Positions 1-64,000 of a DNA stretch of 64,000 bases are shown in pieces (positions within the stretch are counted from its first letter, which is position 1; each line of letters starts with the position of its first letter). Where the stretch lies: the IMG/VR virus record IMGVR_UViG_3300043418_000072, positions 124,001 through 188,000 of that record. One strand, written 5' to 3'. The notes below the pieces were generated by a model. The model was not told the origin of the DNA, searched no databases, and was given only the letters and a program-made list of their open reading frames with translations. The translations under genes were made by a program, and so were the position numbers.

Positions 1-150
1 TTCGGCAAATGGTTCTTGATCGTGTGGCGCCCAGTAATTATTTGTTAGATAGTCCCACCCAAACACATTTGCATTGGCTGCAAATATTTTTGAAAATAAA
101 TGATTCCCGGACCCCTGGGGGCCGGTTATCACCAATAAGGTTTTTGACAT
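1..150 (-). CDS. P-loop/sulfotransferase-like protein, runs off window edge
   Basis: Hand translation MSKTLLVITGPQGSGNHLFSKIF...; ATG overlaps the stop of the 150..1109 gene. Confidence 0.6.
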   Translation of the reverse strand, partial: MSKTLLVITGPQGSGNHLFSKIFAANANVFGWDYLTNNYWAPHDQEPFAE

Positions 151-1109
151 CAGTCTAGTAAGTTAATTTGTTGACTTAACGGAATGAACACGCTGCGCAA
201 CTGCTCAATGTGTCGATTAAACCCCGAAGGAGTAAGTTCACGCTCGTCAATGAATATTAGATTGGTATCGTAATACTGCTTGATCTCTGCGCTACGCAAT
301 GCAGGGATGAAATTTTTAGCATACCAGTCCACAATCTCTTTAGGGGTGTTTGGCGGCAATGCAAGTGCCCATGCTGCAAATACGTTAATGTAGCTGCCGC
401 CCACTCGAATAGGTTCTGCTGCGGGCAAATTAGCAAGGCGCTTTTCACCAGTGATGCCAATTACTTTAACGTGCCCGCTTTGTACTAGTGGCAGCGCAAT
501 AGCAATGGGCATGATTCCAAACTCAATTCCTGCATCGCTAGCCACGGCTGTAACTGCCTGCAACGGGCCAGGGAACTGTGTAAACTTAACTTGAGTTTTG
601 TTTCCACCAGCTTTCATCATAAAGAACTCGTATGCCATTCTGTGAGCTCCTCCACCAATTGCAAAAGTAATTGGCTTGTCTGTTTCTTTAACTAACTTAG
701 CAAGTTCTGCAGGAGTAGTAATCTTGCTCTTGGGATTGGCAACGATCGCCAACGGACTCTTGCCCATACCAAATGCAGTTGTAAAACTGTTGTATTGGAA
801 CTGCTTAATGTCCTTTTGCCAAATGTCATTTGTTACGTAGGTACTCATGTAACTGGGGATAGCAATAGTGTGGCCATCAGGTTTGGCGTTATATAGCAAG
901 TTCATTGATACTACGCTGTCTGCGCCGGGCTTGAGGTCAATTACAAACACAGCAGGATTGGTTTTGTTAACCACTGCACTAATGGCGCGAAATCCAACTT
1001 CGTTGCCTGAGCCGGGTTGGTTACCAATTAAGACTGTAATGGGTTTAGTGGGTTCCCATGCAAACGCTAGCACAGGGATTAGTAGTAAGGTGATTAAAAA
1101 CTTTTTCAT
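150..1109 (-). CDS. Tripartite tricarboxylate transporter substrate-binding protein (Bug/TctC family)
   Basis: Signal peptide; WEPTKPITVLI, PGSGNE, KPGADS, PDGHT motifs. Confidence 0.85.
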   Translation of the reverse strand: MKKFLITLLLIPVLAFAWEPTKPITVLIGNQPGSGNEVGFRAISAVVNKTNPAVFVIDLKPGADSVVSMNLLYNAKPDGHTIAIPSYMSTYVTNDIWQKDIKQFQYNSFTTAFGMGKSPLAIVANPKSKITTPAELAKLVKETDKPITFAIGGGAHRMAYEFFMMKAGGNKTQVKFTQFPGPLQAVTAVASDAGIEFGIMPIAIALPLVQSGHVKVIGITGEKRLANLPAAEPIRVGGSYINVFAAWALALPPNTPKEIVDWYAKNFIPALRSAEIKQYYDTNLIFIDERELTPSGFNRHIEQLRSVFIPLSQQINLLD

Positions 1110-1792
1110 ATTGTTCTCCGATTTAAATTAGTTTTAGATAGCAACCGGACTGGGTGCAAGTTAATCCAGTTATCTATGTGAGTTTGTTGAGGTTCGTTAA
1201 TTGAAAGGTCAAAATTGTTAAGTAATGCAGTACCAGGATCGTTAACTAGGTCTTTTAAAGAAACTTTAACATCAGCTTGGTCCATTGCCTGCTGCACCCC
1301 TTTTGTATAAATCTCACCGTCGATTACTTCTGCATTTCGTATAGCAAGTTTTGTACGCCTAATAGCTTCAGTTGTAGTTACAATTTCGTCTTTATACCAT
1401 TTTTTATAATATGCAAATGCTTTCTTATACCATGCCAATCTAAGCTCAGTGCGTAAGTCAGTATAGAGAAAAACTTTCTTCCCTGGTAAAGATTCCCACT
1501 GTTCAATATGATTGCAAGTGAAATATATTTTGTGTTTCCCAAGGTCCATTGTTTGAGTAACAGAATTTATAGGCCACGATTCAGTATTCTTCCATTCCGT
1601 CCCAACGGTCCACTGATTCTTGTATACTACTTTTTTAAAAAATAAAAACCATGACCGGTAAGAGTTGAGGGTGATATTTTCATGATGGAAATGGCATGTA
1701 TAGTTGCCACTTAACAATAACAAGTGCAAGAATAAAAAGCCGCCACTGCCACCGTAGTAGAATATATTTAGATCGCTAGAGTCTTTGCTCAT
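1106..1792 (-). CDS. Sulfotransferase-like hypothetical protein
   Basis: N-terminal YYGGSGGFLF loop; coupled operon. Confidence 0.45.
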   Translation of the reverse strand: MSKDSSDLNIFYYGGSGGFLFLHLLLLSGNYTCHFHHENITLNSYRSWFLFFKKVVYKNQWTVGTEWKNTESWPINSVTQTMDLGKHKIYFTCNHIEQWESLPGKKVFLYTDLRTELRLAWYKKAFAYYKKWYKDEIVTTTEAIRRTKLAIRNAEVIDGEIYTKGVQQAMDQADVKVSLKDLVNDPGTALLNNFDLSINEPQQTHIDNWINLHPVRLLSKTNLNRRTI

Positions 1793-2364
1793 TTAATAAT
1801 TGTGACTAGTATATCACTATGCTGTTTAGTTAATCGCACGTCGTGACCAAAGTTATTTTTAATCCATGCATCAGTGAAGTGGTTCCAGGTTGCATCGTGT
1901 TGGTATGCAAACTCCAGTATCCTTTTGTTCTGTACGCTGATCTCATGTAACATAGTTGGACTGTCTTGGTACCAACTGTAGTCAGGGTACTCAATATCAA
2001 ACCCACCTGCTTCGTGCCACCATGTATAGCTAGGCATATCGGGGCGGTAGACTAGCATAATCCAATCGTCGGGAAATGCTGCTTTTACGTCATGCAGCTT
2101 ATATGCCCAGTTATGGCTCTTTACAATCTTGGTACCACCCTCTTTTGCCCATGCGCTGTCAATGTAGTCAGCATCCAATCGATCTTCCAGTTCCATGCCG
2201 GGCCCAAAGTATGCGCCACAGTGGCCTCCATATTTTGCATGAGTGAATACACGATCATTATTACGATCCCGAGTATTAAACTCTGGCAGTGTTTCTAGTA
2301 GTTGTGCAATGCCGCTCCAGCGGCTTCCGGGCACTCCGGTAAAAAATATTCGATTTGGTAGCAT
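1789..2364 (-). CDS. P-loop/sulfotransferase-like protein
   Basis: FFTGVPGSRWS, IVKSH, LVYR motifs; ATG just after TAAATA. Confidence 0.5.
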   Translation of the reverse strand: MLPNRIFFTGVPGSRWSGIAQLLETLPEFNTRDRNNDRVFTHAKYGGHCGAYFGPGMELEDRLDADYIDSAWAKEGGTKIVKSHNWAYKLHDVKAAFPDDWIMLVYRPDMPSYTWWHEAGGFDIEYPDYSWYQDSPTMLHEISVQNKRILEFAYQHDATWNHFTDAWIKNNFGHDVRLTKQHSDILVTIIK

Positions 2365-2366
2365 AG

Positions 2367-2376
2367 TATTTAAATA
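2367..2376. promoter_or_regulatory. Palindromic TATTTAAATA, candidate bidirectional late promoter
   Basis: TAAATA on both strands between divergent genes. Confidence 0.55.
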
Positions 2377-2396
2377 CACATTGTAGACAATTTTAT

Positions 2397-2936
2397 ATGA
2401 TTAATCAACCTTACCTCAATGACTATTTTGCCAATGTATGGGCAAAACGCGATCGCACTCTTGATCAATATACCTACACTGGATGGGCCTTAGTGGACAA
2501 AATTAAACCCGATGAACGAGTAATTGATGTTGGGTGCGGAATGAATCCGTTTAAAGGGCATATCCCTGATCTAGTGGGCATCGATCCTGCATTTGACCAA
2601 GCAGACGTTAAATGCACACTAGAAGAGTACCGCACCCCCGCACCGTTTGATGTTGCGTTTTGTTTGGGGTCAATTAACTTTGGCGATAGGAAAAACATCG
2701 AAGATCAAATTGCTATAGTGCTTGGGTTGCTTAAAAGCGAAGCCAGGATTTATTGGCGTTGCAATCCTGGGCGCAAAGATCACGGTAACACAGAATGTAA
2801 CGACATTGATTTTTATCCATGGAGTATTGAGGAGCATGTGCGTTTAAGCGAGCTATTTGGATGTAAGCTAGTAGAATGCAGATGGGACACGCAGAACCGC
2901 CTATACGCAGAGTGGAAAGTATCGCGCACAGCTTAA
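2397..2936 (+). CDS. Class I SAM-dependent methyltransferase
   Basis: VIDVGCG motif I, GIDP, FDVAFCLGSI. Confidence 0.8.
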   Translation: MINQPYLNDYFANVWAKRDRTLDQYTYTGWALVDKIKPDERVIDVGCGMNPFKGHIPDLVGIDPAFDQADVKCTLEEYRTPAPFDVAFCLGSINFGDRKNIEDQIAIVLGLLKSEARIYWRCNPGRKDHGNTECNDIDFYPWSIEEHVRLSELFGCKLVECRWDTQNRLYAEWKVSRTA

Positions 2937-3070
2937 TACTTATGCCGGTCAACCAAAGTTATAAACCCTGTTAATTGGTCCGAGTCAACCTCCGTAAATA
3001 TTTGCGTGGACAGACTGTTTTACTGATCCACAGTAAAATGGAAAAATTCACGCACCCCAAGGAGGCACAT

Positions 3071-3829
3071 TTGTCTAAACAGCGTAAAGGCCGAGCATCA
3101 AATGCTCAACCAGCAATCACCCAATCAAACAATCGCAACGATAACACCATTAACATCGATACATATCGTCCCCAAAAACAAAGACCAATTAACCTTTCCC
3201 CAAAGTCTTTAGCACAAGAAGACTATATTGATCTGTTAACAGATCCCCAAAAAATTATTCTATTCGCCACTGGCCCAGCAGGTACTGGTAAAACAATGCT
3301 AGCCGTATTAGCGGCACTAAAAGCATTTAGAGCTGGCGAATGTTCCAAGATCGTTATCACTCGACCAGCCGTCGGCGTTGATGATGAGCAGCACGGGTTC
3401 CTACCAGGCGACCTTAATGCAAAAATGGCACCATGGACTAGACCTATTTTAGATTACATCGAAGAATACTATAGACCAATTGAAGTCACAAAAATGCTAG
3501 AAGAAAAACAAATTGAGATCTCTCCACTAGCATATATGAGAGGACGTACCTTTAAAAATAGTTGGATTATTGCAGACGAAATGCAAAACGCCACACCATC
3601 GCAGATGAAGATGCTGCTAACACGCCTCGGTGAAGGTTCCAAGATTGTAGTTACAGGTGACACACGCCAAGCAGACCGTAAAGAAGCAGACAACGGCTTA
3701 CTAGACTTTAAACGTCTAGTTGATGATTACCGTAATTGCAAATACGTCAGCGGAGTGGAATTCACAGGCAAGGATATTATGCGACATCCTGCTGTTCTCG
3801 AGATATTGAAGATCTACAAGGAGGTATGA
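3071..3829 (+). CDS. phoH: PhoH-family ATPase
   Basis: GPAGTGKT, ITRP, GFLPG, MRGRT, DEMQN, GDTRQ; TTG start after GGAGG. Confidence 0.95.
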   Translation: MSKQRKGRASNAQPAITQSNNRNDNTINIDTYRPQKQRPINLSPKSLAQEDYIDLLTDPQKIILFATGPAGTGKTMLAVLAALKAFRAGECSKIVITRPAVGVDDEQHGFLPGDLNAKMAPWTRPILDYIEEYYRPIEVTKMLEEKQIEISPLAYMRGRTFKNSWIIADEMQNATPSQMKMLLTRLGEGSKIVVTGDTRQADRKEADNGLLDFKRLVDDYRNCKYVSGVEFTGKDIMRHPAVLEILKIYKEV

Positions 3830-3858
3830 GTATAGTTACTTACTAACCTTATCCGCTT

Positions 3859-3904
3859 ATATGCGCTAACACTAAATCCAACTAGTGTTGGCGCATATTC
3901 TTTT
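3859..3904 (+). terminator. 16-bp hairpin between convergent genes
   Basis: ATATGCGCTAACACTA / TAGTGTTGGCGCATAT (one G-U) followed by TCTTTT. Confidence 0.6.
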
Positions 3905-4124
3905 AAGATATACGACCAATTGCCACGTAGATTAACTCATCCAGCTCTTGCTGGTAGTCTCGCCCGGTTCTACGCAGCTCGTAAATTTTAGTCACTAACT
4001 CCGACGGTGTACTACTGTCAACTTCAAAGCCCTTGCCTCGTTTTTCTAATTCTTCAATTAGATCGTAGGTGTCAAAGTCGGTTAAATCTACGTCAACTTC
4101 TACATAAGTTTCAACTGTTGCCAT
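3903..4124 (-). CDS. Hypothetical protein
   Basis: ORF in coupled operon. Confidence 0.7.
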   Translation of the reverse strand: MATVETYVEVDVDLTDFDTYDLIEELEKRGKGFEVDSSTPSELVTKIYELRRTGRDYQQELDELIYVAIGRIS

Positions 4125-4593
4125 TGTGTTCTTTCGTTAAGTTGCATACCATTTGAAAGTGCTCGTATGCTTGTCGCACACTTTCATGCTGCATTAGGTT
4201 CTCTGCTTCTCGGGTCATGACTTTAACTGCATCTTCGCAGGCTTCGCGGGCACTAGGCCATTCTAGTGTCTTTGCACTATCCCCAAACTCAGCAACTAGA
4301 TTATCCCAGGCTGCTTTCTGACTAGGAGTTAGCGGTGTGTTGCTTTGTTTTTGTTTCTGCATACGCAAGTCTGTGGCAGCAACAATGGCGCTACTGATAG
4401 CATCTTCTGCTAGCCGCCCTGCTGCAATCATTGCAGCATAGTTGGGATCAATATTGTATCTGCGACTAACCCCGCCGGGATAGCAAATAGTGAGATGTGA
4501 GCCTTTGGGTAATGCGTCCATTAGATCGCTATCGTACTCATGCACTGGCACATATCTGCGGCCAACTTTTTCGTAGAAGATCTTCTTAGTCAT
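4111..4593 (-). CDS. Hypothetical protein
   Basis: Start moved to MTKKIFYEK. Confidence 0.7.
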   Translation of the reverse strand: MTKKIFYEKVGRRYVPVHEYDSDLMDALPKGSHLTICYPGGVSRRYNIDPNYAAMIAAGRLAEDAISSAIVAATDLRMQKQKQSNTPLTPSQKAAWDNLVAEFGDSAKTLEWPSAREACEDAVKVMTREAENLMQHESVRQAYEHFQMVCNLTKEHNGNS

Positions 4594-4738
4594 TTTGTTG
4601 ATGCCTATATTCACGTTTAAACCAATACTTGTACTTGGCAAAATATTCCTGTGCAGTATATGGCAACACCTGGCCATAGCTTTCTAGCTCTGTTTGATGT
4701 TCGTACCATTTTTCCTGACACCATGCTCTAAAGTTCAT
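4586..4738 (-). CDS. Small hypothetical protein (50 aa, not in track)
   Basis: MNFRAWCQEKWYEH...; fills the gap. Confidence 0.6.
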   Translation of the reverse strand: MNFRAWCQEKWYEHQTELESYGQVLPYTAQEYFAKYKYWFKREYRHQQND

Positions 4739-4975
4739 TTACATTTCCTTTAGTAGTGCAACATGAGTGCGGGATAAACGTAAGATACTGTGATTAGCTT
4801 CTTCAAATCTAATTGGCAAATCTGTATGTACTAGGACTTGCTTATTTTCTTCGCGAACCACCATTGCAATGAAGGGAATTTTATTCCAGTGGCCAAAAAC
4901 TCTGTCGCCATAGTTGTACTTAGGCTTGGGCTTATCAGCATCACGTGCTGCAAAATATTCTGCGTAATTAGCCAT
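4739..4975 (-). CDS. Hypothetical protein
   Basis: TAATG-coupled ORF. Confidence 0.65.
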   Translation of the reverse strand: MANYAEYFAARDADKPKPKYNYGDRVFGHWNKIPFIAMVVREENKQVLVHTDLPIRFEEANHSILRLSRTHVALLKEM

Positions 4976-5232
4976 TATGCGCCACCTCTAAGAATGTACA
5001 TAGTAACGTCTTGGCTGTCAATAACACACATTTGCTCGCCGTACTTGTTATGCTCACCGCTGTACCATGAACGTTTTTCGACGTTGAGGATTTCAACCTT
5101 AACCATCTTAGGGTTAATCTTAACTACCTTGGCGATCTCCATGCCATTATGGTGCGCCACTGCAACGCAATCACCTAGTGCAATATCCCGACCTAGTTTA
5201 TCTTTGTGTACCGGAATTTCTTTAGCTGCCAT
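4975..5232 (-). CDS. Hypothetical protein (SH3/KOW-like)
   Basis: DKLGRDIALGDCVA pattern. Confidence 0.6.
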   Translation of the reverse strand: MAAKEIPVHKDKLGRDIALGDCVAVAHHNGMEIAKVVKINPKMVKVEILNVEKRSWYSGEHNKYGEQMCVIDSQDVTMYILRGGA

Positions 5233-5527
5233 GTGATGCTTTCAACATTTCAATTAGTTTTTCGGGTTTGACAATCTCGTGGACCATTTTGTGATCAGTC
5301 GGGATGCAACGGTATTCAATTACCTCCCACTCGCTCATGTCAGTGGCTCCATAATATTTGTTAATATGGCTTGTAATGTGGGCACGGAGTTTACCCAGGG
5401 TGTCCCAAGTCTTGCCACCTTTTTCGACCCAATAGCTGTTGTTGCCATCTGCGTTGGCATAAGTGCCGCCTTTGCTATAACGCTTGGTTACTCGGTGGCG
5501 TATTTTAAAAAATGTTTGTTCACTCAT
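5222..5527 (-). CDS. Hypothetical protein
   Basis: Start moved to MSEQTFFKIRH. Confidence 0.65.
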   Translation of the reverse strand: MSEQTFFKIRHRVTKRYSKGGTYANADGNNSYWVEKGGKTWDTLGKLRAHITSHINKYYGATDMSEWEVIEYRCIPTDHKMVHEIVKPEKLIEMLKASHGS

Positions 5528-5727
5528 CTGCGTTTCCTTTTGGCATCTGCTTTGCCAGTGAAATACCCAACTAACCAAAAACATATTGCAGTCCACAATA
5601 TCCAACCCACCATGTAACTTACTGGTACCATCATTGATCCACAACGTGATAATTAGAAAAGGGGTAAGTTTCTTGTAACCATTGTAACATATCTTCCTTA
5701 AAAGGTAAACGAATATTATCGTATTTG

Positions 5728-5934
5728 TTAGTTATGTACTTCATTGGGAATTCCAGCTTCGGTTGCACACTTGACACAAAGAGCCTTAGGACGAGGGCCG
5801 CCCATACCACTGATCACTTGATTGCATTGGCAACACGCGATCATCGCAGCGGTGTAGATGTAGCCCTTTTTGGGTTGTTGGATAGGTTGGTACTGGTCTT
5901 TGCCCACTCGATCGTAACCGATGATTTCACTCAT
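5728..5934 (-). CDS. Small Zn-finger-like protein
   Basis: CCQC...CVKC. Confidence 0.55.
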   Translation of the reverse strand: MSEIIGYDRVGKDQYQPIQQPKKGYIYTAAMIACCQCNQVISGMGGPRPKALCVKCATEAGIPNEVHN

Positions 5935-6224
5935 GATGCGTTACCTGCACTGTCGTAGATAGAGAAACGACCAGCCTCATCATTCCAATGACGAGTATCG
6001 TAATACTGTGCTGATACAGTATAGCCTAACAAGCCAAGATCCAAGCTCATGCCAGCGTGATCTTGTCTAATGTTCCAACGGAATGCAAAGCTCACAATGG
6101 TTGAATCACGATAGACTTCAAACTCCACAGCTTTATGCAGACGATCAATGACAGCACTGCGGTTGTAGATATTGTCCCAACGGTCACTGAATGGGTTGCG
6201 TAAATTAAAACTGAAACTAATCAT
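5931..6224 (-). CDS. Hypothetical protein
   Basis: ATGA-coupled to FGVEE junction. Confidence 0.7.
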   Translation of the reverse strand: MISFSFNLRNPFSDRWDNIYNRSAVIDRLHKAVEFEVYRDSTIVSFAFRWNIRQDHAGMSLDLGLLGYTVSAQYYDTRHWNDEAGRFSIYDSAGNAS

Positions 6225-6243
6225 TCTTCAACTCCGAAATGTT
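6221..6243 (-). repeat. FGVEE junction repeat TCATTCTTCAACTCC(GAAATGTT)
   Basis: 15-mer exact at 6221, 6499, 6768, 8299, 39800, 40120, 40692; variant at 40441. Confidence 0.95.
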
Positions 6244-6502
6244 CTTTCAATAATAATTGATAGTTATACATTACCTTGGCATACTCAGCCCCTCCTAGGT
6301 GAGAAAATCCACGATAGAGTTCAGCCTCTTCTTCTGCTTTAGCAAGACATTCCCTAACAATCAACTCTGCAAACTTTTTGTTATAAATTTCTCTACCCTC
6401 GGTAAAAGAATAAAGACGATTATGCACCCGTTCCAAGTGGGCAAGTTCATCATCAGCAAGTTGTTCTGCTACTCGTGCAAGTTCTAGAATTCGTTCGTTC
6501 AT
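6221..6502 (-). CDS. MNERI...HFGVEE family protein
   Basis: MNERILELA, FAELIVREC, KEHFGVEE. Confidence 0.8.
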   Translation of the reverse strand: MNERILELARVAEQLADDELAHLERVHNRLYSFTEGREIYNKKFAELIVRECLAKAEEEAELYRGFSHLGGAEYAKVMYNYQLLLKEHFGVEE

Positions 6503-6771
6503 TCTTCAACTCCGAAAGGTTTTTTATTTTCTGCTCTATTTTCTACAATCGAACTAAGTGTAAATCCTTCAAGACCCAGTGCTACTCTGATTGCACGATT
6601 TACTTTCCAAGTTTCTCGTTCAGTCAACCATATGCCCTTTCCTAAACTTGTGAAGTCGTGAGTTGTTCCGTGCCAAGTCCAGCAACCTCCACCGAGAGTC
6701 CAGTATTCGGTTCCTTTTTCTGGAGGGGTCTTTAATGGTGAAGGAACCTCTATTCCATTAATGTAGTTCAT
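6499..6771 (-). CDS. Hypothetical protein with FGVEE tail only
   Basis: Body unrelated to MNERI family. Confidence 0.7.
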   Translation of the reverse strand: MNYINGIEVPSPLKTPPEKGTEYWTLGGGCWTWHGTTHDFTSLGKGIWLTERETWKVNRAIRVALGLEGFTLSSIVENRAENKKPFGVEE

Positions 6772-6989
6772 TCTTCAACTCCGAAATGTTGTTTAATCTC
6801 GCAAATCATAGTATAACCAGGACCAGACTTTTTACCTTGTCCATAATAGTCCCCAACAATGTCAACACATTCCCTAACAATCAACTCGGCGAACATTTCC
6901 ATATGATGGTCAAGAAAATTTTTATCGTCCGCCTCGTCAAATGCCATACAATAAGCCTGTTCAGCAAGTTCTCGAATTCGTTCGTTCAT
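6768..6989 (-). CDS. MNERI...HFGVEE family protein
   Basis: MNERIRELAEQA, FAELIVREC. Confidence 0.8.
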   Translation of the reverse strand: MNERIRELAEQAYCMAFDEADDKNFLDHHMEMFAELIVRECVDIVGDYYGQGKKSGPGYTMICEIKQHFGVEE

Positions 6990-7150
6990 TAGTAACATTC
7001 CTCAACTGTGACAGTATGTCCGAGGTATTCCAACAATTTTTTGATACCTTCAGTTCCCATGTCTTCATCATTGTGGTCCCAGCTGAACCGTTTGCCATCT
7101 ACGTTTACTGTCCATCCATCACAGTATTGCTCAATCTCAATATCTTTCAT
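6989..7150 (-). CDS. Small hypothetical protein (53 aa, not in track)
   Basis: MKDIEIEQYCDGW...; coupled both ends. Confidence 0.65.
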   Translation of the reverse strand: MKDIEIEQYCDGWTVNVDGKRFSWDHNDEDMGTEGIKKLLEYLGHTVTVEECY

Positions 7151-7641
7151 GCTTGCAACTCCTTAAACCACGCTTCGCACTTTTCCCAAGTCGTGTAAAC
7201 ATGAGCGATACCGCCTGCTGCAATCCACTCACTGCAATTACTGTGTCGGTCATCAATTAAGATGTCAGTTGGGTGCTTGACATAACGATACTTGTCATGG
7301 CTAAAAGGGCCCAGGAACACAGGGATGCCGGGAAAGTGCTTGTCTGCCCACCATACTTTATCTTGTGCAGCAAAGGGCACACTGTAGTCATGTGGCAGAG
7401 CTGACAAGAATCGCAGTGTTCCGCCTGTTTCCTGCGTAAGTGCTTGGCAGTAAGCGACTAAGTCATGTGCGCCTGGCTTCAATGGCAAGTTCAAGTAAAA
7501 GCGTTCGTCCTCTTTAAGACGATCCCAATCCTTTTGCGGAATACGTTCACCAATAGTGTCGTCCCATGTCATACCAAGAATGTTTTGTGCGTGGACTTTC
7601 CAATCGCAAACCACATCGTCCATGTCTAAATAAATGTTCAT
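7147..7641 (-). CDS. HAD-family 5'(3')-deoxyribonucleotidase
   Basis: YLDMDDV, FLSALP, DKVWW, LIDD. Confidence 0.85.
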   Translation of the reverse strand: MNIYLDMDDVVCDWKVHAQNILGMTWDDTIGERIPQKDWDRLKEDERFYLNLPLKPGAHDLVAYCQALTQETGGTLRFLSALPHDYSVPFAAQDKVWWADKHFPGIPVFLGPFSHDKYRYVKHPTDILIDDRHSNCSEWIAAGGIAHVYTTWEKCEAWFKELQA

Positions 7642-7650
7642 TTGTTTTCC

Positions 7651-7929
7651 TTAAATTGTTTTCCACTTGTGCATTTCGCACACGCTATGCTCGTCTTCCA
7701 TGAAGGTGATCTTCTTCTCACCTATGTCGGCGCCCATCGCATAGCAACCCCACCCTGCGGTTTGTGTAATAGGACCTTTCATGCGGCCGCCACTCATAGT
7801 ATTCCAAGGATGTCGTGTAACTTCAAATTGATAGTCGCAGTTGCAGCAACACCGCCCTTTGGTATTACCATCTTCTGCTTTCCACCCTTTGTAACAGAGT
7901 TTCACTGGTAGCCCTTCTTTAACATCCAA
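7651..7929 (-). CDS. Cys-rich hypothetical protein
   Basis: CCCNC, GWGC, CEMH. Confidence 0.6.
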   Translation of the reverse strand: MDVKEGLPVKLCYKGWKAEDGNTKGRCCCNCDYQFEVTRHPWNTMSGGRMKGPITQTAGWGCYAMGADIGEKKITFMEDEHSVCEMHKWKTI

Positions 7930-8144
7930 ACCAACACTTGCTGTTGATCCAGTTTAGCAATATCCTTGCTGTGTTTGCTAACAGATTTCGCATTGGGATT
8001 ATCCACAATCTTCATACGCACCTGGCCGCTACCGTTTTCGTACTTAGTAGTACCCACAGCTTTGACCTTGTAGATATTGCTGTAGAAGACCACAAAGTCA
8101 TCTGCTTTAATTTCTTGGTCAATAACGTCAGTAATGGGATTCAT
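7902..8144 (-). CDS. Hypothetical protein
   Basis: Resembles 4975..5232 (D..D+V N-terminus, QQVLVWML tail). Confidence 0.6.
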   Translation of the reverse strand: MNPITDVIDQEIKADDFVVFYSNIYKVKAVGTTKYENGSGQVRMKIVDNPNAKSVSKHSKDIAKLDQQQVLVWMLKKGYQ

Positions 8145-8302
8145 AATAGCTCTGCTTCAATAGTGCTCTTGACTATAGAGAGCAAACTTTGAAAGGGCGC
8201 AATGAACTTGCTTTTACCATGCACAGCCGCATCTACTGTAGGGAACGGACCTGCTTCGATACCCTCTGAACTGACTAGATAATATACTTGATAGGTTTTC
8301 AT
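8141..8302 (-). CDS. Small hypothetical protein (53 aa, not in track)
   Basis: MKTYQVYYLV...; starts at FGVEE junction. Confidence 0.65.
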   Translation of the reverse strand: MKTYQVYYLVSSEGIEAGPFPTVDAAVHGKSKFIAPFQSLLSIVKSTIEAELL

Positions 8303-8526
8303 TCTTCAACTCCGAAATGTTCATTCAGCACCATTGCCCAGTCCAAGTCACTGCGTCCAATAAACTCGGGAGAGTTAAGATATTGACCACATTCCCAAAC
8401 AATCAATTTGGCGAACTTTCCACGGACGATGCTGTGATAGATATCATTGTATCGGTCGTTGACCGGCACTCGGCTATCAGCATAGGCAATAGCCTCAAGT
8501 TCAAGTTGTTTGATTCGTTCGTTCAT
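8299..8526 (-). CDS. MNERI...HFGVEE family protein
   Basis: MNERIKQLE, FAKLIVWEC, EHFGVEE. Confidence 0.8.
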   Translation of the reverse strand: MNERIKQLELEAIAYADSRVPVNDRYNDIYHSIVRGKFAKLIVWECGQYLNSPEFIGRSDLDWAMVLNEHFGVEE

Positions 8527-8729
8527 CAGTACTTCCTCAATTCTTTTATATCTAGCAAGTTGCAGTTGCCGCAATGCCTGGCTTGGTAGTCAACTGTCCA
8601 TACACCTTCTTTGCGGGCTTTTGGATCGTGGTACTTGGTCCAATTATGCCACCCAATGCGACACCAAAAACTTGTTGCCAGCAAAGGCTCGTCCTTTAGA
8701 GCCCGCATGGTGTTTTCTGCTTCATTCAC
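8526..8729 (-). CDS. Small Cys/His Zn-binding phage protein
   Basis: FWCRIGWHNW...HCGNC. Confidence 0.6.
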   Translation of the reverse strand: MNEAENTMRALKDEPLLATSFWCRIGWHNWTKYHDPKARKEGVWTVDYQARHCGNCNLLDIKELRKY

Positions 8730-9459
8730 AGTGTGATGTTCCTTGTAGCGCATCAGGTACAACCCAGTCCGTTGGCACATCAGTGACTTCAACCAAGCCA
8801 GCAGGTGCTCCACCAAGTTGGCGCCAAGCAAATGCACGGTCTTGATTTTCTTTCTGAATCCAGAGTTGTTTAGACTGTTCTTCCCACATCACAGGAAAGT
8901 CAGCAGCCCACAAGCTCAAGTCGTAGCTGAGACTTTTTCCGCCTCCGCCACCTGATCCAGTACAGATAGGAGAGTCTTCGAAGTAGTCACTGCCAAAGCC
9001 GGTCGAACTTGTTACGCTGTAAGTGATTCGGCCGCGCCAGCCCGCATAGCCCGTAGGCTTGCCTTTGTTATGTTCACTTCGGCGATCAAAGTTAGTAACA
9101 CCTCCACGCGGGCAAGAGTGACTGTTGCTAAGTTCGTTAACAAAGTGCAACCCAGACAGTTTCAACCCAATCAGCTGATCGTCTTTCTTGGGAAAATTGC
9201 TGCGTTTGCGCCAGCTATTGCGCTGGATCATGTTGTCACGGAAGAAGCTCCAATGATCAATGATAAACTGTTGCAGCTCATCAAATGATGCAACCTGTCC
9301 CATTGTGTCTAGGAACACTTCGCGGTCTGCTGCACGTTTTTCTAAGCGGCGCACTTGTGCTCGTGCAGCGCCAAGTTTGCGAAGGTGAGTAGTGTACTTG
9401 GCTTTGTCTTCAAACAACTTGCCATCTGCATCACTTTTCCAAACAAGAACTTGACTCAT
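8722..9459 (-). CDS. Hypothetical protein
   Basis: 245-aa ORF with GAGG RBS downstream of promoter. Confidence 0.8.
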   Translation of the reverse strand: MSQVLVWKSDADGKLFEDKAKYTTHLRKLGAARAQVRRLEKRAADREVFLDTMGQVASFDELQQFIIDHWSFFRDNMIQRNSWRKRSNFPKKDDQLIGLKLSGLHFVNELSNSHSCPRGGVTNFDRRSEHNKGKPTGYAGWRGRITYSVTSSTGFGSDYFEDSPICTGSGGGGGKSLSYDLSLWAADFPVMWEEQSKQLWIQKENQDRAFAWRQLGGAPAGLVEVTDVPTDWVVPDALQGTSHCE

Positions 9460-9488
9460 GTGCTACCTCACTTTGCTGCTATGTGTAT

Positions 9489-17751: not shown

Positions 17752-18954
17752 TTACCAGGTAGTCAATGCACTACGCTTCCAAGTATTGGTTGCAGTGCAT
17801 ACATAGATATAGCCGGTGTCGTATGCAATCTGCCCTTTTACGCCTGCGCTTGATGCAGTGGACGGAGCAGTGCCGGTAGCAACAATTAGGTTAGCAACTG
17901 AAGTAGTTACACCGACTGTAAATGTACCGCTGTTTAGAGTGTTACCATGGAAACGAGCAACTTCGGCATTAGCAAAGAAGCTACCAGATGCAATAACAAC
18001 GTCGTTATATGAACCAGCATTGCTGGTACCTAATACCAAGTTACCACCAAAGCTGCTGCTTTCTGGTTTGGTAATCAAGTAACCGTCGTTTTTCTTAGTG
18101 ATAGTATAGTTACTGTCGGAGAAGTTATTGCCAGTGAATCCCATGTCAACCCAACCACCGGCGTCGCTGCCTGCAGAGCTATATGCTGCAAAGTCTGCGC
18201 TACCAGTATTGGTGTTGTTGAACAATGCAACTTGTGCATAGTTAACACCTGCATCAACAGCAACAATAGTTGGGGTAATTAGTGTGCGAGTAGTTGCATC
18301 TGGACCAATATATAGGTTTTGTGAGCTAATAACAACGTTACCAGTAACAGTTAAGTTACCGTGTACTTTGTTGGCATCACGAGTCATGTCAATAACAAAG
18401 TAGCTGGCACCGTTATCGCTGCTGATAAACTCATACAAGTAATCGCCGGTAGCATCAAACGTAATAACGTTAGCAACATCGCCTGCAATTTCGCTTGGGA
18501 AACCTAGAGTAGCTTGCACTGGTAATGTTAGAGTGTATGCAGTACTAGTAACGCTAACCCAAAGGATTAATCGTCCCATAACACCAGTTGCTGGCCAGTT
18601 ATTGAAACCAACTGTTAAGCTACCACCAGTGGTAATACGTTGGTAGTTACCTTGGTTATAGTCTACAGTTTGGCTACCTAGCAAGGAACCGTTGTTGTAA
18701 AATGTTTCGCTAAATGCAGTTAACTGAGCATGGTTCAGGGTAGTACCACTTGCGCTCAAATCATTGCTTAGGGTTGTGTTGTTTAGTGCAGATTTTAGCA
18801 ATACTTTAGATTGCAGATCTTCTAATTCGCTTTTAACGAAAGCAAAGTTATTGCGAGTATTGGTAAAATTATCGCGAAAACCTTGACTGTCGTTATCTTG
18901 GCCGGCTACGGGATACGTACCGTCAATGTTAAATGGATTAACTTGGCTTGTCAT
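17752..18954 (-). CDS. Virion/tail-associated protein
   Basis: T/G/N/S-rich beta composition; C-terminal GQIAYDTGYIYVCTATNTWKR; ATAAATA at 18988-18994. Confidence 0.65.
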   Translation of the reverse strand: MTSQVNPFNIDGTYPVAGQDNDSQGFRDNFTNTRNNFAFVKSELEDLQSKVLLKSALNNTTLSNDLSASGTTLNHAQLTAFSETFYNNGSLLGSQTVDYNQGNYQRITTGGSLTVGFNNWPATGVMGRLILWVSVTSTAYTLTLPVQATLGFPSEIAGDVANVITFDATGDYLYEFISSDNGASYFVIDMTRDANKVHGNLTVTGNVVISSQNLYIGPDATTRTLITPTIVAVDAGVNYAQVALFNNTNTGSADFAAYSSAGSDAGGWVDMGFTGNNFSDSNYTITKKNDGYLITKPESSSFGGNLVLGTSNAGSYNDVVIASGSFFANAEVARFHGNTLNSGTFTVGVTTSVANLIVATGTAPSTASSAGVKGQIAYDTGYIYVCTATNTWKRSALTTW

Positions 18955-21389
18955 TATTTAAAAACTCCGTGTTGTGTGAACATAATATATTTATCGCCGG
19001 ATTCCGGTTCGGCGTAATTGTCTCTACTGCTATAGAATCTAGTATCGTTGCCATCGAAAATGGTACGTACTGCGCTAAATCCACTAAAATCAAACGTAGT
19101 TTCTGCACTTGGGATAAATGCGTTAGTGGCAGTGTTGTAGTTGCTGATCATACCAGCATCAATTTGATAACGATCTGCAATAAATTGGATGTTATTAAAT
19201 GTAATTTGGTTGTTGTTTAGGCGATACGCAATTAACTTAGATGCGCCGGGTACAGTGTATGCTAGCACCACTGATCTAGTTAATCCTAATACTCGCCCAT
19301 CTTCTTGCGGGCTAGTCATCCAGTCTGGTAATGCGCCTCGATTGCTATAACCAACCCCATTTGCCAATCTATAAGTCATATTGCTAAAACTATTAGGGTA
19401 GACTGTGTGGTATATGTTGTTGTAATAATGACTAATTGCTGGCTCTTGGCTAATTGCTGCGCCAGCATTAGTGTCTTCAATTTCGATGTATACAACTTCG
19501 TACTTGGTGTTAAACTTTGCATCAACTGCTCTAGCAGTTTTAATCTTACCAAAGTTAATTTTCTTATTGTAATGGTTATGCTGGATAGCATTAGCAAAAG
19601 TGCTTAGATCGCTTGCAGTTAGGCCTGGTACAAAAAGCATTTTAATGTCTTTAGCCTTGCCGAACCATGGATCCATTGGGCGATAAATTAGTTCGTCTGG
19701 GAAAATGTCGGTATTGCTAATGATACTATCAAACGTGCGGCGTTGGTCGATGCTTGGCAATGCCTTTAGATACACGTTTTCGTATGGAGCTCGGTTGTAG
19801 TTGTTAACTGCAATCGTAAACTCTTTAGTCGCTGATGCAGTTTGGTCAGCAGTTACGGCATTTACAGTAAACTTAAAGGTGCTGTCAAACGTAGTTTTAT
19901 TCTTATCAATTGAAGTGGTACTACTTAGACTAGTTGTTCGTGTAATTACTTCGACGCTGTGGATTAAATCCACGAATGTGATTTGTGTACCTTCAGTGAC
20001 ATAAATGGCCGGTTGAATCTCTACTGTATGCGCATCAATTAATTGAGTGACAGTACATCCGCTAGCAACGCCCGGACCTTCAACAGTCATGCCAACTACA
20101 ATAGCAGTGGCATCTTCGACTGATATCTTGCTACTGTGACCATCAATGCCAAAGTATTGGAAGGTTGCACGGCCGATGATCTCGCCGGTGTCCAGCATTT
20201 TTAGACCTTGCGGTAGTCGATCACTTGGTAAGTCTAACTTAGTGTACTTGATGTCTTTACCTAAGTTACTGATTGCAGAAATTTTAAACTCACTCGTAGT
20301 ACCATTGATGATACTACCTAGTGTACTTGGGCTTGCCCATGTGATGTAGTTGCTGGAATCTCTAACGGTGGTAATGTTAACCTGCACAGGAACGCTAACA
20401 TACGTAGGTTTGTCTCGTTTGTATGCAGTTACATTAAATGTATATGTCTTTTGTTCTTCAGTTTGAATTGGAATCGTGCCAGACACCCATCCGGTTACAC
20501 TACTAATTGTTAAACCGTTTGGTAATCCTGCGTTAGCTGACCAATACACCACGTCGTCTTCTGGATCAATGGCATCAAACTTAAAACTAAACTTGCTGCC
20601 CTCTTCTAGAACTGGGATATTTGATGGATCAGTAATAATAACCGGAACATACTTGTTATCAGCATCAACTGATAGTGAAGTGTTGTTGATAATGGTGATA
20701 TTGTTGTCAGCAGTATAATTACCCTTACTTACAATAGCAATAGTAACAGGTACAGTATCGTATGAGTACCCATCTGTTACTTGAATTTCAAAACTGTAAA
20801 CCTTGTCCTTGCTACCAGCACTAAAGTCGAACGGGAAAGAGTCATCTGCTTCGACGCCGTAACCTGCGGTACCGCTAGTGGTGTCAATTAGTCGTGCAAT
20901 GTGCCCTTCAAGTAAACCAGTCTGGCTTAGAGTAATTGGTTGCCCTGTTCTAATATCAATTGGCAGGGATCCGCTGATAACAGTCCACGTTAGCTTTGCG
21001 CCTGGATTATCTGTTACCGCTTGGAATTGGTAGGAAATAAGTTTGCCATCGTCAAACGCACCAAGGCTTAGACTACGTGGCTCGATGGTTAATACACTTT
21101 GGTTAGTGATTACCAAGCTAAATGTTCTATCAGCAATATTTCCGCTAGTGTTAGCAGCTCTAATAGAGAACACGTAGGTTGCAGAATTTCCGCTAACAGT
21201 TCCGGTAATAGTTGGTACACCCTTAACTACACCGTCAGCTGTGACATACATACCCGGAGGCATAGAGCCTGACAGGTGTATGTATGTTAATGGCCCAGTA
21301 TTGAGATCAGTTGCACTTAGCACGATCTCATTGAAATCGAGCTCTTTAAGAGTACCTAGTCGACCAGCTGGTGTGTTCCAAACAATCAT
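18954..21389 (-). CDS. Structural protein with Ig/cadherin-like repeats (baseplate/tail)
   Basis: Repeated LPxGL.L...G.I.G modules. Confidence 0.7.
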   Translation of the reverse strand: MIVWNTPAGRLGTLKELDFNEIVLSATDLNTGPLTYIHLSGSMPPGMYVTADGVVKGVPTITGTVSGNSATYVFSIRAANTSGNIADRTFSLVITNQSVLTIEPRSLSLGAFDDGKLISYQFQAVTDNPGAKLTWTVISGSLPIDIRTGQPITLSQTGLLEGHIARLIDTTSGTAGYGVEADDSFPFDFSAGSKDKVYSFEIQVTDGYSYDTVPVTIAIVSKGNYTADNNITIINNTSLSVDADNKYVPVIITDPSNIPVLEEGSKFSFKFDAIDPEDDVVYWSANAGLPNGLTISSVTGWVSGTIPIQTEEQKTYTFNVTAYKRDKPTYVSVPVQVNITTVRDSSNYITWASPSTLGSIINGTTSEFKISAISNLGKDIKYTKLDLPSDRLPQGLKMLDTGEIIGRATFQYFGIDGHSSKISVEDATAIVVGMTVEGPGVASGCTVTQLIDAHTVEIQPAIYVTEGTQITFVDLIHSVEVITRTTSLSSTTSIDKNKTTFDSTFKFTVNAVTADQTASATKEFTIAVNNYNRAPYENVYLKALPSIDQRRTFDSIISNTDIFPDELIYRPMDPWFGKAKDIKMLFVPGLTASDLSTFANAIQHNHYNKKINFGKIKTARAVDAKFNTKYEVVYIEIEDTNAGAAISQEPAISHYYNNIYHTVYPNSFSNMTYRLANGVGYSNRGALPDWMTSPQEDGRVLGLTRSVVLAYTVPGASKLIAYRLNNNQITFNNIQFIADRYQIDAGMISNYNTATNAFIPSAETTFDFSGFSAVRTIFDGNDTRFYSSRDNYAEPESGDKYIMFTQHGVFK

Positions 21390-23677
21390 TATAGTATTAC
21401 CGCTTCAATTTGGCCAATGCCATCATTTTCTTTATTGTTAAGTGCCTTAGCAAATACCGCAGGACCATATGTCTTATCGTTACCAACACTTACTGCACAT
21501 CCCGGTGTGGTACTTGTAACAAGCAAATCACCTTTGGCGACCTTGCCAATTACATTAACTGGAATACGTCCACGCAATGCAATAGCAACACCATCTAGTT
21601 CAGCATTCATCAAGTAAGCTGGATCGGTTGTAACTGCACCAGCAACTCTAGAGTCTGCAAATTCAGTGGCAACGGTAACTTCTTGTGTGCCACCAAATAC
21701 TAACACAGTACCTGGAGCATAGTCGCTGTCGCTTGTGTACTTTTCTGCCAAGTCGGCGTATTTGGCTTGACTTGACACACCGTAGATATTGTTAAACCAT
21801 GCAGTTGGGCTACCTAAGTTAACAGTGGCGTTACCAGTAGGAACAATCGCTGCACTTACGTTAATGCCAGCAAATGTAGGAGCTGCGCTAGTACGGATAT
21901 CTTGTGGGGTAGCCAAGGTTACTGTGCTACCGCTTACGGTTGCAGTAACACCGCTGGTGCCAGCAAATGTTAATGATCCGTTAGCTGCACCTGTACCGCT
22001 TGTGCCTGTGAGTGGCAAGTTAATAACTTGTGCAGCAATCGATGTTGCACGTCCTTTGCTGTCCACAGTGACCACAGGATAGTATGTAAGGTTACCATAT
22101 GTACCAGCGGTTACACCAGTTGCAGTTAAACTAACACCTACGCTAGGTCCACTTGGGATGTTAGCAGTGATATCTGCGGTGTTAGCAATCGCAGTTGATA
22201 CAAATGGCGCACCGTTAGCAAAGCCAATATTATTAGCATACAGTCCGTTTGTGTATACGTTACCGCTTACACCAATGCCCCCGGCTACAATTACTGCACC
22301 AGTTGTTAAGTTTGCACTTGCTGTGGTGTTGTTAATTTGTAAACGAGTAAATGTACCAGATCCTGGGCCCTGGTCGCCAATACTGATAAAGTTACCAATA
22401 CTAGATCCGTACACACCAATTGGCGTGTTGTTGATACTACCACCTACATACAAGTTACCAGCAATACCAACACCACCCTTGACAACAAGAGCACCGGTAG
22501 TAATACCAACGCTGTTAGTTGTTGCGCCAGCAACAATGTTACCGCTTGCGTTTATAATACCAGTAGATGTAATGGTAGTAAATGCCCCTGTGTTAACAGT
22601 GCCGGTTCCAATCGGAGCGTTAACACTACCTGCGTATACTGCACCACTAATACCGGCACCACCATTGACTACTAAGGCACCAGTGGTTGTACCGGTGCTT
22701 GCAACTTGGCTATTGGCAAAGATATTACCACGAGCTTCTACCACAGCATTGAATAGAGTGTATCCAGGTACAGTACCACCAGTAAATGATGCGGCTGATG
22801 TAGCAACTGCGGACCCGTTAATATAAATGGTGTCAGAACCACTAAAATACAAACTACCAAGAACTGAGCCAGATACAGATAAGTTGGCTACGTTGGCTTG
22901 GGTACCATATACGTTACCTAAGAAGTTGGTTGCAGCGATATTACCAGCAGCCGCAATGCCACCTCGGGTCACAATAGCGCCAGTGGTGGTGTTAGTAGTT
23001 GCGGTGGTGTTAGTAACAAACAAGCTACCCACTTTGACGTTACCGTAAGTTCCGCTGAAAGTGTTGCCCGCCGACTCAATACCGTCTGCGTAAAACTCTA
23101 ATGCCTGGCTATCATTGGCCCAAACAAGGGCAGCATGTTTATCCGAAGTCTTGTAGTAGTGAAACTTTAAGCCAATATCCTTGCCGTCATCGAACGTCAA
23201 TGGGTCAAGGCCGGTGGTGTGCAAGTTAATCAAGCTATCTTGTACGGCTAAGTCTGCAGAACTAACAGTTACAGAGTTACCAAGGACAGTCAAGTTGCCA
23301 CCAATTACCACGTTTCTAGTGACTTGGATATCGTTGGTGACGTTTAGACTGTCTTGTACATAGGTGTTGCCAGTGGAAGTGATTCTACTAGCAACAAATG
23401 CGTTATTAACTGTTAAATTGGCAATTTGTGCATTGCCTGCAATGTTTGCGGTACTGTAAACTTCTAAGGTGTCGGTTACTGTTGGGCCAAGACTTGTTAA
23501 TAACAAGTTAGCTTGAATGTAAGTGCCGCTGTAAACAACGCCAAAATTACCAGTACTGATTCTGGCATCAATGTTGCTGAAGTTACTATTTACAGTAGTA
23601 AATGCTGTGCGAATTGCATCGCCTGTTCCGTCGTTTGCAACGGCGCCTGTGTTTACGAATCTTACGTCTGAACTCAT
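21389..23677 (-). CDS. Tail fibre-like protein with gp9/gp10-type N-terminus and intramolecular-chaperone-like C-terminus
   Basis: VNTGAVANDGTGDAIR; GALVVxGGxGI repeats; YADLAEKY...GTVLVFGG. Confidence 0.75.
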   Translation of the reverse strand: MSSDVRFVNTGAVANDGTGDAIRTAFTTVNSNFSNIDARISTGNFGVVYSGTYIQANLLLTSLGPTVTDTLEVYSTANIAGNAQIANLTVNNAFVASRITSTGNTYVQDSLNVTNDIQVTRNVVIGGNLTVLGNSVTVSSADLAVQDSLINLHTTGLDPLTFDDGKDIGLKFHYYKTSDKHAALVWANDSQALEFYADGIESAGNTFSGTYGNVKVGSLFVTNTTATTNTTTGAIVTRGGIAAAGNIAATNFLGNVYGTQANVANLSVSGSVLGSLYFSGSDTIYINGSAVATSAASFTGGTVPGYTLFNAVVEARGNIFANSQVASTGTTTGALVVNGGAGISGAVYAGSVNAPIGTGTVNTGAFTTITSTGIINASGNIVAGATTNSVGITTGALVVKGGVGIAGNLYVGGSINNTPIGVYGSSIGNFISIGDQGPGSGTFTRLQINNTTASANLTTGAVIVAGGIGVSGNVYTNGLYANNIGFANGAPFVSTAIANTADITANIPSGPSVGVSLTATGVTAGTYGNLTYYPVVTVDSKGRATSIAAQVINLPLTGTSGTGAANGSLTFAGTSGVTATVSGSTVTLATPQDIRTSAAPTFAGINVSAAIVPTGNATVNLGSPTAWFNNIYGVSSQAKYADLAEKYTSDSDYAPGTVLVFGGTQEVTVATEFADSRVAGAVTTDPAYLMNAELDGVAIALRGRIPVNVIGKVAKGDLLVTSTTPGCAVSVGNDKTYGPAVFAKALNNKENDGIGQIEAVIL

Positions 23678-23742
23678 GTTGTGGTATCCATACTATATGA
23701 GTATTTACCAAAACATGTACAACCCCAATATCGGGCTATATG

Positions 23743-24282
23743 TTACATACGTCTATTAATAGCGTCCCAGTCCATAATTCGCCAAATGCTGTCCAGGTAT
23801 TTTGCTTTGTTTGTGCTGTAGTCGTTGGTGTAGGCATGTTCCCACATATCAACTAACAGTGCAATGTCTGTGCGTTTAGTGTGATTACGTATAGTTTTAA
23901 TTGCGCCGCTCTTGCTTAGATAAATCCAGCCAGAGCCTTGCATCTTTAATGCTTCTTCTTTGAAGTTCTTTTTAAAATCCACAAATGATGTGTGGTGACG
24001 ATTGATTAGATCTAAGATATGCCCTTTAGGTGCAATAGAACGCGGGGCTCTGAACTGACTAAAGAATATACCATGTAGATAGGCCCCTGCTTCGTTGAAG
24101 CTTTTGTCGCCCTCGCCTTTGTTGTATCGATCTACGTAACCCTTGTATAGTTTCCCGTAATGTGTGTCAATAGTGGCGCTGCTCATAACTGGTGAGAGTG
24201 CAGTGTGACTGTAGGGCAGTTTGATCTGCTCTAATTCGGTTGGCGATTCTAATAGAGTTAAGGTATTACGGATGGAGTGCAT
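23743..24282 (-). CDS. sod: Fe/Mn superoxide dismutase
   Basis: LPYSHTAL, TH, YLHG, GSGW, DMWEHAY; ATAAATA at 24287-24293. Confidence 0.9.
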   Translation of the reverse strand: MHSIRNTLTLLESPTELEQIKLPYSHTALSPVMSSATIDTHYGKLYKGYVDRYNKGEGDKSFNEAGAYLHGIFFSQFRAPRSIAPKGHILDLINRHHTSFVDFKKNFKEEALKMQGSGWIYLSKSGAIKTIRNHTKRTDIALLVDMWEHAYTNDYSTNKAKYLDSIWRIMDWDAINRRM

Positions 24283-24285
24283 TAC

Positions 24286-24507
24286 TTATTTATTGCGATA
24301 CACTACACGCCCACGATCCATGTCATATGGGCTCATTTCAATTTCTACGCTGTCGCCGAGCAAGATGCGAATATTGTTTTTGCGTAGTCTACCGCCAATG
24401 GTTGCGGTAATGGTATGCTTGTTTTCAAGCACAATTCTAAACATAGCGTTGGGTAGAACTTCTTCTACTTTACCGGCCATGCGAATAATGTCGTCTGATT
24501 TTGCCAT
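24286..24507 (-). CDS. infA: Translation initiation factor IF-1
   Basis: [32 protein letters not shown]. Confidence 0.95.
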
Positions 24508-24548
24508 GGTGTTTTCTGCGTTATCCTTTCGTTATGTACGCTGTTTAC

Positions 24549-24824
24549 TTATGCCAAAGGTTTGGCAGTTAGTTTAATAAACATGAACTTTTTCATATGT
24601 TTTTCGCTGCTAGTAATATAACCCACTGGATAAACTGCCCGGCGATCCTTGACTACTTTAACCCCACCCCCAGGCCCTTGGCGCCATATTACATCACTGC
24701 ATTGAACTGCGTCATGGTATGATCTAGTAGCATACTTGTGATCCGGAGAATTAAACCAGTAAACTCCACGCGGGCGTCCGGGCCTATCCCAATTGACTTC
24801 GCAGTAATATTGATAATTAACCAC
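24549..24824 (-). CDS. Hypothetical protein
   Basis: Start moved to GTG overlapping upstream stop. Confidence 0.55.
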   Translation of the reverse strand: MVNYQYYCEVNWDRPGRPRGVYWFNSPDHKYATRSYHDAVQCSDVIWRQGPGGGVKVVKDRRAVYPVGYITSSEKHMKKFMFIKLTAKPLA

Positions 24825-25212
24825 GGCGCATACGGCTGATTTCCACAGCTTCTTCGTCGCTAAACACTGGCACCGCGTTGCTCTTGTGCATAGTAGCAAT
24901 ACCTTTTACTTTTGTGCCTGTGTAGACTTTTGCTGGAGCCAGCGTAGCAACACCTGCGCCTGAGTTCAAACTTGGGATACGTGGTCCGGTGTCCCGCCCG
25001 CTTGGGGCACTTAGCTTGTAATTCAATGGCTCGGCCTTGAGCGCACGTTGGCGGCGCTTTTCTTCAAGCTCTGCACCTTGACGTTTGAGCAGATCTTTCC
25101 ATTCCTTATCCAGTTGCTCAAACTCGCGTTTGGCCTCTGCGCTTTTAAATTTCATCTTACCCCGCTTTTTGCCAGTCATGCTGAGGCTAGGGTGGTGTAG
25201 GTGCATACTCAT
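24817..25212 (-). CDS. Conserved phage hypothetical protein
   Basis: C-terminal GIATMHKSNAVPVF. Confidence 0.7.
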   Translation of the reverse strand: MSMHLHHPSLSMTGKKRGKMKFKSAEAKREFEQLDKEWKDLLKRQGAELEEKRRQRALKAEPLNYKLSAPSGRDTGPRIPSLNSGAGVATLAPAKVYTGTKVKGIATMHKSNAVPVFSDEEAVEISRMRRG

Positions 25213-25610
25213 TTGATACGTCCAACAATATTGTTAACAGATTTTGACTCAAGCAGTGCAGCCAGTGGTGCGGCCTGCCAGTCCGGGGCACTGATGCTGC
25301 TTTGTCCTTCGTCAATAATAAAGATATGTGACGGAAACCTTGCTTTAATTTGTGCAATAATTTCCTCATCAGTGTGCCCTTGTCCTAAAAAGGCATCAGT
25401 GTCGTAGTCGAACCAGTAAATCATGTCGCCGTGTTTTTCTGGCTTAACTACGTGTATGAGTTTAGTAAGTTTGTCTTTAAGCTCTTCTTTTTCTTCTTCG
25501 ATCGAGGCAGAGCCTCTGGATACTGCACGGATGCAAAGGCTAAACACCAGCATCCAGAACATAAATTGCAAAAAGAAAACCACAAATTCAACAATCAAAT
25601 CTAATGTCAT
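25209..25610 (-). CDS. Membrane-anchored hypothetical protein
   Basis: N-terminal TM. Confidence 0.7.
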   Translation of the reverse strand: MTLDLIVEFVVFFLQFMFWMLVFSLCIRAVSRGSASIEEEKEELKDKLTKLIHVVKPEKHGDMIYWFDYDTDAFLGQGHTDEEIIAQIKARFPSHIFIIDEGQSSISAPDWQAAPLAALLESKSVNNIVGRIK

Positions 25611-25628
25611 TTTAACTCCAGTGTAGCA

Positions 25629-25657
25629 ATTATACTAGATAAATCATTATGGGTCAA
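25629..25657 (-). promoter_or_regulatory. sigma70-type early promoter
   Basis: TTGACC-17-TATAAT. Confidence 0.85.
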
Positions 25658-26499
25658 GTCCAAAGGCTTTTACGTAGCTTGATTAGCCGAATCATCATAT
25701 CTTCGTCCTCTTGCTCCCACTCTTGCTCAAGTTGATCAATAGTAGCACGGATAGCATCGTACTCTTGTTGCTCAGTGGCAGTAAGTTTACCGCGTCTACC
25801 ATTGCCCAAGGACCCCCATAACCAGTTATCCCCGTACTTGGTATCCATACGCACGTTAAAATCATCCCACCCAGATACTTCGTATGCAGCATTGTCAGTA
25901 CGCACACTGCGAATTTCCTTCCACCAGGTGTATAAGATCATGGTTTCACGGGCGGCTTGTGCTTGACTGTCACAACGTTCGGTTATATCCTTGTTAGGGT
26001 TGTCGAGATCGATCTCCCAACGCAAGTGGTCAAGGCCTGCTTGTGGGCAACGCCACTCTCCCCAATACGCCATACGAAATTTCTTCCACCATGGAATACT
26101 GTATTTTGCTCGATCTTCTTTAGCGCCCCATGCAACTGCGTGACTGGCCTTATCGATTTCAACAAAGTCCACAAGTTCACTAAAAAGTCCGTGCAAAATT
26201 CTAGTTTCGTACTCGTACCACTTACCGGGCTGTAGTCTAGTCTTTAGATAATGAGTTTTTGTGATCCAGCGATTTCGAAAGTAATAACGAACGTCATTGA
26301 TGGGGTCAATAGTCCATTTAGCAGGATACTCGACCCAGTCCGGGAGTACTTCAGTGAAGAAATATGCTACAGGTCGTTGTGCTTTCAATTCGGCTTCCCA
26401 TTTTTCAAATCCTCCCCATGGCAGGGCATATGGCTTGTCAATGTTAAGTTTGTTACGCAACCAGCTAACTAGTGCGCTGCTACTATAATGTCTGCTCAT
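25654..26499 (-). CDS. Trp-rich hypothetical protein
   Basis: 281-aa ORF. Confidence 0.8.
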   Translation of the reverse strand: MSRHYSSSALVSWLRNKLNIDKPYALPWGGFEKWEAELKAQRPVAYFFTEVLPDWVEYPAKWTIDPINDVRYYFRNRWITKTHYLKTRLQPGKWYEYETRILHGLFSELVDFVEIDKASHAVAWGAKEDRAKYSIPWWKKFRMAYWGEWRCPQAGLDHLRWEIDLDNPNKDITERCDSQAQAARETMILYTWWKEIRSVRTDNAAYEVSGWDDFNVRMDTKYGDNWLWGSLGNGRRGKLTATEQQEYDAIRATIDQLEQEWEQEDEDMMIRLIKLRKSLWT

Positions 26500-26773
26500 G
26501 TTGTTTACTCAGTATATCAAAAAGTGTGCCAATTTTAAAAACTGCTATATTGTCGGCAGGCTCCTCTACATCGAGTGCAGAGTGGAATTCTATTAGTGTG
26601 CGCATTGCAATCTGCCCAAATGAAATGCCAAACAGTTCAACCCATCTAGTTTTCATTAAGGACTTTGTTCCGTCAAATGTTGCATAGTAGCAATCATCAA
26701 TGATGTCGATACTAACTTTAACCCCGAGAGGTTTTAGTTTAGCTTTGCATTTATCAACAAATTCAAAATCCAT
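26483..26773 (-). CDS. Hypothetical protein
   Basis: TAATG-coupled; ends in TAG. Confidence 0.65.
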   Translation of the reverse strand: MDFEFVDKCKAKLKPLGVKVSIDIIDDCYYATFDGTKSLMKTRWVELFGISFGQIAMRTLIEFHSALDVEEPADNIAVFKIGTLFDILSKQHEQTL

Positions 26774-27039
26774 TAGGACCACTTTAGTGTAAACATCATT
26801 GCATCTTGCTCTCGCTTGAATGCAAAGTAACTGCCGACATTACGCCACTCGCTACTTTTGAGATTCTCGTAGCACCAGCGCTCTTGTTTATCTGTGGTCT
26901 CGGCTTTGACGTGGTACGGCCAATACTTCTTGTTTAGTACTCTCATGCGATGTTCCTCATCAATTTGGGCCCAAAATGCTCTGCTTCGTGGGCCTTCAAA
27001 ACAGCTTGGGTACATGCTGCTGATATCATTATCGATCAC
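26773..27039 (-). CDS. W-cassette; N-terminal PolB motif A-like peptide
   Basis: Ends FKREQDAMMFTLKWS; GTGA-coupled. Confidence 0.8.
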   Translation of the reverse strand: MIDNDISSMYPSCFEGPRSRAFWAQIDEEHRMRVLNKKYWPYHVKAETTDKQERWCYENLKSSEWRNVGSYFAFKREQDAMMFTLKWS

Positions 27040-27251
27040 GCCCATTTTAGTAGAAATGCAGTTATCTCTGCCCGTGTTTTAAACTTAAACGTGTCAAAGC
27101 TCGTGCGGCGCCCGTAGCCAACCTGATCACACCATTTTTGAACGGGATCCATGTCCTCTTCACGCAGGAAAGATTCGTAGCCCCGCGGAGCAACGGGCAT
27201 CGTTGCACGAAGCTGCTTACCCTCGCGTAGCCATTTGATCTTCTTTTCCAT
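27036..27251 (-). CDS. W-cassette
   Basis: Ends AFLLKWA. Confidence 0.8.
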   Translation of the reverse strand: MEKKIKWLREGKQLRATMPVAPRGYESFLREEDMDPVQKWCDQVGYGRRTSFDTFKFKTRAEITAFLLKWA

Positions 27252-27256
27252 GCTGT

Positions 27257-27285
27257 ATTATAGCATAACACCCAATTTAGGTCAA
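27257..27285 (-). promoter_or_regulatory. sigma70-type promoter inside array
   Basis: TTGACC-17-TATAAT; -35 overlaps a TGA stop. Confidence 0.8.
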
Positions 27286-27494
27286 CTCCAACGTAAGCAG
27301 AATAAAGTTAATACTTTTTCATTGGGTACTACCACTGTCATTCCTTGCACTTGGGAATCGGTTTCTTTACACCAGTCTGCCAAGTCTTGGTAGTGTGCGC
27401 TCCAGTACATAATGTCTGACAGAACAATTAGGTGGCCACCATTAAACCATGCGTCCGTTTGCTCAGACTGTGTTGGTAGTACGTAGCGTGAAAT
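27282..27494 (-). CDS. W-cassette (not in track; start uncertain)
   Basis: ...LADWCKETD...TLFCLRWS; no ATG/GTG/TTG at expected start. Confidence 0.6.
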   Translation of the reverse strand: MSRYVLPTQSEQTDAWFNGGHLIVLSDIMYWSAHYQDLADWCKETDSQVQGMTVVVPNEKVLTLFCLRWS

Positions 27495-27495
27495 A

Positions 27496-27894
27496 TTAGC
27501 CCCACTTCAGCACGAATGCTGTCCTATCTTCGGCTCGTTTAAAGCAATAACGGTAGTTAATTTTATCCCATATAAATTCAGGATGCTCGTTGGAGCAGCG
27601 TGGTCCGAATGTTTCTTCACACCATGCATCAACTTGTTCGTAATGCGCCTGGGTTCCTTTGATGTTCCAGAATGCTCCTGCAGACAGGGGCAATCGTGCC
27701 CAATACCATTCCACGATGTTGTTTTCGGTTGCATGACTAGCGGCTTCATCCACGTAAGTCTCCCCGGTTTCGAGTTCGATTCCCATATCCATATGCTGCA
27801 CACCAATGATGTCAGTTGCGATCATTGTGGGCATGACCTTACGGATCATTGGGATCAAGATTTTCATTTGATCGTTGATATTCTTATCAGTCAT
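27496..27894 (-). CDS. W-cassette; N-terminal major-capsid Gol-like peptide
   Basis: DAWCEETFGP, ends AFVLKWG. Confidence 0.8.
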   Translation of the reverse strand: MTDKNINDQMKILIPMIRKVMPTMIATDIIGVQHMDMGIELETGETYVDEAASHATENNIVEWYWARLPLSAGAFWNIKGTQAHYEQVDAWCEETFGPRCSNEHPEFIWDKINYRYCFKRAEDRTAFVLKWG

Positions 27895-28078
27895 TTTGCG
27901 TCCATTTCAATTCATACATAATGTAAACATCTTCATTCATCCAGAGATTATCCAGTCCGTAATTGTAGACTGTACCCCACCGGTCGCCTTCGGGCCCAAA
28001 GTTTTGCTCAAGCCAATGCCATATAGTGGCCTTACGTGGATGCCCCCAATGTTCAATAGCTAGGCCGTATTGCTTCAT
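27887..28078 (-). CDS. W-cassette
   Basis: WLEQNFGP, MYELKW. Confidence 0.75.
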   Translation of the reverse strand: MKQYGLAIEHWGHPRKATIWHWLEQNFGPEGDRWGTVYNYGLDNLWMNEDVYIMYELKWTQND

Positions 28079-28365
28079 AGCCATTTCAACTTGATAAACG
28101 CCAGCAGGTCTTCACGCACAATGTAGATAGCACGGTGCCTGCCGCCGTATATTCTCCAGCGTTCTTTTCCGCCGTTTTCTTCAATCCAGTCACCAAACCA
28201 ATAGCTACAGTTTAACCGACTCCACACATGGCCGTCGTCTTCTTTAAACCCGTACTCGCAGCCTGGCTCAACATAATACAGTCTATCGCCGTGTACCATA
28301 TCATGTTTTGGGTCATGCTTGGACCGAATCCACTCTTGTGAATTAGATCTAGGTCTTTCCATCAT
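28075..28365 (-). CDS. W-cassette
   Basis: Ends FIKLKWL. Confidence 0.75.
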   Translation of the reverse strand: MMERPRSNSQEWIRSKHDPKHDMVHGDRLYYVEPGCEYGFKEDDGHVWSRLNCSYWFGDWIEENGGKERWRIYGGRHRAIYIVREDLLAFIKLKWL

Positions 28366-28574
28366 GCCCACCTCAGTGCAAACATTGCAGCATCTTGTTC
28401 TCGTGCAAAGTAGTATATACGATTTTCAGGGTTAACAAAATCCACTCCGTAATAATCGTAGTCCATATTTAAAATATTGTCCAGCAACCATATACGCAGG
28501 TCTCTAAACTGTCCAGTACTGCGCCATGGTACAGTGACTCGAATTGTACACCAATATTTCTCATGCCGACTCAT
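28362..28574 (-). CDS. W-cassette
   Basis: Ends EQDAAMFALRWA. Confidence 0.8.
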   Translation of the reverse strand: MSRHEKYWCTIRVTVPWRSTGQFRDLRIWLLDNILNMDYDYYGVDFVNPENRIYYFAREQDAAMFALRWA

Positions 28575-28591
28575 GACCACCTCAGTACAAA
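28571..28591 (-). repeat. LRWS junction repeat (minus strand TT[GC/TA]..[T/C]TGAGGTGGTCATGA)
   Basis: 12-mer TCATGACCACCT exact at 28571, 28807, 29324, 44853, 45737, 45964, 46212, 46433; many near copies. Confidence 0.95.
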
Positions 28592-28810
28592 CCATTCAGC
28601 GTCTTTTTTATCACGGAAATCAAACCATTCAATATCAAATGTACCGTCAATGGTTTCACTGCCCATGAACCCTGGGTGATCCTTGCCATAAGTCCAGCGT
28701 TTAAGATTGCCATTATGTACTTCCGGTGGCCCAAAGTTCTTGGTCATCCAATACCACATTTCAGACATTTCTAAAATCGTTCGCTGAGTATTCTTAGTAT
28801 AAACTTTCAT
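28571..28810 (-). CDS. W-cassette
   Basis: WMTKNFGP, ends WFVLRWS. Confidence 0.8.
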   Translation of the reverse strand: MKVYTKNTQRTILEMSEMWYWMTKNFGPPEVHNGNLKRWTYGKDHPGFMGSETIDGTFDIEWFDFRDKKDAEWFVLRWS

Positions 28811-29052
28811 GACCACCTTAATACAAACCAAGCAAACTTCTTTTCATCAATGACATTGTACCCAACTATCTTGTTATGGTACCCTGACAACAGTATCTCT
28901 ACACCGCACACAGTTTCTAGAAAATGCAAGTAAGCATCTTCTTTGATTTGGCCAGTGACGACCTTTGCTTCTGGCGGCAATATGATAGGCTTTTTAAGAA
29001 ATTCGTTATTAGCCTGTCTGACTACAATCTTTTTTACAAGGTCTAAATCCAT
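28807..29052 (-). CDS. W-cassette
   Basis: Ends WFVLRWS. Confidence 0.8.
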   Translation of the reverse strand: MDLDLVKKIVVRQANNEFLKKPIILPPEAKVVTGQIKEDAYLHFLETVCGVEILLSGYHNKIVGYNVIDEKKFAWFVLRWS

Positions 29053-29327
29053 TAACTCCACCTTAGTACAAACAACGCATACTCTTGCTCACATAAGAAC
29101 TTGAACGTATACCTGCCAGTGTATCTCCATTGGTCACCGGCAACGAGTTCTTCTTCACGCTCGGCACTTATAAGTTTGCACCCGCGTTCTCGCAACCATC
29201 TGTATGCTTTGACATATACACTATAGCTAGGCACAGTGTGATACAACCAGTTATTACAAGATGCACCCTCGCATCTATGCTCGTGGCGACAAATATCATC
29301 CCACTCTAACTTAACGGTATCTGTCAT
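29052..29327 (-). CDS. W-cassette
   Basis: Ends LFVLRWS. Confidence 0.8.
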   Translation of the reverse strand: MTDTVKLEWDDICRHEHRCEGASCNNWLYHTVPSYSVYVKAYRWLRERGCKLISAEREEELVAGDQWRYTGRYTFKFLCEQEYALFVLRWS

Positions 29328-29662
29328 GACCACCTCAACACAAACAGAGTTAAGTCTTCCTTACTTGTAAACCAGAACTCGCGTCCAAATATTTGATATT
29401 GCGCTGTAGTGTTCAGGTGTATCCATTTCACAACCTCTGCTATTTGGTGGTTGCCTGGTGTAGCAAACTTGTCGCTAGTAAACGGTGCCTTGACCCATCC
29501 TTCTAACATAAGTCTTTGCCTTTTGATAGTGTTGACAATTTCGTCATCGATCTCTTTTTGCAATGCTGCTCCAACCTCTTGCCATACTTCGTCGTCCTCT
29601 GGCTTCTCAATGGTCCATTTGACTTTGATGGCACGAGTCTTTGCTGCAATAGTTTGTTTCAT
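29324..29662 (-). CDS. W-cassette; N-terminal major-capsid-like segment
   Basis: IAAKTRAIKVKWTIE; ends LFVLRWS. Confidence 0.8.
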   Translation of the reverse strand: MKQTIAAKTRAIKVKWTIEKPEDDEVWQEVGAALQKEIDDEIVNTIKRQRLMLEGWVKAPFTSDKFATPGNHQIAEVVKWIHLNTTAQYQIFGREFWFTSKEDLTLFVLRWS

Positions 29663-30078
29663 GACCATTTTAGTAACAGCATTGAATACAGTTCTTCGTG
29701 TATATTGTAGTTGTTGAACGTGGGGTGACCAAATCGCAGTGCGCCTGTGTTGTAGTGACGGCACCACATATCGGGGTCTTGCTCTTGCACCCACCCGCTA
29801 ATAGTTGAAGGACGACAATGCACAGTGTACCATGTAGCACCAGCTAGAGCAAACGTATCTAACTTCTGGATTTGCTCCTTAATACCCATCTCGTAGTATC
29901 TGCTCTTTAGCATTTGGTAAGTCATTGTGGACTTGCCAGTTTGTCTACCTCCGGCAAAAATCATCATTTCATCAGGATGTATTCCACCTGAGATGTTTTG
30001 AAAAACAGATGAAGACCCGCGCGGCATTACTGCTTCCATTGTTTCAATATCCAGTACTACGGTGTTGCGTTTTGTCAT
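29659..30078 (-). CDS. W-cassette; N-terminal helicase Walker A-like segment
   Basis: IFAGGRQTGKST; ends MLLLKWS. Confidence 0.8.
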   Translation of the reverse strand: MTKRNTVVLDIETMEAVMPRGSSSVFQNISGGIHPDEMMIFAGGRQTGKSTMTYQMLKSRYYEMGIKEQIQKLDTFALAGATWYTVHCRPSTISGWVQEQDPDMWCRHYNTGALRFGHPTFNNYNIHEELYSMLLLKWS

Positions 30079-30278
30079 AGCCATCTCATTATAAAAAGCA
30101 TCTTATGTTCTTCCTTAGAGAACATAAACATACTGTCAAGATATTCCCAATTCTGCCCGTAGTGCTCACGTAGCCAGTTACTAATTTGATACCAAGTACC
30201 GCCGGGAGTATACCAATCTCCTGTACGCTTAAAGCGCACATGGTACGGATATAGTTCTCTTGTAGTTTTGGTTCTCAT
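30075..30278 (-). CDS. W-cassette
   Basis: WLREHYG, ends LFIMRWL. Confidence 0.8.
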   Translation of the reverse strand: MRTKTTRELYPYHVRFKRTGDWYTPGGTWYQISNWLREHYGQNWEYLDSMFMFSKEEHKMLFIMRWL

Positions 30279-30637
30279 TGGGCCCACATCAATGCTGCTA
30301 TTGTAGCATACTTTGTCTTTCCTACCCGAAACTTAATATCCAGAGTATCTATTTCATCTGTCCAAAATCCAAAAGTTCCCATTCTCCATTCCCAATCAAT
30401 GCCCTGACGCCCAACATGCTCTTCTAACCATGGGCGATAGTGATCGTTTGGATCAGCGGAGTCGACGATTACCTCTTCGCCATCAGGATCACAACCCAGA
30501 GAAATTGGGCCATTGGGCCAAATGACCCCAATGCTAGTGCCAGGCACAATGGTCCAGTAAAACCATTCTTTCCATTCTATAAACTTACCAAATTTTACCC
30601 AATCGCATAGCCTGTTCCAGAGATTCCGATCATCCAT
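30275..30637 (-). CDS. W-cassette with N-terminal extension
   Basis: WLEEHVG, ends AALMWAQ. Confidence 0.7.
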   Translation of the reverse strand: MDDRNLWNRLCDWVKFGKFIEWKEWFYWTIVPGTSIGVIWPNGPISLGCDPDGEEVIVDSADPNDHYRPWLEEHVGRQGIDWEWRMGTFGFWTDEIDTLDIKFRVGKTKYATIAALMWAQ

Positions 30638-30638
30638 A

Positions 30639-30869
30639 TTATTTCCATTTCAATGCAAAGAAGGTTGCATCTTTGCGATGTTTAAAGTAGAAAAATGTTG
30701 TGCCAAACGCACTAGCCATGCACCATGTGCCTAACCCTTCCCACTCAACTGGCTTGGACCAAACGTGGTTGCTATAACGAGGATTAGACCCAATATTGTG
30801 CTCGCACCATTCTTCCATTTCACCCTGTAAGTGATAACGATCTTTACCAAATTCAACAGTAGTTGTCAT
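30639..30869 (-). CDS. W-cassette
   Basis: WCEHNIG, ends FFALKWK. Confidence 0.8.
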   Translation of the reverse strand: MTTTVEFGKDRYHLQGEMEEWCEHNIGSNPRYSNHVWSKPVEWEGLGTWCMASAFGTTFFYFKHRKDATFFALKWK

Positions 30870-31099
30870 GACCATCTCAACATAAAAATTGTTCTATCCG
30901 ATTCATTAATAAAGCCCCAATGCTGTTCAGCCCTGTCGCTCCAGCTACCCTGTTTGTTTAACAGCACGGTGCGATATTCCTGTATCATCCAAAGGTAATA
31001 AGGAGTTTCGTAATGATTTACGTTCATCATGTAGTACTCACGTGATTTAGCGTAGTAGGGATCTCGTTCGCAGTAAAATTGGACTAGGTCTGTTTTCAT
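30866..31099 (-). CDS. W-cassette
   Basis: Ends IFMLRWS. Confidence 0.8.
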   Translation of the reverse strand: MKTDLVQFYCERDPYYAKSREYYMMNVNHYETPYYLWMIQEYRTVLLNKQGSWSDRAEQHWGFINESDRTIFMLRWS

Positions 31100-31356
31100 G
31101 ACCATCTCAGCAAAAACGCTACCCTATCTTCATCATTACGAAACCAAAACTTTGCATTGTTAGCATACCAACGAGCACCGGGTTCCCATACACCCATTTC
31201 TGCACTGGCACCAAAGGTTTCTACACACCATGCTAACATATTGCGCCAATTGGTATTTGTGTCATTTAAGCTACTAGGAATCCACCAATCAAAGTCTGGT
31301 CTAACCGTGTAGTAGCGAGCTCCGTGTATGCGCCCTTCTAACAATTCAAACTTCAT
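31096..31356 (-). CDS. W-cassette
   Basis: WCVETFG, ends AFLLRWS. Confidence 0.8.
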   Translation of the reverse strand: MKFELLEGRIHGARYYTVRPDFDWWIPSSLNDTNTNWRNMLAWCVETFGASAEMGVWEPGARWYANNAKFWFRNDEDRVAFLLRWS

Positions 31357-31576
31357 TGCTTGCTTTCAGTGCAAACCAAGTTATGATTTCGTTATTCAGG
31401 CAATCGTGTCGAATCCATACACCATCGGGCGCACTAAACCATTCGCGGTCCACAAGCGGCATCGTGATACGGTTGTCACTAATGTGCAGGCGGCACAGGT
31501 CAATTTCCTCACTGCCCCATATAAAGTCCTTGGGAACGTGTTTGAATTTAAAAAATCGGTGAGTCTCGCTATACAT
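31346..31576 (-). CDS. W-cassette, variant tail
   Basis: WFALKA. Confidence 0.7.
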   Translation of the reverse strand: MYSETHRFFKFKHVPKDFIWGSEEIDLCRLHISDNRITMPLVDREWFSAPDGVWIRHDCLNNEIITWFALKASNEV

Positions 31577-31833
31577 TACTTTGCCCACTTTAGTGCGAAT
31601 AGCACTGCTTCTTCATCACATTCAAACTCAATGAACTTTTCACGAAGATACCCGGGACTGTGGTAGTAAGGATGGCGTGTGTTTGCTTTAAGCCATTCAT
31701 TGACTATATAATCCTTGTAGCTGATTTGCCATTGTGCTGGGACACCATCAATGGTGTGTGCATAGACAACACGGTGCAACACGGGAAAATTAACACCTGG
31801 GAATAACGGATTAGTTTTATAAGTTACTGCCAT
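31576..31833 (-). CDS. W-cassette
   Basis: Ends IEFECDEEAVLFALKWAK. Confidence 0.8.
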   Translation of the reverse strand: MAVTYKTNPLFPGVNFPVLHRVVYAHTIDGVPAQWQISYKDYIVNEWLKANTRHPYYHSPGYLREKFIEFECDEEAVLFALKWAK

Positions 31834-32051
31834 AACAATCCAAACAGTGTTGCATCTTCATCCCGATAAAAACGAATCGCCCATCGTTCGTCGCCATATC
31901 TGCCGGGCCCTTTGTTAACAATAGCAACACGGACGATGCAGGAACGTTCTTGAGGAAAGTGTGCGTCAAGCCACTTTTGTAGAGTTTCCATAGAGAACGT
32001 GCGACTGCCATTCATTAAGGTTGGGTATGGAATTTCAAGCAACTGCTGCAC
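31824..32051 (-). CDS. W-cassette
   Basis: Ends DEDATLFGLLWQ. Confidence 0.8.
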   Translation of the reverse strand: MQQLLEIPYPTLMNGSRTFSMETLQKWLDAHFPQERSCIVRVAIVNKGPGRYGDERWAIRFYRDEDATLFGLLWQ

Positions 32052-32391
32052 CTTGCCTTAAATAGTACCAAGCCAAGCGACTTTCTAATAAGTCATAAAA
32101 TGCTCTAGCTTCGTGTTTGTGAAAAAACACAACTCCCCCAACCACATACATGTCTTCCCATCCGTATGTCATATCAGACCGTTGAAAATAATTTTTTTCG
32201 CTAATCCACAGTGTTTCTAGTTCGCCATTGTTTAGCGTAATGCCCAGGCCAACTTCACGGCATCCAATGTCTCGGAACAGAAGATCAACTAACTTGTCTC
32301 GCTGTCTAGCATTATGTGCAAAGTTATTCTCAGCCCATGTCACTAACCAAGTGTTGTTAGGAAGATCTGTGAGTTTAAAAGGATTAGACAT
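32035..32391 (-). CDS. Hypothetical protein within array
   Basis: No clear W tail. Confidence 0.7.
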   Translation of the reverse strand: MSNPFKLTDLPNNTWLVTWAENNFAHNARQRDKLVDLLFRDIGCREVGLGITLNNGELETLWISEKNYFQRSDMTYGWEDMYVVGGVVFFHKHEARAFYDLLESRLAWYYLRQGAAVA

Positions 32392-32392
32392 G

Positions 32393-32674
32393 CTATGCCC
32401 ATTTCAAACTAAACATTAACAGATCGCTTTCGCGGCGGAATACAAAGATCAAATCTGAGATATCTTCAAGATTGTCATCGTTGTCGTAGTACTCTTCTTC
32501 CTCTTCGTCGCTGCCTGGAACTAGTACTTCTTCATAGCAGTACCAATCTTCGGCGCCCAGCCATGTATTGTTTGCATGTCGCTTGCTACCAGGGCCAACG
32601 TTAGCGTTGAGCCATGCTTCGATTTGATCTAATTGATCGTGATGCTTGTGTGCTAGTTTAAGTTTATAACTCAT
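32393..32674 (-). CDS. W-cassette with acidic insert
   Basis: WLNANVGP, ends MFSLKWA-TAG. Confidence 0.8.
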   Translation of the reverse strand: MSYKLKLAHKHHDQLDQIEAWLNANVGPGSKRHANNTWLGAEDWYCYEEVLVPGSDEEEEEYYDNDDNLEDISDLIFVFRRESDLLMFSLKWA

Positions 32675-32940
32675 GTGAATTTCATTACTAAAAATGTATA
32701 GGCTTTTGTAGCTTCTTCTAAGTTACGGTATTTCCAGTGTGTGCCAGCTTGCCCGCTGCGGCAGCGAGTTGGGTCAATCACATCGCGAACTTGCTCGGGG
32801 AAACTTTTCTCCCCTGCAGGTCGTTCTCGGTCCATCCAGTAATCATATGTCATCTCGACACGATAATGCACCTTGTCGCTTTTGCGATGGCGCCATTTGA
32901 TTAATCGGAAATTCTCGCCGCGGTGGATAATATTGTCCAT
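32671..32940 (-). CDS. W-cassette, variant tail
   Basis: EEATKAYTFLVMKF. Confidence 0.6.
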   Translation of the reverse strand: MDNIIHRGENFRLIKWRHRKSDKVHYRVEMTYDYWMDRERPAGEKSFPEQVRDVIDPTRCRSGQAGTHWKYRNLEEATKAYTFLVMKFT

Positions 32941-32941
32941 A

Positions 32942-33418
32942 TCATTCAGTTCCCAAAATATTCCACATACCCAATTGCTCTTTGAGATGTCTATTCTCTG
33001 CTTGTACCTTGTCAATTACTTCGTGAGCTTTTTCAGCTTCTCTAACTGCGTAAAGGTGATTGGATTTTGCAGAGTCAATTGCCCGCTGCGCATCTACTAG
33101 AAGTTCTGTAACGGTGCGTCGACTTAACTTATCAAGTTCTTCACGAGCATCCGCTAAATCCATTTCGGCTACCGCACGGTCATCTTCTGCGTAGGCAACC
33201 ATCTTTTGCAAGTGGGTGATGTAATCTCCGGGGTAGTAGTCTTGGTGATCGTCTGTAAAGACCCATGTGTTAGGATCCATGCCTGCTTCGACTAAATCAC
33301 CAACAAGCCCACCGTTAGGTGCAGACAGCATGTTGATTAATCGTTTGACCAATGGATCAGTGCTAGTCAAATCCAAGTAGCGTAGCAGCTCTACGTCAGA
33401 TAGATGATTTAGATTCAT
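32942..33418 (-). CDS. Coiled-coil hypothetical protein
   Basis: Heptad-like C-terminal half. Confidence 0.7.
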   Translation of the reverse strand: MNLNHLSDVELLRYLDLTSTDPLVKRLINMLSAPNGGLVGDLVEAGMDPNTWVFTDDHQDYYPGDYITHLQKMVAYAEDDRAVAEMDLADAREELDKLSRRTVTELLVDAQRAIDSAKSNHLYAVREAEKAHEVIDKVQAENRHLKEQLGMWNILGTE

Positions 33419-33725
33419 GTTTTAAAATCTCGAATAGTGTTGCATATTCAACCCAGGGTTCCATGTGAAAGCCTTTGCCCCACACTGCCCAGAATCGTTG
33501 TTTGTAAACAGTGCGTAACCAAATGCGATTACCACCTATTGTTTTAACTGGCCAAAGTGCAAACGTCTTGCGCCATGGGTAGCAGTCAGGCCCGTTGTAA
33601 ATTCGTTCAGTTATGTCCAACTCCACAGTCTCCGATCCTATTAGCAATGGCGCAATGCCTGTTGGGTTCTTGTCCCACTTAAGGCGATGTTCTCCGATTC
33701 GGCCATTTTTAAGACGAACTTTCAT
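33396..33725 (-). CDS. Hypothetical protein
   Basis: WRKTFALWPVKT. Confidence 0.65.
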   Translation of the reverse strand: MKVRLKNGRIGEHRLKWDKNPTGIAPLLIGSETVELDITERIYNGPDCYPWRKTFALWPVKTIGGNRIWLRTVYKQRFWAVWGKGFHMEPWVEYATLFEILKHESKSSI

Positions 33726-34006
33726 TAATACGAATGTGTTACCGACTCAGTATAGATTTGTTGTAGTAGATGGATTCTACCTGCGTACCGTAATTGTAAC
33801 ATACATTCACCTTTATCGTCAAATGTGGTTAGTTTTATAACCCCGGGCGAGCTGCGGTAGTGATAGACCTGCCCGCTGGTTTCAATACGCTGATGCTCAC
33901 CTTGCTGGGCGTCTAGTTGTATGCCATTGTTTTTGCAGTAGTCTACATCAGACTGGTCGGGGATAACATTGTGATCCAACACCCAAATTCTTACTATAGT
34001 TAACAT
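33725..34006 (-). CDS. W-cassette-like variant
   Basis: MLQLRY; similar to 48754..49047. Confidence 0.6.
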   Translation of the reverse strand: MLTIVRIWVLDHNVIPDQSDVDYCKNNGIQLDAQQGEHQRIETSGQVYHYRSSPGVIKLTTFDDKGECMLQLRYAGRIHLLQQIYTESVTHSY

Positions 34007-34263
34007 ACACTATCCGCAAAACTCAGAGCAAACATAATAGCAGCTTGTTCCCATTCAAATTGAAATGTAGTGTATTCACTATCCCAAGTTTTTGTGCCTC
34101 CACGCCAATCAATGTAGTAGCGTTTGAAATAGCCCTTATCGCCTGTTGGATAGTCGTCGCACCACTTCATCATAGCATTGACTTCAGGCGAGTTCTTTTT
34201 AATACGCACCTTATATCTAAAGTCGGGGTACTGATTCCCGCCACCGCCGTAAAATAATTCCAT
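34000..34263 (-). CDS. W-cassette
   Basis: KWCDDY, FEWEQAAIMFALSF. Confidence 0.75.
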   Translation of the reverse strand: MELFYGGGGNQYPDFRYKVRIKKNSPEVNAMMKWCDDYPTGDKGYFKRYYIDWRGGTKTWDSEYTTFQFEWEQAAIMFALSFADSVC

Positions 34264-34481
34264 TAGCTCCACCTCAACACAAACATTGTAGCATCTTCTT
34301 CCCTGCGAAATTTAATCCATCCACCATGGCTATCCCAAGTGCCATTACCTAATGCTAGTCCCGGGTGACCGAATGTGGTCCAGCACCATCCGTATATTTC
34401 GCTCATCTCTGGACCTTGTGGACTGTAGTACATTTCCCACTCGTAGTATCGGTCCGGGCGATGTTTGAATTTAATATTCAT
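34263..34481 (-). CDS. W-cassette
   Basis: WCWTTFG, ends EEDATMFVLRWS. Confidence 0.8.
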   Translation of the reverse strand: MNIKFKHRPDRYYEWEMYYSPQGPEMSEIYGWCWTTFGHPGLALGNGTWDSHGGWIKFRREEDATMFVLRWS

Positions 34482-34897
34482 TACACACTCCAGTATAGAC
34501 TAAACATTACAGCATCTTGCTCATTGTTAAATGCAAAAAATAGAATGTTGTGGCTTAGACCCATGCACCCTTGCGTCCATTCGCCATCCCAACTCTTGTC
34601 AACTGGGAGGATATCTTCTCTCCATTTACCGGTGGCATTTGCTGCGCACCACGTGGTCATGTTATCAACTACGGTGATCCATCCTTGGCCATGCCGCCGT
34701 TCCAGTGGCACTGTGTCGTCAAACGGGACGAGGTAAGGGTAGCCACGATACACGTCCTTACGAATACTACCACCACGTGCGCAAAAATCAGGATCATTTA
34801 TGAGATCAAACTGGCGCTGAGTCCATCCCTTCTTCTTAAGGTAACGGGCATGTCGCCATGCTTGAAACCTACCTACCGTAGCGTGTAGTAACTTCAT
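34481..34897 (-). CDS. W-cassette with N-terminal extension
   Basis: Ends EQDAVMFSLYWSV. Confidence 0.75.
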   Translation of the reverse strand: MKLLHATVGRFQAWRHARYLKKKGWTQRQFDLINDPDFCARGGSIRKDVYRGYPYLVPFDDTVPLERRHGQGWITVVDNMTTWCAANATGKWREDILPVDKSWDGEWTQGCMGLSHNILFFAFNNEQDAVMFSLYWSV

Positions 34898-35084
34898 CTA
34901 GTGTTTTCTTTGCTATTTTTCCTGACGGATGATCTGGGTGCATACGTGCGATATCATCTAGTGCAGTCCACATCAACTCGTGTTCGTGTTGTTGCTGGTA
35001 TACCTTATCCCGCAAGCGACTGGCATCCATAATGCTTAGGACACCAGCAATTAACTTGGGAAGGATACGAGCAAGGAATTCCAA
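34869..35084 (-). CDS. Hypothetical protein
   Basis: Start uncertain; ends in TAG. Confidence 0.55.
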   Translation of the reverse strand: MEFLARILPKLIAGVLSIMDASRLRDKVYQQQHEHELMWTALDDIARMHPDHPSGKIAKKTLDEVTTRYGR

Positions 35085-35312
35085 TTATAAGTACTTCAAT
35101 CTAAACATTGTTTCTGCTGCGTCATTGAAGAAGTCTAAGTAGACAGTAGTGATGTAACCTGTTTGTTCTCGGTAAACCTGATGATGGCGGTCGGTGAATC
35201 CTAACTCACGCTTCATTACAGATCGCAAGAGCCAAACACTAGGCTTGTCTGCGTACTCAATTTTAATCTGAGCTCGGATCTTGCGCCACTCAGTATCGGT
35301 TAGTGTGATCAT
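35085..35312 (-). CDS. W-cassette
   Basis: Ends TMFRLKYL. Confidence 0.75.
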   Translation of the reverse strand: MITLTDTEWRKIRAQIKIEYADKPSVWLLRSVMKRELGFTDRHHQVYREQTGYITTVYLDFFNDAAETMFRLKYL

Positions 35313-35541
35313 ACTTTAACTTGAAAAAGGTTGCATCCTCATCTTTAAGTTTAGCAGTTACTCTGTAACGAAGAGAGTATGAGTGGTAATCGTTGCACTT
35401 GCTCCATTGCGGGGTTTCAATTGCATTAGCCATAACCCATTTCCCTGCATCACTTTGCTGCCATTCCCATAGAGGCCATGCGGCATAAAGGTCCGGGTCA
35501 TCAACATCCCCCACTGAAAATTCATGAACAGCTAGAGTCAC
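35290..35541 (-). CDS. W-cassette
   Basis: DEDATFFKLKY. Confidence 0.75.
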   Translation of the reverse strand: MTLAVHEFSVGDVDDPDLYAAWPLWEWQQSDAGKWVMANAIETPQWSKCNDYHSYSLRYRVTAKLKDEDATFFKLKYDHTNRY

Positions 35542-35720
35542 CGCCATTTTAATGCAAATAGTGTAGCATCAGAGGGACTAGAGAAATCAAACCTATACGT
35601 GGGATTGTTACCCAGCATACTGTTTAAGTCTATTGTCCATCCCTTAATACCAAATTGTTGTCTGCACCAGCCGCCCGCCTCAAGCGCCTTATCGGCACCA
35701 TTAATTGTGATAGAGTTCAT
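35538..35720 (-). CDS. W-cassette (first of array 1)
   Basis: WCRQQFG, ends LFALKWR. Confidence 0.8.
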   Translation of the reverse strand: MNSITINGADKALEAGGWCRQQFGIKGWTIDLNSMLGNNPTYRFDFSSPSDATLFALKWR

Positions 35721-35726
35721 AGTACT

Positions 35727-35755
35727 ATTATACACTAAATGCCTTTATGCGTCAA
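35727..35755 (-). promoter_or_regulatory. sigma70-type promoter heading W-array 1
   Basis: TTGACG-17-TATAAT. Confidence 0.8.
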
Positions 35756-36129
35756 AGTGATGTATTCTTGAGAGTATCCCAAGTTTTCATCTTTTCCTTG
35801 ATCTCTAATTCCAACTTGCGGTATTCGTCACCTAACCGTTTTAGTTCTGCCCATTCGGTTTCGAGTGAGACATCGGGTTTCAGCATGGCCAACCTTGATT
35901 CAAGGGCCTCTAGCGTATCCTTGAGACTCTTGCCGTTCATAACAATGTCTGCCTGTTCTCCGTTTAGCGTAATAGTCGCTTGCTGCGTAACTGTCATTGG
36001 ATTAGCGGCAGTGGTCCATGTGGTATTAGAGTATCCATTTGATCCACTAACTGAAAATGGATTAGCGACAGTAGTTGCGCCAGCAAATAAGTTGCCGGTA
36101 TGCTTGTGATTATTTAAAATGTATGCCAA
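35752..36129 (-). CDS. Hypothetical protein
   Basis: TTG start after GAGG; C-terminal coiled coil. Confidence 0.7.
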   Translation of the reverse strand: MAYILNNHKHTGNLFAGATTVANPFSVSGSNGYSNTTWTTAANPMTVTQQATITLNGEQADIVMNGKSLKDTLEALESRLAMLKPDVSLETEWAELKRLGDEYRKLELEIKEKMKTWDTLKNTSL

Positions 36130-36141
36130 AATTTACCTCGT

Positions 36142-36187
36142 AAAAAAGCCTATACCGCAGTATAGGCTTTGTGTTAACTAAAGTCAA
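36142..36187 (-). terminator. Intrinsic terminator overlapping a sigma70 promoter
   Basis: AAAGCCTATAC/GTATAGGCTTT stem plus U-run; TTGACT-17-TATACT at 36159-36187. Confidence 0.75.
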
Positions 36188-36191
36188 CAGG

Positions 36192-37034
36192 TTAGATATC
36201 AAATCCAAATGTTGGATCAAAGTCCTCTGCTTGCTGCTCATAGTTCTTGTAACCACGTGGGTTGCAAATAACACGAGTGTCACCAACCATGTAATCAAAC
36301 TGATGGTGTGTATGACCGTGTGTCCAAACTTTAATCTCAGGGTTGTCTAATATAAACTCACTGAGATCGCTGCTGTACGCACCATTCATAATGACATCGT
36401 CTGCGTAACGCGGATGAGTGCTCAACTTGCTCGGGCTGTGATGTGTACATACAACCACTGGCTTGTTACGGCCACTCATGCGGTTCTCACTCAGCTGCTG
36501 AGTAAAGTATTGTTTGGTCTTAATGTGCTCAGTTACAGTCTTTTCGGGCTGCAAGCGATGGTAAGCACCATTAGTCTCGTTCAGCATAGTTACCTGACGA
36601 TAGTCATTCATCATGCTCTTCATGTGGTACAAGGTAAGCTGATCATGGTTGTTCATGTCAGTCCACAGCGTTCCGCCTATAAACAACACACCGTCAATTT
36701 CGTACGTTTCTTTTTCAAGCAGATGCACGTTAGACGGCAACTGGCTCTTGATGTGATCATAGGTCTTATGGAACTGATAACCATAGTGCTCATGGTTGCC
36801 CATTACGTAAATGACTTCGCGGTACTTAGCGCACTCTTCCTCTAGGAAGCGACTGCACCGATCGGGGCGCTGGTCTTTACGCTCGTGCTCTAGCAATACC
36901 ATTGCTGGGTTGTAATCTTCTTTCTTGAAACGCTTGGCTTCGCAAACGTCGCCGCTGAGAATAAGTACATCGCCGCCGGGCAACGTCAAGTCTGCAAAAT
37001 CCAAGTGTAAATCACTCATTACGCTAACACGCAT
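36192..37034 (-). CDS. Calcineurin-like metallophosphoesterase
   Basis: SDLH, SGD, GNHE, HHSP, HGHTH. Confidence 0.9.
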   Translation of the reverse strand: MRVSVMSDLHLDFADLTLPGGDVLILSGDVCEAKRFKKEDYNPAMVLLEHERKDQRPDRCSRFLEEECAKYREVIYVMGNHEHYGYQFHKTYDHIKSQLPSNVHLLEKETYEIDGVLFIGGTLWTDMNNHDQLTLYHMKSMMNDYRQVTMLNETNGAYHRLQPEKTVTEHIKTKQYFTQQLSENRMSGRNKPVVVCTHHSPSKLSTHPRYADDVIMNGAYSSDLSEFILDNPEIKVWTHGHTHHQFDYMVGDTRVICNPRGYKNYEQQAEDFDPTFGFDI

Positions 37035-37057
37035 GATAGTTCCTTTAGTAATGTGCT

Positions 37058-37086
37058 ATTGTAGCACTATTCCAATTTCTTGTCAA
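37058..37086 (-). promoter_or_regulatory. sigma70-type promoter
   Basis: TTGACA-17-TACAAT. Confidence 0.8.
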
Positions 37087-37087
37087 G

Positions 37088-37112
37088 AGAAAAGGCCCTT
37101 GCGAGCCTTTTT
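37088..37112 (-). terminator. Intrinsic terminator
   Basis: AAAGGCTC-GCAA-GGGCCTTT, GNRA loop. Confidence 0.75.
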
Positions 37113-37126
37113 GGAGCAGTCTAGAA

Positions 37127-37414
37127 TTAGACCAAACCTTGTGCCATTGCTTTGTAAGCGATAGCAACCATTTTGCGGCTAGCTTCGCCGTAACGGTATT
37201 CAGTGACCTGAACGCCATTGCCTGCTTTACGGCTCTTGCCGTAAATGGCATAACCACGTTGACGGATTGCACTGATGGTAGCAGTTGGGTTAGCAATGCT
37301 GAAACGCTTGGCAATTTGTGCCTCGCTCAAAACTTCCTTGTCTAAGACCAATGCTTTGAACAATTTGCCTTGCTTAGTAGTTAAATCGAAACGCTTTAAG
37401 TTGATAGTTGTCAT
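37127..37414 (-). CDS. Winged-helix/HTH DNA-binding protein
   Basis: LSEAQIAKRF..NPTATISAIRQRGY. Confidence 0.65.
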   Translation of the reverse strand: MTTINLKRFDLTTKQGKLFKALVLDKEVLSEAQIAKRFSIANPTATISAIRQRGYAIYGKSRKAGNGVQVTEYRYGEASRKMVAIAYKAMAQGLV

Positions 37415-37504
37415 AATGTAATTTCCTTTAGTATTTGTTGTGTCTTGCACAACTGATTGTAGTATAGCAAAGTGCTATCTATAAGAACAAGAGTTATGGT
37501 AATC

Positions 37505-38068
37505 TTACTCGTTCTTGCTATCCAATGCAGCCCATCCTAGGCGGTGTAGGTCTTCTCGGATCTCGTCGGTAACACGACTTTCGGACACGTAGGCTTGTGA
37601 TTGCTTGTGATAGGCCAACTGCTCTTCTGTGTAATCTGCTAGTTCTTCGGGCGTTGCATCTCCGTTGCGAATACCGCTGCAATACCAATCAATGTAGTCG
37701 CCTTTTTCCTGCATATCGGCAACAATACCGCCGGCATAACGCCAAGAACAGCCCCAGGTCTTGCCTGTTAAGATAGGCCAAGTGTCTAGCTTCTGGAAGT
37801 CATTGTTGCACATGGCAGCATAGAGATTCTGTGCATACACATCATCGCTACGCACCTTTTCAAGGATCCAATCTGTTGTACGAAGATCGTACTCCATGTT
37901 GTCCTTTTGCCATTCGGGGTCTTGAGTTCTCAGGTCAGCTTTATGGTTCCACTCTTCGTAATGTTCAATCATTTGCAGGGCATCTTCGTCCGTTGGATCA
38001 ACCAACAGTTTGTCACGATAACTTTGAGCCTGAAAAGTATTACGCTCGGGACTTTTGCTAATAGTCAT
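37505..38068 (-). CDS. Conserved hypothetical protein
   Basis: YAQNLYAAMCNN, SWRYAGGIVAD, DYIDWYCSG. Confidence 0.75.
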   Translation of the reverse strand: MTISKSPERNTFQAQSYRDKLLVDPTDEDALQMIEHYEEWNHKADLRTQDPEWQKDNMEYDLRTTDWILEKVRSDDVYAQNLYAAMCNNDFQKLDTWPILTGKTWGCSWRYAGGIVADMQEKGDYIDWYCSGIRNGDATPEELADYTEEQLAYHKQSQAYVSESRVTDEIREDLHRLGWAALDSKNE

Positions 38069-38274
38069 TGCTTAGTTAGAAAGATAGTGCCATCATCACG
38101 AACATCCCACACCAGAGTATCGCCGATTGCCCATCCTTGTGCAGCAAGTAGTTCATCAGGAATGGGCATAACCAGGTCGTCCCCGTCTTCTTGTAAAGTA
38201 ACCACCCAAGAGTTCTTGCCAGTCTGTTCCCATTCTGGAGTTAGATCGCTTGGGTCAATCTTGCTTGTGGTCAT
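38065..38274 (-). CDS. AbrB/MazE-like protein
   Basis: DLVMPIPDELL..GW.IGDTL. Confidence 0.65.
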   Translation of the reverse strand: MTTSKIDPSDLTPEWEQTGKNSWVVTLQEDGDDLVMPIPDELLAAQGWAIGDTLVWDVRDDGTIFLTKQ

Positions 38275-38275
38275 A

Positions 38276-38503
38276 TCAGTCTTTGCTTACTGGCAAGCAG
38301 GTGCGGGCAGGAACTACACTAGTGTAGGTATCACCGATCTTTTCGTATAGCTTGCCTTCGATGCAGTACCAAACAGGCCCAGGGCGACTGTCTGCGTACT
38401 CCTTTGCAGCAGAGCCAATGGCCCAACCAATTATGGAACCACATCCCATTGAGACCACAATAAATGCGATCACATATAAAAAGCCTGCTACTGCGTCTTT
38501 CAT
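38276..38503 (-). CDS. Membrane protein
   Basis: N-terminal TM. Confidence 0.65.
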   Translation of the reverse strand: MKDAVAGFLYVIAFIVVSMGCGSIIGWAIGSAAKEYADSRPGPVWYCIEGKLYEKIGDTYTSVVPARTCLPVSKD

Positions 38504-38802
38504 GCAATCACCCGAATATGAGTAACGTTTTCAGTTCTAAAACTGCGCCATTCGCTTTTGTCTAAACACCAGGCACTAAGAGTCTTGTGGTTTAGCAATC
38601 GTGTTTCGTGTAGCTTAGTTGCATCACGAGCAGGCAATGCCTCTGCCTTTAGGGTACAAGGCATTGTTCGCACACTTCCATCTACTTTAGTGAAAGTGAC
38701 TTCGCATTGGTGTTCCCACAAGAGCTTTTGAATCTCTTTGTAACGGGTACCCAGCGCAAACTCATCGTCACCTAATGGGCCGAAAGTGTATTCTAGACTC
38801 AC
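38500..38802 (-). CDS. Sm/SH3-like (WYL_2-like) protein
   Basis: VTFTKVDGSVRTMPCTL, WRSFR. Confidence 0.7.
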   Translation of the reverse strand: MSLEYTFGPLGDDEFALGTRYKEIQKLLWEHQCEVTFTKVDGSVRTMPCTLKAEALPARDATKLHETRLLNHKTLSAWCLDKSEWRSFRTENVTHIRVIA

Positions 38803-38966
38803 TTAGAGTCCTTACGTGCGCCCTTTTGGCGAGCGTCAGCTTCAGCAATCTTTGTGAAGCTGCGGAGAAATGCTCCACGAACTTGCTTGTCTACAATAGT
38901 AGACGATGCCATCTTAACCAAGCTGGAGAGTTTCACAGCTTTAGAATCGTAACCTCTGCATGTCAT
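38799..38966 (-). CDS. Small basic protein (55 aa, not in track)
   Basis: MTCRGYDSKAVKLS...; AAGGA RBS. Confidence 0.6.
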   Translation of the reverse strand: MTCRGYDSKAVKLSSLVKMASSTIVDKQVRGAFLRSFTKIAEADARQKGARKDSK

Positions 38967-39016
38967 AATGTTTTCCTTTAAAAATGTATTATATAGGGAT
39001 GTTGAATTGTTGTCTA

Positions 39017-39370
39017 TTAAATGTTTGTGTCTCTTAACCGTTTCATAATCTCTTCACGCTCTAAAAGAAACGCTTTGAAAGCAATGGTTACCAATGTAAA
39101 CATGTAGTATGAAAGCACGGTCCAGAACCAAATCTTCACAGCAAGCACCGATGATGCAGTTTCGCCAGTGTAGACTAGCGAGCCTAATCCAACAGGTATG
39201 CACCCGGTTGCTAAAATCGCAGCGGTCATAAACGTGGTAAACCCTGGTTCTTTTATCAACGACTTGGCATATTCTATGTGGCGGCCTACGAAGTACATAC
39301 CAATTTTAGATAACGCCCAAAAGATAAACTCTTTCAGGATGCGGAGAGCATGTCCGATTTCTCGTATCAT
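39017..39370 (-). CDS. Membrane protein
   Basis: Hydrophobic segments. Confidence 0.65.
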   Translation of the reverse strand: MIREIGHALRILKEFIFWALSKIGMYFVGRHIEYAKSLIKEPGFTTFMTAAILATGCIPVGLGSLVYTGETASSVLAVKIWFWTVLSYYMFTLVTIAFKAFLLEREEIMKRLRDTNI

Positions 39371-39675
39371 TTCCACAGCTTTAGCATGTTAACAAATTCG
39401 GGCCACTCGTTTGGTTGGCGTGGTTTAAGCACAATGGCAACTTCTTGTCCATTTAGTCGACTCTCGGTTACTACCAAATGATCTTCTACAGTTTTCAGCA
39501 TAGCAAACTCCGCAGGAGTTACTGCACATGTTACTTTCTTGAAGCTATTACCGAGCCAGTCCAAGTAGTTGCCATCTTCGCAAAACTTCAAGTGACACAT
39601 AAGACCAGCATGTGCTGCGGAATTCATTGCCATGCCTGCAGGCAAGTCGTCTTTGATACAAATATACATTTTCAT
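39367..39675 (-). CDS. Peptidyl-tRNA hydrolase type 2-like protein
   Basis: KMYICIKDDL..G.....AHA, W....FKKV. Confidence 0.7.
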   Translation of the reverse strand: MKMYICIKDDLPAGMAMNSAAHAGLMCHLKFCEDGNYLDWLGNSFKKVTCAVTPAEFAMLKTVEDHLVVTESRLNGQEVAIVLKPRQPNEWPEFVNMLKLWK

Positions 39676-39803
39676 TCTTTATCTCCTTTAACACAAGAAA
39701 TTTTGTCCGGGCTATACATCAACACAAAGTTACCAATATTAAATGATCCTAAAATTGATAGGCATAACACAAATCCGCCAATTGCTGCAAGGAAGGTTTT
39801 CAT
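39672..39803 (-). CDS. Small membrane protein (43 aa, not in track)
   Basis: Starts at FGVEE junction. Confidence 0.6.
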   Translation of the reverse strand: MKTFLAAIGGFVLCLSILGSFNIGNFVLMYSPDKISCVKGDKE

Positions 39804-40123
39804 TCTTCAACTCCAAACTTTTTACTCAATCGTTCAAATTCGGCTTTTTCAGCTTCTTCACGTTTGCGGTCATACTCAGCTTGTTCAGCTAGGCGCTTGT
39901 TAAATTCTTCATCGTTTTCTTCACGCACTATATACAACTCATAACGAGGTGATGGGTCGTTATCGTAATCGTAATAGAAGTTTCGATTATAGTCAAGCCG
40001 TGCATCCGGTCCATGTTCTCGGATCATTGCCTGCACACGCTCCAACACTGTTGCTAGTGTACCTTCAAACTCCCATGTGGAGACATCGTCCACCATGTCG
40101 TTAATTTTTCTACGTTGGGTCAT
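39800..40123 (-). CDS. Hypothetical protein with FGVEE tail only
   Basis: Ends KKFGVEE. Confidence 0.75.
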   Translation of the reverse strand: MTQRRKINDMVDDVSTWEFEGTLATVLERVQAMIREHGPDARLDYNRNFYYDYDNDPSPRYELYIVREENDEEFNKRLAEQAEYDRKREEAEKAEFERLSKKFGVEE

Positions 40124-40147
40124 TCTTCAACTCCGAAGGCTTTATTG

Positions 40148-40444
40148 CTACACAAATGCGATGCCCGATGACATAACGGCATAAACATCACAGGCGTTAT
40201 CAGTAAAAATGCCTCTTACTAGGTAACTTTCTTTTTCTGTTCCTACCATCAGTTTTGGCTCAAATGTATCACGATCCAATACCGTGCATTCAACATTTTC
40301 CGCAATAACTCTGTAATAGTTAGATGCTTTAGTAACTACCTGTTCTGTTACGGGTTTGCCATAATTATCAAAGGTAATTTCTTCGTAATGGTTGTAGATA
40401 TCATCTAATACACCCTGTGGGATTTCTTCACGATTTATAATCAT
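40148..40444 (-). CDS. Hypothetical protein
   Basis: Ends in TAG; followed by orphan FGVEE repeat. Confidence 0.7.
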   Translation of the reverse strand: MIINREEIPQGVLDDIYNHYEEITFDNYGKPVTEQVVTKASNYYRVIAENVECTVLDRDTFEPKLMVGTEKESYLVRGIFTDNACDVYAVMSSGIAFV

Positions 40445-40695
40445 TATTCAACTCCAAAATGTTCTTTTATATCGTTCGCACACAACATCGCACCATCAGT
40501 CACTGAACCTAAAATTCCCTTATAAGCACGGTCGTAGCACAACTTAGCACATTCCCGAACAATCAACTCGGCGAACTTTTCTAATCCGGGATTATCTGGA
40601 TCTTCTTGCCACATAGGCAATTCTTTACCCAAAGAATTCCATAATCTTTGTTTCAATCCTGCCTGTTCAGCAAGTTGTTTAATTCGTTCGTTCAT
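40444..40695 (-). CDS. MNERI...HFGVE family protein
   Basis: MNERIKQLAEQAG, FAELIVREC. Confidence 0.8.
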   Translation of the reverse strand: MNERIKQLAEQAGLKQRLWNSLGKELPMWQEDPDNPGLEKFAELIVRECAKLCYDRAYKGILGSVTDGAMLCANDIKEHFGVE

Positions 40696-40952
40696 TCTTC
40701 AACTCCGAAATGTTCTTTAATCCTGTCTTTGATAACTTCAGAAACATTGCCATTGATACCATCTTCACGAGTATACCAAACCTGCTCCAAACATTCTTTC
40801 ACCAGCAGTCGGGCGAATTGTTCCACATCCATGTCGCCACCGTGAACAAACTTGTGTCCTGTGTAGACACTATCACCGTTAGCTTGTTCAACATAGCCAC
40901 CCTGCCAGATACCACCTGATTGGATGGCAAGTTCGTTTATACGCTTGTTCAT
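40692..40952 (-). CDS. MNERI...HFGVEE family protein
   Basis: MNKRINELA, FARLLVKEC. Confidence 0.8.
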   Translation of the reverse strand: MNKRINELAIQSGGIWQGGYVEQANGDSVYTGHKFVHGGDMDVEQFARLLVKECLEQVWYTREDGINGNVSEVIKDRIKEHFGVEE

Positions 40953-41191
40953 ACGTGCTTTACATAAGTTAGGTCGGGATCAATGGTCCAATGCGGAACT
41001 GCATCTTCTCTTCGCAGTCTGCCTTCGGTGTGCATTTTGATAACTAGATACACTTTGCGGTCAGCGTTCCACGTATCATAATCAACAATGGTTCCAAGTT
41101 GGGCATCAGTGCCCTGTTTAACAACCACATTGTCATTGAGTTTGTACTGCGCCATTACCAGGCGATTGCGGTGGAAAATTTCAGGCGTCAT
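40949..41191 (-). CDS. Hypothetical protein
   Basis: Coupled ORF. Confidence 0.65.
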   Translation of the reverse strand: MTPEIFHRNRLVMAQYKLNDNVVVKQGTDAQLGTIVDYDTWNADRKVYLVIKMHTEGRLRREDAVPHWTIDPDLTYVKHV

Positions 41192-41455
41192 TTAGTAATC
41201 TCAAAAGTTTTTGCAGCATACTCGTAACGAGCAGCACATTGACGCCACGCATCAGCAAACAACCAATCGGCAAGAGTTTGAATCATTTGTATTCCTTGGC
41301 TAGTGCGTCGAATGTTTCTTGCTTACGGTCATTGAGATAACACTGTGCTATAAACAACATCTGATAAGCGTGGTCTTCACTACTAGGTAGAACAAAACTG
41401 CGGCCTTCGTACAGTTCTTGTAGCTTTAACTCAAGCTCGTAATCAGTATACGGTA

Positions 41456-42772
41456 TCACAGTTTCTCACCTTTAGCAAAGCCGCGCCATGTTTTAAAACG
41501 TGGGAATCGCAAGCTGTAGACATCAGTACTGTCTTGATTCAGCGTGGCAGCATCTGCACGAACTTCGCCTACATCGCCTACGACAGATTCTGGCGTATTA
41601 CGAGCAGTCCAAATGTCTGCACGATCCTTATCACTCCAGCCGCCGCCAACACTTACGCGGATGAACTTTCCGTCGTCTGTGCCTTCAAACAACACTGCAC
41701 CCATCTTGCCCACGTTCTTGCCAGTACCTTCTTCGATGGCAACCGCAGTCAATGACACTTCAATGAAAGGCTTGATTTTGAGCCAGCTCACTGTGCGCTT
41801 GCACTCGTAAACTGCATTGGGTTCTTTAAGCATAATGCCTTCGTAACCTGCTGCAATAGCTTGTGCATTGATCTCTTTGAAACGTGCATAGCCTTCTGGG
41901 GTATCGAGATCCACATCTTCTTGACCCACAACAGTGACGTTGGGCATGTGATCTTCGCAAGGAGTAAACCAAGCCAACAGATCCACGCTGCGTTCTGCTT
42001 GTGTACGTGAACCCACGCCTGCTTGAAACTCGTCGAGTGGGATGATGTCAAACAAGTTAAGTACCGCATCATCTGCGTTGACGTTGGTCTTGCGCTTGGC
42101 CTGCTTCATCAAGTCTTGGAAGCTGGCGCTCATGATCTCGCCGTCTAGTACCATTGGCTCTCGAAAGAACTTGGCGTGCTTGGCAATTTGTTGTTTAACA
42201 ACTTCGAAGTTGACCAGCTCTTTGCCGTTACGGCTGTATTGATCAACTTGACCTGTTGGGTAAACAATGGTAAGCACACGCATACCGTCCAGCTTGACTT
42301 CGATTGTTTTGTGGCCTTTGATTTTGCTTTCGTGCTTGGCACCATCGTGTGCAAGCTGGCATTCAAACACTGGCACATGGTATTTGGGATCAGCAACTTT
42401 GTTAACAATGCTGTCGCTAGCACCGCAGCGCATGTCCTTGATCAAGATGCGACGATACCAGTTGTTCCACTCGTCTTCTGTTGCTTGCATACGCAAGAAG
42501 TTGATAGCAGTTTGAGCAGCGCCACCTGTGAGTTCACGTTCTGCAAGTTTGCGGGCAATGTCCCAAAATGCGTCAGAGCTGATACCAGGACCGTCGCCAG
42601 TTTTGACGTCAACTTTCTTAACACCAAATGTCACCATTGCATCGTATGCAGCACGAAAACCCCGAAACACTTCTGTGTTACTGGCTTTGCTCTCACGGGC
42701 AATAACTGCTTCCTTGAACAGGCGGCTGTTGTCACTTTCGAGTTCTGCGATTACGTCCCATGGCTTGATCAT
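41456..42772 (-). CDS. lig: ATP-dependent DNA ligase
   Basis: KLDG motif I, LDGE, EGIMLK, WLKIK, SLRFPRF. Confidence 0.95.
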   Translation of the reverse strand: MIKPWDVIAELESDNSRLFKEAVIARESKASNTEVFRGFRAAYDAMVTFGVKKVDVKTGDGPGISSDAFWDIARKLAERELTGGAAQTAINFLRMQATEDEWNNWYRRILIKDMRCGASDSIVNKVADPKYHVPVFECQLAHDGAKHESKIKGHKTIEVKLDGMRVLTIVYPTGQVDQYSRNGKELVNFEVVKQQIAKHAKFFREPMVLDGEIMSASFQDLMKQAKRKTNVNADDAVLNLFDIIPLDEFQAGVGSRTQAERSVDLLAWFTPCEDHMPNVTVVGQEDVDLDTPEGYARFKEINAQAIAAGYEGIMLKEPNAVYECKRTVSWLKIKPFIEVSLTAVAIEEGTGKNVGKMGAVLFEGTDDGKFIRVSVGGGWSDKDRADIWTARNTPESVVGDVGEVRADAATLNQDSTDVYSLRFPRFKTWRGFAKGEKL

Positions 42773-42802
42773 TTGTGTTCCTTTGTTTCGTTCTATGTGT
42801 AT

Positions 42803-42831
42803 ATTATAGCACCAAAATCATTATGGTGCAA
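42803..42831 (-). promoter_or_regulatory. sigma70-type early promoter
   Basis: TTGCAC-17-TATAAT; flanks near-identical to 9489. Confidence 0.8.
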
Positions 42832-42836
42832 CCATT

Positions 42837-43103
42837 TTACATGTTTTCTTCTGGGCAACCGGCCCACAAATCCTTGAGATATTCTTCGCGCTTTACTGCT
42901 GCTGCACGGAAAGCGTTGGCAGTTACTTGGCTAACATCAACTTCAATATACTGGTTGTGCCACATCTGCTCTGCAAAGTCTGCCAAATCGGCAGCAATTT
43001 TTTCATCAGTCCAAGCTGCTTTTTCACGTGCCTCGCTGGGCCAAGACGCATCTTCCATGATGTTCTTCAAAATGGTTTTTGGTTGATTCATTTTGCGTGT
43101 CAT
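42837..43103 (-). CDS. Hypothetical protein
   Basis: Own promoter and RBS. Confidence 0.7.
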   Translation of the reverse strand: MTRKMNQPKTILKNIMEDASWPSEAREKAAWTDEKIAADLADFAEQMWHNQYIEVDVSQVTANAFRAAAVKREEYLKDLWAGCPEENM

Positions 43104-43133
43104 TTCGGGTCCTGTTTTGCTTGCTATGTGTAT

Positions 43134-43162
43134 ATTATACAAACAAAATCATTTATTGTCAA
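43134..43162 (-). promoter_or_regulatory. sigma70-type early promoter
   Basis: TTGACA-17-TATAAT. Confidence 0.9.
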
Positions 43163-43174
43163 GTTTTGGGCAAA

Positions 43175-43579
43175 TTAGTTTTTGTAGAGAACCGCAACTT
43201 TGGGGTAAGTACAACCTTCGCAACTTTGAAACAACACCCGGTCGTTGCCAATTTCATACTCTACATAGGTGTAGTGGCGATCCACATAGCTCTTACCAGA
43301 CTTTTCACGCGAACCTTCAGCAACGAATCCAACTAATGTACCAGTAACCTGTGTATTTTTGTAGTACTTTGTACTCTGGTCTGTCCACTCATAACTAACC
43401 ATGTAAGCAATTCCTACTGGAATCAACAAGATTAAAAGTACATTAAACAATTTGTATTCTTCTTCACCAGTGATATTAGAGTAAGCTGCCATCAAAAATA
43501 CAACTAACATGAATACACAAACGATAACGAAACCTTTGTGGTCAGTTACAATTGGTGCTAGTGGTTGCATTGTGTACAT
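43175..43579 (-). CDS. Membrane protein
   Basis: Two TM segments. Confidence 0.75.
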   Translation of the reverse strand: MYTMQPLAPIVTDHKGFVIVCVFMLVVFLMAAYSNITGEEEYKLFNVLLILLIPVGIAYMVSYEWTDQSTKYYKNTQVTGTLVGFVAEGSREKSGKSYVDRHYTYVEYEIGNDRVLFQSCEGCTYPKVAVLYKN

Positions 43580-43607
43580 GATAGTCCTGTTTGCTTGCTA
43601 TGTGTAT

Positions 43608-43636
43608 ATTATACAACCAAAACCATTATTGGACAA
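43608..43636 (-). promoter_or_regulatory. sigma70-type early promoter
   Basis: TTGTCC-17-TATAAT; shared leader. Confidence 0.75.
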
Positions 43637-43659
43637 CCAAAATTAGTACTACAAAAGTA

Positions 43660-43989
43660 TTAGTTTTGTAATGCCGCCCACATGTGTTTCTTTTCTAGGC
43701 GCTCAATGAATAGTGTGCGCACACGGTCTTGATCATTTAGCCAGTCTTGTACTACTGCTGGATTGCCCCAACACATGTTAGGTGCCACATTAGACATCCA
43801 TTTAGCAATCGGGACTAGGTGATCCTTGTTAACCGAGTCACAACGGCATGCTGCCGCAGTAAAATTGTTTTCCAATACTGCCTTTAAAAACCCGCCTGGC
43901 ATGTATCCGCGGATAATATAATCCTCAAACGCATCTTGCGTGTGACTTGGTACATTGTAGTGTTCCCACTCTAGCCATCGTTTTGTCAT
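43660..43989 (-). CDS. Conserved phage hypothetical protein
   Basis: YIIRGYMPGGFLKAVLENN. Confidence 0.75.
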   Translation of the reverse strand: MTKRWLEWEHYNVPSHTQDAFEDYIIRGYMPGGFLKAVLENNFTAAACRCDSVNKDHLVPIAKWMSNVAPNMCWGNPAVVQDWLNDQDRVRTLFIERLEKKHMWAALQN

Positions 43990-43990
43990 T

Positions 43991-44170
43991 CTAACTCCAT
44001 TTTAAAACAAACATCATTTCATCCTCGGGCGTGTCAAACTCAACCATAAAGTACAAGTAATCGTCTTTACGGTAGCTGTCATGAAAATGCCCATTGGGAA
44101 TATCACTGAGCCCGCTTTCAATCATGCGTTGCTGAATGTTGACCCAGTCAATCATACGGTACGTTAACAT
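43991..44170 (-). CDS. W-cassette (59 aa, not in track)
   Basis: ...VEFDTPEDEMMFVLKWS-TAG. Confidence 0.75.
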   Translation of the reverse strand: MLTYRMIDWVNIQQRMIESGLSDIPNGHFHDSYRKDDYLYFMVEFDTPEDEMMFVLKWS

Positions 44171-44171
44171 G

Positions 44172-44462
44172 TCATGCCCACTTTAGTAAGAACCAAGCAT
44201 ACTTTTGCTCGTCGAGCACTGTGGTGATAACCCTCTGTCCACTATTGTGATAGCGATACTCAAACCCATGCACATGTTTACACCATTCCCCAAAACCAAA
44301 GTCTGTGACTGTATCTTTAATCTCAGGCCACTGGCTCCATGCGTTTTGAATTGCAGTTAGTGCTTGATCCTTTGGTGCCATTATTTCCTTACAGAGGTTT
44401 GTGCCGTAGACGCTGTTTAGTTGCATCTTGCGATGCAATTTTGCCCATTCTTCTTTAGTCAT
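44172..44462 (-). CDS. W-cassette; N-terminal PolB motif B-like peptide
   Basis: RKMQLNSVYG; ends WFLLKWA. Confidence 0.8.
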   Translation of the reverse strand: MTKEEWAKLHRKMQLNSVYGTNLCKEIMAPKDQALTAIQNAWSQWPEIKDTVTDFGFGEWCKHVHGFEYRYHNSGQRVITTVLDEQKYAWFLLKWA

Positions 44463-44665
44463 GCAAACCTCAATGCAAACATGGTAGCATATTTTTCATC
44501 AGAAAAATACCAGTCAGACCATTCACCTTCACCGGTTTCCCACACATAAAACCACTCACCTCCATACTCGCCAATATTTTTTTCGCACCACTTAACTCTA
44601 GCCTCAGTGCGTTCATGGTGCCATCCATAGAGTCTGACTTCGGTCATTGGTTCACTTAATGTCAT
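44459..44665 (-). CDS. W-cassette
   Basis: WCEKNIG, ends MFALRFA. Confidence 0.8.
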   Translation of the reverse strand: MTLSEPMTEVRLYGWHHERTEARVKWCEKNIGEYGGEWFYVWETGEGEWSDWYFSDEKYATMFALRFA

Positions 44666-44856
44666 AGCCACCTCAATGCAAACAGTGTAGCATCTTCTTC
44701 TTTATGAAACCAAAATGTTCGGATAGTGTCCCATGCCCGACGCTTGCCATTAGGTTCCGGTGGTCCAAAGTTATCCAAGCACCACTTCCACGCGACCTGT
44801 GTACCACTTTCCCCGTATACATCACGAAGTTTCTTGCTGATTTTAATTTCAATCAT
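44662..44856 (-). CDS. W-cassette
   Basis: WCLDNFGP, ends LFALRWL. Confidence 0.8.
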   Translation of the reverse strand: MIEIKISKKLRDVYGESGTQVAWKWCLDNFGPPEPNGKRRAWDTIRTFWFHKEEDATLFALRWL

Positions 44857-45101
44857 GACCACCTCAACATAAACCAAGAGTACAATTCTTCGTCTTCAAA
44901 CTCGATCCAGTGCAGAACACTACTTTCAAATAAGTTGCCCACCTCTTCCATGTAGTACACTGCACGGTACTCAACCAGTGCTGCATTAACATAAGCGTCG
45001 GTTACTGCCTGTGGTCCCACTTGTTCTTGCAGGTGTGCAACAAATTTGTTCCACACAGGGATAGGTGCATAGTCTTTAACAAGATCCAATCGTATCATCA
45101 A
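44853..45101 (-). CDS. W-cassette
   Basis: Ends WFMLRWS. Confidence 0.8.
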   Translation of the reverse strand: MMIRLDLVKDYAPIPVWNKFVAHLQEQVGPQAVTDAYVNAALVEYRAVYYMEEVGNLFESSVLHWIEFEDEELYSWFMLRWS

Positions 45102-45265
45102 AACCTCAGCGCAAACTCTGTGGCTTTTAACGGGTCACGAAAACGAAAGTCCCAGCCACAGCCATCAGAACTGCACACCCAATCATTATAGTCGAGATTG
45201 GCATGGCACCATTCTGCCCCGCTGGTGTAATCATCAATTGTTACTATTGCCCATTTCGCCATCAT
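45098..45265 (-). CDS. W-cassette
   Basis: Ends EFALRF. Confidence 0.75.
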   Translation of the reverse strand: MMAKWAIVTIDDYTSGAEWCHANLDYNDWVCSSDGCGWDFRFRDPLKATEFALRF

Positions 45266-45543
45266 AAGTGCCTTAATGTAAACATAATTAGATTTTCTTC
45301 TTCGAAGAAGTCTGCATAACGCTTGCTGTATTCTGTATAAATGCGGCCACCACATGACCAAACATAATGATCAAACGCTTGACCAGCACCATAACGTAAG
45401 TTAAGTCGATCAAAGTGGTCAATCCAATGTCCCGAGGTCTTATACCCATTGTTTGCAGCCCACTTCTGGAAGATAGTGTTTAGCTGGTCGGATTCAATAC
45501 GTGCCTTTTTCATAAGGGAGTCTCTTGTATATTGCTTTTTCAT
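45262..45543 (-). CDS. W-cassette
   Basis: Ends MFTLRHL. Confidence 0.75.
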   Translation of the reverse strand: MKKQYTRDSLMKKARIESDQLNTIFQKWAANNGYKTSGHWIDHFDRLNLRYGAGQAFDHYVWSCGGRIYTEYSKRYADFFEEENLIMFTLRHL

Positions 45544-45740
45544 TTATGGATCAATGCAAACATTATAGCATCTTTTTCATTTTCGAAGTAAACGCCATGT
45601 CCTCCCATGCTAAAATGTCCGATTCCATCAAACTCTTCGCACCAAAGCAATGCCTCTATCCAACCAATGGTTTTTTGGTTTTCAGATAATGGAATGTATG
45701 TGTAGTCGCAATCCATTAGCATAGTTAGCTCTTGCTTCAT
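45540..45740 (-). CDS. W-cassette
   Basis: FENEKDAIMFAL. Confidence 0.75.
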   Translation of the reverse strand: MKQELTMLMDCDYTYIPLSENQKTIGWIEALLWCEEFDGIGHFSMGGHGVYFENEKDAIMFALIHK

Positions 45741-45967
45741 GACCACCTCAACATAAACATTGTCATGTGTTGTTCGTCAGGAAACGATACCCACAACTCG
45801 GGTTTGCGACCAACTGGTCCAACCTTAACAACATTGTAGTCTTGCTTGAGCCAATCCCAAATAGTTATGTGATGCCCGTCGTTGTTGTGTATGTCACGAC
45901 CAATGTTGTCCCAGTAGTAATTGGCAATCTTCTGAAAGTATGGGCGAATGTCTTTGCGTAGTTTCAT
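45737..45967 (-). CDS. W-cassette
   Basis: Ends MFMLRWS; close to 46433. Confidence 0.8.
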   Translation of the reverse strand: MKLRKDIRPYFQKIANYYWDNIGRDIHNNDGHHITIWDWLKQDYNVVKVGPVGRKPELWVSFPDEQHMTMFMLRWS

Positions 45968-46215
45968 GACCACCTCAACACAAACATGGTATAGTCGTGC
46001 TCGTCTTTGAAGGTCACTACAAATCTATACCCACTGTCTTTACCTTCAATACAAGCACCGACTTGAGCAATTTCTTCTTCAAGGATATGGTCCACCAATG
46101 CCGGAGGTGCGGACTTTTTAGTAATACGGCGTGCCCATACATCTGCATACCAACGCTCGAAGTAATTCCTGGGTTGTTTACAGTTGATGTTTTGGTAATA
46201 CTCTTTTACAATCAT
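45964..46215 (-). CDS. W-cassette
   Basis: Ends MFVLRWS. Confidence 0.8.
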   Translation of the reverse strand: MIVKEYYQNINCKQPRNYFERWYADVWARRITKKSAPPALVDHILEEEIAQVGACIEGKDSGYRFVVTFKDEHDYTMFVLRWS

Positions 46216-46436
46216 GACCACCTCAACACAAAGTAAGTTAAATCTTGTTCAGTGCTAAACACAATGCACTTGGTTTCGTTATTCCAGTGTGCATTGTAGT
46301 CTCTGAGAAACTCTTCTCCCGAGAGGGGAGCACGGCGGGTCTTCATCATCTCAGGTTCTATCACTGCTCTATAGAAGTTTTTGTATGCCATTGGGCTTTG
46401 GTCGTAATCGTCGGATATGTAAAGAGTTGTACTCAT
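46212..46436 (-). CDS. W-cassette
   Basis: Ends YFVLRWS. Confidence 0.8.
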   Translation of the reverse strand: MSTTLYISDDYDQSPMAYKNFYRAVIEPEMMKTRRAPLSGEEFLRDYNAHWNNETKCIVFSTEQDLTYFVLRWS

Positions 46437-46645
46437 GACCACCTCAGTATAAACCAATTGAGTGTTTTCTCATCGGGAAATGACACCACTATCTGCTGGC
46501 TGGCTGCACTGCCAAAAGTGTGGCTAATACCGTACTCACGGCCAAGCCAATCCCAGACACTAATATTAGACTTGTATAGATCATCCCAATAGTGGTTAGC
46601 AACCTTCTTGAAGTAGGGATAGATGTCTGCATAGATTTTAGTCAT
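46433..46645 (-). CDS. W-cassette
   Basis: Ends WFILRWS. Confidence 0.8.
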   Translation of the reverse strand: MTKIYADIYPYFKKVANHYWDDLYKSNISVWDWLGREYGISHTFGSAASQQIVVSFPDEKTLNWFILRWS

Positions 46646-46926
46646 GCCCACCTCAACAAGAATACTGCACGATCACGCTCGTACTTGAAGAAGATTGTTT
46701 CAAATCTCCAGATCCAGTCACGCCCAAAATGTTCTTCACACCACAGCATAACTTCTTCAAACGGTGCGGCACCATTAAACTGCCAGCAGGAGAAACAGTG
46801 ACACACAATATTAACGGCATCTGCGTCATTGGTGTACAGGCAAGGAGTCTCTGCAACAAACTCACGCAGGCGCAGGCGAAGAGTGCCGTAGATTGAATCA
46901 ATTTGCAGTGTGTCTTTTACTATCAT
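46642..46926 (-). CDS. W-cassette
   Basis: WCEEHFG, ends VFLLRWA. Confidence 0.8.
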   Translation of the reverse strand: MIVKDTLQIDSIYGTLRLRLREFVAETPCLYTNDADAVNIVCHCFSCWQFNGAAPFEEVMLWCEEHFGRDWIWRFETIFFKYERDRAVFLLRWA

Positions 46927-47144
46927 GAAAATCTCAACATAAACAACAAATAGTCGTGCTCATTCTCAAAGTAGAACTTGGTAGTCTCTGGATCTTTATC
47001 AATGGCGTTCCATTCGGATAGTGCCTGCGTGATAGAGTCGGCCTCATTGAAATCGTACCCTTGTGTTTCGGCATAGTCGCGAAAGTTTTCCCACCAATGC
47101 TTGCGTCCAGTGCCAGTTTCAGAGTCGATGTCTAGCTCAATCAT
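46923..47144 (-). CDS. W-cassette
   Basis: Ends LFMLRFS. Confidence 0.8.
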   Translation of the reverse strand: MIELDIDSETGTGRKHWWENFRDYAETQGYDFNEADSITQALSEWNAIDKDPETTKFYFENEHDYLLFMLRFS

Positions 47145-47371
47145 GACATTCTCAGTAAAAACATTACATAATCTCGTTCGTTGTTGAACACTAGAAAATT
47201 CTCTCTAGTACGCCAACTCCACTCACGCTCGGCATTAAACTCTTGTTTGACAAAGTCGAAAAACTGCATTTGAATTTTTCCAGTAGCAGTCATGTGCTTT
47301 ACAATTTTAACATTGTAATCATTTTCTGTCACAGCCACTCGATATTGCTTACGCCAGAACCGCCAGTTCAT
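47141..47371 (-). CDS. W-cassette
   Basis: Ends MFLLRMS. Confidence 0.8.
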   Translation of the reverse strand: MNWRFWRKQYRVAVTENDYNVKIVKHMTATGKIQMQFFDFVKQEFNAEREWSWRTRENFLVFNNERDYVMFLLRMS

Positions 47372-47577
47372 GAGTACTTGATCCTAAAAAATATGTATAA
47401 CTGCTCGTCGTGAAACTTGACATTATAAGTGTACTTGGCTTTGCTTTTGGCAACAGTTGCCTTCCACTTAGTTAGTTCTGTACGAATGTGTTCTTGCCCA
47501 CCAGCTGCATCAACAAAGTTGCAGAAGTAGGCATCACCGTTGCGGCCACCATAGTAATGATACTGACGTTTAATCAT
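47368..47577 (-). CDS. W-cassette
   Basis: Ends FFRIKYS. Confidence 0.75.
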   Translation of the reverse strand: MIKRQYHYYGGRNGDAYFCNFVDAAGGQEHIRTELTKWKATVAKSKAKYTYNVKFHDEQLYIFFRIKYS

Positions 47578-47930
47578 GCGCCTTTGATCTCCGTGACGTG
47601 CTTGCAGCTACCGCGGAATTTGAATCCACTGCATGTGCATGAATACATCAAGCCATCTTTACGAACAATGTACTCATCGCCCTTGCTGCCCTTAACAATC
47701 CACTGTGGGACCGTTGGTGCAACTTCTGCAGGGATCACATAGTTAAAGGTGTTGGTAACTGGCTTGAAGCTGCGACCGCGAGTGTCGATACGAATTGGGC
47801 GTTTGAATTCTTTTGCAGTGCTGTTACCCGGGGCAACATAGGCAAACATACGAGTCTTGTCATCTGACAGCAAGTAGATGCCGTTTGAAATCTTGTCTTT
47901 GTAGTCAGTAGTTTCTTGAAAGAATTTCAT
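47574..47930 (-). CDS. SWIM zinc-finger protein
   Basis: YSCTCSGFKFRGSCKH (CxCxnCxH). Confidence 0.8.
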   Translation of the reverse strand: MKFFQETTDYKDKISNGIYLLSDDKTRMFAYVAPGNSTAKEFKRPIRIDTRGRSFKPVTNTFNYVIPAEVAPTVPQWIVKGSKGDEYIVRKDGLMYSCTCSGFKFRGSCKHVTEIKGA

Positions 47931-47958
47931 GGTTGACCCTTTTGTTTGCGATATATGT

Positions 47959-47987
47959 ATTATACATGAACGCTCATTATGGGTCAA
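47959..47987 (-). promoter_or_regulatory. sigma70-type promoter heading W-array 2
   Basis: TTGACC-17-TATAAT. Confidence 0.85.
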
Positions 47988-48003
47988 CCAAAAAAAGTAG
48001 TAC

Positions 48004-48180
48004 TCAAGTATTAGTAAACTTTAGCGCAAAAAACGTGCTCATAGGACCATCTTCGATAGTAACTACATATCCCGGCCATTCCCGTTTAAACGGCCAGTGC
48101 TTTACTTTGGACTCTTTGAGAGCTTGCCTGACTGAGTTTATATCTTTATACGGAACTTTTAGTTCAATCGTCTTCTTCAT
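48004..48180 (-). CDS. W-cassette-like protein
   Basis: TFFALKF. Confidence 0.65.
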   Translation of the reverse strand: MKKTIELKVPYKDINSVRQALKESKVKHWPFKREWPGYVVTIEDGPMSTFFALKFTNT

Positions 48181-48739
48181 CGTCAAATCCTTCATTGCCG
48201 CGCATCTCGATATGAATGTATTGGTTATCATAATCCTTATGGTATGCTTCGTTTGCATTTAGCACACGATACTGGTTGGGATACTTGAGTGCTAACATTA
48301 GCATATCATCTCTATTTGTGATCTCGGTAATGATGTACTCAGTGCCACATGCACCGTCTACGTGTTTGATCATGCCATGTTTAAACTCATTGTCGATAAT
48401 AGCAGTGGTTAAATTACTGTGCATAGGCACAATGATGCGATCAAATGGCAAGTGCGGTGTAGGTAAGTTACGATCTAGTATTCCTAATTTGGATAACGTT
48501 GCACAGTTATCTTGGTCAATGGTTAGCTTACATCGCTTGAACTTGATGCTGCCTTTGGTACTGGGATTATCGGGTGTTTCCTTGGTGCTCCAAGGGATTT
48601 CTGCTGTTACGTGATGCACGTAAAAAGTGACTCCGTGTGATTTAATGACCCACATGGGAATGGTCGGATCTGTAAGATGTCCCTTATTGAAGTGGAACAC
48701 TAATTCCTTACATTGGTAGTTGATCTAGGCTTGTGACAT
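48164..48739 (-). CDS. Hypothetical protein with in-frame TAG at codon 5 (candidate read-through gene)
   Basis: AAAGGAG-6nt-ATG TCA CAA GCC TAG ATC AAC..., in frame with the 178-aa track ORF. Confidence 0.65.
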
Positions 48740-48753
48740 GAGTTTCTCCTTTG

Positions 48754-49047
48754 TTATGTCGTTGTAATATTATATATGCCTTTAAGGCCGTCTGTCAATT
48801 CATTTAGACGATCTCGATAGCGAAGTTGTAGATATGTGTACTGCGCTGGGGTAACATTTCTAAACACCACACGATCAAGGTGATGAACAACTCGTTGTTC
48901 GGTTGCCATATCGCGCCACCCACTGTCAAACATACTGGACTCGGGTTTGAGACCATGTGTGTTAACTAGGTCAAAGTCCATATCGGTTTCGTTAAGAAAC
49001 TCTACATCATCTGAATTAAGGGCGTTGCGTAATAAGTAATCAGTCAT
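48754..49047 (-). CDS. W-cassette-like variant
   Basis: YLQLRY; similar to 33725. Confidence 0.6.
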   Translation of the reverse strand: MTDYLLRNALNSDDVEFLNETDMDFDLVNTHGLKPESSMFDSGWRDMATEQRVVHHLDRVVFRNVTPAQYTYLQLRYRDRLNELTDGLKGIYNITTT

Positions 49048-49966
49048 TGAACTCTTCGTACTCGCGTTTTTCAGCGTCAAGTACTTTCTTCATTGCATCA
49101 ATCAGCAGCAAGTAACCTTCAGGTTCTTGTTGTTGGCTACCAGCACCCGATTGTGGGCTCCAGAACTTGCGGGTCTCTAACATAAATCCATCGATCCACA
49201 CGGCTTTGAGGTACTCAGTTAACATCCCTCTAAGACCTTCGCGATCGTTGGCTTCGACATAGTCACAAACCATAAGACTGGGGCGAACCAAACTGCTGTA
49301 ACGATACTCGTCATGTGCTAGCCACTGTGCCGCAGTATTTAATTGAGCTCTTTCTTTGCCTTCGTTGAGAATACGTAGGCCACGCAATGGATCAAATCGG
49401 AATAGATCTTTCTTGCACGATTCAAACAAGTGATCCACACATGCAGCAACGTCTTTAACTACATCAGCAAAGGTGATGTTGATGTAAGCGTCATCCCATC
49501 CACTGGTGCCGTTGTTGGCACCCACATAGCGTTCAACAACACGGTTCTCGATCACGTGATCAAAAACGTCCTTGTGGATCATTACAAATCCCACGTGCTG
49601 GCGCTGGCGCTCGTAGCGACCTTTGATGAACAAGCGACTCTCGTGTACTGCTTCAAAGAACACATCTGCATCAAAGCCTTCGCGTTTGACCGGAATGTCG
49701 TGAAATGTATTCTCTCCCTGTGGCAACTCAACCAGTTCTTCTTTGATAGCATTTATAACCAAGTCAACCCCGAGACCTGTGCAGTCCTCTGCGCCACCGT
49801 AGTCGTTATACTTGGCATAGAACGGCATCATTACTGGTGCGTAAAATGGGGTAGTGTAACAAAGACTGTCCACACCGTTGTTTTTAACAAGTGCAAACAC
49901 AACCACGTCTTGATTGGCGCGAATGTGTAGCTGAGACAGTCCACAAGTTTGATTCCAACATCCCAT
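49040..49966 (-). CDS. Hypothetical protein
   Basis: MGCWNQTC start, YNDYG; AAGGA RBS. Confidence 0.8.
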   Translation of the reverse strand: MGCWNQTCGLSQLHIRANQDVVVFALVKNNGVDSLCYTTPFYAPVMMPFYAKYNDYGGAEDCTGLGVDLVINAIKEELVELPQGENTFHDIPVKREGFDADVFFEAVHESRLFIKGRYERQRQHVGFVMIHKDVFDHVIENRVVERYVGANNGTSGWDDAYINITFADVVKDVAACVDHLFESCKKDLFRFDPLRGLRILNEGKERAQLNTAAQWLAHDEYRYSSLVRPSLMVCDYVEANDREGLRGMLTEYLKAVWIDGFMLETRKFWSPQSGAGSQQQEPEGYLLLIDAMKKVLDAEKREYEEFND

Positions 49967-49980
49967 TTGAGTTCCTTAAT

Positions 49981-50265
49981 TTACTCGTTGTCCAAAATAG
50001 CGAAGATTTCTTCTTCCTTGATTACCAGCAGAGTTTCGCCCTTAACTGTTACAGTAATTGTGGCAGATGGATTGTACATCACGCGATCACCGACTTGCAC
50101 TGTAAGTGGGATGGGTGCGCCATCTTTAACGGGCTTGCCTGTGCCTACTGCTACAACTTCGGCTTCGTAAACCGGAGTTACTGAAGTAGTTAGCATAATG
50201 CCACCTGCGGATTTTGTTTCGGGTTCAAGTTTCTTGATTAGAACTCTGTCGTGCATTACTTGCAT
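49981..50265 (-). CDS. groES: Co-chaperonin GroES
   Basis: HDRVLIK, SAGGI, VVAVGTG, VQVGDRV, EEEIFAI. Confidence 0.95.
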   Translation of the reverse strand: MQVMHDRVLIKKLEPETKSAGGIMLTTSVTPVYEAEVVAVGTGKPVKDGAPIPLTVQVGDRVMYNPSATITVTVKGETLLVIKEEEIFAILDNE

Positions 50266-50280
50266 GTTATTTCCTTATTA

Positions 50281-50394
50281 ACCATAGTTAAGTACACTGC
50301 CGGAGTAGCAAGAACCAACTTGCCCACTTTGTTCCGTCCTGGATAGATTACTCTACTGGTTCCCAGGCAAACCGCTAATGTACTTAACTATGGT
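50281..50394 (-). ncRNA. Structured tRNA 3' trailer closed by a perfect 16-bp inverted repeat
   Basis: ACCATAGTTAAGTACA (50281-50296) / TGTACTTAACTATGGT (50379-50394); internal GNRA hairpin. Confidence 0.6.
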
Positions 50395-50465
50395 GCGCTA
50401 GGCGGGAATCGAACCCGCGATTCAGAGGTTTAGAAACTCCTGCTATACCATTTAGCTACTAGCGC
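50391..50465 (-). tRNA. tRNA with CUA anticodon (amber suppressor), CCA encoded
   Basis: 75-nt cloverleaf GCGCTAG...TT-CTA-AA...TTCGATT...CTAGCGC-A-CCA. Confidence 0.9.
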
Positions 50466-50473
50466 ATTTTGTA

Positions 50474-50502
50474 ATTATAACAAGAGCACTGATGTTAGTC
50501 AA
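50474..50502 (-). promoter_or_regulatory. sigma70-type promoter for the tRNA
   Basis: TTGACT-17-TATAAT. Confidence 0.85.
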
Positions 50503-50517
50503 TGCCCTTGTTGTTCA

Positions 50518-51921
50518 TTATTTCATGCTGTTAGCACGAACTTGTTCGAAAGTGATTTCGTTAAACAATGCACCGTTCTGGAAAACAGTTTGCAATGCTT
50601 CAGTCCAACCACCAATGCCTTTGTCGCTCCAACCAGTAGGGGCTTGCACACTTGTTGAAAACTCGCCACCACTGTTGGTCCACAACTTAACACGGCCTTT
50701 GAGTGATGCTTTGCCACTGTCAGTGATGGGGTCTTTGTAAACATCAACCCATTCACCGTTGACACATGCACTGGAACATTTCATAGCCCACTTCTGTGTA
50801 TCACGATCAATAGCTTGCAGCAAAGCACCACCCATACCAAATGCAAAGTTATCTGCTGACCAACCTTGGAAATCAACCATAGTGCGCAAGATGCTTTGGA
50901 TGCTAACAGTGTTGATACCATCGCCCCAGATCATGCGTACATTGTTGAGTACCTTGTAGCCCTTGTCATTGGTAGTGTATCCAAAGCCTTCTGCAAGAAT
51001 TGCAATCATCTTTGGCATGACTTCAACAGGATCACCTGAGTCAGGACGGATAACAACTGTGGCACCTGAATCAATCACTTGCTGTTTCAAGTCACCAGTA
51101 CTCCACATTTTACATGCTTCGTAGATGTTGTAGCTGTCACTAACAACTGCAACAATACCGCCTGGCTTACCAAACTGTGTGACCATGTTGCTGTAGGCGT
51201 TCAGTTCACCTGCACGACCCCAACTAGTGATAGTACTGTGCTCGGCAGCTGGAATTGAAAAACCTGCGATGCCAGCATTGTAATATTCGCGAGCGTACAG
51301 TACACCAGTAATAGTGTCGGTACCCATGAAGTTGACCAAGTGGGCCGCACCCCCAATACCAGCACTCTCCATTGAAGATACACCACGAGCACCAAAATCG
51401 TGCAGTTTAAAACCGATAGTAGTAGGATCACCAGATTTCTCCAAGTATTCTTGCAAGATGTTTTTAATGTACTTGCTTTGTGTTGAGACTGTAGTTGGGT
51501 ACCAGACTGCACGAAGCAATGGAGTTTCCAACCATGTGGTTAAACCGTGGCACTTGGGGTCAGTGTTTTCGATTGTGACCAGTGCGTTTCCAACTGGGAC
51601 AACAGTGCCTTCTGGTACGGCTTTAATGACCACGGGCAAGTAGCCGTTGTGTGCTTCGACGATGTAGTCCCACATGGTGCGGTCGAATGGTTCGCCGTGT
51701 GCTGTGAGGATTTCTTCTGCGATGTCAACGTCGGCTTTTGTAATTGGGTCAAGTAAATACTCCTTGAAGAAAATTTGCAGTCCAACAACTTGTGTGAATG
51801 TGAATTTGCCGCCGCGGGCTGCAATGTAGCTGAATACATTAGTAGTGCCAGCTGGGTATTGAGGCGCCATACTAACTTTGTAGCTGTCAGTATTGAGAAT
51901 GATGTTTTTAGAGAGTTTCAT
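50518..51921 (-). CDS. nadV: Nicotinamide phosphoribosyltransferase
   Basis: TDSYK, LHDFGARG, AAEHS, VSDSY, IRPDSG. Confidence 0.95.
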   Translation of the reverse strand: MKLSKNIILNTDSYKVSMAPQYPAGTTNVFSYIAARGGKFTFTQVVGLQIFFKEYLLDPITKADVDIAEEILTAHGEPFDRTMWDYIVEAHNGYLPVVIKAVPEGTVVPVGNALVTIENTDPKCHGLTTWLETPLLRAVWYPTTVSTQSKYIKNILQEYLEKSGDPTTIGFKLHDFGARGVSSMESAGIGGAAHLVNFMGTDTITGVLYAREYYNAGIAGFSIPAAEHSTITSWGRAGELNAYSNMVTQFGKPGGIVAVVSDSYNIYEACKMWSTGDLKQQVIDSGATVVIRPDSGDPVEVMPKMIAILAEGFGYTTNDKGYKVLNNVRMIWGDGINTVSIQSILRTMVDFQGWSADNFAFGMGGALLQAIDRDTQKWAMKCSSACVNGEWVDVYKDPITDSGKASLKGRVKLWTNSGGEFSTSVQAPTGWSDKGIGGWTEALQTVFQNGALFNEITFEQVRANSMK

Positions 51922-52003
51922 AATAAAGTTCCTTTATTTAAATTGCCTTAGGTCTATCCTTAGGACTTGCTTACAGTATAACAGTGAACCATTTCATTGT
52001 CAA
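51922..52003 (-). promoter_or_regulatory. nadV promoter and two-hairpin leader
   Basis: TTGACA-17-TATACT; G-ATAGA-C hairpin; SD-sequestering hairpin. Confidence 0.7.
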
Positions 52004-52204
52004 CTATTCTGTTCCGCCAATTTTCTTGGCACGTTGGATACGTTCGTAATCTTCGCGGCATTCCTTTGAGCAAAAAATGCCTTCAGTTGGCTCATCACAA
52101 GACAAGCAGAACCCATTTGATTCTGGAACCGTTTGGCGATTGCGGAGGTTGTTTTGCAACCAAATGTCTGATGCGTTTGCTGCGTCTTCTAACATATCAC
52201 TCAT
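52004..52204 (-). CDS. C4 Zn-finger protein (TraR/DksA-like or Zn-ribbon)
   Basis: MSD..EDA, CLSC...FCSKEC. Confidence 0.65.
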   Translation of the reverse strand: MSDMLEDAANASDIWLQNNLRNRQTVPESNGFCLSCDEPTEGIFCSKECREDYERIQRAKKIGGTE

Positions 52205-52461
52205 TTTTGTACCTTAATTTCTTGGATTTCCGTTGTTGCTTTAAGCGAAGTCAGATACGACATTGGGTATGTACGCTTCCTGCCATTGACGCTGATTTGA
52301 TATCCTGGTTCGACTTTGGTTCCATAAAAGAATCCACCTTTATGGAATGCCATTGGTCGAAGTTCGCCGGTGACTTTAACAGAGTACAGTTTCTCTTCTG
52401 CCACGTTCCAGAAGTAACCTGGGAAGCGTGTTGCTACAAAATCTACAGGTAGTGTAACCAT
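52201..52461 (-). CDS. Hypothetical protein
   Basis: Coupled ORF. Confidence 0.7.
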   Translation of the reverse strand: MVTLPVDFVATRFPGYFWNVAEEKLYSVKVTGELRPMAFHKGGFFYGTKVEPGYQISVNGRKRTYPMSYLTSLKATTEIQEIKVQK

Positions 52462-52679
52462 TATAACTCCACTCTTTCAAAGTAAATCTTGGCAAAGCCC
52501 ATGGGGCTTGTTGCACGGCGTTCAATTTGTAGATACAAACGTGTCGGAGTATCCTCTAACACATGGTGCACCACAATCTGATCCATGGTATCGTTAAACA
52601 CTTGAGTCCTAACTTGTTCAGCTAAGAACAGTTGTTGACTACGCCGGGGTTGATAGTTGCTCTTGTGCATCTTAAACAC
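52461..52679 (-). CDS. Hypothetical protein
   Basis: Coupled ORF. Confidence 0.6.
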   Translation of the reverse strand: MFKMHKSNYQPRRSQQLFLAEQVRTQVFNDTMDQIVVHHVLEDTPTRLYLQIERRATSPMGFAKIYFERVEL

Positions 52680-53691
52680 CTACCGCCCATTGGACCATAT
52701 CGTAGTGGTCTTCAAAACACTCGTCGCTACGCACTTCTGCAATAGGAACCCAACGTGCTTTCTCTGCATCGTCACTGCCTTTTACTTTAGGCAATGCACC
52801 ATCAGGCAATTCAATCTTGTAGCAATGAGTAATGATACGACCACGTGGTGAACGATCAACAGCATCAAACACACGGTTGCCCGTAATGCTACCACGCAAC
52901 ACTGGCTCAGGTACTTTGATACCAGTTTCTTCACGGAGTTCGCGAATAGCTGCATCAAGTACGGTCTTGTCGGTGCTGGCGTTAACGTAACCACCAGGCA
53001 GTGCCCACAAGCCACGACCTGGCTCAGCACGGCGTTTGATCATAAGCACATGGCCTGAGCAAATTACTGCGGCATCTGCTGTGCTAAAGATTGGAGGGTA
53101 CTTCAAGCTGGCATATTGCTTGTTGTGTTCAATCAAGAATTCACGCTCACGGATAATCTGTGCAAATTCCTCAGTCTTACGAAAATTCATCAAGAAGTCA
53201 TAAGTTGATTGAGGTACAACATTCTTAATAAAGTTGCTGTTGAAGGTCCAGTTAAAGAACAGGTCACGAATGTTCACTGCACTAAGTGGTTCAATTTCCT
53301 CTACATCAACATAGCCCCATTGGGGGAACATGTCCAAGTAGAAACTTGATTCGTCTTTCTTGTGACCAATGATGGCAGTTTTAGTACCCAGGATTCGATA
53401 CTTGCTGACAATACCTTGCACACGAACTGCCCACGCTTGGTCGTTGTACATTGTATCAATGTTTTCTTCAATGTGAATACTCATTGCAAGACCACTTGTT
53501 GCAGCCTTAATCATTTGAGCACGTTCGGCACTGGTGAAGGGGTTTTTGTAAGTGCGGGGTTGAGCAGCTGAGCCTGTGATAATTACCAGATTGTCGGTCA
53601 ATGCTGTGGCTCGCTTGATAATCTCTAAGTGAGCATTGTGGAAGGGTTGAAAACGTCCGATGAGGACTAGTGTTCCGTATTCTTTAGACAT
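52672..53691 (-). CDS. nadM: Bifunctional NMN adenylyltransferase / Nudix ADPR pyrophosphatase
   Basis: GRFQPFHNAH, KNPF, Nudix box PGG...RELREETG. Confidence 0.95.
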   Translation of the reverse strand: MSKEYGTLVLIGRFQPFHNAHLEIIKRATALTDNLVIITGSAAQPRTYKNPFTSAERAQMIKAATSGLAMSIHIEENIDTMYNDQAWAVRVQGIVSKYRILGTKTAIIGHKKDESSFYLDMFPQWGYVDVEEIEPLSAVNIRDLFFNWTFNSNFIKNVVPQSTYDFLMNFRKTEEFAQIIREREFLIEHNKQYASLKYPPIFSTADAAVICSGHVLMIKRRAEPGRGLWALPGGYVNASTDKTVLDAAIRELREETGIKVPEPVLRGSITGNRVFDAVDRSPRGRIITHCYKIELPDGALPKVKGSDDAEKARWVPIAEVRSDECFEDHYDMVQWAVGV

Positions 53692-53692
53692 A

Positions 53693-54160
53693 TTAACCTC
53701 GCAATGCTTTGATGTCGGCTTCGGTTAAGCCCAGGGATTTTGCTCGAGCAATGGCTGCTTCTTTGGCTGTTTTTGCTTGCTGTTCAGCCTCAAGCTGTTG
53801 TTCAACTCGCAAGTCTTCCTGAGTGGGCTCAATGACACGAACTGGACCATACCATCCCCGACCGGCGTTGAACAATACTTCTTCTGTCACACGGCTATCA
53901 GTGCCCATGACATAGTTCTTCTTGGCTCGTCGCAATGCGGTGGACTTCTTCTCGCAAAGGTATTGAACATACTCACGTCCGCGACCTTCGGTCAAATCTG
54001 TGTTGGTCCATACTGCATAGACAGTCTGTTGTTTGGGGGTTTCTACATTGAGCTTTTCAGTCAATGCTTTTACGATAGCTTCGACTGCTGGGCGATTTGC
54101 AAGGGGCAATGCCTCACATACTGCGGCAATCATCTCGGGTGATGTGAAATCTACTGGCAT
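53693..54160 (-). CDS. Hypothetical protein
   Basis: TNTDLTEGRG; first gene of nadM unit. Confidence 0.75.
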   Translation of the reverse strand: MPVDFTSPEMIAAVCEALPLANRPAVEAIVKALTEKLNVETPKQQTVYAVWTNTDLTEGRGREYVQYLCEKKSTALRRAKKNYVMGTDSRVTEEVLFNAGRGWYGPVRVIEPTQEDLRVEQQLEAEQQAKTAKEAAIARAKSLGLTEADIKALRG

Positions 54161-54255
54161 ACAAAAATCCTTTGTATAATGTTGAGTACAGAAAGTCTAT
54201 CTCTCTGTATTTTTATTTATGTGTTTATTATAACACCTGATTCTTTATTTGTCAA
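54159..54255 (-). promoter_or_regulatory. nadM-unit promoter and two-hairpin leader
   Basis: TTGACA-17-TATAAT; G-ATAGA-C hairpin; SD-sequestering hairpin. Confidence 0.7.
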
Positions 54256-54443
54256 ACTTTTCTGTAGTCTGCGCGATAGTAGCAGTCAGGATCACCGGGG
54301 TCTTTGTTGTATGCTGCAACAAAATCCTTGGCTTCTTGTTCGTTATCAAACAACTTTTCTCCCATTGGGCGCTGACCATAACCACGCTCATATTCAGTCA
54401 TTGTGACTTTGTACAAGGGACCATTTAGTTTAACTTCTGCCAT
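54252..54443 (-). CDS. Small hypothetical protein
   Basis: EYERGYGQR; GGAG RBS. Confidence 0.7.
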   Translation of the reverse strand: MAEVKLNGPLYKVTMTEYERGYGQRPMGEKLFDNEQEAKDFVAAYNKDPGDPDCYYRADYRKV

Positions 54444-54517
54444 TTTCTGCTCCTTTGGGTTAACTACTTTCTACAGTTTTAGTATAACACTAGAGTCATT
54501 AAAATGCAACCAAAAGA

Positions 54518-54537
54518 AAACCCGCCGAAGCGGGTTT
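54518..54537 (-). terminator. UUCG-loop terminator, identical copy at 59447-59466
   Basis: AAACCCGC-TTCG-GCGGGTTT. Confidence 0.85.
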
Positions 54538-54618
54538 CTAATTAACTCTATAAATCTACGATTTTCCATTAACTTTTCCTATGTCGACAATAGGCCTAAG
54601 GCAAACGGCATATTTGAG

Positions 54619-55587
54619 TTATTGTTTGCTTTTGATTAGTGATTGATGTGCAACCAACTGCTCTCTGAGTTGTGCAAATTGCGGATGCACTAGAATGTCC
54701 AATGCAGATTCAATGCTACGTAACGCGGTGTTGAATAATGCAGGCGCTAGATTGTAAATGGCTAGATATTTTGGACTGTTGGCAGTATGTGCAACAAAAG
54801 TACAGCGGGGATTGTTTTCAACTATCTCAACAAAGTACTTGGCCAACGAGTGTATGTCAACGATTGAGATATTTGTGAGAGTGATATGAAATTTTATTTG
54901 AACTGGCAAATCCACAAACTTAGTAATGTTATCTTGTACTATGGACCAGACTGTGCCCGTACGTTGCAGTTCTGCTGTTCGTCCTACTCCATCAATGCTG
55001 AGATTTAATGTTGTATTAAATTTCAGCAGCTTCTCAACAAATATTTGATTGTACACGCTTGCATTGGTGTAGACTCGCAAGTTAATGTCTGTTCTGTCTT
55101 TAGCTATCAAGTGATCTAGCAACTGATAGTAGTGCTTAATTATCATTGGCTCGCCACCAGTTAATGTAAGGAACTTTAGATTCTCTGACATGGTAAGTAT
55201 CTCGGCCCAGTCAGAATCTGAAACGGTATTAACTGAGCCATTGATGAGAGAGCTGTTTTCGCTATTGCACATCTTGCACTGAAAATTACAAAGATTGCTT
55301 GCTCTCAGCTCCATATAATCGAGTTGGTCAACGGTAGTTTCACCATATAGTGCAAGTAGGTGCTGTCTTATACTTTGCAGCCCTGCGTCTTCTAGTGACT
55401 TGCATCCTCCGCAAGTTTCGTCAAACTCGTTATTTAAAAACTTGGTTTTTAAATCTTTAAGGTAATCACTATTTCTAAACTCTACTGGACTCATGCTAAA
55501 CTTCTTAGAACTAATGCAGCACACAGCCGATTGATCGACATGGTAGAACAAAGATCGCCACGGTGCAGGACAAAAGAATTTTTTCAT
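54619..55587 (-). CDS. Radical SAM protein with N-terminal SPASM/twitch-like Cys cluster
   Basis: CNFQCKMC, TGGEPM, YTN, SIDG. Confidence 0.9.
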   Translation of the reverse strand: MKKFFCPAPWRSLFYHVDQSAVCCISSKKFSMSPVEFRNSDYLKDLKTKFLNNEFDETCGGCKSLEDAGLQSIRQHLLALYGETTVDQLDYMELRASNLCNFQCKMCNSENSSLINGSVNTVSDSDWAEILTMSENLKFLTLTGGEPMIIKHYYQLLDHLIAKDRTDINLRVYTNASVYNQIFVEKLLKFNTTLNLSIDGVGRTAELQRTGTVWSIVQDNITKFVDLPVQIKFHITLTNISIVDIHSLAKYFVEIVENNPRCTFVAHTANSPKYLAIYNLAPALFNTALRSIESALDILVHPQFAQLREQLVAHQSLIKSKQ

Positions 55588-55605
55588 AGAATAGAGTGTG
55601 TAATT

Positions 55606-55631
55606 AGAAAATAGGGGCCGAAGCCCCTATT
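55606..55631 (-). terminator. Terminator after tmRNA
   Basis: AATAGGGGC-TTCG-GCCCCTATT-TTCT. Confidence 0.85.
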
Positions 55632-55632
55632 A

Positions 55633-55953
55633 CTATTTCCTGTTGCAAGGCATAGCTGCCCCGGAAGCCTTTATCAGGCAACCATTAGAAACTGTGAGTC
55701 GTTTGCATTTACTTTTTTTGCTTCTACGGCCGGGAAACCCCAACCCTACGGCTTCTGCTTTGCCGAGCTGTCCACTTGTTTACTTGTTGCCCTGTCGAAA
55801 CCATGGCAGGCCCATCAAAAACATACTAAGCACTTTACACCGATATCGTTTCTTAAGTTCGCCCACGATGTATCGAATAGTACGCTTTTGGTGGACCTGG
55901 CGGGAGTCGAACCCGCGTCCAGAACACTTTTCTCTTTGCTTCATACAGCAATA
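55633..55953 (-). ncRNA. ssrA: Circularly permuted two-piece tmRNA; tag ANDSQFLMVA
   Basis: Acceptor piece ends ...GGGTTCGACTCCCGCCAGGTCCACCA (55889) before coding piece GGGCCTG... (55813); G3-U70; tag 55674-55706; ends approximate. Confidence 0.9.
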
Positions 55954-55980
55954 ACTTATATTATAGCACAAGACTATAAT

Positions 55981-56367
55981 TTAACGACCTGTAGTTGTCC
56001 AATCCAGCACAACTTCATCGGTGGTAGCATCTCGTAATTGGTAACGGCGTTCAATTCCTGATGCTTGCTGAAAAGAAGCAACAGTAGTGGACTCGCCATC
56101 GACATGTGCTTGAGCTTGATTTTCTAACGCCAGTTCGTCGAAACATTTGTTAAACTGCTCAACTGATTCAAACATCATAGTTACTGTAGTGACTACAGAT
56201 CCATCAGGCATGTCAGCTCGTGTAGTGACATTTAACTCAGATCCGGGTGCGCTATACTTTGCAATTATTGCATCACGTGCATCATACACATGCTTGAATT
56301 CCGGGCGGTGTAGTGGTCTAACTGCCCCAGCTGGTGTAGTAATTTCTTTAATATACTTGATCATCAA
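55981..56367 (-). CDS. Hypothetical protein
   Basis: TAAATA at 56384-56389, GGAG RBS. Confidence 0.75.
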   Translation of the reverse strand: MMIKYIKEITTPAGAVRPLHRPEFKHVYDARDAIIAKYSAPGSELNVTTRADMPDGSVVTTVTMMFESVEQFNKCFDELALENQAQAHVDGESTTVASFQQASGIERRYQLRDATTDEVVLDWTTTGR

Positions 56368-56395
56368 ATTCTCCTATATGCTATATTTAGCCAAG

Positions 56396-56427
56396 AGAAA
56401 GGGCGAAGCCAAGTTCGCCCTGTTTTT
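56396..56427. terminator. Intrinsic terminator-like hairpin
   Basis: AGGGCGAA/TTCGCCCT stem. Confidence 0.7.
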
Positions 56428-56440
56428 GCACACTCGCTGA

Positions 56441-56779
56441 TTAAGCTGCGTCTGCTTCAGTTTTAGCTGCGGCCTTGGCCTTGAGCTTTTCCATGCTTGG
56501 CTTTTCTGCTTTGGTCTTTGTGACCTTAACAGTTGCCACGGCGTTGTACTTTGCATCAGCATTGTCAATTGCCTCTTTGTATGCAGCGTTAGCATACAAG
56601 TCTGTTGTCTTAAGGAAAGTAACCAATTCAGGCTTGGTCATCTCATTGGGCAAATCCATTAGCTGGATATCCGTATCTGTCTTTGCCAGAATCTTAACAC
56701 GGGTCATGTCAGTTGCGAAACGCACCTTGTAACCAGATTTGCACTTAGAAACACCACCAACTTTGAACAATTTAGTCAT
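56441..56779 (-). CDS. Hypothetical protein, K/A-rich tail
   Basis: YKVRFATD; promoter TTGACT-17-TATAAT at 56847-56875. Confidence 0.75.
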   Translation of the reverse strand: MTKLFKVGGVSKCKSGYKVRFATDMTRVKILAKTDTDIQLMDLPNEMTKPELVTFLKTTDLYANAAYKEAIDNADAKYNAVATVKVTKTKAEKPSMEKLKAKAAAKTEADAA

Positions 56780-56902
56780 TTGTAAACTCCATTTACGTTA
56801 ATTGAAAAACACACTCTCAATGTAGCCTCATTGCTACAGTATTTAAATTATAGTTGATTTCGAATTATGAGTCAACCACAATTTAAATTCTTTTTGCCCA
56901 TT

Positions 56903-57031
56903 TTACTGAGCCAATTCCTTGCTGTGGGTCTTGACAGAGTCAATGCTCTTGTCCAGAATCCTTGCAACACCGCTGAAGCCAACTGTGGCCACAACCAAAC
57001 CAAGAACAAACCCAATTGCTAAATTACGCAT
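56903..57031 (-). CDS. Small membrane protein (42 aa, not in track)
   Basis: MRNLAIGFVLGLVV... Confidence 0.6.
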   Translation of the reverse strand: MRNLAIGFVLGLVVATVGFSGVARILDKSIDSVKTHSKELAQ

Positions 57032-57033
57032 GA

Positions 57034-57249
57034 TTACTCCTCTACAACTTCACGAATGTCGGACCACGCAGACCATTGCATGTTGCGATGACCTCGGGCG
57101 ATAAAGTCTTGCGACAAGGCATTTGCCTGCGCATAAACTGTCTTGTCTTCCATTTGTCGGTATTGCAGCACACGTTCGTAGACGGTAACAATTTTTGTAC
57201 CGCTGAGTTTGCTACCAATTGGGCGTTTAAGCCAGCGCATTTCCATCAT
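57034..57249 (-). CDS. Hypothetical protein
   Basis: MEMRWL...VLQYR...WSDI. Confidence 0.65.
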   Translation of the reverse strand: MMEMRWLKRPIGSKLSGTKIVTVYERVLQYRQMEDKTVYAQANALSQDFIARGHRNMQWSAWSDIREVVEE

Positions 57250-57368
57250 ACCATGAATCCCCAAACAATAATGTTCATACCAATAAACACACCAAGCAAG
57301 AACACACTTACCTTTTCAAGCATTATGCTGCCTCCAACATGTTAGCTGGGAACAAGATAAATAAATAC

Positions 57369-57977
57369 ATGTTTAACTCCAGTAAATACACAAAAATTTA
57401 TTATAACATAATCAAACGAGCTTTTTCAAGATCGATAATTGGTTATACCGAAAAACACCACATCATCCCACGAAGCATTGGTGGCAACAACAAACGATCT
57501 AACATTGTAGCCCTGACTGCAAAAGAACATCGTCTTTGTCATTTGCTGTTGACTAAAATGGTTATTGATCCAGCGCATAGAAGTTCTATGTATCGTGCAG
57601 CTTGGTTCATGAGTAACCGAGTTTTGTTAGGTGTAAGCAAAGGATCATGCTATCAACAATTAAAGGAAGAGTTTGACAAACTTAACCGATCTCGTGTAGT
57701 TACTAACGAAACAAAACAAAAAATACGAGACAAGCGAGCACTACAAACAAACATATCTAACCAATACCTTTCAGGTAAATTAACTGAGTCGCCTCGCAAA
57801 GGAATACCAAATAAAAAGACTTCAGACGCACTTGCTGGACGAGTTATAACTTGGGGAGAAAAACTGTCTGAAACTGCTCTTACCCGTACTAAATGTTCGT
57901 GCATAAAATGCAAAAAAGTAGTTACAGTTGGATACAATGGAGACCGTCACTTTCTTACTTGTTTACTCAACCGCTGA
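57369..57977 (+). mobile_element. Free-standing HNH homing endonuclease with NUMOD3-like tail
   Basis: EKHHIIPRSIGG.N..SN...LT.KEH..CH; ATAAATA at 57357-57367; opposite strand to neighbours. Confidence 0.85.
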
Positions 57978-58241
57978 AAGCATGTTAGCTGGAACGTTCC
58001 AGTTCAGCGTACCGTTTTCCAGAACAGTCACGTTCTTGATCTTAACTTTCTTAACCACACCGTAATGCACCGCACGGGTTTTAGGATGTGTAAACTTAAC
58101 CTTGGTACCAATGACCAAGCTGCCTGTATTCTTGTGAATCATTTGAGCACGTACAAAACGGATCGCATCACTGATGTTATTCAGTTCGTCGTTAGTGTAG
58201 TTGCTAGCGATAATTGCACGGGCGATTTCAACAGCTTGCAT
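57963..58241 (-). CDS. Hypothetical protein (SH3-like)
   Basis: GTKVKF, WNVPANML; promoter TTGACT-17-TATAAT at 58272-58300. Confidence 0.75.
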   Translation of the reverse strand: MQAVEIARAIIASNYTNDELNNISDAIRFVRAQMIHKNTGSLVIGTKVKFTHPKTRAVHYGVVKKVKIKNVTVLENGTLNWNVPANMLSAVE

Positions 58242-58306
58242 TTCAGTTCCTTTGTTTCTTACTATGTGTATATTATACAACCAAAACCATTTCGAGTCAA
58301 CCGAAA

Positions 58307-58633
58307 TTAGCGTGGCACGTGATATTGAAAGCCTTGGGCAGACACTTTCTTAAAGATGCCTTCCTTTGACCAGTCTTCTTCGAGCAATCGCAGTGTTTTG
58401 CGATCTGCAATTAAGGCACCATCTTGCACTTTAACGCTGGCACTCTTCTTACCATACGATGGCTCATAAACAGTACCGTGGAGCACCATCTCAAGTGCGA
58501 GCTTGATGCGGTCCAAACGGATTTGCTGGGCTGTGGTGTACAGGGTTTTGTTTGCATGGTTGCGCATACGGCGATCTTGCAATGCGAAAAACTTGTTATT
58601 TGATTCTTTAGTTTCAAGTGACATCGTTAACAT
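58307..58633 (-). CDS. Hypothetical protein
   Basis: Promoter TTGACC-17-TATAAT at 58664-58692. Confidence 0.75.
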   Translation of the reverse strand: MLTMSLETKESNNKFFALQDRRMRNHANKTLYTTAQQIRLDRIKLALEMVLHGTVYEPSYGKKSASVKVQDGALIADRKTLRLLEEDWSKEGIFKKVSAQGFQYHVPR

Positions 58634-58696
58634 GCTAACTCCTGTTTTGTTTGCTATGTAGCTATTATACCCGAAAATTCATTTCGGGTCAACCAT

Positions 58697-59122
58697 TTAT
58701 TCTGCGCCGAAGTTTGCACTCAAGTACGCACGGCACTGAGCTTCGGTACGCTTGGTTACTACAACACGCCCGCCCCAGAATCCCACATAGAGATCACGGT
58801 GATCCAGGAACTTGATTTCACCGTCTGCACCAGTGTGCTTTTGACGGGTAGCAGCTTTTTGTACTACTTTTGTAGCAGTTTTCTTAGCAGGAGTTTTAGC
58901 TGGCACTTTTGCTGCGGGCTTGGTTTCTGCTGTCTTTTTAGCAGGAGCCTTTTCTACTACTTTCTTAGTAGCTGGTTCTGCTTTAGGTGCAGTTGCATAC
59001 CCGTGCTTGACATCGTAGTTAGCAATTTGACGCTCAGTCATGCCCCAAGTATCAAGCAAACGCTTGACTTCGGTACCAGAGAGTTGATGCCAGTTAATGC
59101 ACGAATCGGTCCAGTTTTTCAT
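58697..59122 (-). CDS. Protein with histone H1-like PAKK repeats
   Basis: KAPAKKTAETKPAAKVPAKTPAKKT; promoter at 59153-59181. Confidence 0.7.
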   Translation of the reverse strand: MKNWTDSCINWHQLSGTEVKRLLDTWGMTERQIANYDVKHGYATAPKAEPATKKVVEKAPAKKTAETKPAAKVPAKTPAKKTATKVVQKAATRQKHTGADGEIKFLDHRDLYVGFWGGRVVVTKRTEAQCRAYLSANFGAE

Positions 59123-59177
59123 TGCTAACTCCTTTTTACTTACTATGCCATTATTATAGCAAGAAATCCATTTCGGG

Positions 59178-59408
59178 TCAACCAAAAGCCTTAATTAGGC
59201 CAACTAGGCACACAATGATGCCCACTGCGTTAACAACCATCTGTGGCCGATTTGCAACACGTAGGCACCAGATTAAGTAGCAAGTACTACCACTGAGTCC
59301 TGCTACAATGTTCCATGGATAGATGTTCATTGACATCAAAGTGTACATGGCCATAAAGCAGAGTGTGCCAGTCCACTGCAAGATATCGTTGACGTTTAAT
59401 TTTTTCAT
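59178..59408 (-). CDS. Small membrane protein
   Basis: Three hydrophobic segments; promoter at 59415-59443. Confidence 0.7.
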   Translation of the reverse strand: MKKLNVNDILQWTGTLCFMAMYTLMSMNIYPWNIVAGLSGSTCYLIWCLRVANRPQMVVNAVGIIVCLVGLIKAFG

Positions 59409-59486
59409 ATAGACATTATACGCCCGAAATCGTTTTTGGTCAAGAGAAACCCGCCGAAGCGGGTTTGTGATCTCTGTACATTGAGT

Positions 59487-61934
59487 TTAGGCAGCTACTG
59501 CTCTAACACTATATTCAGCTGGGTCATAAGCAGCATATCGCGTTCTAAACATCTCTTGCGCTTCGGCCCATGCACTTTGTTGATCTGTACTAGATAACTC
59601 CACTGCACTTTGTCCAGTGCTGCGTTTGTAGATTTCAAATCGCTGCGTCTGTGCTTGACTTTGTTGTCTAGCATTGTGTGCTGCGGTTGGCACAACCTCA
59701 ACTTCTTGTCCTATCATGTTGGGATGGTGCATACCTAGGAACCCTGCGGCACGTTGATTGGCCTCACCTTGTGTAGCAGCTTGCACTCTGCCCATTACTG
59801 CGCCTTGACCATTTAAAATAGTCCACTCTTGCATGTTTGCTGCCTGGTGAGCATTGTGCGATTGTTGTGCAACTTGTGCATTACTAGGTTGCTCGATTGC
59901 TTGCAAGGTGAAATCATCACTGTGCAGTCCTCTGCTGGTTAAGTAATCGTGCTGTATACCAATGGCATTGTCTTGTCCGTCTGCATGGAATTGGTGGACA
60001 ACTTGACTAGTGCGGTTGTTTACTGTCTCCCAATTTGGCCTTTGTGCTGATGCTTGTTGTGCAGCACCCTGCTGAGTTCTTACTCGATAATTTGATATAT
60101 CGCCTAGTGTTGAACTGTATAGATTATAGTATGTAACCGCTTCAGTTTCTGCGCCGTTACGGTTAGTCTGCTCTAATCGTCGGTAAACTACACCGTTTGA
60201 TGTGTTGTAAAGTTCCCATGGCCCCGGTCCGGTTGGAGTCAACGGGTTCGCGGTACGTTCGGTAGGAACGTAGTCTGCTGGGATTTCTAAAACATCAAAT
60301 CTTTCCGGCTTTAGACCATGGCTGGTCATCCATGCTTCGCCGTCCTCTTTTGATTTAAATCTACGTACTGGGCTGTCTTTGTCTGTGGTTAATGCTGCAA
60401 ATCTATTAGGAACTTTTGCCCACAGACCCCAGTTGCCTTCATTGCGTTGTGACTTCTTGCCTGCATTGCTTTGTTGCAGTTTAGACAATGCTGCACGCCT
60501 AAAGTCTTTAACAACTTGTTCGGGTGCGCCGCCAACACCACTTACATAGTCACTAAAGTCTTTAACCATAGCGCCATACTCGTCCATAGTTGGCTCTAAG
60601 AGTTTATACAACTTCTTTTGATATTCTTGTTTGTACTTGTCTTCGTGTACTGCTGCATCCAGTGCAACCACAAAGCGTAACAGTGTAGGTTCAATTTTGT
60701 CTTCAAATTCGTTTAACCAATCGCCACCTGGGCTACGGAATTCTACATATCCGTCTTTGGTGTTAATACTAGTAAACTTGTTAGTGACACCACTGTGAAT
60801 CAACTTGCTAGCCGCAGTGGTCATGTGATTCTTCATCTTCTCTAGCAGCTCCTTGGCACTCAGTGGATTCTGCTTGATGGCATTTTTAACAAGTCCCATC
60901 GCACTCTTGCAATAGGTATTGCTTTGACGTTCAAATTGCTTTAATACATACTCATCGCCAAGCAAGATTGCCAACTTGACGTAGTCTAGATTTTCAAGAC
61001 CTTTCCATCCGTCAACTGAAACGTTAATGTGCAAGCCTGTGCCATAATCGCTGCCTGTGTAGCAGCCTCTACGCTTGGCCCAGCGTTTAACTTTCTGCAA
61101 ATCACTTAGCAATTCTGCAATAGGCAATGGTGGGCTAACAAATTCCAAACCGCCGTCGTCGCTGTCATCACCTTCTAAGCTGCCATCTGGTTCAACAACG
61201 TAGGTGCCTTCTTCTCGACGTGCGCCGTGATAATCTGTACTGTGATTAACTGGGCGACCAATGGCGTTACCGAAATCGTCAGCAACATTCTCTACGTCCA
61301 TATTATCACTGTCACCTTGATATTCTGTCCAGTAAGGCCAGTTAATATCAAAGTTGCGGGAAATGTTGGTCATGTGGTCATAATCAACAGCATTCAACCA
61401 ATCGCCGCTATCCCAATCGTCTTCGTGGTCAGAAACAAATTCATTGTAGGCTTCTGTATAAGCACGGTCTTGTGATTCCCATTCGCGATCTATATAATTG
61501 GAAAACGCTTCATTCTCGTCTTCATCTTCTTCACCGGTTAACCATTCGTCGTCACTGACATTCTCTCTAACCCAATGGGCAAAGAATTCGTGACCATCGC
61601 TGTCCCATTCTTCGTCAACTTTCGTTTGGCGCCACTCGTAGAATTCTTGCTCTAATTCTTCTACTAGATTGTCAACGTCACGTCGACTATTGTGGTCACC
61701 ATCGTGGAAAAAATCACGAATATCGCTAATGCTACGTGTGCGCGGGTCGTGTTCGTAATCGGGTTCTGACTCAAAATCTTCTTGACCATCGACTTTGACG
61801 TTGGGAACAATCATTTCAAATTCCATACCAGCCTTGGCATTGATCTGACTTGCGAGTTTACGCAAGCTGCCCGGGCTCATATTGACTTCGAATAATGTTT
61901 GTTCTGTTAATGTTTTGATTTGTTTATAGCGCAT
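59487..61934 (-). CDS. Putative amidoligase (COOH-NH2 ligase type 2) with acidic insert and C-terminal repeats
   Basis: GMEFE, DGSL, GLEFVSPP, GLHINVS, YVEFRSPGG; TATAAATA at 61953-61960. Confidence 0.8.
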   Translation of the reverse strand: MRYKQIKTLTEQTLFEVNMSPGSLRKLASQINAKAGMEFEMIVPNVKVDGQEDFESEPDYEHDPRTRSISDIRDFFHDGDHNSRRDVDNLVEELEQEFYEWRQTKVDEEWDSDGHEFFAHWVRENVSDDEWLTGEEDEDENEAFSNYIDREWESQDRAYTEAYNEFVSDHEDDWDSGDWLNAVDYDHMTNISRNFDINWPYWTEYQGDSDNMDVENVADDFGNAIGRPVNHSTDYHGARREEGTYVVEPDGSLEGDDSDDGGLEFVSPPLPIAELLSDLQKVKRWAKRRGCYTGSDYGTGLHINVSVDGWKGLENLDYVKLAILLGDEYVLKQFERQSNTYCKSAMGLVKNAIKQNPLSAKELLEKMKNHMTTAASKLIHSGVTNKFTSINTKDGYVEFRSPGGDWLNEFEDKIEPTLLRFVVALDAAVHEDKYKQEYQKKLYKLLEPTMDEYGAMVKDFSDYVSGVGGAPEQVVKDFRRAALSKLQQSNAGKKSQRNEGNWGLWAKVPNRFAALTTDKDSPVRRFKSKEDGEAWMTSHGLKPERFDVLEIPADYVPTERTANPLTPTGPGPWELYNTSNGVVYRRLEQTNRNGAETEAVTYYNLYSSTLGDISNYRVRTQQGAAQQASAQRPNWETVNNRTSQVVHQFHADGQDNAIGIQHDYLTSRGLHSDDFTLQAIEQPSNAQVAQQSHNAHQAANMQEWTILNGQGAVMGRVQAATQGEANQRAAGFLGMHHPNMIGQEVEVVPTAAHNARQQSQAQTQRFEIYKRSTGQSAVELSSTDQQSAWAEAQEMFRTRYAAYDPAEYSVRAVAA

Positions 61935-61967
61935 AAAAATACCTGTATTAGGTATTTATACGCACTA

Positions 61968-62885
61968 TTAATCTTGGTACGGAACTAATGCTCGTATGCT
62001 TTGCAAGCCCTTGGCTCTAGCGGCTGTGACCCTATGGTTGCCGTCTAGTAGCCATCCGTTGCTGTCTGCAACTACGGGCTTCTTTAAAATATCACGTGTT
62101 GTGACATTGTTGATGTGGTCCCAGTCTAAGTCGATTACTCTGCGGTAAGGATCGTCTTGATCGTAGAACTCCGGAGTCTGCAACTCACTTAGTGGAACTT
62201 CTTTAAGCACCCATACCTTGTGTCGCAGAATTGGCTTTTCTAAATGATATTCATTATGTATGCCTTTAACATACTTGAGCACCTGTTGATTGGTGTAAAG
62301 TTTGTTTTCTACGCTTAGGTCAACATCTTCGTCTTCTACTTCGCTAGCAGGAATCAAGCCTTCTAGTGCATAGTGCAGTTTCTTTAAGGCCCGTTCACAC
62401 TCGCCATCTTTGTACAAGATACCAATTCCGCCATTTGCTTCCCATAGCTTGATATTGCTATCCCAATCGTCGATCAAGATATTAGGAGTGCCATCTGCTT
62501 GTCTAGCAAACTTTTCCTTTTGGTGATCAAAGATAATGCTTTCGGGAGGGATTCTGGATAGTTTGCGATCAATCCAGTCGGCCTTTTCTCTGCTGCTTTG
62601 CTCTACATCGCTCATTAGCGGAGCAGATAAGATACTGTATTCGCCTGCTAGTTTTAGCACACCGTGTAGCAGTTTACCTGCTTGTGGTAATGCTGGCAAT
62701 TCAGCGAAGAATCCAGGTTCTTGTGCGACTTGATCAATGCAGTCTTTTTCTTTACGTGCTCTACGCCAATGCGTTGCACCTTCGCGTTTTGCGATCTCGC
62801 CAAACATGTCCGCGAGAACACCGTCGAGGTCAACGTATACCACCGGAGTGGACTCATAACTATTTTCTAATTCAAAACTTTTCAT
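61968..62885 (-). CDS. HAD 5'-nucleotidase fused to ParB-like domain
   Basis: [16 protein letters not shown]; C-terminal LLDGNHRV. Confidence 0.8.
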
Positions 62886-62976
62886 ATCAGTATTTACGTG
62901 GGTTTATATAAATATTAGTGTAGTTCGCGGACATCCCCTTCCCAACTACTCTAATGCTACAAGGAGCAATCAGCAC

Positions 62977-63570
62977 ATGTATTTACACTATTACGTCTAT
63001 GCCTATCTAAGAAAAGATAGCACACCTTACTACATTGGCAAGGGAAAAGGTAACCGTGCATTTCAGAATCATATTTCTCACAGGCCACCAGCTGATAGAA
63101 CTAGGATAGTGTTTATTGAGAAAAATTTATCCAATGTAGGAGCCCTTGCAATCGAACGTAAGATGATACTCTGGTATGGCCGTAAGGATAATGGAACTGG
63201 TATCTTGCGTAACAAAACAGATGGGGGAGATGGATTAACTAATTACAATCCGTCAGCGGCAGTGAGGCAAAAATGTTCACAACCCGGTGAGTTAAATGGA
63301 ATGTATGGTAAATCACATTCTGATGATGTACGAAAAGCGTCGAGTATGCGAAGATCCCGCACTAATAGCTTGCGGCGGTGGTATAATAATGGCGTAGAGA
63401 CTGCTTTCTTATTAGAATGTCCCACTGGATGGCGCGAAGGCAGAATAAATCAAAAGCCCACTACTGCTGGTAACAAATGGTACAATAACGGTATTATTGC
63501 AGTTAGTAGAAAAGAGAAACCACCCGGGGACGAGTGGATTTGTGGTATGCTTGACCGTAATAATTTATAA
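62977..63570 (+). mobile_element. Free-standing GIY-YIG homing endonuclease with NUMOD-like tail
   Basis: YYVYAYLR...[19 protein letters not shown], two WYNNG; TATAAATA at 62907-62914. Confidence 0.85.
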
Positions 63571-64000
63571 CGCTAGCGCTCGACGAAAACTTTGAATTGT
63601 GTGGTTAAGAGTTGTGTTAACTGCGTTCTGTTGGCGCAGGGCAATTTCGTGTCCGATACTAAAGATGTTAGTAGGAGGCATAGTAACACGGGCATCGCTT
63701 TCGATTCCGTCCCTACTAATAGCAAGTCCGTGCTTGGTAACAAGGTGCTTAATGGGTGCATTATAGCTCAAACAGTGCATGTAAAGGTCTCTAAAACCTC
63801 TGTTTTGTGCCCATGTCATGGCATAATCCATCATACCACTGGCAATGCCCTTGCTGCGATATGCTTCTGCTACCATTACACCAAACTCTACTTCGTGGTC
63901 GCTCATACGTGCAATATGCACGGTGCCCACAATTTCTTGATCAATATCTTCTGCTACCACAATATTGTGCAAGAGTGCATCTGCAATCATTCCATCCATT
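63565..64000 (-). CDS. GNAT acetyltransferase, 5' end beyond window
   Basis: [20 protein letters not shown]. Confidence 0.8.

What the first reader, a model, noticed from the sequence alone, without database searches (positions are those of the whole stretch)
6221..8526. FGVEE junction repeat: one DNA word acts as protein tail, RBS and start/stop, and is shared by unrelated genes
Seen: TTCGGAGTTGAAGAATGA (F-G-V-E-E-stop, GGAG RBS, ATGA overlap) has 7 exact 15-mer copies plus one variant, in two clusters 33 kb apart. Six genes are MNERI paralogues, but 6499 and 39800 share only the tail. Inferred: the junction is a portable coupling module and a microhomology site for shuffling small genes.
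Basis: partly seen in the sequence, partly recalled or inferred. Interest (0 to 1): 0.65.

Follow-up and report, generated by a model that had tools for sequence, protein, structure and literature searches.

The report
Dual-coding gene-junction repeat in jumbo phage
The repeated 18-base word is the DNA-frozen end of a huge uncharacterised family of small phage genes: it encodes the protein's last five residues and also the ribosome site and start codon of whatever gene follows, and it is one of three conserved blocks at which these phages swap gene pieces and whole small genes.

Summary
The repeat is real: 8 copies on the minus strand (0.05 expected by chance), 10 in the 354-kb T4-like jumbo phage genome. 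Five copies, not six, end MNERI-family genes. One (40120) is non-coding and two end unrelated genes. The word is widespread. The family has at least 1,448 members, only in uncultured phages, with no Pfam family or known fold.

In a sample ascertained independently of the tail, 111 FGVEE tails use GGA 109, GTT 107, GAA 110 and 111, and TGA 108 times. GGAG lies 7 nt before an ATG that overlaps the stop, and about 100 unrelated downstream genes start there.

Tails on non-family genes look like recombination or deletion scars: extra KEH codons, a tail-less homologue, 13-codon collapsed genes. The 39800 gene natively ends KKFG, so only the spacer coincides.

Against a close relative, cassette swaps break exactly at the word, and 7 of 8 copies lie at or in variable segments. 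Across all loci, however, breakpoint enrichment over other gene junctions is not robust.

All three conserved blocks of the family have frozen synonymous sites, and the two variable segments reassort freely.

Verdict: a dual-coding translational junction and recombination linker, a translational analogue of T4 PeSLs, not an autonomous mobile module.

The parts
6221..6238 (-). 18-mer copy: tail (HFGVEE-stop) of family gene 6221-6502, and SD plus ATG of the 97-aa gene 5931-6224
   Evidence: It is the right-hand breakpoint of the three-genes-versus-one replacement against the close relative.
6221..6502 (-). MNERI-family gene B (93 aa)
   Evidence: HMM E 1.9e-31
6499..6516 (-). 18-mer copy: tail (KKPFGVEE-stop) of the non-family 90-aa gene, and SD plus ATG of family gene B. 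With the following ACGAACGAAT it forms the full tail plus N-block linker.
6499..6771 (-). Non-family gene (90 aa, MNYING...) with its last ~9 codons derived from a family gene
   Evidence: Not hit by the family HMM. It gives a weak match to phrog_18768 over residues 3-60 only. Most of its 13 homologues end (K/E)HFGVEE, and two end ..IENE-stop without the tail. In L244 the tail-less form is followed by a 31-aa ORF and then a family gene.
6768..6785 (-). 18-mer copy: tail of family gene A, and SD plus ATG of the 90-aa gene
6768..6989 (-). MNERI-family gene A (73 aa from the MNERI start; the ORF runs to 6998)
   Evidence: HMM E 2.5e-33. The left breakpoint against the relative falls just after its conserved N-block.
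8299..8316 (-). 18-mer copy: tail of family gene 8299-8526, and SD plus ATG of the 53-aa gene 8141-8302
   Evidence: In the relative the family gene is replaced by an unrelated 52-aa gene without the word, and homology resumes at the ATGA.
8299..8526 (-). MNERI-family gene (75 aa from the MNERI start)
   Evidence: HMM E 2e-29
14824..15003 (-). Divergent family paralogue without the word (MNEQIKALA...FAELVINEC...RELGIK)
   Evidence: HMM E 1.5e-4
39800..39817 (-). Variant copy (TTTGGAG...): tail (KKFGVEE-stop) of the 107-aa gene, and SD plus ATG of the 43-aa gene 39672-39803
   Evidence: The relative has TTTGGAGATGTAAAATGA at the same place.
39800..40123 (-). Non-family 107-aa gene whose family natively ends ..AEFERLSKKFG plus 1-4 variable residues
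   Evidence: 61 homologues, of which only this one ends FGVEE
40120..40137 (-). Non-coding exact copy, 10 nt after the stop of the 98-aa gene: SD plus ATG of the 107-aa gene
   Evidence: It is the exact right-hand breakpoint of the cluster-2 cassette swap. In L043 the homologous gene reads in frame into ..SNFGVEE.
40148..40444 (-). Non-family 98-aa gene flanked by two copies of the word
40441..40458 (-). Variant copy TTTGGAGTTGAATAATGA: tail HFGVE-stop (TAA) of family gene 40444-40695, and SD plus ATG of the 98-aa gene
40444..40695 (-). MNERI-family gene (83 aa)
   Evidence: HMM E 3e-27. 1,448 relatives. AF2 model with pLDDT 87.
40692..40709 (-). 18-mer copy: tail of family gene 40692-40952, and SD plus ATG of family gene 40444-40695 (full linker)
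   Evidence: It is the exact left-hand breakpoint of the cluster-2 cassette swap.
40692..40952 (-). MNERI-family gene (86 aa, MNKRI...)
   Evidence: HMM E 9e-28

Best explanation
The 18-mer is the 3'-terminal conserved block of a very large, uncharacterised, phage-only family of small modular proteins. Their layout is N-block MNERIKELAEQA, variable segment V1, mid-block KFAELIVREC, variable segment V2, tail IKEHFGVEE. The tail block is dual-coding. It specifies Phe-Gly-Val-Glu-Glu-stop. On the same strand it also supplies the Shine-Dalgarno GGAG, a 7-nt A/U-rich spacer and the ATG of the next cistron, with an ATGA stop/start overlap. Whatever gene sits downstream therefore gets a ready-made, unstructured translation-initiation site (shown from sequence; actual coupling is inferred). 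Because the block is identical in DNA among paralogues and among related phages, homologous recombination crosses over in it, as it does in the family's other two blocks. That crossing-over reassorts V1 and V2 and inserts, deletes and replaces whole small genes (shown by comparison; the enzymology is inferred). Deletions or fusions that remove a family gene's body must keep the tail to stay viable, because the downstream gene needs it. This leaves the word as a new C-terminus on an unrelated upstream gene (6499 gene), as a non-coding scar (40120) or as 10-20-codon remnants (inferred from homologue series). The 39800 gene reached a near-identical tail from its own native KKFG/TTTGGAG end, by convergence or by a short conversion.
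For: Real repeat.
Family: HMM finds about 10 paralogues in the genome. There are at least 1,448 relatives, with no Pfam family. Atlas clusters are 100% viral. There are no hits in 50,697 GenBank phages. The only hits in prokaryote genomes are 18 small contigs of freshwater MAGs.
Dual coding: in loci ascertained through the N and mid blocks only, 111 FGVEE tails use GGA 109, GTT 107, GAA 110 and 111, and TGA 108 times. Body usage is 27%, 41% and 76%. 191 of 206 family genes overlap or abut the next start. 168 of 181 junctions open a downstream ORF of 30 aa or more, in about 98 non-family clusters. GGAG with a 7-nt spacer is the modal SD geometry in this genome. There is no RNA structure at the junction. 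The non-coding copy and the FGVE-stop variants keep the nucleotides while changing the protein.
Recombination: against the closest relative, homology ends at the last base of the 40692 copy and resumes at the first base of the 40120 copy. The 8299 and 6221 copies are also breakpoints. 7 of 8 copies are at or in variable segments, against 19 of 85 other junctions. V1 and V2 assort almost independently: a 43-member V1 cluster is joined to 40 V2 clusters.
Scars: KEH codons are retained upstream of the word in remnants. A tail-less homologue of the 6499 gene is followed by a family gene. Two collapsed genes read MNKRIKEHFGVEE and MNEQIKQHFGVEE.
Against: Across about 220 loci, breakpoint frequency at the word is not robustly higher than at other gene junctions (odds ratio 0.7 for HSPs of 400 nt or more, 2.4 at 250 nt and 85% identity). 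Gene-boundary breakpoints are general in these phages: 18 cassette indels in 42 kb, most of them at plain ATGA starts. SD/ATG dual coding does not explain frozen wobble sites in the spacer (GTT, first GAA). Still less does it explain the N and mid blocks, where G/C-ending codons such as GCC, GAG and AAG are fixed against the genes' own codon bias. The 107-aa family shows that an SD-bearing tail need not have a frozen spacer. The direction of the tail gain or loss in the 6499 gene family is not polarised.
Confidence: 0.7

Rival explanations
1. One reading: the junction is an autonomous portable coupling module that moves by itself between unrelated genes through microhomology, independent of any gene family.
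For: The word ends two non-family genes and occurs once non-coding. About 6 further unrelated genes carry it in other phages. Cassette swaps break at it.
Against: 164 of 181 copies elsewhere end family genes. Non-family copies retain extra family codons (AAAGAACAT) or are truncated family ORFs. In cluster 1a the word disappears together with the family gene while the downstream gene stays. No copy was seen as a self-contained unit with its own ends. Enrichment of breakpoints across loci is weak.
Confidence: 0.1
2. The three frozen blocks, including the tail, are recognition sites for a dedicated protein or RNA. Candidates are a nuclease or recombinase that drives homing-like conversion, or an mRNA-binding or mRNA-cleaving regulator such as a RegB-type enzyme acting at GGAG. 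On this reading translation signals are secondary.
For: Frozen synonymous sites occur in the N and mid blocks, where no translation signal is expected, and include codons used against the body bias. Sub-words are shared between blocks: GAGTTGA in mid and tail, ATTAAAGAAC in N and tail. Some neighbouring wobble sites stay free, which argues for site-specific constraint rather than recency.
Against: There is no RegB homologue, although the control genomes did not ring either. No candidate enzyme was identified. The tail's frozen choices are all explained, or nearly so, by SD, ATG and an A/U-rich initiation region. No conserved RNA structure was found.
Confidence: 0.15
3. The tail is conserved only as a protein motif, and the DNA identity merely reflects recent duplication of paralogues.
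For: H, F and G of the tail are at least 90% conserved as residues, and the AF2 model places them at the end of the last helix.
Against: Codon choice is near-invariant across 107 unique genes whose variable segments fall into 169-200 unrelated clusters. The non-coding copy is conserved. FGVE-stop variants keep the nucleotides but change the protein. The Phe wobble site varies 70:30 next to frozen sites, so there has been time for change.
Confidence: 0.03
4. Chance or low-complexity repeat.
For: None.
Against: 8 copies found against 0.05 expected. The exact word is in more than 119 viral contigs, often in several copies.
Confidence: 0

Closest known systems
PeSL (promoter-early stem-loop) cassettes of T4-type phages (Arbiol et al. 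2010, PMC2839356; Comeau et al. 2014, PMC4122927)
   Same: Both are short conserved expression signals repeated in hyperplastic regions of T4-superfamily genomes. This genome has a Gp23-like capsid gene. Both flank small ORFans. Insertions, deletions and replacements between close relatives break at them. The inserted gene arrives with a working expression signal.
   Different: PeSLs are about 100-bp intergenic transcription units, a sigma-70-like promoter plus a terminator hairpin. This word is 18-27 nt, lies inside a coding sequence, carries translation signals (SD, start, stop), has no promoter or hairpin and belongs to one gene family. Mini-circles were shown for PeSLs and could not be tested here.
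Conserved-motif-mediated segment swapping in T-even adhesins (gp38 glycine-rich motifs between hypervariable segments; Trojet et al. 2011, PMC3157838)
   Same: Both have conserved blocks that form the structural core and separate hypervariable segments, which are exchanged as independent modules. Here V1 and V2 reassort almost freely.
   Different: The protein family is different and of unknown function. Here the blocks are also frozen at synonymous sites, and the last block doubles as the next gene's ribosome site. Host-range relevance is unknown.
Ordinary translational coupling junctions in operons
   Same: GGAG lies 7 nt before an ATG that overlaps the upstream stop, and codon choice at the 3' end of the upstream gene is constrained by the downstream signal.
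   Different: Normally each junction is idiosyncratic. Here one identical junction is reused hundreds of times, in front of about 100 unrelated genes and across many phages.
A second junction family in the same window (...FxLRW(S/A)-stop, TTGAGGTGGTCATGA)
   Same: It forms tandem small paralogues whose last codons embed an SD (GAGGTG) and an ATGA overlap. Six of the 18 indels against the relative break at it.
   Different: It is an unrelated protein family and an unrelated word, and it was not surveyed outside this genome.

Membership tests
PeSL regulatory cassette | Strong sigma-70-like early promoter within the element | tested here: not met
   Promoter-like hits number 7 against 5.6 expected and 3 against 5.0 expected. 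Only two weak 9/12 hits touch a copy.
PeSL regulatory cassette | Stem-loop that acts as a terminator | tested here: not met
   No terminator-like site lies at any copy. The 91-nt folds around all 8 copies give z-scores of -0.45 to +1.1.
PeSL regulatory cassette | Intergenic location | tested here: not met
   7 of 8 copies lie inside a coding sequence.
PeSL regulatory cassette | Indel and replacement breakpoints between close relatives coincide with copies | tested here: met
   There are exact breakpoints at the 40692, 40120, 8299 and 6221 copies. 7 of 8 copies are at or in variable segments, against 19 of 85 other junctions. Across all loci the enrichment is not robust.
PeSL regulatory cassette | Excised mini-circles carrying one chimeric copy | not testable with these tools
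Translational coupling junction | SD-like sequence 5-9 nt upstream of the downstream start, inside the upstream ORF | tested here: met
   GGAG plus 7 nt plus ATG in all copies. 7 nt is the modal spacing genome-wide.
Translational coupling junction | Stop/start overlap, with a real ORF opening at that ATG | tested here: met
   8 of 8 in the window. 168 of 181 in other phages. 191 of 206 family genes overlap or abut the next start.
Translational coupling junction | Downstream translation depends on translation of the upstream gene | not testable with these tools
   This needs reporter or Ribo-seq experiments. The lack of an SD-sequestering structure suggests that independent initiation is also possible.
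MNERI...FAELIVREC...HFGVEE protein family (unnamed) | Match to the family profile (N-block, mid-block, tail) | tested here: met
   Met for the genes ending at 6221, 6768, 8299, 40441 and 40692 (E 1e-27 to 1e-33). Not met for the genes ending at 6499 and 39800, nor for the 98-aa gene upstream of 40120.
Modular hypervariable-segment proteins (gp38 GRM/HVS type) | Conserved motifs separating hypervariable segments that assort independently | tested here: met
   Alignment A1. There are 169 V1 and 200 V2 clusters. One V1 cluster is joined to 40 V2 clusters, and one V2 cluster to 6 V1 clusters.
Modular hypervariable-segment proteins (gp38 GRM/HVS type) | Sequence or fold homology to gp38, or a demonstrated specificity function | tested here: not met
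   No Pfam, PHROG or PADLOC match. No fold match: Foldseek PDB E above 0.4, VIA best Z 4.5, BFVD only uncharacterised phage proteins. Function was not tested.

The most novel reading that the evidence does not exclude
The MNERI family may be a dedicated combinatorial cassette system of freshwater T4-like and jumbo phages. On this reading, three DNA-frozen linker blocks are maintained as crossover sites, by selection or by an unidentified conversion machinery. Phages would use them to reshuffle two hypervariable specificity segments of a small effector, and to plug neighbouring ORFans in and out. The tail linker would deliver a universal ribosome site, making it a translation-level counterpart of PeSL mini-cassettes. 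The hypervariable proteins would then probably be host-takeover or anti-defence factors under arms-race selection.
Probability: 0.3. Interest if true: 0.75.

Novelty: new variant of a known kind. Interest (0 to 1): 0.58.

Why it matters
How large phages acquire and lose their many small ORFan genes without breaking expression is an open question. The only worked-out mechanism is the PeSL, a transcriptional cassette in T4-type phages. This finding suggests a translational equivalent. One identical, dual-coding junction is reused hundreds of times, so any gene placed behind it is expressed, and its sequence identity gives recombination a foothold.

The work also uncovers a very large, unannotated, virus-only protein family: at least 1,448 members, Atlas clusters of up to 1,662, and none in cultured phages. 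The family has two freely reassorting hypervariable segments and unexplained synonymous-site freezing in all three conserved blocks. It is a clear target for functional work such as anti-defence or host-takeover screens. It is also a clean natural system for measuring how much homology phage recombination needs. A second unrelated family in the same genome uses the same trick, so the principle may be general.

Tried and rejected
No other route was tried.
2. Near-identical DNA or family protein in GenBank phages: none found.
3. Function of the family: no Pfam, PHROG or PADLOC match. Foldseek PDB, VIA-align wide and BFVD gave no informative fold. The Atlas returned only hypothetical viral clusters.
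4. RegB-type cleavage at GGAG: no PF10715 hit, but the control genomes did not ring either, so this is uninformative.
5. SD-sequestering hairpin that would enforce coupling: none, z -0.45 to +1.1.
6. Promoter or terminator content, as in a PeSL: at background level.
7. Global breakpoint enrichment: the result depends on thresholds (odds ratio 0.7-3.7). The high values come from short HSPs that are just the family gene itself, so it is not counted as support.
8. Micro-conversion of the 39800 tail: 3 differences in 9 nt against the relative, compared with about 11% divergence in the flanks, gives P of about 0.07 by my binomial estimate. This is not significant and is not claimed.
9. The 90-aa gene in IMG/VR: only the identical phage was found, so its context was taken from the look-up of encoding contigs instead.
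10. Literature search for the motif strings found nothing relevant.

Full report
SETTING. The window is G000:C1:124001-188000 of a 354,098-bp IMG/VR virus record with 43.5% GC, which CheckV rates complete. Most genes are small and lie on the minus strand. The genome has a T4 Gp23-like capsid gene. The window holds an ATP-dependent DNA ligase, NAMPT, an NMNAT-NUDIX protein and an NT5C-like nucleotidase. It is therefore a T4-superfamily-like jumbo phage. It has no close GenBank relative.

OBSERVATION. TTCGGAGTTGAAGAATGA, allowing up to 3 mismatches, occurs 8 times, always on the minus strand. Shuffles give 0.05 expected.
- Six copies are exact: 6221, 6499, 6768, 8299, 40120 and 40692.
- The copy at 39800 begins TTT. 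The copy at 40441 reads TTTGGAGTTGAATAATGA.
- The genome holds two more copies outside the window.
- In every copy the ATG of GAATGA opens an ORF of 43-107 aa, and GGAG sits 7 nt upstream.
- That spacing is the commonest GGAG-to-ATG distance in this genome.

A profile built from five members finds about ten paralogues in the genome. Five of the eight copies are tails of such genes. The 40120 copy lies 10 nt behind the stop of an unrelated 98-aa gene, in a different frame, and is non-coding. The genes ending at 6499 and 39800 are not family members.

THE FAMILY. The word search returned at least 1,448 relatives from 8,000 scored candidates. All are hypothetical proteins without a Pfam family, on contigs of up to 387 kb. 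The other searches agree:
- Pfam, PHROGs and PADLOC give nothing.
- tblastn against 50,697 GenBank phages gives nothing.
- Atlas clusters are 100% viral and reach 1,662 members.
- Among 185,579 prokaryote species there are only 18 hits, all on small contigs of freshwater MAGs.
- An AF2 model is confident (pLDDT 87: helix, beta-hairpin, two helices). It has no informative structural neighbour.

The alignment shows a conserved N-block (MNERIKELAEQA), variable V1, mid-block (KFAELIVREC), variable V2 and tail (IKEHFGVEE). The protein's function stays unknown.

THE WORD ELSEWHERE. I examined 181 junctions in the loci fetched.
- The upstream ORF is a family member in 164 of them (91%).
- The other 17 are either non-coding or 10-20-codon remnants that still carry (A)AAGAACAT before the word, or about six unrelated genes fused in frame.
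- 168 junctions open a downstream ORF of at least 30 aa at the motif ATG.
- Those ORFs fall into about 98 non-family clusters plus the family itself.

SYNONYMOUS SITES. To avoid ascertainment through the word, I fetched loci through degenerate patterns for the N and mid blocks only. This gave 217 family ORFs in 78 loci, of which 111 end FGVEE.

| Tail position | Codon and count (of 111) | Body usage of that codon |
|---|---|---|
| Gly | GGA 109 | 27% |
| Val | GTT 107 | 41% |
| Glu (first) | GAA 110 | 76% |
| Glu (second) | GAA 111 | 76% |
| stop | TGA 108 | n/a |
| Phe | TTC 76, TTT 35 | free |

After removing identical genes the picture holds and extends upstream: CAT 95 of 96, GAA 45 of 45, AAA 50 of 57. 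The tail is therefore under nucleotide-level constraint.
- GGA plus the following G makes the SD.
- The last GAA plus TGA makes ATGA.
- The remaining frozen choices are all A/U-ending, as expected for an open initiation region.
- Folding shows no structure at the junction.

191 of 206 family genes overlap or abut the next start. The 15 that do not mostly lack the tail. Variants such as FGVE-stop keep GGAGTTGAA while changing the protein. The non-coding copy at 40120 is conserved. Its counterpart in L043 is read in frame as ..SNFGVEE.

NOT ONLY THE TAIL. The same test shows frozen synonymous sites in the other two blocks.

| Block | Codon | Count | Body usage |
|---|---|---|---|
| N-block | AAC | 119 of 130 | 34% |
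| N-block | CGA | 125 of 130 | 22% |
| N-block | CTT | 97 of 124 | 16% |
| Mid-block | GCC | 117 of 136 | 31% |
| Mid-block | GAG | 126 of 136 | 26% |
| Mid-block | TTG | 123 of 136 | 39% |
| Mid-block | AAG | 117 of 128 | 50% |

Nearby sites stay free: the mid-block Val is GTG 69 and GTT 47, and the Arg codon is mixed. Translation signals cannot explain the mid-block.

At the same time V1 and V2 assort almost independently. 262 unique proteins fall into 169 V1 and 200 V2 clusters. A 43-member V1 cluster is joined to 40 V2 clusters. A six-member V2 cluster is joined to six V1 clusters. The blocks are therefore crossover points. In tandem family genes, tail plus N-block form a linker of about 60 nt. 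Whether the freezing is selected, is a by-product of conversion, or marks a recognition site is unresolved.

BREAKPOINTS. One contig (IMGVR_UViG_3300046092_000062, 320,767 bp) is a close relative with flanks 85-91% identical.
- Cluster 2: homology ends at the last base of the 40692 copy and resumes at the first base of the 40120 copy. The window has a family gene plus the 98-aa gene. The relative has a novel 88-aa gene plus another family gene ending SRQFGVKR.
- Cluster 1b: the window's three genes (A, the 90-aa gene, B) correspond to one family gene in the relative. The left break falls just after the N-block and the right break at GAACAT plus the 6221 copy.
- Cluster 1a: the 8299 family gene is replaced by an unrelated 52-aa gene without the word, and homology resumes at the ATGA. 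The word therefore travels with the upstream family gene.
- The relative also carries an extra family gene, absent from the window, that is bounded by a 5-nt ATGAC repeat.

In total 7 of 8 copies lie at or inside variable segments, against 19 of 85 other junctions. The script counted 6 against 0, with Fisher p = 2.7e-4. I added the 39800 and 40441 copies by hand.

There are caveats.
- The 42 kb compared contain 18 cassette indels. Only 4 involve this family.
- Six involve a second family.
- The rest break at plain start codons with repeats of 4-8 nt.
- In an all-against-all comparison of about 220 loci, the break-to-through ratio at the word is not robustly higher than at other junctions. It is 0.074 against 0.102 for HSPs of at least 400 nt, and 0.216 against 0.102 at 250 nt and 85% identity.

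The word is therefore a good crossover site in a genome where gene boundaries are crossover sites in general. It is not a uniquely hot one.

THE TWO 'UNRELATED' GENES.
- The 107-aa gene (39800). All 61 homologues end ..AEFERLSKKFG followed by 1-4 variable residues, and only this one ends VEE. In DNA, TTTGGAG is native to that family, and the spacer differs from phage to phage. The close relative has GATGTAAAA where the window has GTTGAAGAA. This is independent use of Phe-Gly/GGAG as an SD-bearing tail. The extra identity in the window may be convergence or a short conversion. Three differences in 9 nt are not significant.
- The 90-aa gene (6499). Most of its 13 homologues end (K/E)HFGVEE, which is closer to the family consensus. 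Two end ..IENE-stop. In L244 that tail-less form is followed by a 31-aa ORF and then a family gene. DNA alignment places the added piece at about 27 nt (AAARAACMT plus the word). This fits an in-frame fusion to the last 8-9 codons of a family gene, though loss in the other direction is not excluded.

Two 13-codon ORFs, MNKRIKEHFGVEE in L119 and MNEQIKQHFGVEE in L154, look like family genes collapsed between the ATTAAAGAAC shared by the N-block and the tail.

INTERPRETATION. The best-supported account has three parts.
- The word is a dual-coding translational junction that belongs to the family's 3' end.
- Its DNA identity makes it, like the family's other blocks, a site of homologous exchange.
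- It survives deletions of the family gene because the next gene needs it, which leaves scars on neighbours.

It works like a PeSL but fails the PeSL definition: it has no promoter and no hairpin, and it is not intergenic. It resembles the motif and hypervariable-segment design of gp38 adhesins without any homology to them.

NOT DONE. Coupling, expression and present-day recombination are therefore inferences.

Noticed in passing
window 28362-31096 and 44459-46642, minus strand: A second junction repeat. 14 tandem small paralogues end ...F(x)LRW(S/A)-stop with TTGAGGTGGTCATGA, where GAGGTG is the SD and ATGA is the stop/start overlap. Six of the 18 indels against the close relative break at this junction.
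   Followed up: partly
window -4172..17036 and 31968..52750 versus L141 and L129: There are 18 whole-gene insertions, deletions or replacements of 140-850 nt in about 42 kb aligned with a relative that is 85-91% identical. Nearly all have breakpoints at a start codon or ATGA, with direct repeats of 4-8 nt, such as AATGATTC near 10925 and ATGAC near 10165.
   Followed up: partly
window 50391-50465, minus strand: ARAGORN calls a tRNA with anticodon CUA, labelled tRNA-Pyl, which is a potential amber suppressor. TAG is the rarest stop among crude gene calls: 39 TAG, 154 TGA and 278 TAA. No recoding was assumed anywhere in this work.
   Followed up: no
window 55583-55981, minus strand: ARAGORN calls a permuted tmRNA-like gene with tag peptide ANDSQFLMVA.
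   Followed up: no
window 50518-51921 and 52672-53691, minus strand: NAD salvage pair: a NAMPT (PF04095 and PF18127) and an NMN adenylyltransferase-NUDIX fusion (PF01467 and PF00293).
   Followed up: no
L119 around 2936-2977; L154 around 872-913: 13-codon ORFs MNKRIKEHFGVEE and MNEQIKQHFGVEE. These look like family genes collapsed between the ATTAAAGAAC shared by the N-block and the tail.
   Followed up: partly
window 27784-27867 and 29528-29707 (genome 151784-151867 and 153528-153707), minus strand: There are weak matches of the T4 Gp23 profile to short stretches of small ORFs, for example profile positions 5-32 (the N-terminal propeptide region) at E 8e-7. The main Gp23 match sits at the very end of the record (353941-354096), so the linear record is cut inside the capsid gene.
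   Followed up: no
family-wide (L151-L229): The mid-block KFAELIVREC is fixed as AAG TTC GCC GAG TTG ATT, using codons against the genes' own bias. It shares the 7-mer GAGTTGA with the tail. No explanation was found.
   Followed up: partly

What the first reader, a model, noticed from the sequence alone, without database searches (positions are those of the whole stretch)
26773..35720. W-array 1: about 29 tandem, translationally coupled paralogues of one unknown small domain
Seen: 60-140 aa ORFs sharing a mid W-[CL]-x-E-x-[FI]-G helix in many members and a C-terminal [FY]-x-F-x-x-E-x-D-A-x-x-F-x-L-[RK]-W, otherwise hugely divergent, head to tail over 9 kb behind a sigma70 promoter. With array 2 and outliers there are about 45-48 copies, roughly a fifth of the window. 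Inferred: the pattern looks like beta-alpha-beta-beta-alpha, and the F.F.DE.DA segment recalls the beta3-alpha2 of RRM/ferredoxin-like folds. A conserved scaffold with variable aromatic surfaces suggests a diversified binder library, for example anti-defence or host-takeover factors.
Basis: partly seen in the sequence, partly recalled or inferred. Interest (0 to 1): 0.9.

Follow-up and report, generated by a model that had tools for sequence, protein, structure and literature searches.

The report
Tandem small-protein family in huge phage
A 354-kb uncultured phage carries two early-gene operons holding more than 30 very divergent copies of one small, previously undescribed protein domain. A few copies are fused to short conserved pieces of the phage capsid protein, which suggests a battery of host-interaction or counter-defence factors, but nothing about function has been tested.

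Summary
On the minus strand, 26773-35735 (array 1) and 43991-47371 (array 2) hold head-to-tail small genes sharing a ~55-residue C-terminal domain. I count 20-21 robust members in array 1 plus about 8 degenerate ones, and 12-13 in array 2. The similarity is not only the RBS-imposed tail: 19 ORFs still match after the last 7 residues are removed. The two arrays are homologous by hhalign (98%, E 1e-13). AlphaFold gives one beta-beta-alpha-beta-beta-alpha fold (pLDDT 83) with no significant PDB match and no Pfam match, so an RRM-like fold is not supported. The family is large: 4,325 cluster representatives, nearly all short proteins that end with the domain, from uncultured phages. Related huge-phage contigs carry syntenic arrays. 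Orthologues are under purifying selection (omega 0.15). Near-consensus sigma-70 promoters head both arrays, and most stop and start codons overlap (ATGA or TAATG). Unexpectedly, some members carry N-terminal fragments of the gp23-type major capsid protein, including the T4 Gol-region motif, and these fusions recur in distant relatives. Best reading: an old lineage-specific expansion of early accessory binder proteins, function untested.

The parts
26773..35735 (-). Array 1: 33 head-to-tail small genes. 21 are robust members of the W-domain family, about 7-8 are degenerate members and 5 are unrelated small genes.
35727..35755 (-). Sigma-70-like promoter TTGACG-17-TATAAT (11/12) at the head of array 1. 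The first gene probably starts at the ATG at 35720, not the GTG at 35735.
   Evidence: sequence
35538..35735 (-). member (65 aa as listed)
   Evidence: HMM E 2.5e-12, 2.3e-10
34481..34897 (-). member with a 69-aa N-terminal extension of unknown origin
   Evidence: E 3e-14; no PHROG or Pfam hit
34263..34481 (-). Member, 72 aa, the best-scoring copy. This is the protein modelled by AlphaFold.
   Evidence: E 5.6e-21; model
34000..34272 (-). member
   Evidence: E 3.6e-13
32393..32674 (-). member with an acidic insert (net charge -16)
   Evidence: E 8.2e-18
31824..32051 (-). member
   Evidence: E 3.3e-12
31576..31833 (-). member
   Evidence: E 1.3e-12
31096..31356 (-). member
   Evidence: E 2.8e-16, 7.3e-20
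30866..31105 (-). member
   Evidence: E 1e-14
30639..30875 (-). member
   Evidence: E 1.6e-14
30075..30287 (-). member
   Evidence: E 4.8e-14
29659..30084 (-). Degenerate member (tail LLLKWS). Its N-terminal part carries a P-loop (GGRQTGKS) and may derive from the Walker-A region of the large terminase.
   Evidence: Window residues 7-64 match P0114 (E 1e-8). P0114 residues 16-50 match T4 gp17 residues 142-176 (E 6e-5). The PHROG terminase hit for P0114 has E 0.026. hhalign of the subfamily against gp17 gives the same register but E 0.041 only. Inconclusive.
29324..29794 (-). Member fused to major-capsid-protein segment 2. The likely true start is the ATG overlapping the stop at 29659.
   Evidence: E 3.1e-13. 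Residues 44-86 match GAP32 MCP residues 152-200, E 6e-6. Pfam Gp23 positions 124-194, E 7e-4. The same architecture in L016:13892-14224 matches phrog_138 at E 9e-9.
29052..29333 (-). member
   Evidence: E 4.3e-15
28807..29061 (-). member (tail half only)
   Evidence: E 3.9e-5 with the window HMM only
28571..28831 (-). member
   Evidence: E 3.8e-17
28362..28595 (-). Member. The three genes 28362-29061 are absent from the 320-kb relative.
   Evidence: E 2.3e-13
27887..28084 (-). member
   Evidence: E 2.9e-11
27496..27894 (-). Member fused to major-capsid-protein segment 1, the Gol-region motif
   Evidence: E 1e-16. Pfam Gp23 positions 5-32, E 2.6e-6, 27.6 bits against a cutoff of 24.4. 58% identity to GAP32 MCP residues 54-84. 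Aligns to T4 gp23 residues 98-117.
27282..27410 (-). truncated member (42 aa)
   Evidence: E 7.7e-11
27257..27285 (-). sigma-70-like promoter TTGACC-17-TATAAT (11/12) inside the array
27036..27251 (-). member
   Evidence: E 2.5e-10
26773..27045 (-). last member of array 1
   Evidence: E 1.2e-16
28075..28371 (-). degenerate member
   Evidence: E 0.013; tail
30275..30637 (-). possible degenerate member
   Evidence: tail only; E 4.1
35085..35547 (-). two possible degenerate members (35085-35312 and 35290-35547)
   Evidence: tails; E 1.2 and 3.0
32942..34006 (-). three embedded genes that are not members (158, 109 and 93 aa)
   Evidence: no HMM hit; no family hit
43991..47371 (-). Array 2, 13 robust members: 43991-44170, 44172-44462, 44459-44671, 44662-44877, 44853-45101, 45540-45746, 45737-45973, 45964-46221, 46212-46457, 46433-46651, 46642-46926, 46923-47144, 47141-47371. 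Marginal copies are 45098-45361, 45262-45543 and 47368-47577.
   Evidence: E 1.7e-8 to 8.3e-17; 12 found with the foreign HMM; 13 of 15 junctions are ATGA; homologous to array 1 by hhalign
47959..47987 (-). sigma-70-like promoter TTGACC-17-TATAAT (11/12) upstream of array 2

Best explanation
The arrays are an old lineage-specific expansion of one uncharacterised small phage protein domain. The domain has about 55-65 residues, a predicted beta-beta-alpha-beta-beta-alpha fold and an aromatic core, and it always sits at the C-terminus.

The genome is a ~354-kb uncultured phage with a gp23-type capsid (IMG/VR UViG_3300043418_000072). Its host is probably a betaproteobacterium.

Shown:
- The copies are homologous over the whole domain.
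- The family is widespread in uncultured phages.
- Each copy is kept by purifying selection.
- The genes sit in a region dense with near-consensus sigma-70 promoters, and most stop and start codons overlap.

Inferred:
- The genes are transcribed early by host RNA polymerase as long polycistronic messages and translated by coupling, giving a battery of 30 or more small proteins at the start of infection.
- The conserved residues build the fold. The variable surfaces and N-terminal extensions give each copy its own partner, so the set acts as protein binders for host takeover or counter-defence.
- The members that carry conserved pieces of the major capsid protein (and possibly of the large terminase) present those peptides to whatever normally recognises them. 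Candidates are EF-Tu, chaperonin or capsid-sensing immune receptors. A decoy or blocker role is the most attractive reading, but it is unproven.
For: Homology and specificity:
- 34 hits with the window HMM and 32 with the foreign HMM, all in the arrays on the coding strand.
- 0 hits in 5,295 control ORFs.
- Hits persist without the tail.
- hhalign of array 1 against array 2: 98.1%, E 1.3e-13.

Fold:
- AlphaFold pLDDT 83.3.
- Independent BFVD models of uncultured-phage relatives match with TM 0.66-0.81, E<1e-3.
- The capsid-fusion member shows the same domain topology.

Spread:
- 4,325 representatives at E<=1e-3 among 1.84 billion proteins.
- Median length 78 aa. The domain ends within 3 residues of the C-terminus in 133 of 149.
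- Related contigs hold 7-26 copies per locus of 2-20 kb. Synteny is the same: ligase, WYL_2, Metallophos, then the array.

Selection:
- 30 orthologue pairs against the 320-kb relative give dS 0.33, dN 0.049, omega 0.15.
- Presence/absence differences and reshuffled order appear in more distant relatives.

Early expression:
- 20 of 21 near-consensus sigma-70 sites are on the coding strand, against 1.95 expected.
- There is no T4-type late promoter in the arrays.

Coupling.

Varied surfaces: pI 4.1-9.8.

Context:
- A NAMPT plus NMNAT/Nudix pair of the NARP2 type lies 3 kb from array 2 (10.1101/2024.02.11.579819).
- A Gad2-family gene lies next to the array in L004.

Capsid fragments:
-.
- They recur in 5 of 149 foreign members and in L004, L011, L013 and L016.
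- The motif residues P, A, I, Q and M are invariant among fusions that are only 26-35% identical.
- Major capsid proteins are common triggers of bacterial immunity (PMC9712102, PMC13581612). [quoted passage not shown]
Against: - No function has been tested, and no partner is known.
- There is no structural or sequence link to any characterised anti-defence or takeover protein.
- Orthologues show no sign of diversifying selection, and the copies are ancient. There is no trace of a current arms race at the timescale sampled.
- Promoter and coupling evidence are consensus matches only.
- A peptide that triggers a sensor would be expected to activate it rather than block it, unless the fused domain prevents activation.
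- Capsid-fragment fusions are a small minority, about 3-6% of members.
- The terminase-fragment link is not significant for the window's own copy.
Confidence: 0.45

Rival explanations
1. Capsid or assembly-associated proteins. The domain docks onto virion or morphogenesis proteins, as internal or decoration proteins, assembly regulators or chaperone adaptors. The fused capsid, terminase and tail-fibre pieces would reflect that link. A variant of this reading is that they act as dominant-negative fragments that poison assembly of competing phages.
For: The only recognisable fused fragments come from late virion or packaging proteins:
- two capsid segments;
- a terminase-like segment;
- a motif shared with PHROG families that are mostly of unknown function (best E 2e-7), four of them annotated as virion structural or tail-fibre protein, in P0089.

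A Cpn10 co-chaperonin gene lies nearby, by synteny.
Against: - The arrays sit behind sigma-70-type early promoters, with no late promoter motif.
- Most members have no extension at all.
- The set of copies is not conserved between relatives. A fixed structural role would predict a conserved set.
Confidence: 0.15
2. Nucleic-acid-binding regulators: a family of small transcription or translation factors expanded in one phage lineage, like the roughly 35-copy zinc-ribbon expansion of Bacillus phage G.
For: - The best (non-significant) PDB neighbours are eIF1/SUI1-type chains and RNA-polymerase subunits.
- There is precedent for such an expansion in a jumbo phage (PMC7824862).
Against: - The fold matches are at noise level (E>=1, TM<=0.46).
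- pI is spread from 4.1 to 9.8, and about half of the copies are acidic.
- The conserved positions are core aromatics, not basic surface residues.
Confidence: 0.1
3. Selfish or near-neutral duplicates: cassettes that spread by unequal recombination at the conserved tail and junction and capture pieces of other genes, without any function of their own.
For: - A conserved junction (tail codons, SD and ATGA) is inherited with each copy.
- Copy number varies between relatives.
- Chimeric N-termini and two-domain fusions exist.
Against: - Purifying selection acts on nearly every copy, omega 0.15.
- There are no recent duplicates and no DNA-level repeats.
- Capsid-motif residues stay invariant across distant fusions.
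Confidence: 0.08
4. Not a domain: the likeness is only the tail imposed by the ribosome-binding site and the overlapping start of the next gene.
For: The L-R-W codons (TTG AGG TGG) contain the GAGG that serves the next ATG.
Against: - 19 ORFs still match after the last 7 residues are removed, and 14 after 13 are removed.
- Lysine variants (AAA TGG) carry no SD yet keep the tryptophan.
- Synonymous codon variation occurs at the conserved F and L positions.
- The helix-1 motif is conserved 40 residues upstream.
Confidence: 0.01

Closest known systems
Lineage-specific expansions of one small domain in jumbo phages (for example the roughly 35-copy zinc ribbon of Bacillus phage G, PMC7824862)
   Same: Dozens of paralogues of one very small domain in a single large phage genome, with function unknown.
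   Different: The fold is different and has no metal ligands. Here the copies form tightly coupled tandem operons behind early promoters. The family is found only in uncultured phages.
T4 gp23 Gol region (activates Lit, binds EF-Tu) and capsid-sensing immunity (CapRel, Avs7)
   Same: Member 27496-27894 and its relatives carry the same conserved capsid segment, aligned to T4 gp23 residues 98-117. The review calls this the most conserved part of gp23 (PMC3014915).
   Different: Here the segment is detached from the capsid protein, placed at the N-terminus of a small early protein and joined to an unrelated domain. No interaction has been tested. That the Gol peptide spans about residues 93-122 is from my memory, not from a tool.
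Hyperplastic early and accessory regions of T4-like phages, and phage counter-defence islands (NARP2, Gad2)
   Same: Small early genes of unknown function behind sigma-70-type promoters, variable between relatives, and adjacent to known counter-defence genes.
   Different: Those regions hold unrelated genes. Here a single domain is repeated more than 30 times.
Tandem arrays of diversified immunity proteins in bacterial polymorphic-toxin loci, and multigene families of large eukaryotic viruses
   Same: Arrays of divergent paralogues thought to neutralise many different partners.
   Different: No sequence or fold relation was found. The comparison is by analogy and from general knowledge only.
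eIF1/SUI1-like alpha/beta fold
   Same: Similar order of two hairpins and two helices. These are the top PDB neighbours.
   Different: E>=1 and TM 0.42-0.46, with no sequence similarity. This is not evidence of relationship.

Membership tests
Any Pfam-A family | Score at or above the family's gathering threshold over the domain | tested here: not met
   10 window members gave no hit to the domain at E<=0.1. Among 149 foreign members the only recurrent family is Gp23, and it hits the N-terminal extensions. Precomputed Pfam is '-' for all 62 relatives.
Any PHROG family | Profile match over the domain | tested here: not met
   hits fall on the N-terminal extensions only
RRM / ferredoxin-like fold | beta-alpha-beta-beta-alpha-beta topology, with structural neighbours of that class | tested here: not met
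   The model topology is beta-beta-alpha-beta-beta-alpha. There is no RRM or ferredoxin-like chain among the PDB matches, and nothing below E 1.
eIF1/SUI1 fold | Significant structural superposition (TM > 0.5, low E) | tested here: not met
   TM 0.42-0.46, E>=1.1
Solved structures by sequence | Profile match to any PDB chain | tested here: not met
   best E 0.12
Gp23-type major capsid protein (PF07068), for 27496-27894 and 29324-29794 | Match across the HK97-type fold (376 profile positions) | tested here: not met
   Only positions 5-32 (27.6 bits) and 124-194 (19.5 bits) match. These are fragments, not capsid proteins.
Translationally coupled operon | Same strand; stop and start overlapping or within a few nt; SD inside the upstream gene | tested here: met
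   Coupling itself is not testable with these tools.
Early (host sigma-70) transcription unit | Near-consensus -35/-10 elements on the coding strand, enriched over chance, with no late promoter | tested here: met
   Timing of expression is not testable here.
Anti-defence protein | Demonstrated inhibition of a defence system, or homology to a protein with such activity | not testable with these tools
   No homology to known families. Only context is available.
Large terminase fragment (for 29659-30084) | Significant alignment to the TerL Walker-A region | tested here: inconclusive
   The relative P0114 against T4 gp17 residues 142-176 gives E 6e-5 pairwise, and the PHROG terminase hit has E 0.026. 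The window subfamily profile against gp17 gives the same register with E 0.041 and probability 1.3%. There are competing weak P-loop and RNR hits.

The most novel reading that the evidence does not exclude
The domain is a display scaffold. The phage makes, at the very start of infection, small proteins that present the most conserved peptides of its own late proteins: two capsid segments, possibly the terminase Walker-A region, and in other phages a motif seen in virion-structural and tail-fibre proteins. These would occupy or blunt host pattern-recognition receptors and EF-Tu-dependent sensors (Lit-, CapRel- and Avs-type) before the real capsid and terminase appear. The extension-less copies would bind other immune or host proteins. 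This would be a phage-encoded decoy library against sensing of the core phage proteome.
Probability: 0.12. Interest if true: 0.9.

Novelty: new variant of a known kind. Interest (0 to 1): 0.68.

Why it matters
- This is a protein family with thousands of sequence clusters. It takes up a fifth of a 64-kb stretch of a huge phage genome and is kept by selection, yet it has no entry in Pfam, PHROGs or the PDB and was not found in cultured phage genomes.
- It is small, about 60 residues, and predicted with good confidence, so structure and binding studies are easy.
- The recurrent fusion of its members to the most conserved capsid segment, the region that in T4 binds EF-Tu and triggers Lit, gives a concrete and testable entry point. 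The open question is how phages cope with immune receptors that sense conserved structural proteins.
- Even if that idea fails, the arrays are a clean example of how huge phages fill their genomes with stable, ancient paralogue sets rather than recent amplifications.

Tried and rejected
- **Cultured phages.** Megablast of the array against 50,697 phage records found no match. tblastn of three members found none, apart from one E 0.7 hit. tblastn is weak for ~25% identical 60-residue domains, so absence from cultured phages is provisional.
- The same tool with a 37-aa query failed as too short.
- **The phage's own capsid gene.** The attempt returned only the 80 closest GAP32-like loci, none from this contig. 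Those loci served as a negative control instead.
- **Word-based searches** for more capsid-fragment or P-loop-fragment fusions found only close relatives.
- **N-terminus of 29659-30084.** Ribonucleotide reductase, UvsX and DnaB readings all rest on weak hits. Terminase is the best-supported reading but is not significant for the window copy.
- **Other N-terminal extensions.** Nine of ten further N-terminal extensions from related loci gave no family hit in PHROGs, and the tenth matched only unannotated families weakly (best E 0.006).
- **AlphaFold of the capsid-fragment fusion.** The fragment is modelled with pLDDT below 50, so nothing can be said about how it is presented.
- **DNA-level checks.** No tandem DNA repeats, no RNA family in the arrays, and no late promoter motif.
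- **Literature.** Searches found no description of this family.

Full report
**What is there**

The small ORFs of the finding lie on the minus strand. A regular-expression pass over all minus-strand reading frames already shows about 40 tails of the type F-x-L-[RK]-W-x-stop, clustered at 26.8-35.7 kb and 44.0-47.6 kb.

Aligning the last 70 residues of 15 copies shows more than a tail:
- an N-terminal Y/W-rich strand region;
- a helix with W-C-x-E-x-F-G;
- a W-containing strand;
- F-x-F-x-x-E-x-D-A-x-x-F-x-L-R-W-S at the end.

**How many copies, and controls**

- An HMM iterated inside the window converges on 34 ORFs at E<=1e-3, 21 in array 1 and 13 in array 2. All are on the coding strand, with none elsewhere among 592 ORFs.
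- A model built only from 149 foreign proteins recovers 32 of them.
- The window model finds nothing in 5,295 ORFs from 80 unrelated phage loci.
- About eight further array-1 genes keep a degenerate tail without reaching significance, and five embedded genes are unrelated.
The robust figure is 32-34.
- The arrays do cover 19.6% of the window.

**Is it only the ribosome-binding site?**

The junctions explain part of the tail. The codons TTG AGG TGG TCA TGA place GAGG five bases before an ATG that overlaps the stop, either as ATGA or as TAATG.
- In array 1, 16 of 32 junctions are of these two kinds and 25 of 32 starts lie within 8 nt of the stop.
- In array 2, 13 of 15 junctions are ATGA.
- The starts printed by the ORF listing (GTG inside AGGTGG) are therefore probably six bases too early.

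The domain is nevertheless real:
- With the last 7 residues removed from both the foreign model and the window ORFs, 19 ORFs still hit at E<=1e-3. With the whole last helix removed, 14 still hit.
- Lysine variants (AAA TGG) lack an SD yet keep the tryptophan.
- Profiles of array 1 and array 2 align over 45 columns, from helix 1 to the end, with 98.1% probability and E 1.3e-13.

**Fold**

- AlphaFold2 on the 34-sequence alignment gives pLDDT 83.3 and pTM 0.68. The order is strand, strand, helix (24-37), strand, strand, helix (61-71).
- Foldseek against the PDB finds nothing significant. The best matches have E about 1 and TM <=0.46 and are eIF1/SUI1-type chains.
- A profile search of PDB sequences also finds nothing.
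- Against BFVD, four models of 'uncharacterized protein, uncultured Caudovirales phage' match with E<1e-3 and TM 0.66-0.81. Independently built models of relatives therefore share the fold.
- The RRM/ferredoxin idea is not supported.
- The nearly invariant positions across 149 foreign members are W, C, W, F, D, F, L and W, mostly core-type residues.
- Members contain 5.9% W, 6.1% F and 5.8% Y, and pI ranges from 4.1 to 9.8.

**How widespread**

- The profile finds 4,325 representatives (clusters at 50% identity) at E<=1e-3 among 1.84 billion proteins.
- Of the best 149, the median length is 78 residues. In 133 the domain ends within three residues of the C-terminus. Six are two-domain fusions.
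- None of 62 relatives has a Pfam domain or a name other than 'hypothetical'. Pfam and PHROGs do not cover the domain.
- Cultured phage genomes gave no hit by megablast or tblastn.

**The genome and its relatives**

- The window is positions 124,001-188,000 of IMG/VR contig UViG_3300043418_000072, which is 354,098 bp.
- Its DNA ligase is at most 35% identical to any cultured phage protein.
- The capsid-like fragment described below is closest to the GAP32, RaK2 and CBB group of ~350-kb myoviruses.
- A Betaproteobacteria-type permuted tmRNA suggests the host group.
- Related contigs all carry arrays at the same place, downstream of the ligase, WYL_2 and Metallophos genes, with 7-26 HMM hits per locus of 2-20 kb. 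These include contigs of 320,767 and 240,493 bp, several of 30-104 kb, and NCBI and ENA metagenome scaffolds.
- Against the 320-kb relative, array 1 is collinear, but protein identity varies from 72 to 100% per gene. Three window genes (28362-29061) are missing there. In more distant relatives only some copies have recognisable orthologues, and their order differs.

**Selection and age**

- For 30 orthologue pairs, pooled dS is 0.33, dN is 0.049 and omega is 0.15. Omega is 0.20 for the N-terminal parts and 0.115 for the last 55 codons.
- Per-gene dS ranges from 0 to about 1.5, which indicates mosaic recombination.
- Paralogues share only ~20-36% protein identity and 60-75% DNA identity over the 50-nt tails. 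Tandem Repeats Finder reports nothing.
- These are old, individually maintained genes, not a recent amplification and not decaying copies.

**Expression signals**

- A TTGACG-17-TATAAT site (11/12) sits at 35755-35727, directly before the first gene. Similar sites lie at 47987 before array 2 and at 27285 inside array 1.
- Window-wide, 21 sites match at least 11 of 12 positions, 20 of them on the coding strand. Markov shuffles give a mean of 1.95 and a maximum of 6.
- The T4 late promoter motif is absent from the arrays.
- I infer early transcription by host RNA polymerase. This is a consensus argument, not a measurement.

**The unexpected part: fragments of late proteins**

*Capsid segment 1.*
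- Member 27496-27894 begins with a segment that matches Pfam Gp23 positions 5-32 (E 2.6e-6, above the gathering score).
- The segment is 58% identical to residues 54-84 of the GAP32 major head protein.
- It aligns with T4 gp23 residues 98-117.
- A review describes the Gol region, in the first quarter of gp23, as the most conserved part of the protein. It binds EF-Tu and activates the Lit protease (PMC3014915).
- That Gol spans roughly residues 93-122 is my recollection, not a tool result.

*Capsid segment 2.*
- Member 29324-29794 probably starts at the ATG overlapping the upstream stop.
- It carries a second capsid segment matching GAP32 residues 152-200 (E 6e-6) and Pfam Gp23 positions 124-194 (E 7e-4).

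*Recurrence in relatives.*
- Both architectures recur in the distant relative L016: 10676-11050 and 13892-14224. The latter matches phrog_138 at E 9e-9.
- Segment 1 also recurs in L004, L011 and L013 and in unrelated metagenome members: 5 of 149 by Pfam, and P0129 by PHROG.
- Among nine such fusions that are only 26-35% identical overall, the motif residues P, A, I, Q and M are invariant.

*Other fragments.*
- A foreign member, P0114, carries a segment that aligns with the Walker-A region of T4 terminase gp17, residues 142-176 (E 6e-5 pairwise). Its only PHROG hits are large terminase (E 0.026).
- Window gene 29659-30084 is homologous to P0114 over this part (E 1e-8). Its own link to terminase is not significant, and it has competing weak P-loop and RNR hits.
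- Another foreign member, P0089, starts with a motif shared with many PHROG families. Most are of unknown function (best E 2e-7); four are annotated as virion structural or tail-fibre protein (E 3e-4 to 0.019).
- AlphaFold models the capsid fragment with low confidence and the domain with the usual topology.
- Short conserved motifs are the easiest fragments to recognise, so there is a detection bias. Even so, the recurrence and conservation of the capsid fusions argue that they are functional.

**Interpretation**

*Shown:* this is a real, large, uncharacterised protein family. It is expanded in tandem in a clade of huge phages and maintained by purifying selection, in a promoter-rich region with overlapping genes.

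*Inferred:*
- Expression is early and polycistronic, with each copy having its own partner through variable surfaces and extensions. That would make the set a battery of binders for host takeover or counter-defence.
- The context fits. A NARP2-type NAMPT plus NMNAT/Nudix pair lies 3 kb from array 2 (10.1101/2024.02.11.579819; PMC13464706). A Gad2-family gene lies beside the array in a relative.
- Capsid proteins and other core phage proteins are frequent triggers of bacterial immunity (PMC9712102, PMC13581612), which makes a decoy or blocker role for the fragment-bearing members attractive.
- The same data also fit an assembly-related or inter-phage role.

*Against the arms-race picture:* there is no diversifying selection between orthologues, and the copies are ancient.

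**Novelty**

I found no description of the family in the held literature. Expansions of tiny domains in jumbo phages are known, for example the phage G zinc ribbon (PMC7824862). What is new here is the domain, its tightly coupled array architecture, and its fusions to capsid fragments. I rate it a new variant of a known kind, with interest 0.68.

Noticed in passing
window 27496-27894 and 29324-29794 (minus); L016:10676-11050 and 13892-14224; P0036, P0053, P0090, P0095, P0129: Small early proteins made of a conserved major-capsid-protein segment (the Gol-region motif, or a second segment further along the capsid protein) fused to the array domain. The fusions recur in distant relatives with invariant motif residues.
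   Followed up: yes
window 29659-30084 (minus); P0114: The N-terminal part carries a P-loop (GGRQTGKS). In the relative P0114 it aligns with the Walker-A region of T4 large terminase. The link is not significant for the window copy.
   Followed up: partly
window 55583-55998 (minus): Phage-encoded tmRNA of the permuted Betaproteobacteria type (RF01850, 110 bits), with tag peptide ANDSQFLMVA. This is a clue to the host group.
   Followed up: no
window 50391-50465 (minus): A tRNA with anticodon CUA (amber-suppressor type; ARAGORN labels it Pyl). TAG is used as a stop by a few array genes (stops at 34869, 32393, 26483). Possible stop-codon recoding was not examined.
   Followed up: no
window 50518-51921 and 52672-53691 (minus): NAMPT plus a bifunctional NMNAT/Nudix gene, the gene pair described as the NAD+ reconstitution pathway NARP2 that counters NAD-depleting defences.
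   Followed up: partly
whole window, minus strand: Twenty near-consensus sigma-70 promoters (at least 11 of 12 positions) lie on the coding strand, against one on the other strand and about two expected by chance. The whole 64 kb looks like an early region.
   Followed up: yes
P0001, P0002, P0006, P0029, P0070, P0101: Six of 149 foreign family members contain two copies of the domain in one polypeptide, as if neighbouring array genes had fused. Neighbouring copies might work together.
   Followed up: no
L004:3237-3830 (also L005-L007): A Gad2-family (anti-Gabija, PF26128) gene lies about 1.3-1.6 kb upstream of the array (first member 5159-5416) in a related metagenome phage.
   Followed up: no
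window 23743-24282, 38500-38802, 49981-50265, 59487-61934: Other accessory genes: an Fe/Mn superoxide dismutase, a WYL_2 domain protein, a Cpn10 co-chaperonin (by synteny with L001) and an 815-aa amidoligase-domain protein.
   Followed up: no
window 28362-29061 versus L010: Three adjacent array genes are present in the window but absent from the 320-kb relative. Neighbouring genes differ in dS from 0 to about 1.5, which is a recombination mosaic inside the array.
   Followed up: partly

What the first reader, a model, noticed from the sequence alone, without database searches (positions are those of the whole stretch)
27790..27861. Gol-like peptide outside the capsid gene
Seen: ILIPMIRKVMPTMIATDIIGVQHM. 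Known (recalled): T4 Gol is AVMGMVRRAIPNLIAFDICGVQPMNSPTG; it binds EF-Tu and activates the Lit protease. I count 11/24 identities, and the match covers the Gol window almost exactly. Inferred: an EF-Tu-binding module or a decoy for a capsid sensor; the P-to-H change might detune activation.
Basis: partly seen in the sequence, partly recalled or inferred. Interest (0 to 1): 0.85.

Follow-up and report, generated by a model that had tools for sequence, protein, structure and literature searches.

The report
Capsid-arm copy on a small phage protein
A jumbo phage carries a small, conserved, probably early gene whose first 28 conserved residues copy the N-terminal arm of its own kind of major capsid protein (the stretch known in T4 as Gol), fused to an uncharacterised module. 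It may act as a mimic of unassembled capsid protein, but what it binds is unknown.

Summary
The peptide is real. It is residues 12-35 of an intact 132-aa ORF on the minus strand (27496-27894).

- **Homology:** it is a true homologue of the N-terminal arm of T4-type major capsid proteins (MCPs). Pfam Gp23 scores above its cut-off. hhalign against MCPs of the PA5oct/Rak2 jumbo-phage clade gives 97.5%, E 7e-12. Identity is 16/25 to those MCPs and 11/24 to the T4 Gol window.
- **Architecture:** homology ends after 28 residues. The rest is an acidic linker and a C-terminal alpha/beta module ending in F-x-L-(R/K)-W. At least 35 tandem paralogs in the window and about 3,700 metagenomic clusters share it. 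It has no named family and no solved fold.
- **Conservation:** 17 orthologs, 38-91% identical, dN/dS about 0.1-0.3. The copy is old, with third-codon identity to MCP genes near random.
- **Second chimera:** a paralog 1.4 kb upstream carries the MCP E-loop/spine segment. MCP is the only recurrent donor (22 of 150 members scanned).
- **Proline:** invariant in MCPs, but His here, Thr in a 95% relative, and Ala or Ser in other chimeras.

Best reading: an early-expressed mimic of the MCP N-arm. An EF-Tu or sensor decoy role is plausible but untested.

The parts
27496..27894 (-). Chimeric ORF, 132 aa: MCP N-arm copy, acidic linker and C-terminal module. Its ATG overlaps the stop of the upstream gene by 8 nt.
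   Evidence: ORF list and sequence. There are 17 orthologs of the same length and architecture. dN/dS is about 0.1-0.3 where dS is measurable.
27784..27867 (-). MCP-derived segment, residues 10-37. It is homologous to clade MCP residues 58-85 and covers T4 gp23 about 92-119, i.e. the Gol window.
   Evidence: Pfam Gp23 E 2.6e-6, above cut-off. hhalign 97.5%, E 6.9e-12. BLASTP to T4 gp23. 16/25 identical to clade MCPs. Nucleotide identity to MCP genes is at most 67% and third positions match at 33%.
27793..27795 (-). Codon 34, CAT (His), in place of the proline that is invariant in MCPs.
   Evidence: Window, L002 and L003 have CAT. L004 has ACA (Thr). Other orthologs have CCN (Pro). 160 of 160 MCPs have Pro.
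27721..27783 (-). Acidic linker and conserved hairpin, residues 38-58 (orthologs carry the motif TGETYVDEA). It is not MCP-like.
   Evidence: Invariant G44, E45, Y47, D49 and E50 across orthologs. It lies outside the hhalign match.
27499..27720 (-). C-terminal alpha/beta module, residues 59-132, ending in F-V-L-K-W-G. This is the family-defining part.
   Evidence: A leave-one-out HMM of the window paralogs hits it at E 2.5e-10. AF2 pLDDT is 80-90 with a strand-helix-strand-strand-helix pattern. No Pfam, NCBIfam or PHROG family and no PDB fold match.
29324..29794 (-). Second chimeric paralog: MCP E-loop/spine-helix segment (about 29525-29677) fused to the same module. The true start is probably an internal ATG.
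   Evidence: Pfam Gp23 profile positions 124-194, E 7e-4. hhalign to MCPs 92%, E 6e-7, MCP residues 150-210. tblastn 30% over 87 aa. Orthologs occur in L004, L173 and L174.
26773..31857 (-). Main tandem array of overlapping small paralogs of the module family, containing both chimeras. Further arrays lie at about 34000-35744 and 43991-47383.
   Evidence: Motif scan. Family HMM: 35 window ORFs at E<1e-3. Alignment A3.
27257..27285 (-). Strong sigma-70-like promoter (TTGACC, 17 nt, TATAAT, with TG) just downstream of the ORF's run. Similar sites lie at 35727-35755 and 25629-25657.
   Evidence: Consensus scan, 11 of 12 matches, on the coding strand and at or next to gene boundaries. No T4-late TATAAATA motif lies near the array.

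Best explanation
Shown:
- The ORF is a conserved chimeric gene of an uncultured jumbo phage of about 354 kb, related to Pseudomonas phage PA5oct.
- An old copy of the MCP's N-terminal arm (28 residues, starting a few residues after the predicted mature N-terminus and ending at the G-V-Q-P-M motif) is joined by an acidic linker to a small alpha/beta module.
- The module defines a very large family of small phage proteins that has no name.
- The arm copy is predicted to be flexible, and it is kept by purifying selection as a peptide.
- It is freed from one capsid-specific constraint: the invariant proline varies in the chimeras.

Inferred:
- The gene sits in a translationally coupled run of small genes among replication and nucleotide-metabolism genes, with sigma-70-like promoters, so it is probably made early, before capsid protein.
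- The protein then works as a displayed linear-motif mimic of unassembled MCP. It would occupy a partner that normally recognises the free N-arm.
- I consider a host factor that reads this short motif the most likely partner. In T4 that is EF-Tu together with the Lit protease. The protein would then be a non-productive competitor (decoy or antagonist) of a short-motif capsid sensor.
- The neighbouring E-loop/spine chimera would do the same for a second MCP epitope.
For: - **Homology limited to the arm:**
- **Fragment starts near the mature MCP N-terminus:** MCP alignment and the chimeras P0076 and P0125.
- **Conserved architecture:** 17 orthologs, with the arm the best-kept part in the most distant one. 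Against L171, pN is 0.20-0.26 in the arm and 0.47-0.50 in the rest. dN/dS is 0.13-0.23 for pairs with measurable dS.
- **No gene conversion with the capsid gene:** third-position identity is 33%.
- **MCP is the only recurrent donor:** 22 of the 150 members scanned (the ORF, its 17 orthologs and 132 further members) hit Gp23 and no other Pfam family recurs. Two classes exist, N-arm and E-loop/spine, both conserved in related contigs and often adjacent.
- **Proline constraint lifted:** invariant in 160 MCPs but H, T, A or S in chimeras.
- **Arm predicted flexible, module confident:**
- **Context suggests early expression:** sigma-70-like promoters, no late motif, overlapping starts and stops.
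- **Not seen in virions:** the one family member in PA5oct carries no virion-MS flag, unlike its neighbours.
- **Literature:**
  - The T4 gp23 N-terminal region 66-105 is flexible and exposed before expansion (PMC9546572).
  - Lit is triggered by gp23 (bioRxiv 10.64898/2026.09.05.749240).
  - Lit and CapRel read short MCP motifs, and EF-Tu also joins the MCP-Avs7 complex (bioRxiv 10.64898/2026.01.04.697583).
Against: - No binding or phenotype data exist.
- The host and its defences are unknown.
- From my own knowledge of the Lit literature, the free T4 Gol peptide alone activates Lit. A mimic could therefore trigger such a sensor rather than block it, and early triggering of an abortive system would hurt the phage.
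- The fragment is only 46% identical to T4 Gol.
- The same MCP stretch also contacts scaffold, portal and neighbouring subunits in T4, so a capsid-directed role fits equally well.
- Early timing is inferred from consensus promoter matches, whose total number is not above chance.
- The module's function is unknown.
- The cognate MCP of this genome could not be retrieved.
Confidence: 0.33

Rival explanations
1. Capsid-directed role. The arm copy binds what the real arm binds during head assembly: the scaffolding core, the portal whiskers, or the groove on neighbouring capsomers. The protein would then modulate assembly of its own capsid (timing, size, or a minor or decoration protein), or poison the capsids of co-infecting relatives.
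For: - In T4 the homologous stretch is thought to touch the scaffold in the unexpanded head. It then forms the arm and N-fist with intra- and inter-capsomer contacts and the Soc site.
- Mutations A94V and G97S change head length, and Met98 contacts the portal whisker (PMC9546572).
- The second chimera carries the E-loop/spine segment, another subunit-interface element.
- MCP is the only recurrent donor.
- The arm is nearly invariant across about 160 clade MCPs, so one mimic would fit many relatives.
Against: - The gene lies in an early-type array with no late-promoter motif nearby.
- The proline that is invariant in MCPs is dispensable in the chimeras.
- The PA5oct family member was not flagged in virion mass spectrometry.
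- A dominant-negative arm would also hit the phage's own near-identical MCP.
Confidence: 0.28
2. Packaging signal. The MCP-like arm acts as a capsid-targeting sequence that carries the module into the prohead. The protein would then be injected with the DNA as an early effector, analogous to the T4 internal proteins.
For: - The short N-terminal flexible peptide corresponds to a stretch that in T4 probably faces the scaffold inside the prohead.
- It belongs to a polymorphic multi-paralog family of small proteins in a plastic region.
Against: - Most family members lack any MCP piece (128 of the 150 scanned).
- No canonical L/I-x-E protease site follows the arm (inspection of alignment A1).
- The PA5oct member is not flagged in virion MS.
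Confidence: 0.1
3. Functionless relic. Illegitimate recombination or homing-endonuclease traffic once joined a piece of a capsid gene to a module gene. The N-terminal piece is carried along with no role of its own.
For: - Relatives such as Paride have many split genes and a homing endonuclease right after the MCP gene.
- Arrays are shuffled between genomes.
- Between the window and its 95% relative, 11 of 12 nucleotide differences fall in non-synonymous codons.
Against: - Synonymous sites are saturated among orthologs, yet the arm stays recognisable and is the best-conserved part in the most distant ortholog.
- Diverse chimeras from other lineages keep the same motif.
- Third-codon identity to MCP genes is near random, so the protein-level similarity has been maintained by selection.
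Confidence: 0.1
4. Chance resemblance or mis-called ORF.
For: The match is short (28 residues).
Against: - Pfam scores above its gathering score. Profile-profile E is 7e-12. A clade MCP HMM gives E 2.5e-8.
- Orthologs share start, length and stop.
Confidence: 0.01

Closest known systems
Gol region of T4 gp23 (residues 94-122) and the Lit protease / EF-Tu exclusion system of prophage e14
   Same: The segment is homologous and covers the same window. It is a short linear motif at the start of the mature MCP.
   Different: Here it is a separate 132-aa gene, probably early, not part of the late capsid gene. It is closer to its own clade's MCP (16/25). The proline of G-V-Q-P-M is His. EF-Tu binding, Lit activation and the presence of lit in the host are all untested.
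N-terminal arm of T4-type (HK97-fold) major capsid proteins, Pfam PF07068; clade of PA5oct, Rak2, GAP32
   Same: The first conserved block of the family is copied: MCP residues 58-85, with the motif P-x-I-R-(R/K)-V-M-P-x-x-I-A-x-(D/E)-I-x-G-V-Q-x-M.
   Different: Only 28 of about 390 residues are present. There is no E-loop, spine, P or A domain, so it cannot build a shell. It evolves independently of the MCP gene.
T4 gp24 vertex protein (a paralog of gp23)
   Same: Both are duplications of capsid-protein sequence within a phage genome.
   Different: gp24 is a full-length HK97-fold paralog. BLASTP of the ORF against gp24 is not significant (E 0.2).
T4 internal proteins with an N-terminal capsid-targeting sequence (own knowledge)
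   Same: A short N-terminal peptide on small, polymorphic proteins encoded in a plastic region.
   Different: The T4 targeting sequence is not MCP-derived and is removed at an L/I-x-E site. Here the conserved family part is C-terminal, and no virion evidence exists.
Phage-encoded molecular mimics used against defence, for example the Ocr DNA mimic (own knowledge); MCP sensors such as CapRel and Avs7
   Same: The idea is the same: a phage protein imitates the ligand of a host sensor. MCP is a frequent trigger, and EF-Tu takes part in two MCP-linked systems.
   Different: My literature searches found no described phage protein that imitates its own capsid protein. The function here is only inferred.

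Membership tests
Pfam PF07068 Gp23 (T4-type major capsid protein) | Sequence scores above the family's gathering score | tested here: met
   27.6 bits against a cut-off of 24.4, E 2.6e-6
Pfam PF07068 Gp23 (T4-type major capsid protein) | Match spans the HK97-fold body (E-loop, spine helix, P and A domains; about 376 profile positions; protein of about 390-520 aa) | tested here: not met
   Only profile positions 5-32 match. hhalign aligns 28 columns. The ORF is 132 aa. It is a fragment, not a capsid protein.
Gol peptide / Lit activator | Homologous to gp23 residues 94-122 | tested here: met
BLASTP aligns ORF 16-35 with gp23 98-117, E 2e-5.
Gol peptide / Lit activator | Lies inside the late major capsid gene | tested here: not met
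   It is a separate small ORF in an array of small genes. No MCP gene lies in the window.
Gol peptide / Lit activator | Binds EF-Tu (domains II-III) and makes it a substrate for Lit | not testable with these tools
   No complex prediction or assay is available here.
Gol peptide / Lit activator | Host encodes a Lit-type (peptidase U49) protease | not tested
   Host unknown. A beta-type tmRNA and a TctC-like gene hint at a betaproteobacterium.
C-terminal 'F-x-L-R-W' module family of small phage proteins (unnamed; defined here) | C-terminal region of about 50-70 aa matches the family profile | tested here: met
   A leave-one-out HMM of 28 window paralogs hits ORF residues about 64-131 at E 2.5e-10. 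The profile finds 3,707 cluster representatives.
C-terminal 'F-x-L-R-W' module family of small phage proteins (unnamed; defined here) | Module sits at the extreme C-terminus; gene lies in a tandem array of overlapping small ORFs | tested here: met
   The ORF ends in V-L-K-W-G followed by the stop. It lies in the array 26773-31857 with overlapping starts and stops.
T4-type internal proteins (capsid-targeting sequence) | N-terminal targeting peptide followed by a prohead-protease site (L/I-x-E) | tested here: inconclusive
   No L/I-x-E follows the arm. Only a conserved V-D-E at residues 48-50 is present (alignment A1).
T4-type internal proteins (capsid-targeting sequence) | Present in virions | not testable with these tools
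   The only indirect datum is that PA5oct family member EST35_0247 lacks the ESI-MS/MS note that its neighbours carry.

The most novel reading that the evidence does not exclude
Abundant environmental jumbo phages encode a set of early decoys built from epitopes of their own major capsid protein: the N-arm, which is the Gol equivalent, and the E-loop/spine segment. Both are displayed on a common small module. The decoys would blunt host immune sensors that read short capsid motifs (Lit-type, possibly through EF-Tu) before capsid protein appears. This would be the first case of a phage mimicking its own PAMP.
Probability: 0.22. Interest if true: 0.85.

Novelty: new variant of a known kind. Interest (0 to 1): 0.6.

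Why it matters
Capsid proteins are among the commonest triggers of bacterial immunity. Lit and CapRel read short motifs in them.

A conserved small phage protein that carries just such a motif, detached from the capsid gene and freed from capsid constraints, gives a concrete and testable candidate. It could be a counter-measure against capsid sensing, or a new kind of head-assembly modulator.

It also gives a first handle on a very large family of small phage proteins that has no annotation: about 3,700 clusters, with at least 35 copies in this window alone.

Tried and rejected
1. **Cognate MCP of the window's own genome.** Three viral-contig scans, with GAP32, Paride and L168 MCPs as queries, and one protein search did not return the window's contigs. 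Those contigs are IMGVR_UViG_3300043418_000072, 3300048625_000152 and 3300046092_000062. The comparison therefore rests on about 160 clade MCPs.
2. **Fragments of many essential genes.** I tested the idea that the family's N-termini are pieces of many different essential genes and rejected it. Only Gp23 recurs. The P-loop paralog at 29659-30084 gave only weak RNR and UvsX hits and no match to Paride UvsX pieces.
3. **Gene conversion with the capsid gene.** Rejected. Nucleotide identity is at most 67% and third positions match at 33%.
4. **Fold of the module.** Two AF2 models and three Foldseek runs gave no PDB match. In BFVD they matched only uncharacterised phage proteins. A PDB sequence search gave nothing.
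5. **Other libraries.** The ESM Atlas gave only unnamed viral clusters. NCBIfam gave nothing.
6. **Cultured phages.** No cultured phage has the chimera at tblastn sensitivity.
7. **Single or repeated capture.** The module tree is too poorly resolved to tell.
8. **TAG recoding.** A CUA-anticodon tRNA is present, but there are no TAG-interrupted long ORFs, and this ORF ends in TAA.
9. **Prior descriptions.** Literature searches for capsid-mimic decoys in phages found none.

Full report
**What is there.** The reported peptide is encoded on the minus strand. It forms residues 12-35 of an intact ORF at 27496-27894, which is 132 aa long with an ATG start and a TAA stop. The start codon overlaps the stop of the upstream gene by 8 nt. 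The window holds no capsid gene. Its larger genes are a clamp loader, DNA ligase, NAMPT, an NMNAT/Nudix protein, an Ig-domain fibre-like protein and others. The window matches IMG/VR contig 3300043418_000072 (354 kb) at 100% identity over the queried ORF, and two further contigs at 100% and 95%. The nearest cultured relatives are the Pseudomonas jumbo phages PA5oct and Paride, with 57% identity in the clamp loader. Megablast against cultured phages finds nothing.

**Is the resemblance real?** Yes.
- Pfam Gp23 hits residues 10-37 at E 2.6e-6, above its curated cut-off, on profile positions 5-32 of 376.
- PHROG 138, major head protein, agrees.
- tblastn finds only major head genes of Rak2/GAP32-like jumbo phages, at 58% over 31 aa.
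- A profile of 18 orthologs against a profile of 12 clade MCPs gives 97.5% probability and E 6.9e-12. It aligns exactly 28 columns, ORF 10-37 with MCP 58-85.
- In about 160 MCPs of this clade the segment is almost invariant and shares 16 of 25 residues with the ORF.
- Against T4 gp23, taken from the T4 record, BLASTP aligns ORF 16-35 with gp23 98-117 (E 2e-5). gp24 does not match.

The fragment is therefore a copy of the arm of its own clade's MCP. T4 Gol is the homologous stretch in a more distant relative.

**Anatomy.** After the arm come an acidic, highly conserved linker (residues 38-58) and a C-terminal alpha/beta module (residues about 59-132) ending in F-V-L-K-W-G.

Two AF2 models give the module pLDDT 80-90 and the arm below 55, so the arm is flexible or only folds on a partner. 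Foldseek finds no solved structure. In BFVD it finds only uncharacterised proteins of uncultured phages.

The module defines a large family:
- 35 ORFs in the window hit a leave-one-out HMM at E<1e-3. The ORF itself scores E 2.5e-10.
- They form tandem arrays of overlapping genes at 26.8-31.9, 34-35.7 and 44-47.4 kb.
- A profile of 29 window copies finds 3,707 cluster representatives among 1.84 billion proteins. Nearly all of the 150 best that are listed are 45-155 aa long with the module at the very C-terminus.
- None has a name, and Pfam, NCBIfam and PHROGs have no model for it.
- PA5oct and Paride have at least one weak member.

**The chimera is conserved, old and not alone.** Seventeen orthologs, 38-91% identical, have the same length and architecture and sit in similar arrays.

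Synonymous sites are largely saturated. Where dS can be measured, dN/dS is about 0.1-0.3 in both the arm and the rest. In the most distant ortholog the arm is the best-kept part, with pN 0.20-0.26 against 0.47-0.50. Nucleotide identity of the arm to MCP genes is at most 67%, with third positions at 33%. So there has been no recent transfer or gene conversion, and the similarity is maintained at the protein level.

A second paralog at 29324-29794 carries MCP residues of about 150-210, the E-loop strand and spine helix. It has orthologs in three related contigs, usually within a few genes of the N-arm chimera.

I scanned 150 family members: the ORF, its 17 orthologs and 132 further members. Of these, 22 hit Gp23 and no other Pfam family recurs. 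Independent-looking N-arm chimeras (P0076, P0081, P0115, P0125, P0128, P0148, P0149) keep the same motif, and some extend up to about 70 MCP residues. The module tree is too weak to say whether capture happened once or repeatedly.

**The proline.** All other orthologs and 160 of 160 MCPs have G-V-Q-P-M. The window and its two identical contigs have His (CAT). The 95% relative has Thr (ACA). Each is a single step from CCN, so these were two independent changes. Other chimeras have Ala or Ser at this position. The constraint that fixes this proline in capsid proteins does not apply to the chimeras. That argues they do not use the segment as a capsid building block. Whether the change tunes a sensor is unknown.

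**Timing.** The ORF is the second-last gene of a run of about 15 translationally coupled genes. Strong sigma-70-like promoters (11 of 12 matches) lie on the coding strand at or next to gene boundaries at 35.7, 27.3 and 25.6 kb. The T4-type late motif is absent from the array. The overall promoter count is not above chance, so early expression is an inference. The PA5oct family member lacks the virion-MS flag that its neighbours carry.

**Mechanism.** In T4 the homologous stretch belongs to the flexible N-terminal region.
- It probably faces the scaffold in the unexpanded head.
- Later it forms the arm and N-fist, with inter-capsomer and Soc contacts.
- It holds head-length mutations (A94V, G97S).
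- It touches the portal whisker through Met98 (PMC9546572).

It is also the Gol trigger of Lit. Lit and CapRel are described as reading short MCP motifs, and EF-Tu also joins the Avs7-MCP complex.

A free, early, selected copy of this motif on a carrier domain is best explained as a competitive mimic of unassembled MCP. I rank a host partner (a short-motif sensor or EF-Tu) slightly above a capsid-assembly partner. The reasons are the early-type context, the relaxed proline and the missing virion signal. The margin is small. A mimic could also activate a Lit-like sensor rather than block it. A packaging-signal role and a functionless relic are less likely (see rivals).

**Novelty.** Pfam hits on these small proteins exist in precomputed tables, but I found no description of a phage protein that copies its own capsid arm. 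The module family is unannotated. I file it as a new variant of known kinds (domain-fragment chimeras and molecular mimics), with a minority chance of being a new class of anti-sensor decoy.

Noticed in passing
window 29324-29794 (-): Second chimeric paralog. It carries the MCP E-loop/spine-helix segment (MCP residues about 150-210) on the same C-terminal module, and is conserved in L004, L173 and L174.
   Followed up: yes
window 29659-30084 (-): A paralog with a P-loop (G-G-R-Q-T-G-K-S-T) in its N-terminal half. It has weak hits to RNR large subunit and UvsX-like families, but no match to the Paride UvsX pieces. Its origin is unresolved.
   Followed up: partly
window 55608-55998 (-) and 150-1109 (-): A phage-encoded tmRNA of the betaproteobacterial two-piece type (Rfam RF01850, 110 bits) and a TctC/Bug-like solute-binding gene. 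Together they hint at a betaproteobacterial host.
   Followed up: no
window 50391-50465 (-): A tRNA with anticodon CUA (amber-suppressor type). TAG ends only 10 of 164 long minus-strand reading frames. No TAG-interrupted long ORF was found.
   Followed up: partly
window 50518-51921 (-) and 52672-53691 (-): NAMPT plus a bifunctional NMNAT/Nudix gene, forming an NAD+ salvage pair. Such pairs have been linked to countering NAD-depleting defences (own knowledge).
   Followed up: no
window 57231-58310 (+): This reading frame would be continuous for 359 codons if a single in-frame TGA were read through. It may be a broken gene or a recoding site.
   Followed up: no
window 27496-27894 vs L004:10001-10396: Between the window and its 95% relative, 11 of the gene's 12 nucleotide differences lie in non-synonymous codons. 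Two of these are whole-codon changes. The gene is nevertheless more similar (97%) than its flanks (86-93%).
   Followed up: partly
window 61953-61960 (-), 59487-61934 (-): One of the only two T4-late-like TATAAATA motifs lies just upstream of an 815-aa amidoligase-like gene.
   Followed up: no
proteins P0018, P0038, P0050 (family hits): Some family members hold two copies of the C-terminal module in tandem, as if neighbouring array genes had fused.
   Followed up: no
L087:5971-10844, L088:8301-9878 (phage Paride): The cultured relative has a UvsX-like gene in two pieces, with a homing endonuclease gene just downstream of the second piece. Another homing endonuclease lies directly after the MCP gene. 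This is a possible source of gene-fragment shuffling.
   Followed up: no
clade MCPs: The MCP of this jumbo-phage clade is extremely common in metagenomes. All 8,000 scored candidates were hits at 90% clustering. The N-arm chimera is rare by comparison, with 5 loci in IMG/VR.
   Followed up: no

What the first reader, a model, noticed from the sequence alone, without database searches (positions are those of the whole stretch)
28362..47144. The LRWS tail is also a near-perfect Shine-Dalgarno plus ATGA overlap, conserved as DNA across both arrays
Seen: TTG AGG TGG TCA TGA. The 12-mer occurs 8 times exactly (chance expectation about 0.004 in 64 kb), and the 21-mer TTTGTGTTGAGGTGGTCATGA at 29324, 45964 and 46212. 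Known: GAGGUGGUC pairs with the 16S tail GAUCACCUC over 9 nt with one G-U. Inferred: each cassette carries the RBS and start of whatever follows, so cassettes can be added, lost or reordered by recombination at the junction and stay expressed - an integron-like array with no integrase visible.
Basis: partly seen in the sequence, partly recalled or inferred. Interest (0 to 1): 0.8.

Follow-up and report, generated by a model that had tools for sequence, protein, structure and literature searches.

The report
Dual-coding gene junctions in phage arrays
In a 354-kb freshwater phage, dozens of small related genes sit head to tail, the last codons of each also serving as the ribosome-binding site and start of the next, and related phages carry the same genes in different numbers and orders.

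Summary
AGGTGGTCATGA occurs 8 times exactly and the 15-mer 13 times within 2 mismatches, all on the minus strand and all at gene junctions.

The junctions belong to an uncharacterised family of small proteins (about 59-140 aa). The window holds 35-38 copies, and at least 3011 clusters exist in metagenomes. The domain always ends at the C-terminus, in F.LRW[S/A/L].

The tail is selected as DNA. Its Arg codon is AGG in 15 of 19 copies and never CGN, yet AGG is 2.4% of Arg codons in the large genes. Conserved columns further upstream follow normal codon usage. Across 124 tails from related phages, AGG appears only where a start codon overlaps the stop (70/102 against 0/22). This fits an embedded Shine-Dalgarno site with ATGA translational coupling, which is a known mechanism.

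Cassette order is not fixed. A relative with about 90% DNA identity differs by whole-cassette insertions and deletions, with hybrid junctions. More distant relatives carry the same cassettes in other orders.

No integrase or attC-like hairpin was found. The array resembles modular shuffling in T4-type phages (PeSL elements) more than an integron. That the tails themselves mediate the recombination is inferred, not shown.

The parts
43991..47383 (-). [quoted passage not shown] They lie inside an operon-like run from the gene starting at 47930 down to the stop at 43660.
   Evidence: HMM hits; tails and junction DNA; promoter-like sites flanking the run; contigs from an RNA library, 100% identical, spanning several junctions.
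26773..31365 (-). Array A: 16 family cassettes detected by HMM. One intervening ORF (30275-30637) was not detected.
31576..35744 (-). Seven scattered family members: 31576-31857, 31824-32057, 32393-32722, 34000-34311, 34263-34499, 34481-34897, 35538-35744.
   Evidence: The tails at 34263 and 32393 are shown.
29324..29344 (-). Exact 21-mer junction (..F V L R W S stop, with the next ATG overlapping the stop).
   Evidence: Predicted pairing with the anti-Shine-Dalgarno tail is -14.1 kcal/mol.
45964..45984 (-). Exact 21-mer junction.
46212..46232 (-). Exact 21-mer junction.
44853..44867 (-). Exact 15-mer junction.
45737..45751 (-). Exact 15-mer junction.
28571..28585 (-). Junction with 1 mismatch (CTG for TTG); contains the exact 12-mer.
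28807..28821 (-). Junction with 1 mismatch (TTA); contains the exact 12-mer.
46433..46447 (-). Junction with 1 mismatch (CTG); contains the exact 12-mer.
28362..28376 (-). Junction variant; the tail is LRWA, with GCA as last codon.
46642..46656 (-). Junction variant; the tail is LRWA, with GCA as last codon.
44662..44676 (-). Junction variant; the tail is LRWL, with CTA as last codon.
30866..30880 (-). Junction variant with AGA for Arg.
   Evidence: Predicted pairing is -7.4 kcal/mol.
31096..31110 (-). Junction variant with AGA for Arg.
47959..47987 (-). Sigma-70-like promoter match (11 of 12 positions), about 29 nt upstream of the ATG at 47930. It is the likely start of the transcript that carries array B.
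   Evidence: This is a consensus match only, not evidence of function.

Best explanation
The window comes from a 354-kb uncultured freshwater phage. It holds tandem arrays of a much-expanded, uncharacterised family of small proteins whose alpha/beta domain ends at the extreme C-terminus in a helix reading F.LRW plus one more residue.

The genes are packed with 4-nt (ATGA) or 1-nt (TAATG) stop/start overlaps. The last five codons of each gene are therefore also the translation-initiation region of the next. Leu-Arg-Trp written as TTG AGG TGG gives GAGGUGG, complementary to the 16S 3' tail and 5 nt from the AUG. The last codon must end in A to supply that AUG.

Selection therefore acts on two levels. 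The protein needs F, L and W. The mRNA needs AGG, a codon that is otherwise nearly avoided, and NNA as the last codon. Ribosomes finishing one cassette are held by the embedded Shine-Dalgarno site and restart on the next, or new ribosomes load there. A long promoter-poor array is thus translated cassette after cassette.

Every cassette is flanked by the same 12-21 nt core, within 20-45 nt of similar tail sequence. Homologous or microhomology-mediated recombination, or template switching, between tails would delete, duplicate and move whole cassettes while keeping frame and expression. That would explain why related phages differ in cassette number and order.

Shown here: the motif, the overlaps, the codon bias and its dependence on an overlapping start, purifying selection on the cassettes, and variable number and order with breaks at the junctions. 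Inferred: that the site acts as a Shine-Dalgarno site, that translation is coupled, and that the tail itself is the recombination substrate. What the proteins do is unknown.
For: - Motif statistics.
- Junction anatomy.
- Arg codon at the tail position is AGG 15, AGA 4, CGN 0. In 26 large genes AGG is 2.4% of Arg codons, and elsewhere in the same family genes it is 8 of 125. Binomial p is 2e-21 and 4e-15 respectively.
- Tail Ser is TCA in 12 of 15 copies, against 13% genome usage. At TAATG junctions it is AGT, AGC or TCC.
- Control columns F(-15), E(-12) and D(-10) follow genome codon usage, so synonymous sites are saturated.
- Natural experiment over 124 non-redundant tails from 16 loci and the window: with an overlapping start AGG 70, AGA 7, CGN 4, Lys 21; without one AGG 0, AGA 2, CGN 5, Lys 15. 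Fisher p is 6e-10. End-of-array members use CGC or CGT.
- The last codon is nearly always NNA at ATGA junctions, whatever the residue: TCA, GCA, ACA, CTA, TTA, GTA, CAA.
- Predicted pairing with the anti-Shine-Dalgarno tail averages -8.2 kcal/mol at family junctions and -5.0 at other overlapping junctions.
- Window against L003 orthologous cassettes: pooled dN/dS 0.21.
- Family size: 3011 clusters, the domain always at the C-terminus, and 59 of the top 150 ending in LRWS.
- L003 shares about 90% DNA identity in the flanks but has 19 cassettes against 15, with whole-cassette insertions and deletions.
- Hybrid junctions: L003's B2 orthologue ends in TCA, like window B3, and runs straight into B4. 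Window B10 ends in TCA, like L003's extra cassette, while L003's B10 orthologue ends in GCA.
- Reordering in L018, L019 and L025. Each arrangement was recovered from 2-3 independent samples.
- L018 against L019: homology blocks are single cassettes, starting 13-22 nt before the preceding stop and ending within 2 nt of their own stop.
- Published tests show that ATGA pairs are translationally coupled and that the intragenic Shine-Dalgarno site often matters (PMC6728339).
Against: - No expression or ribosome data exist. The RNA-library contigs may include DNA and carry no strand information.
- About a third of the family junctions (Lys tails, and F/H in place of W) pair weakly with the 16S tail, so a strong site is not obligatory.
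- Predicted accessibility of the site is no different from background, 0.34 against 0.42 unpaired. Coupling by unwinding and independent loading therefore cannot be told apart.
- The host, and so its 16S tail, is unknown.
- With no intergenic space, only breakpoints that respect gene boundaries may survive. Breaks at the junctions therefore do not prove that recombination happens there.
- Orthologues from different phages are not fully independent observations in the codon counts.
Confidence: 0.72

Rival explanations
1. Protein constraint plus shared ancestry only. The DNA identity of the tail simply reflects a conserved LRWS peptide inherited from a common ancestor, with no selection on the nucleotides.
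For: F, L and W are conserved across 3011 clusters, and also in members that have no overlapping downstream start. W lies in the predicted C-terminal helix.
Against: Conserved columns upstream have normal codon usage, so synonymous sites are saturated. AGG is 2.4% of Arg codons genome-wide but 79% at the tail. AGG is absent from tails without an overlapping start (0 of 22 against 70 of 102). The last residue varies freely, but its third base is A.
Confidence: 0.04
2. Concerted evolution. Gene conversion or repeated recombination between paralogues homogenises the tails, and the identical 21-mers are conversion tracts rather than products of selection for translation.
For: Identical 21-mers occur in two arrays 16 kb apart. 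A second junction motif (..FGVEE stop) is identical over 19 nt on unrelated protein bodies. This suggests the junctions move or are copied.
Against: Identity stops at the tail and does not extend into the bodies. The same codon choice is found in distant phages (L014, L016, L017). The dependence of AGG on an overlapping start is not predicted by conversion alone. Conversion may still contribute.
Confidence: 0.15
3. A true integron-like system. A site-specific recombinase encoded elsewhere in the 354-kb genome excises and inserts cassettes at the junction.
For: The arrays are promoter-poor cassettes in one orientation, varying in number and order among relatives, with unit-exact boundaries. Only 64 of 354 kb were examined.
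Against: No tyrosine or serine recombinase domain was found among the 32 ORFs of 150 aa or more that were scanned. The junctions have no conserved inverted repeat or hairpin. The shared core is 12-21 nt of coding sequence. The hybrid junctions fit simple crossover in the shared core.
Confidence: 0.05
4. Assembly artefact. The different cassette orders arise from metagenome misassembly across the repeated junctions.
For: The junctions are repeats. One joint in the source sample (45985 to 46212, with only 24 nt on one side) is best explained by the identical 21-mer.
Against: Exact repeats are 21 nt or less, shorter than usual assembly k-mers and far shorter than reads. The same alternative orders recur in independent samples and assemblers: L018/L020/L021, L022/L023/L024 and L025/L026. 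L001, from another sample, is 100% identical to the window over 21 kb.
Confidence: 0.03

Closest known systems
Translationally coupled overlapping gene pairs (ATGA / TGATG) with a Shine-Dalgarno motif inside the upstream gene; termination-reinitiation (Huber et al. 2019, PMC6728339)
   Same: There is a 4-nt stop/start overlap and a Shine-Dalgarno motif in the last codons of the upstream gene. The codon choice of the upstream gene is bent to provide that motif.
   Different: Here the same dual-coding junction is repeated at dozens of consecutive paralogous genes and is part of the family's signature peptide. Coupling itself was not measured.
PeSL-mediated modular shuffling in hyperplastic regions of T4-type phages (Arbiol et al. 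2010, PMC2839356; Comeau et al. 2014, PMC4122927)
   Same: Short conserved sequences recur at the boundaries of small non-essential genes. Close relatives differ by insertion, deletion and replacement of whole genes at those sequences. The flanking elements carry the expression signals for the neighbouring gene.
   Different: PeSLs are intergenic promoter plus stem-loop terminator cassettes. Here the repeat is a coding tail plus ribosome-binding site and start codon, with no hairpin and no promoter. Mini-circles, shown for PeSLs, were not testable here.
Integron gene-cassette arrays
   Same: One-directional arrays of small, mostly promoterless cassettes, expressed from upstream and variable in content and order.
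   Different: No intI, attI or attC. Cassettes overlap by 4 nt and belong to one protein family. Exchange is probably by general recombination.
Conserved boundary or linker sequences between genes of lambdoid phages as recombination points (recalled from own knowledge of the mosaicism literature; not checked here)
   Same: Short homologies at gene boundaries coincide with mosaic joints.
   Different: Those lie between unrelated functional modules, not within tandem paralogue arrays, and are not dual-coding.

Membership tests
Integron | Integron integrase (tyrosine recombinase intI) next to the array | tested here: not met
   Pfam scans of 32 of the 36 ORFs of 150 aa or more in the window found no recombinase domain. 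Only 64 kb of the 354-kb genome was available.
Integron | attC sites: imperfect inverted repeats that fold as hairpins at each cassette boundary | tested here: not met
   An inverted-repeat search over array B found 8 scattered pairs, none recurring at the junctions. The junction is a 15-21 nt coding tail.
Integron | Promoterless cassettes expressed from a common upstream promoter | tested here: inconclusive
   There is no intergenic space inside the arrays. Consensus promoter matches lie only in the flanking gaps. These are pattern matches only.
Translationally coupled overlapping gene pairs | Co-directional genes with a 4-nt or 1-nt stop/start overlap | tested here: met
   Of the 28 family tails listed, 21 end in an ATGA overlap with the next start. 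Most of the rest use a 1-nt TAATG overlap or have the next ATG within a few nt. One search lists 28 overlapping family junctions in the window.
Translationally coupled overlapping gene pairs | Shine-Dalgarno motif in the 3' end of the upstream gene | tested here: met
   GAGGTGG lies 5 nt before the ATG. Predicted pairing is -10 to -14 kcal/mol at 12 junctions. Codon bias is specific to tails with an overlapping start.
Translationally coupled overlapping gene pairs | Downstream translation depends on upstream translation | not testable with these tools
   This needs reporter constructs or ribosome profiling. Predicted site accessibility was uninformative.
PeSL-type modular shuffling (T4-type phages) | Repeated conserved motif at the boundaries of variable genes, with insertions and deletions between close relatives ending at the motif | tested here: met
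   hybrid junctions.
PeSL-type modular shuffling (T4-type phages) | The motif is an early promoter plus a stem-loop terminator | tested here: not met
   There is no hairpin or promoter at the junctions. The motif is coding sequence plus ribosome-binding site.
PeSL-type modular shuffling (T4-type phages) | Excised mini-circles | not testable with these tools
   The available runs are kept as contigs only.
Any curated protein family (Pfam, PHROGs, NCBIfam, PDB) | A significant profile or fold match for the LRWS domain | tested here: not met
   Pfam. PHROGs. NCBIfam. PDB by sequence. PDB by fold: best E 2.2. Only uncharacterised viral proteins matched in BFVD and the Atlas.

The most novel reading that the evidence does not exclude
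The conserved dual-coding tail (protein C-terminus, ribosome-binding site and start codon) may be a portable joint that lets this group of phages excise, duplicate, move and exchange whole small genes, possibly through mini-circles as PeSLs do. It may also capture fragments of other genes onto the family domain: pieces of the major capsid protein and of a P-loop ATPase are fused to it in some members. That would make it a self-expressing cassette-shuffling system built on general recombination, diversifying a large repertoire of small early proteins. A second, unrelated junction (..FGVEE stop) behaves in a similar way in the same genome.
Probability: 0.3. Interest if true: 0.75.

Novelty: new variant of a known kind. 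Interest (0 to 1): 0.5.

Why it matters
This is an unusually clean natural example of one short sequence under two constraints at once. A structural protein tail is also the ribosome-binding site and start of the next gene. The case comes with a built-in control: the codon choice relaxes where no gene follows.

It also gives a concrete, testable idea of how very large phages keep long arrays of small accessory genes expressed while shuffling them quickly. The idea extends the PeSL model of T4-type phages to a coding junction.

Finally, it flags a large family (at least 3011 clusters) that no database describes and whose function is unknown.

Tried and rejected
- **Near-identical phage records.** Megablast of array B against 50,697 phage records found nothing. 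tblastn of a family member found nothing either. The phage is uncultured.
- **Function of the family.** Pfam, PHROGs, NCBIfam, PDB sequence search, Foldseek against PDB, BFVD and the Atlas, and the Atlas feature search gave no lead.
- **Family-wide locus search.** The search for related loci with the family alignment failed because no stretch was conserved enough.
- **Site accessibility.** Folding the mRNA around the 13 junctions showed no consistent sequestration or exposure of the Shine-Dalgarno site, 0.34 against 0.42 unpaired. It says nothing about how coupling works.
- **attC-like hairpins.** None found.
- **Frameshift reading.** I considered a prfB-like programmed frameshift, because the geometry (site, 3 nt, codon, UGA) is similar. 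I rejected it from the sequence: UCA U is not a slippery +1 site, there is no X XXY YYZ heptamer for -1, and the downstream frame has its own AUG.
- **Read-level variants.** Only contigs were available. Several joints land on junctions (44852 to 46433 with 14 shared nt; 46635 to 44857). Their sides are short and they come from other samples, so I treat them as weak support. The 45985 to 46212 joint is probably a k-mer artefact of the identical 21-mer.


Full report
**1. The observation**

The motif is real and far beyond chance.
- AGGTGGTCATGA occurs 8 times exactly.
- The 15-mer TTGAGGTGGTCATGA occurs 13 times with up to 2 mismatches, against 0.11 expected.
- The 21-mer is exact at 29324, 45964 and 46212, and 11 sites lie within 3 mismatches against 0 expected.

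All copies are on the minus strand. Each is the end of one ORF (..L R W S stop), and the next ORF's ATG overlaps the TGA as ATGA.

**2. What the genes are**

*Source.* The window is part of IMG/VR contig UViG_3300043418_000072, 354,098 bp. It is an uncultured freshwater phage with no close relative among 50,697 deposited phage records. Nearly all genes in the region run on the minus strand and are tightly packed.

*The family.* The junctions belong to one paralogous family of small proteins, about 59-140 aa. Its conserved pattern is W(C)..E.FG ... W ... F.F..E.D...F.LRW plus one residue.
- A profile built from 28 members finds 38 ORFs in the window at E<=1e-2 (35 at 1e-3), all between 26773 and 47383.
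- A full profile search finds 3011 clusters (50% identity representatives) at E<=1e-3. The match almost always runs to the last residue. Of the top 150, 59 end in LRWS, 16 in LRWA and 14 in LKWS.
- No Pfam, PHROG, NCBIfam or PDB family matches.

*Fold.* An AlphaFold model of the 64-aa member (pLDDT 75) is beta-alpha-beta-beta-alpha, and the tail lies in the last helix. It matches nothing solved. It matches only uncharacterised proteins of uncultured phages.

*Are they real genes?* Orthologous cassettes in the window and its relative L003 give a pooled dN/dS of 0.21. They are real, constrained genes.

**3. Is the tail conserved as DNA?**

Yes, and the pattern is the one expected for an embedded ribosome-binding site.

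*Arg codon.* In 26 large genes, Arg codon usage is CGT 37%, CGC 26%, CGA 16%, AGA 15%, CGG 3% and AGG 2.4%. At the tail position of the 28 aligned members, Arg is AGG 15 times, AGA 4 times and CGN never. Elsewhere in the same genes AGG is 8 of 125. Binomial p is 2e-21 against genome usage and 4e-15 against the same genes.

*Other tail codons.*

| Tail position | Observed | Genome usage |
|---|---|---|
| Ser (-1) | TCA in 12 of 15 | 13% |
| Leu (-4) | TTG in 15 of 27 | 25% |
| Phe (-6) | TTT in 24 of 26 | 66% |

*Controls.* Conserved columns a few codons upstream follow genome usage: F(-15) is TTT 15 / TTC 9, E(-12) is GAA 15 / GAG 7, D(-10) is GAT 12 / GAC 4. Synonymous sites in these old paralogues are therefore randomised, and shared descent cannot explain the tail.

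*A natural experiment.* I counted 124 non-redundant tails from the window and 16 loci of related phages.

| Junction type | AGG | AGA | CGN | Lys |
|---|---|---|---|---|
| Start codon overlaps the stop | 70 | 7 | 4 | 21 |
| No overlapping start | 0 | 2 | 5 | 15 |

Fisher p is 6e-10 for AGG against everything else. Members at the end of an array use CGC or CGT, for example L003 9331-9579 and L004 18393-18683.

*Last codon.* At ATGA junctions the last residue varies (S, A, T, L, V, Q) but its codon nearly always ends in A. Where the junction is TAATG, Ser is AGT, AGC or TCC.

*Reading.* F, L and W are protein constraints. AGG and the final A are nucleotide constraints. GAGGUGGUC pairs with the canonical 16S tail over 9 nt with one G-U. 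Measured from GAGG, the spacer to the AUG is 5 nt. Predicted duplex energies are -14.1 kcal/mol for the full motif. The mean is -8.2 for family junctions and -5.0 for the other overlapping junctions of the window.

*Limits.*
- About a third of family junctions (Lys tails; F or H in place of W) pair weakly.
- The host is unknown. A two-piece tmRNA of betaproteobacterial type and a TctC gene hint at Betaproteobacteria.
- Nothing here measures translation.

Published experiments show that ATGA pairs are usually strictly coupled and that the intragenic site often contributes (PMC6728339). As a mechanism this part is ordinary.

**4. Are cassettes added, lost or reordered?**

Yes.

*An identical relative.* L001, from another sample, is 100% identical to the window over 21 kb. 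An arrangement is therefore stable within a lineage.

*A close relative.* L003 has a 98% identical ligase, and its flanking DNA is 90-91% identical. Its array B has 19 cassettes against 15. The order is collinear, but whole cassettes are inserted or missing, and the blastn blocks end at cassette boundaries.

Two of these differences leave hybrid junctions:
- L003's orthologue of B2 ends in TCA, like window B3, and runs directly into B4. Window B2 ends in GCA.
- Window B10 ends in TCA followed by the start of B11. That is exactly the end of the extra L003 cassette, while L003's B10 orthologue ends in GCA.

The last codon thus travels with the downstream gene. This is as expected for a crossover in or before the shared GAGGTGG core.

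*More distant relatives.* Reciprocal-best orthologues (60-95% aa identity) appear in other orders, and members of window arrays A and B are mixed. For example, L018 reads 31096, 28362, 44853, 46433, 46212, 44662, 46923, 44172 in window coordinates of the orthologues.

The same 64-aa protein sits between different neighbours in L018 and L019. At the DNA level the homology blocks between these two loci are single cassettes. They begin 13-22 nt before the preceding stop and end within 2 nt of their own stop.

Each alternative order was recovered from two or three independent samples: L018/L020/L021, L022/L023/L024 and L025/L026. Exact repeats are at most 21 nt. Misassembly is therefore unlikely.

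*Contigs from other samples.* They show joints that land on junctions. In the source sample a minor variant (depth 11 against 60) replaces 45125-45260. This evidence is weak, because only contigs were available.

**5. Integron or not**

No recombinase domain was found in the 32 ORFs of 150 aa or more that I scanned. No hairpin recurs at the junctions. The shared element is a short coding tail.

The nearest precedent is modular shuffling in the hyperplastic regions of T4-type phages. There, repeated promoter/stem-loop cassettes (PeSLs) flank small non-essential genes, mediate insertion, deletion and replacement, and form mini-circles (PMC2839356; PMC4122927).

This case differs in the nature of the repeat, which is a dual-coding tail plus ribosome-binding site and start codon.

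Whether the tail is the recombination substrate remains an inference. The alternative is that only boundary-respecting events survive in a region with no intergenic space.

**6. Expression context**

Array B lies in a run of overlapping genes from the ATG at 47930 to the stop at 43660.
- An 11/12 sigma-70-like match lies just upstream, at 47987-47959.
- Further consensus matches lie in the gaps at 48798-48769, 43636-43608 and 43162-43134.
- Contigs from a metatranscriptome library are 100% identical and span several junctions, for example 45653-46387 and 46767-47694.

This is compatible with polycistronic transcripts. It is not proof, since DNA carry-over is possible.

**7. Verdict**

Two of its inferences are supported by new evidence: the tail doubles as a ribosome-binding site, and the cassettes are mobile. 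The integron analogy fails as membership.

The translational part is a textbook mechanism seen in an unusually regular form. The cassette dynamics are a new variant of known phage modular shuffling. The protein family itself is undescribed and its function unknown.

Noticed in passing
window 6221-6239, 6499-6517, 6768-6786, 8299-8317, 39800-39818, 40120-40138, 40441-40459, 40692-40710 (minus strand): A second conserved junction, TTCGGAGTTGAAGAATGA, gives the tail ..FGVEE stop with GGAG 7 nt before an overlapping ATG. It occurs 8 times against 0.01 expected. It sits on at least three unrelated protein bodies (BLASTP finds no similarity). Once, at 40120, it lies outside the frame of the preceding ORF, so there it acts as a plain ribosome-binding site. 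Gly is always the minor codon GGA. The junction looks like a portable unit.
   Followed up: partly
window 27496-27894 (-); also 29324-29662 and 29659-30078 (-); L025:2585-2977: Some family members are fusions. The member at 27496-27894 starts with the conserved N-terminal motif of the T4-type major capsid protein (Pfam Gp23, 27.6 bits against a cut-off of 24.4). Metagenomic relatives do the same (P0080, P0071, P0133). The member at 29324-29662 has a weak Gp23-like piece. The member at 29659-30078 carries a Walker-A fragment. Why capsid-protein fragments are joined to this domain is unexplained.
   Followed up: partly
window 55608-55998 (-): A phage-encoded two-piece (permuted) tmRNA matches the betaproteobacterial model (110 bits). 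ARAGORN gives the tag peptide as ANDSQFLMVA. It hints at a betaproteobacterial host.
   Followed up: no
window 50391-50465 (-): A tRNA with a CUA anticodon (an amber suppressor; ARAGORN labels it Pyl). None of 26 large genes ends in TAG (13 TGA, 13 TAA). Two small family genes appear to stop at TAG (43991, 32393).
   Followed up: no
window 50518-51921, 52672-53691, 150-1109, 23743-24282 (all -) and 2975-3829 (+): Auxiliary metabolic genes: nicotinamide phosphoribosyltransferase, an NMN adenylyltransferase-NUDIX fusion (NAD salvage), a TctC-family solute receptor, an Fe/Mn superoxide dismutase and PhoH.
   Followed up: no
window 48798-48769, 43162-43134, 27285-27257 (minus strand): Perfect or near-perfect TTGACA-N17/18-TATAAT matches sit in the few gaps between the gene runs. 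The one at 27285-27257 ends only 6 nt before the ATG at 27251, which might mean a leaderless transcript.
   Followed up: no
window 45125-45260 and 43644-44008: In the sample the window probably comes from, minor-variant contigs (depth about 11 against 60-80) replace 45125-45260 with 151 other letters. They also skip 43644-44008, which removes the last gene of the array-B run.
   Followed up: no
window 16507-17022 (-) and 57339-57977 (+): A 171-aa ORF matches only a piece of the DNA polymerase III alpha NTPase domain. A plus-strand ORF among minus-strand genes has a weak HNH endonuclease match. Together these may indicate a split or invaded gene.
   Followed up: no
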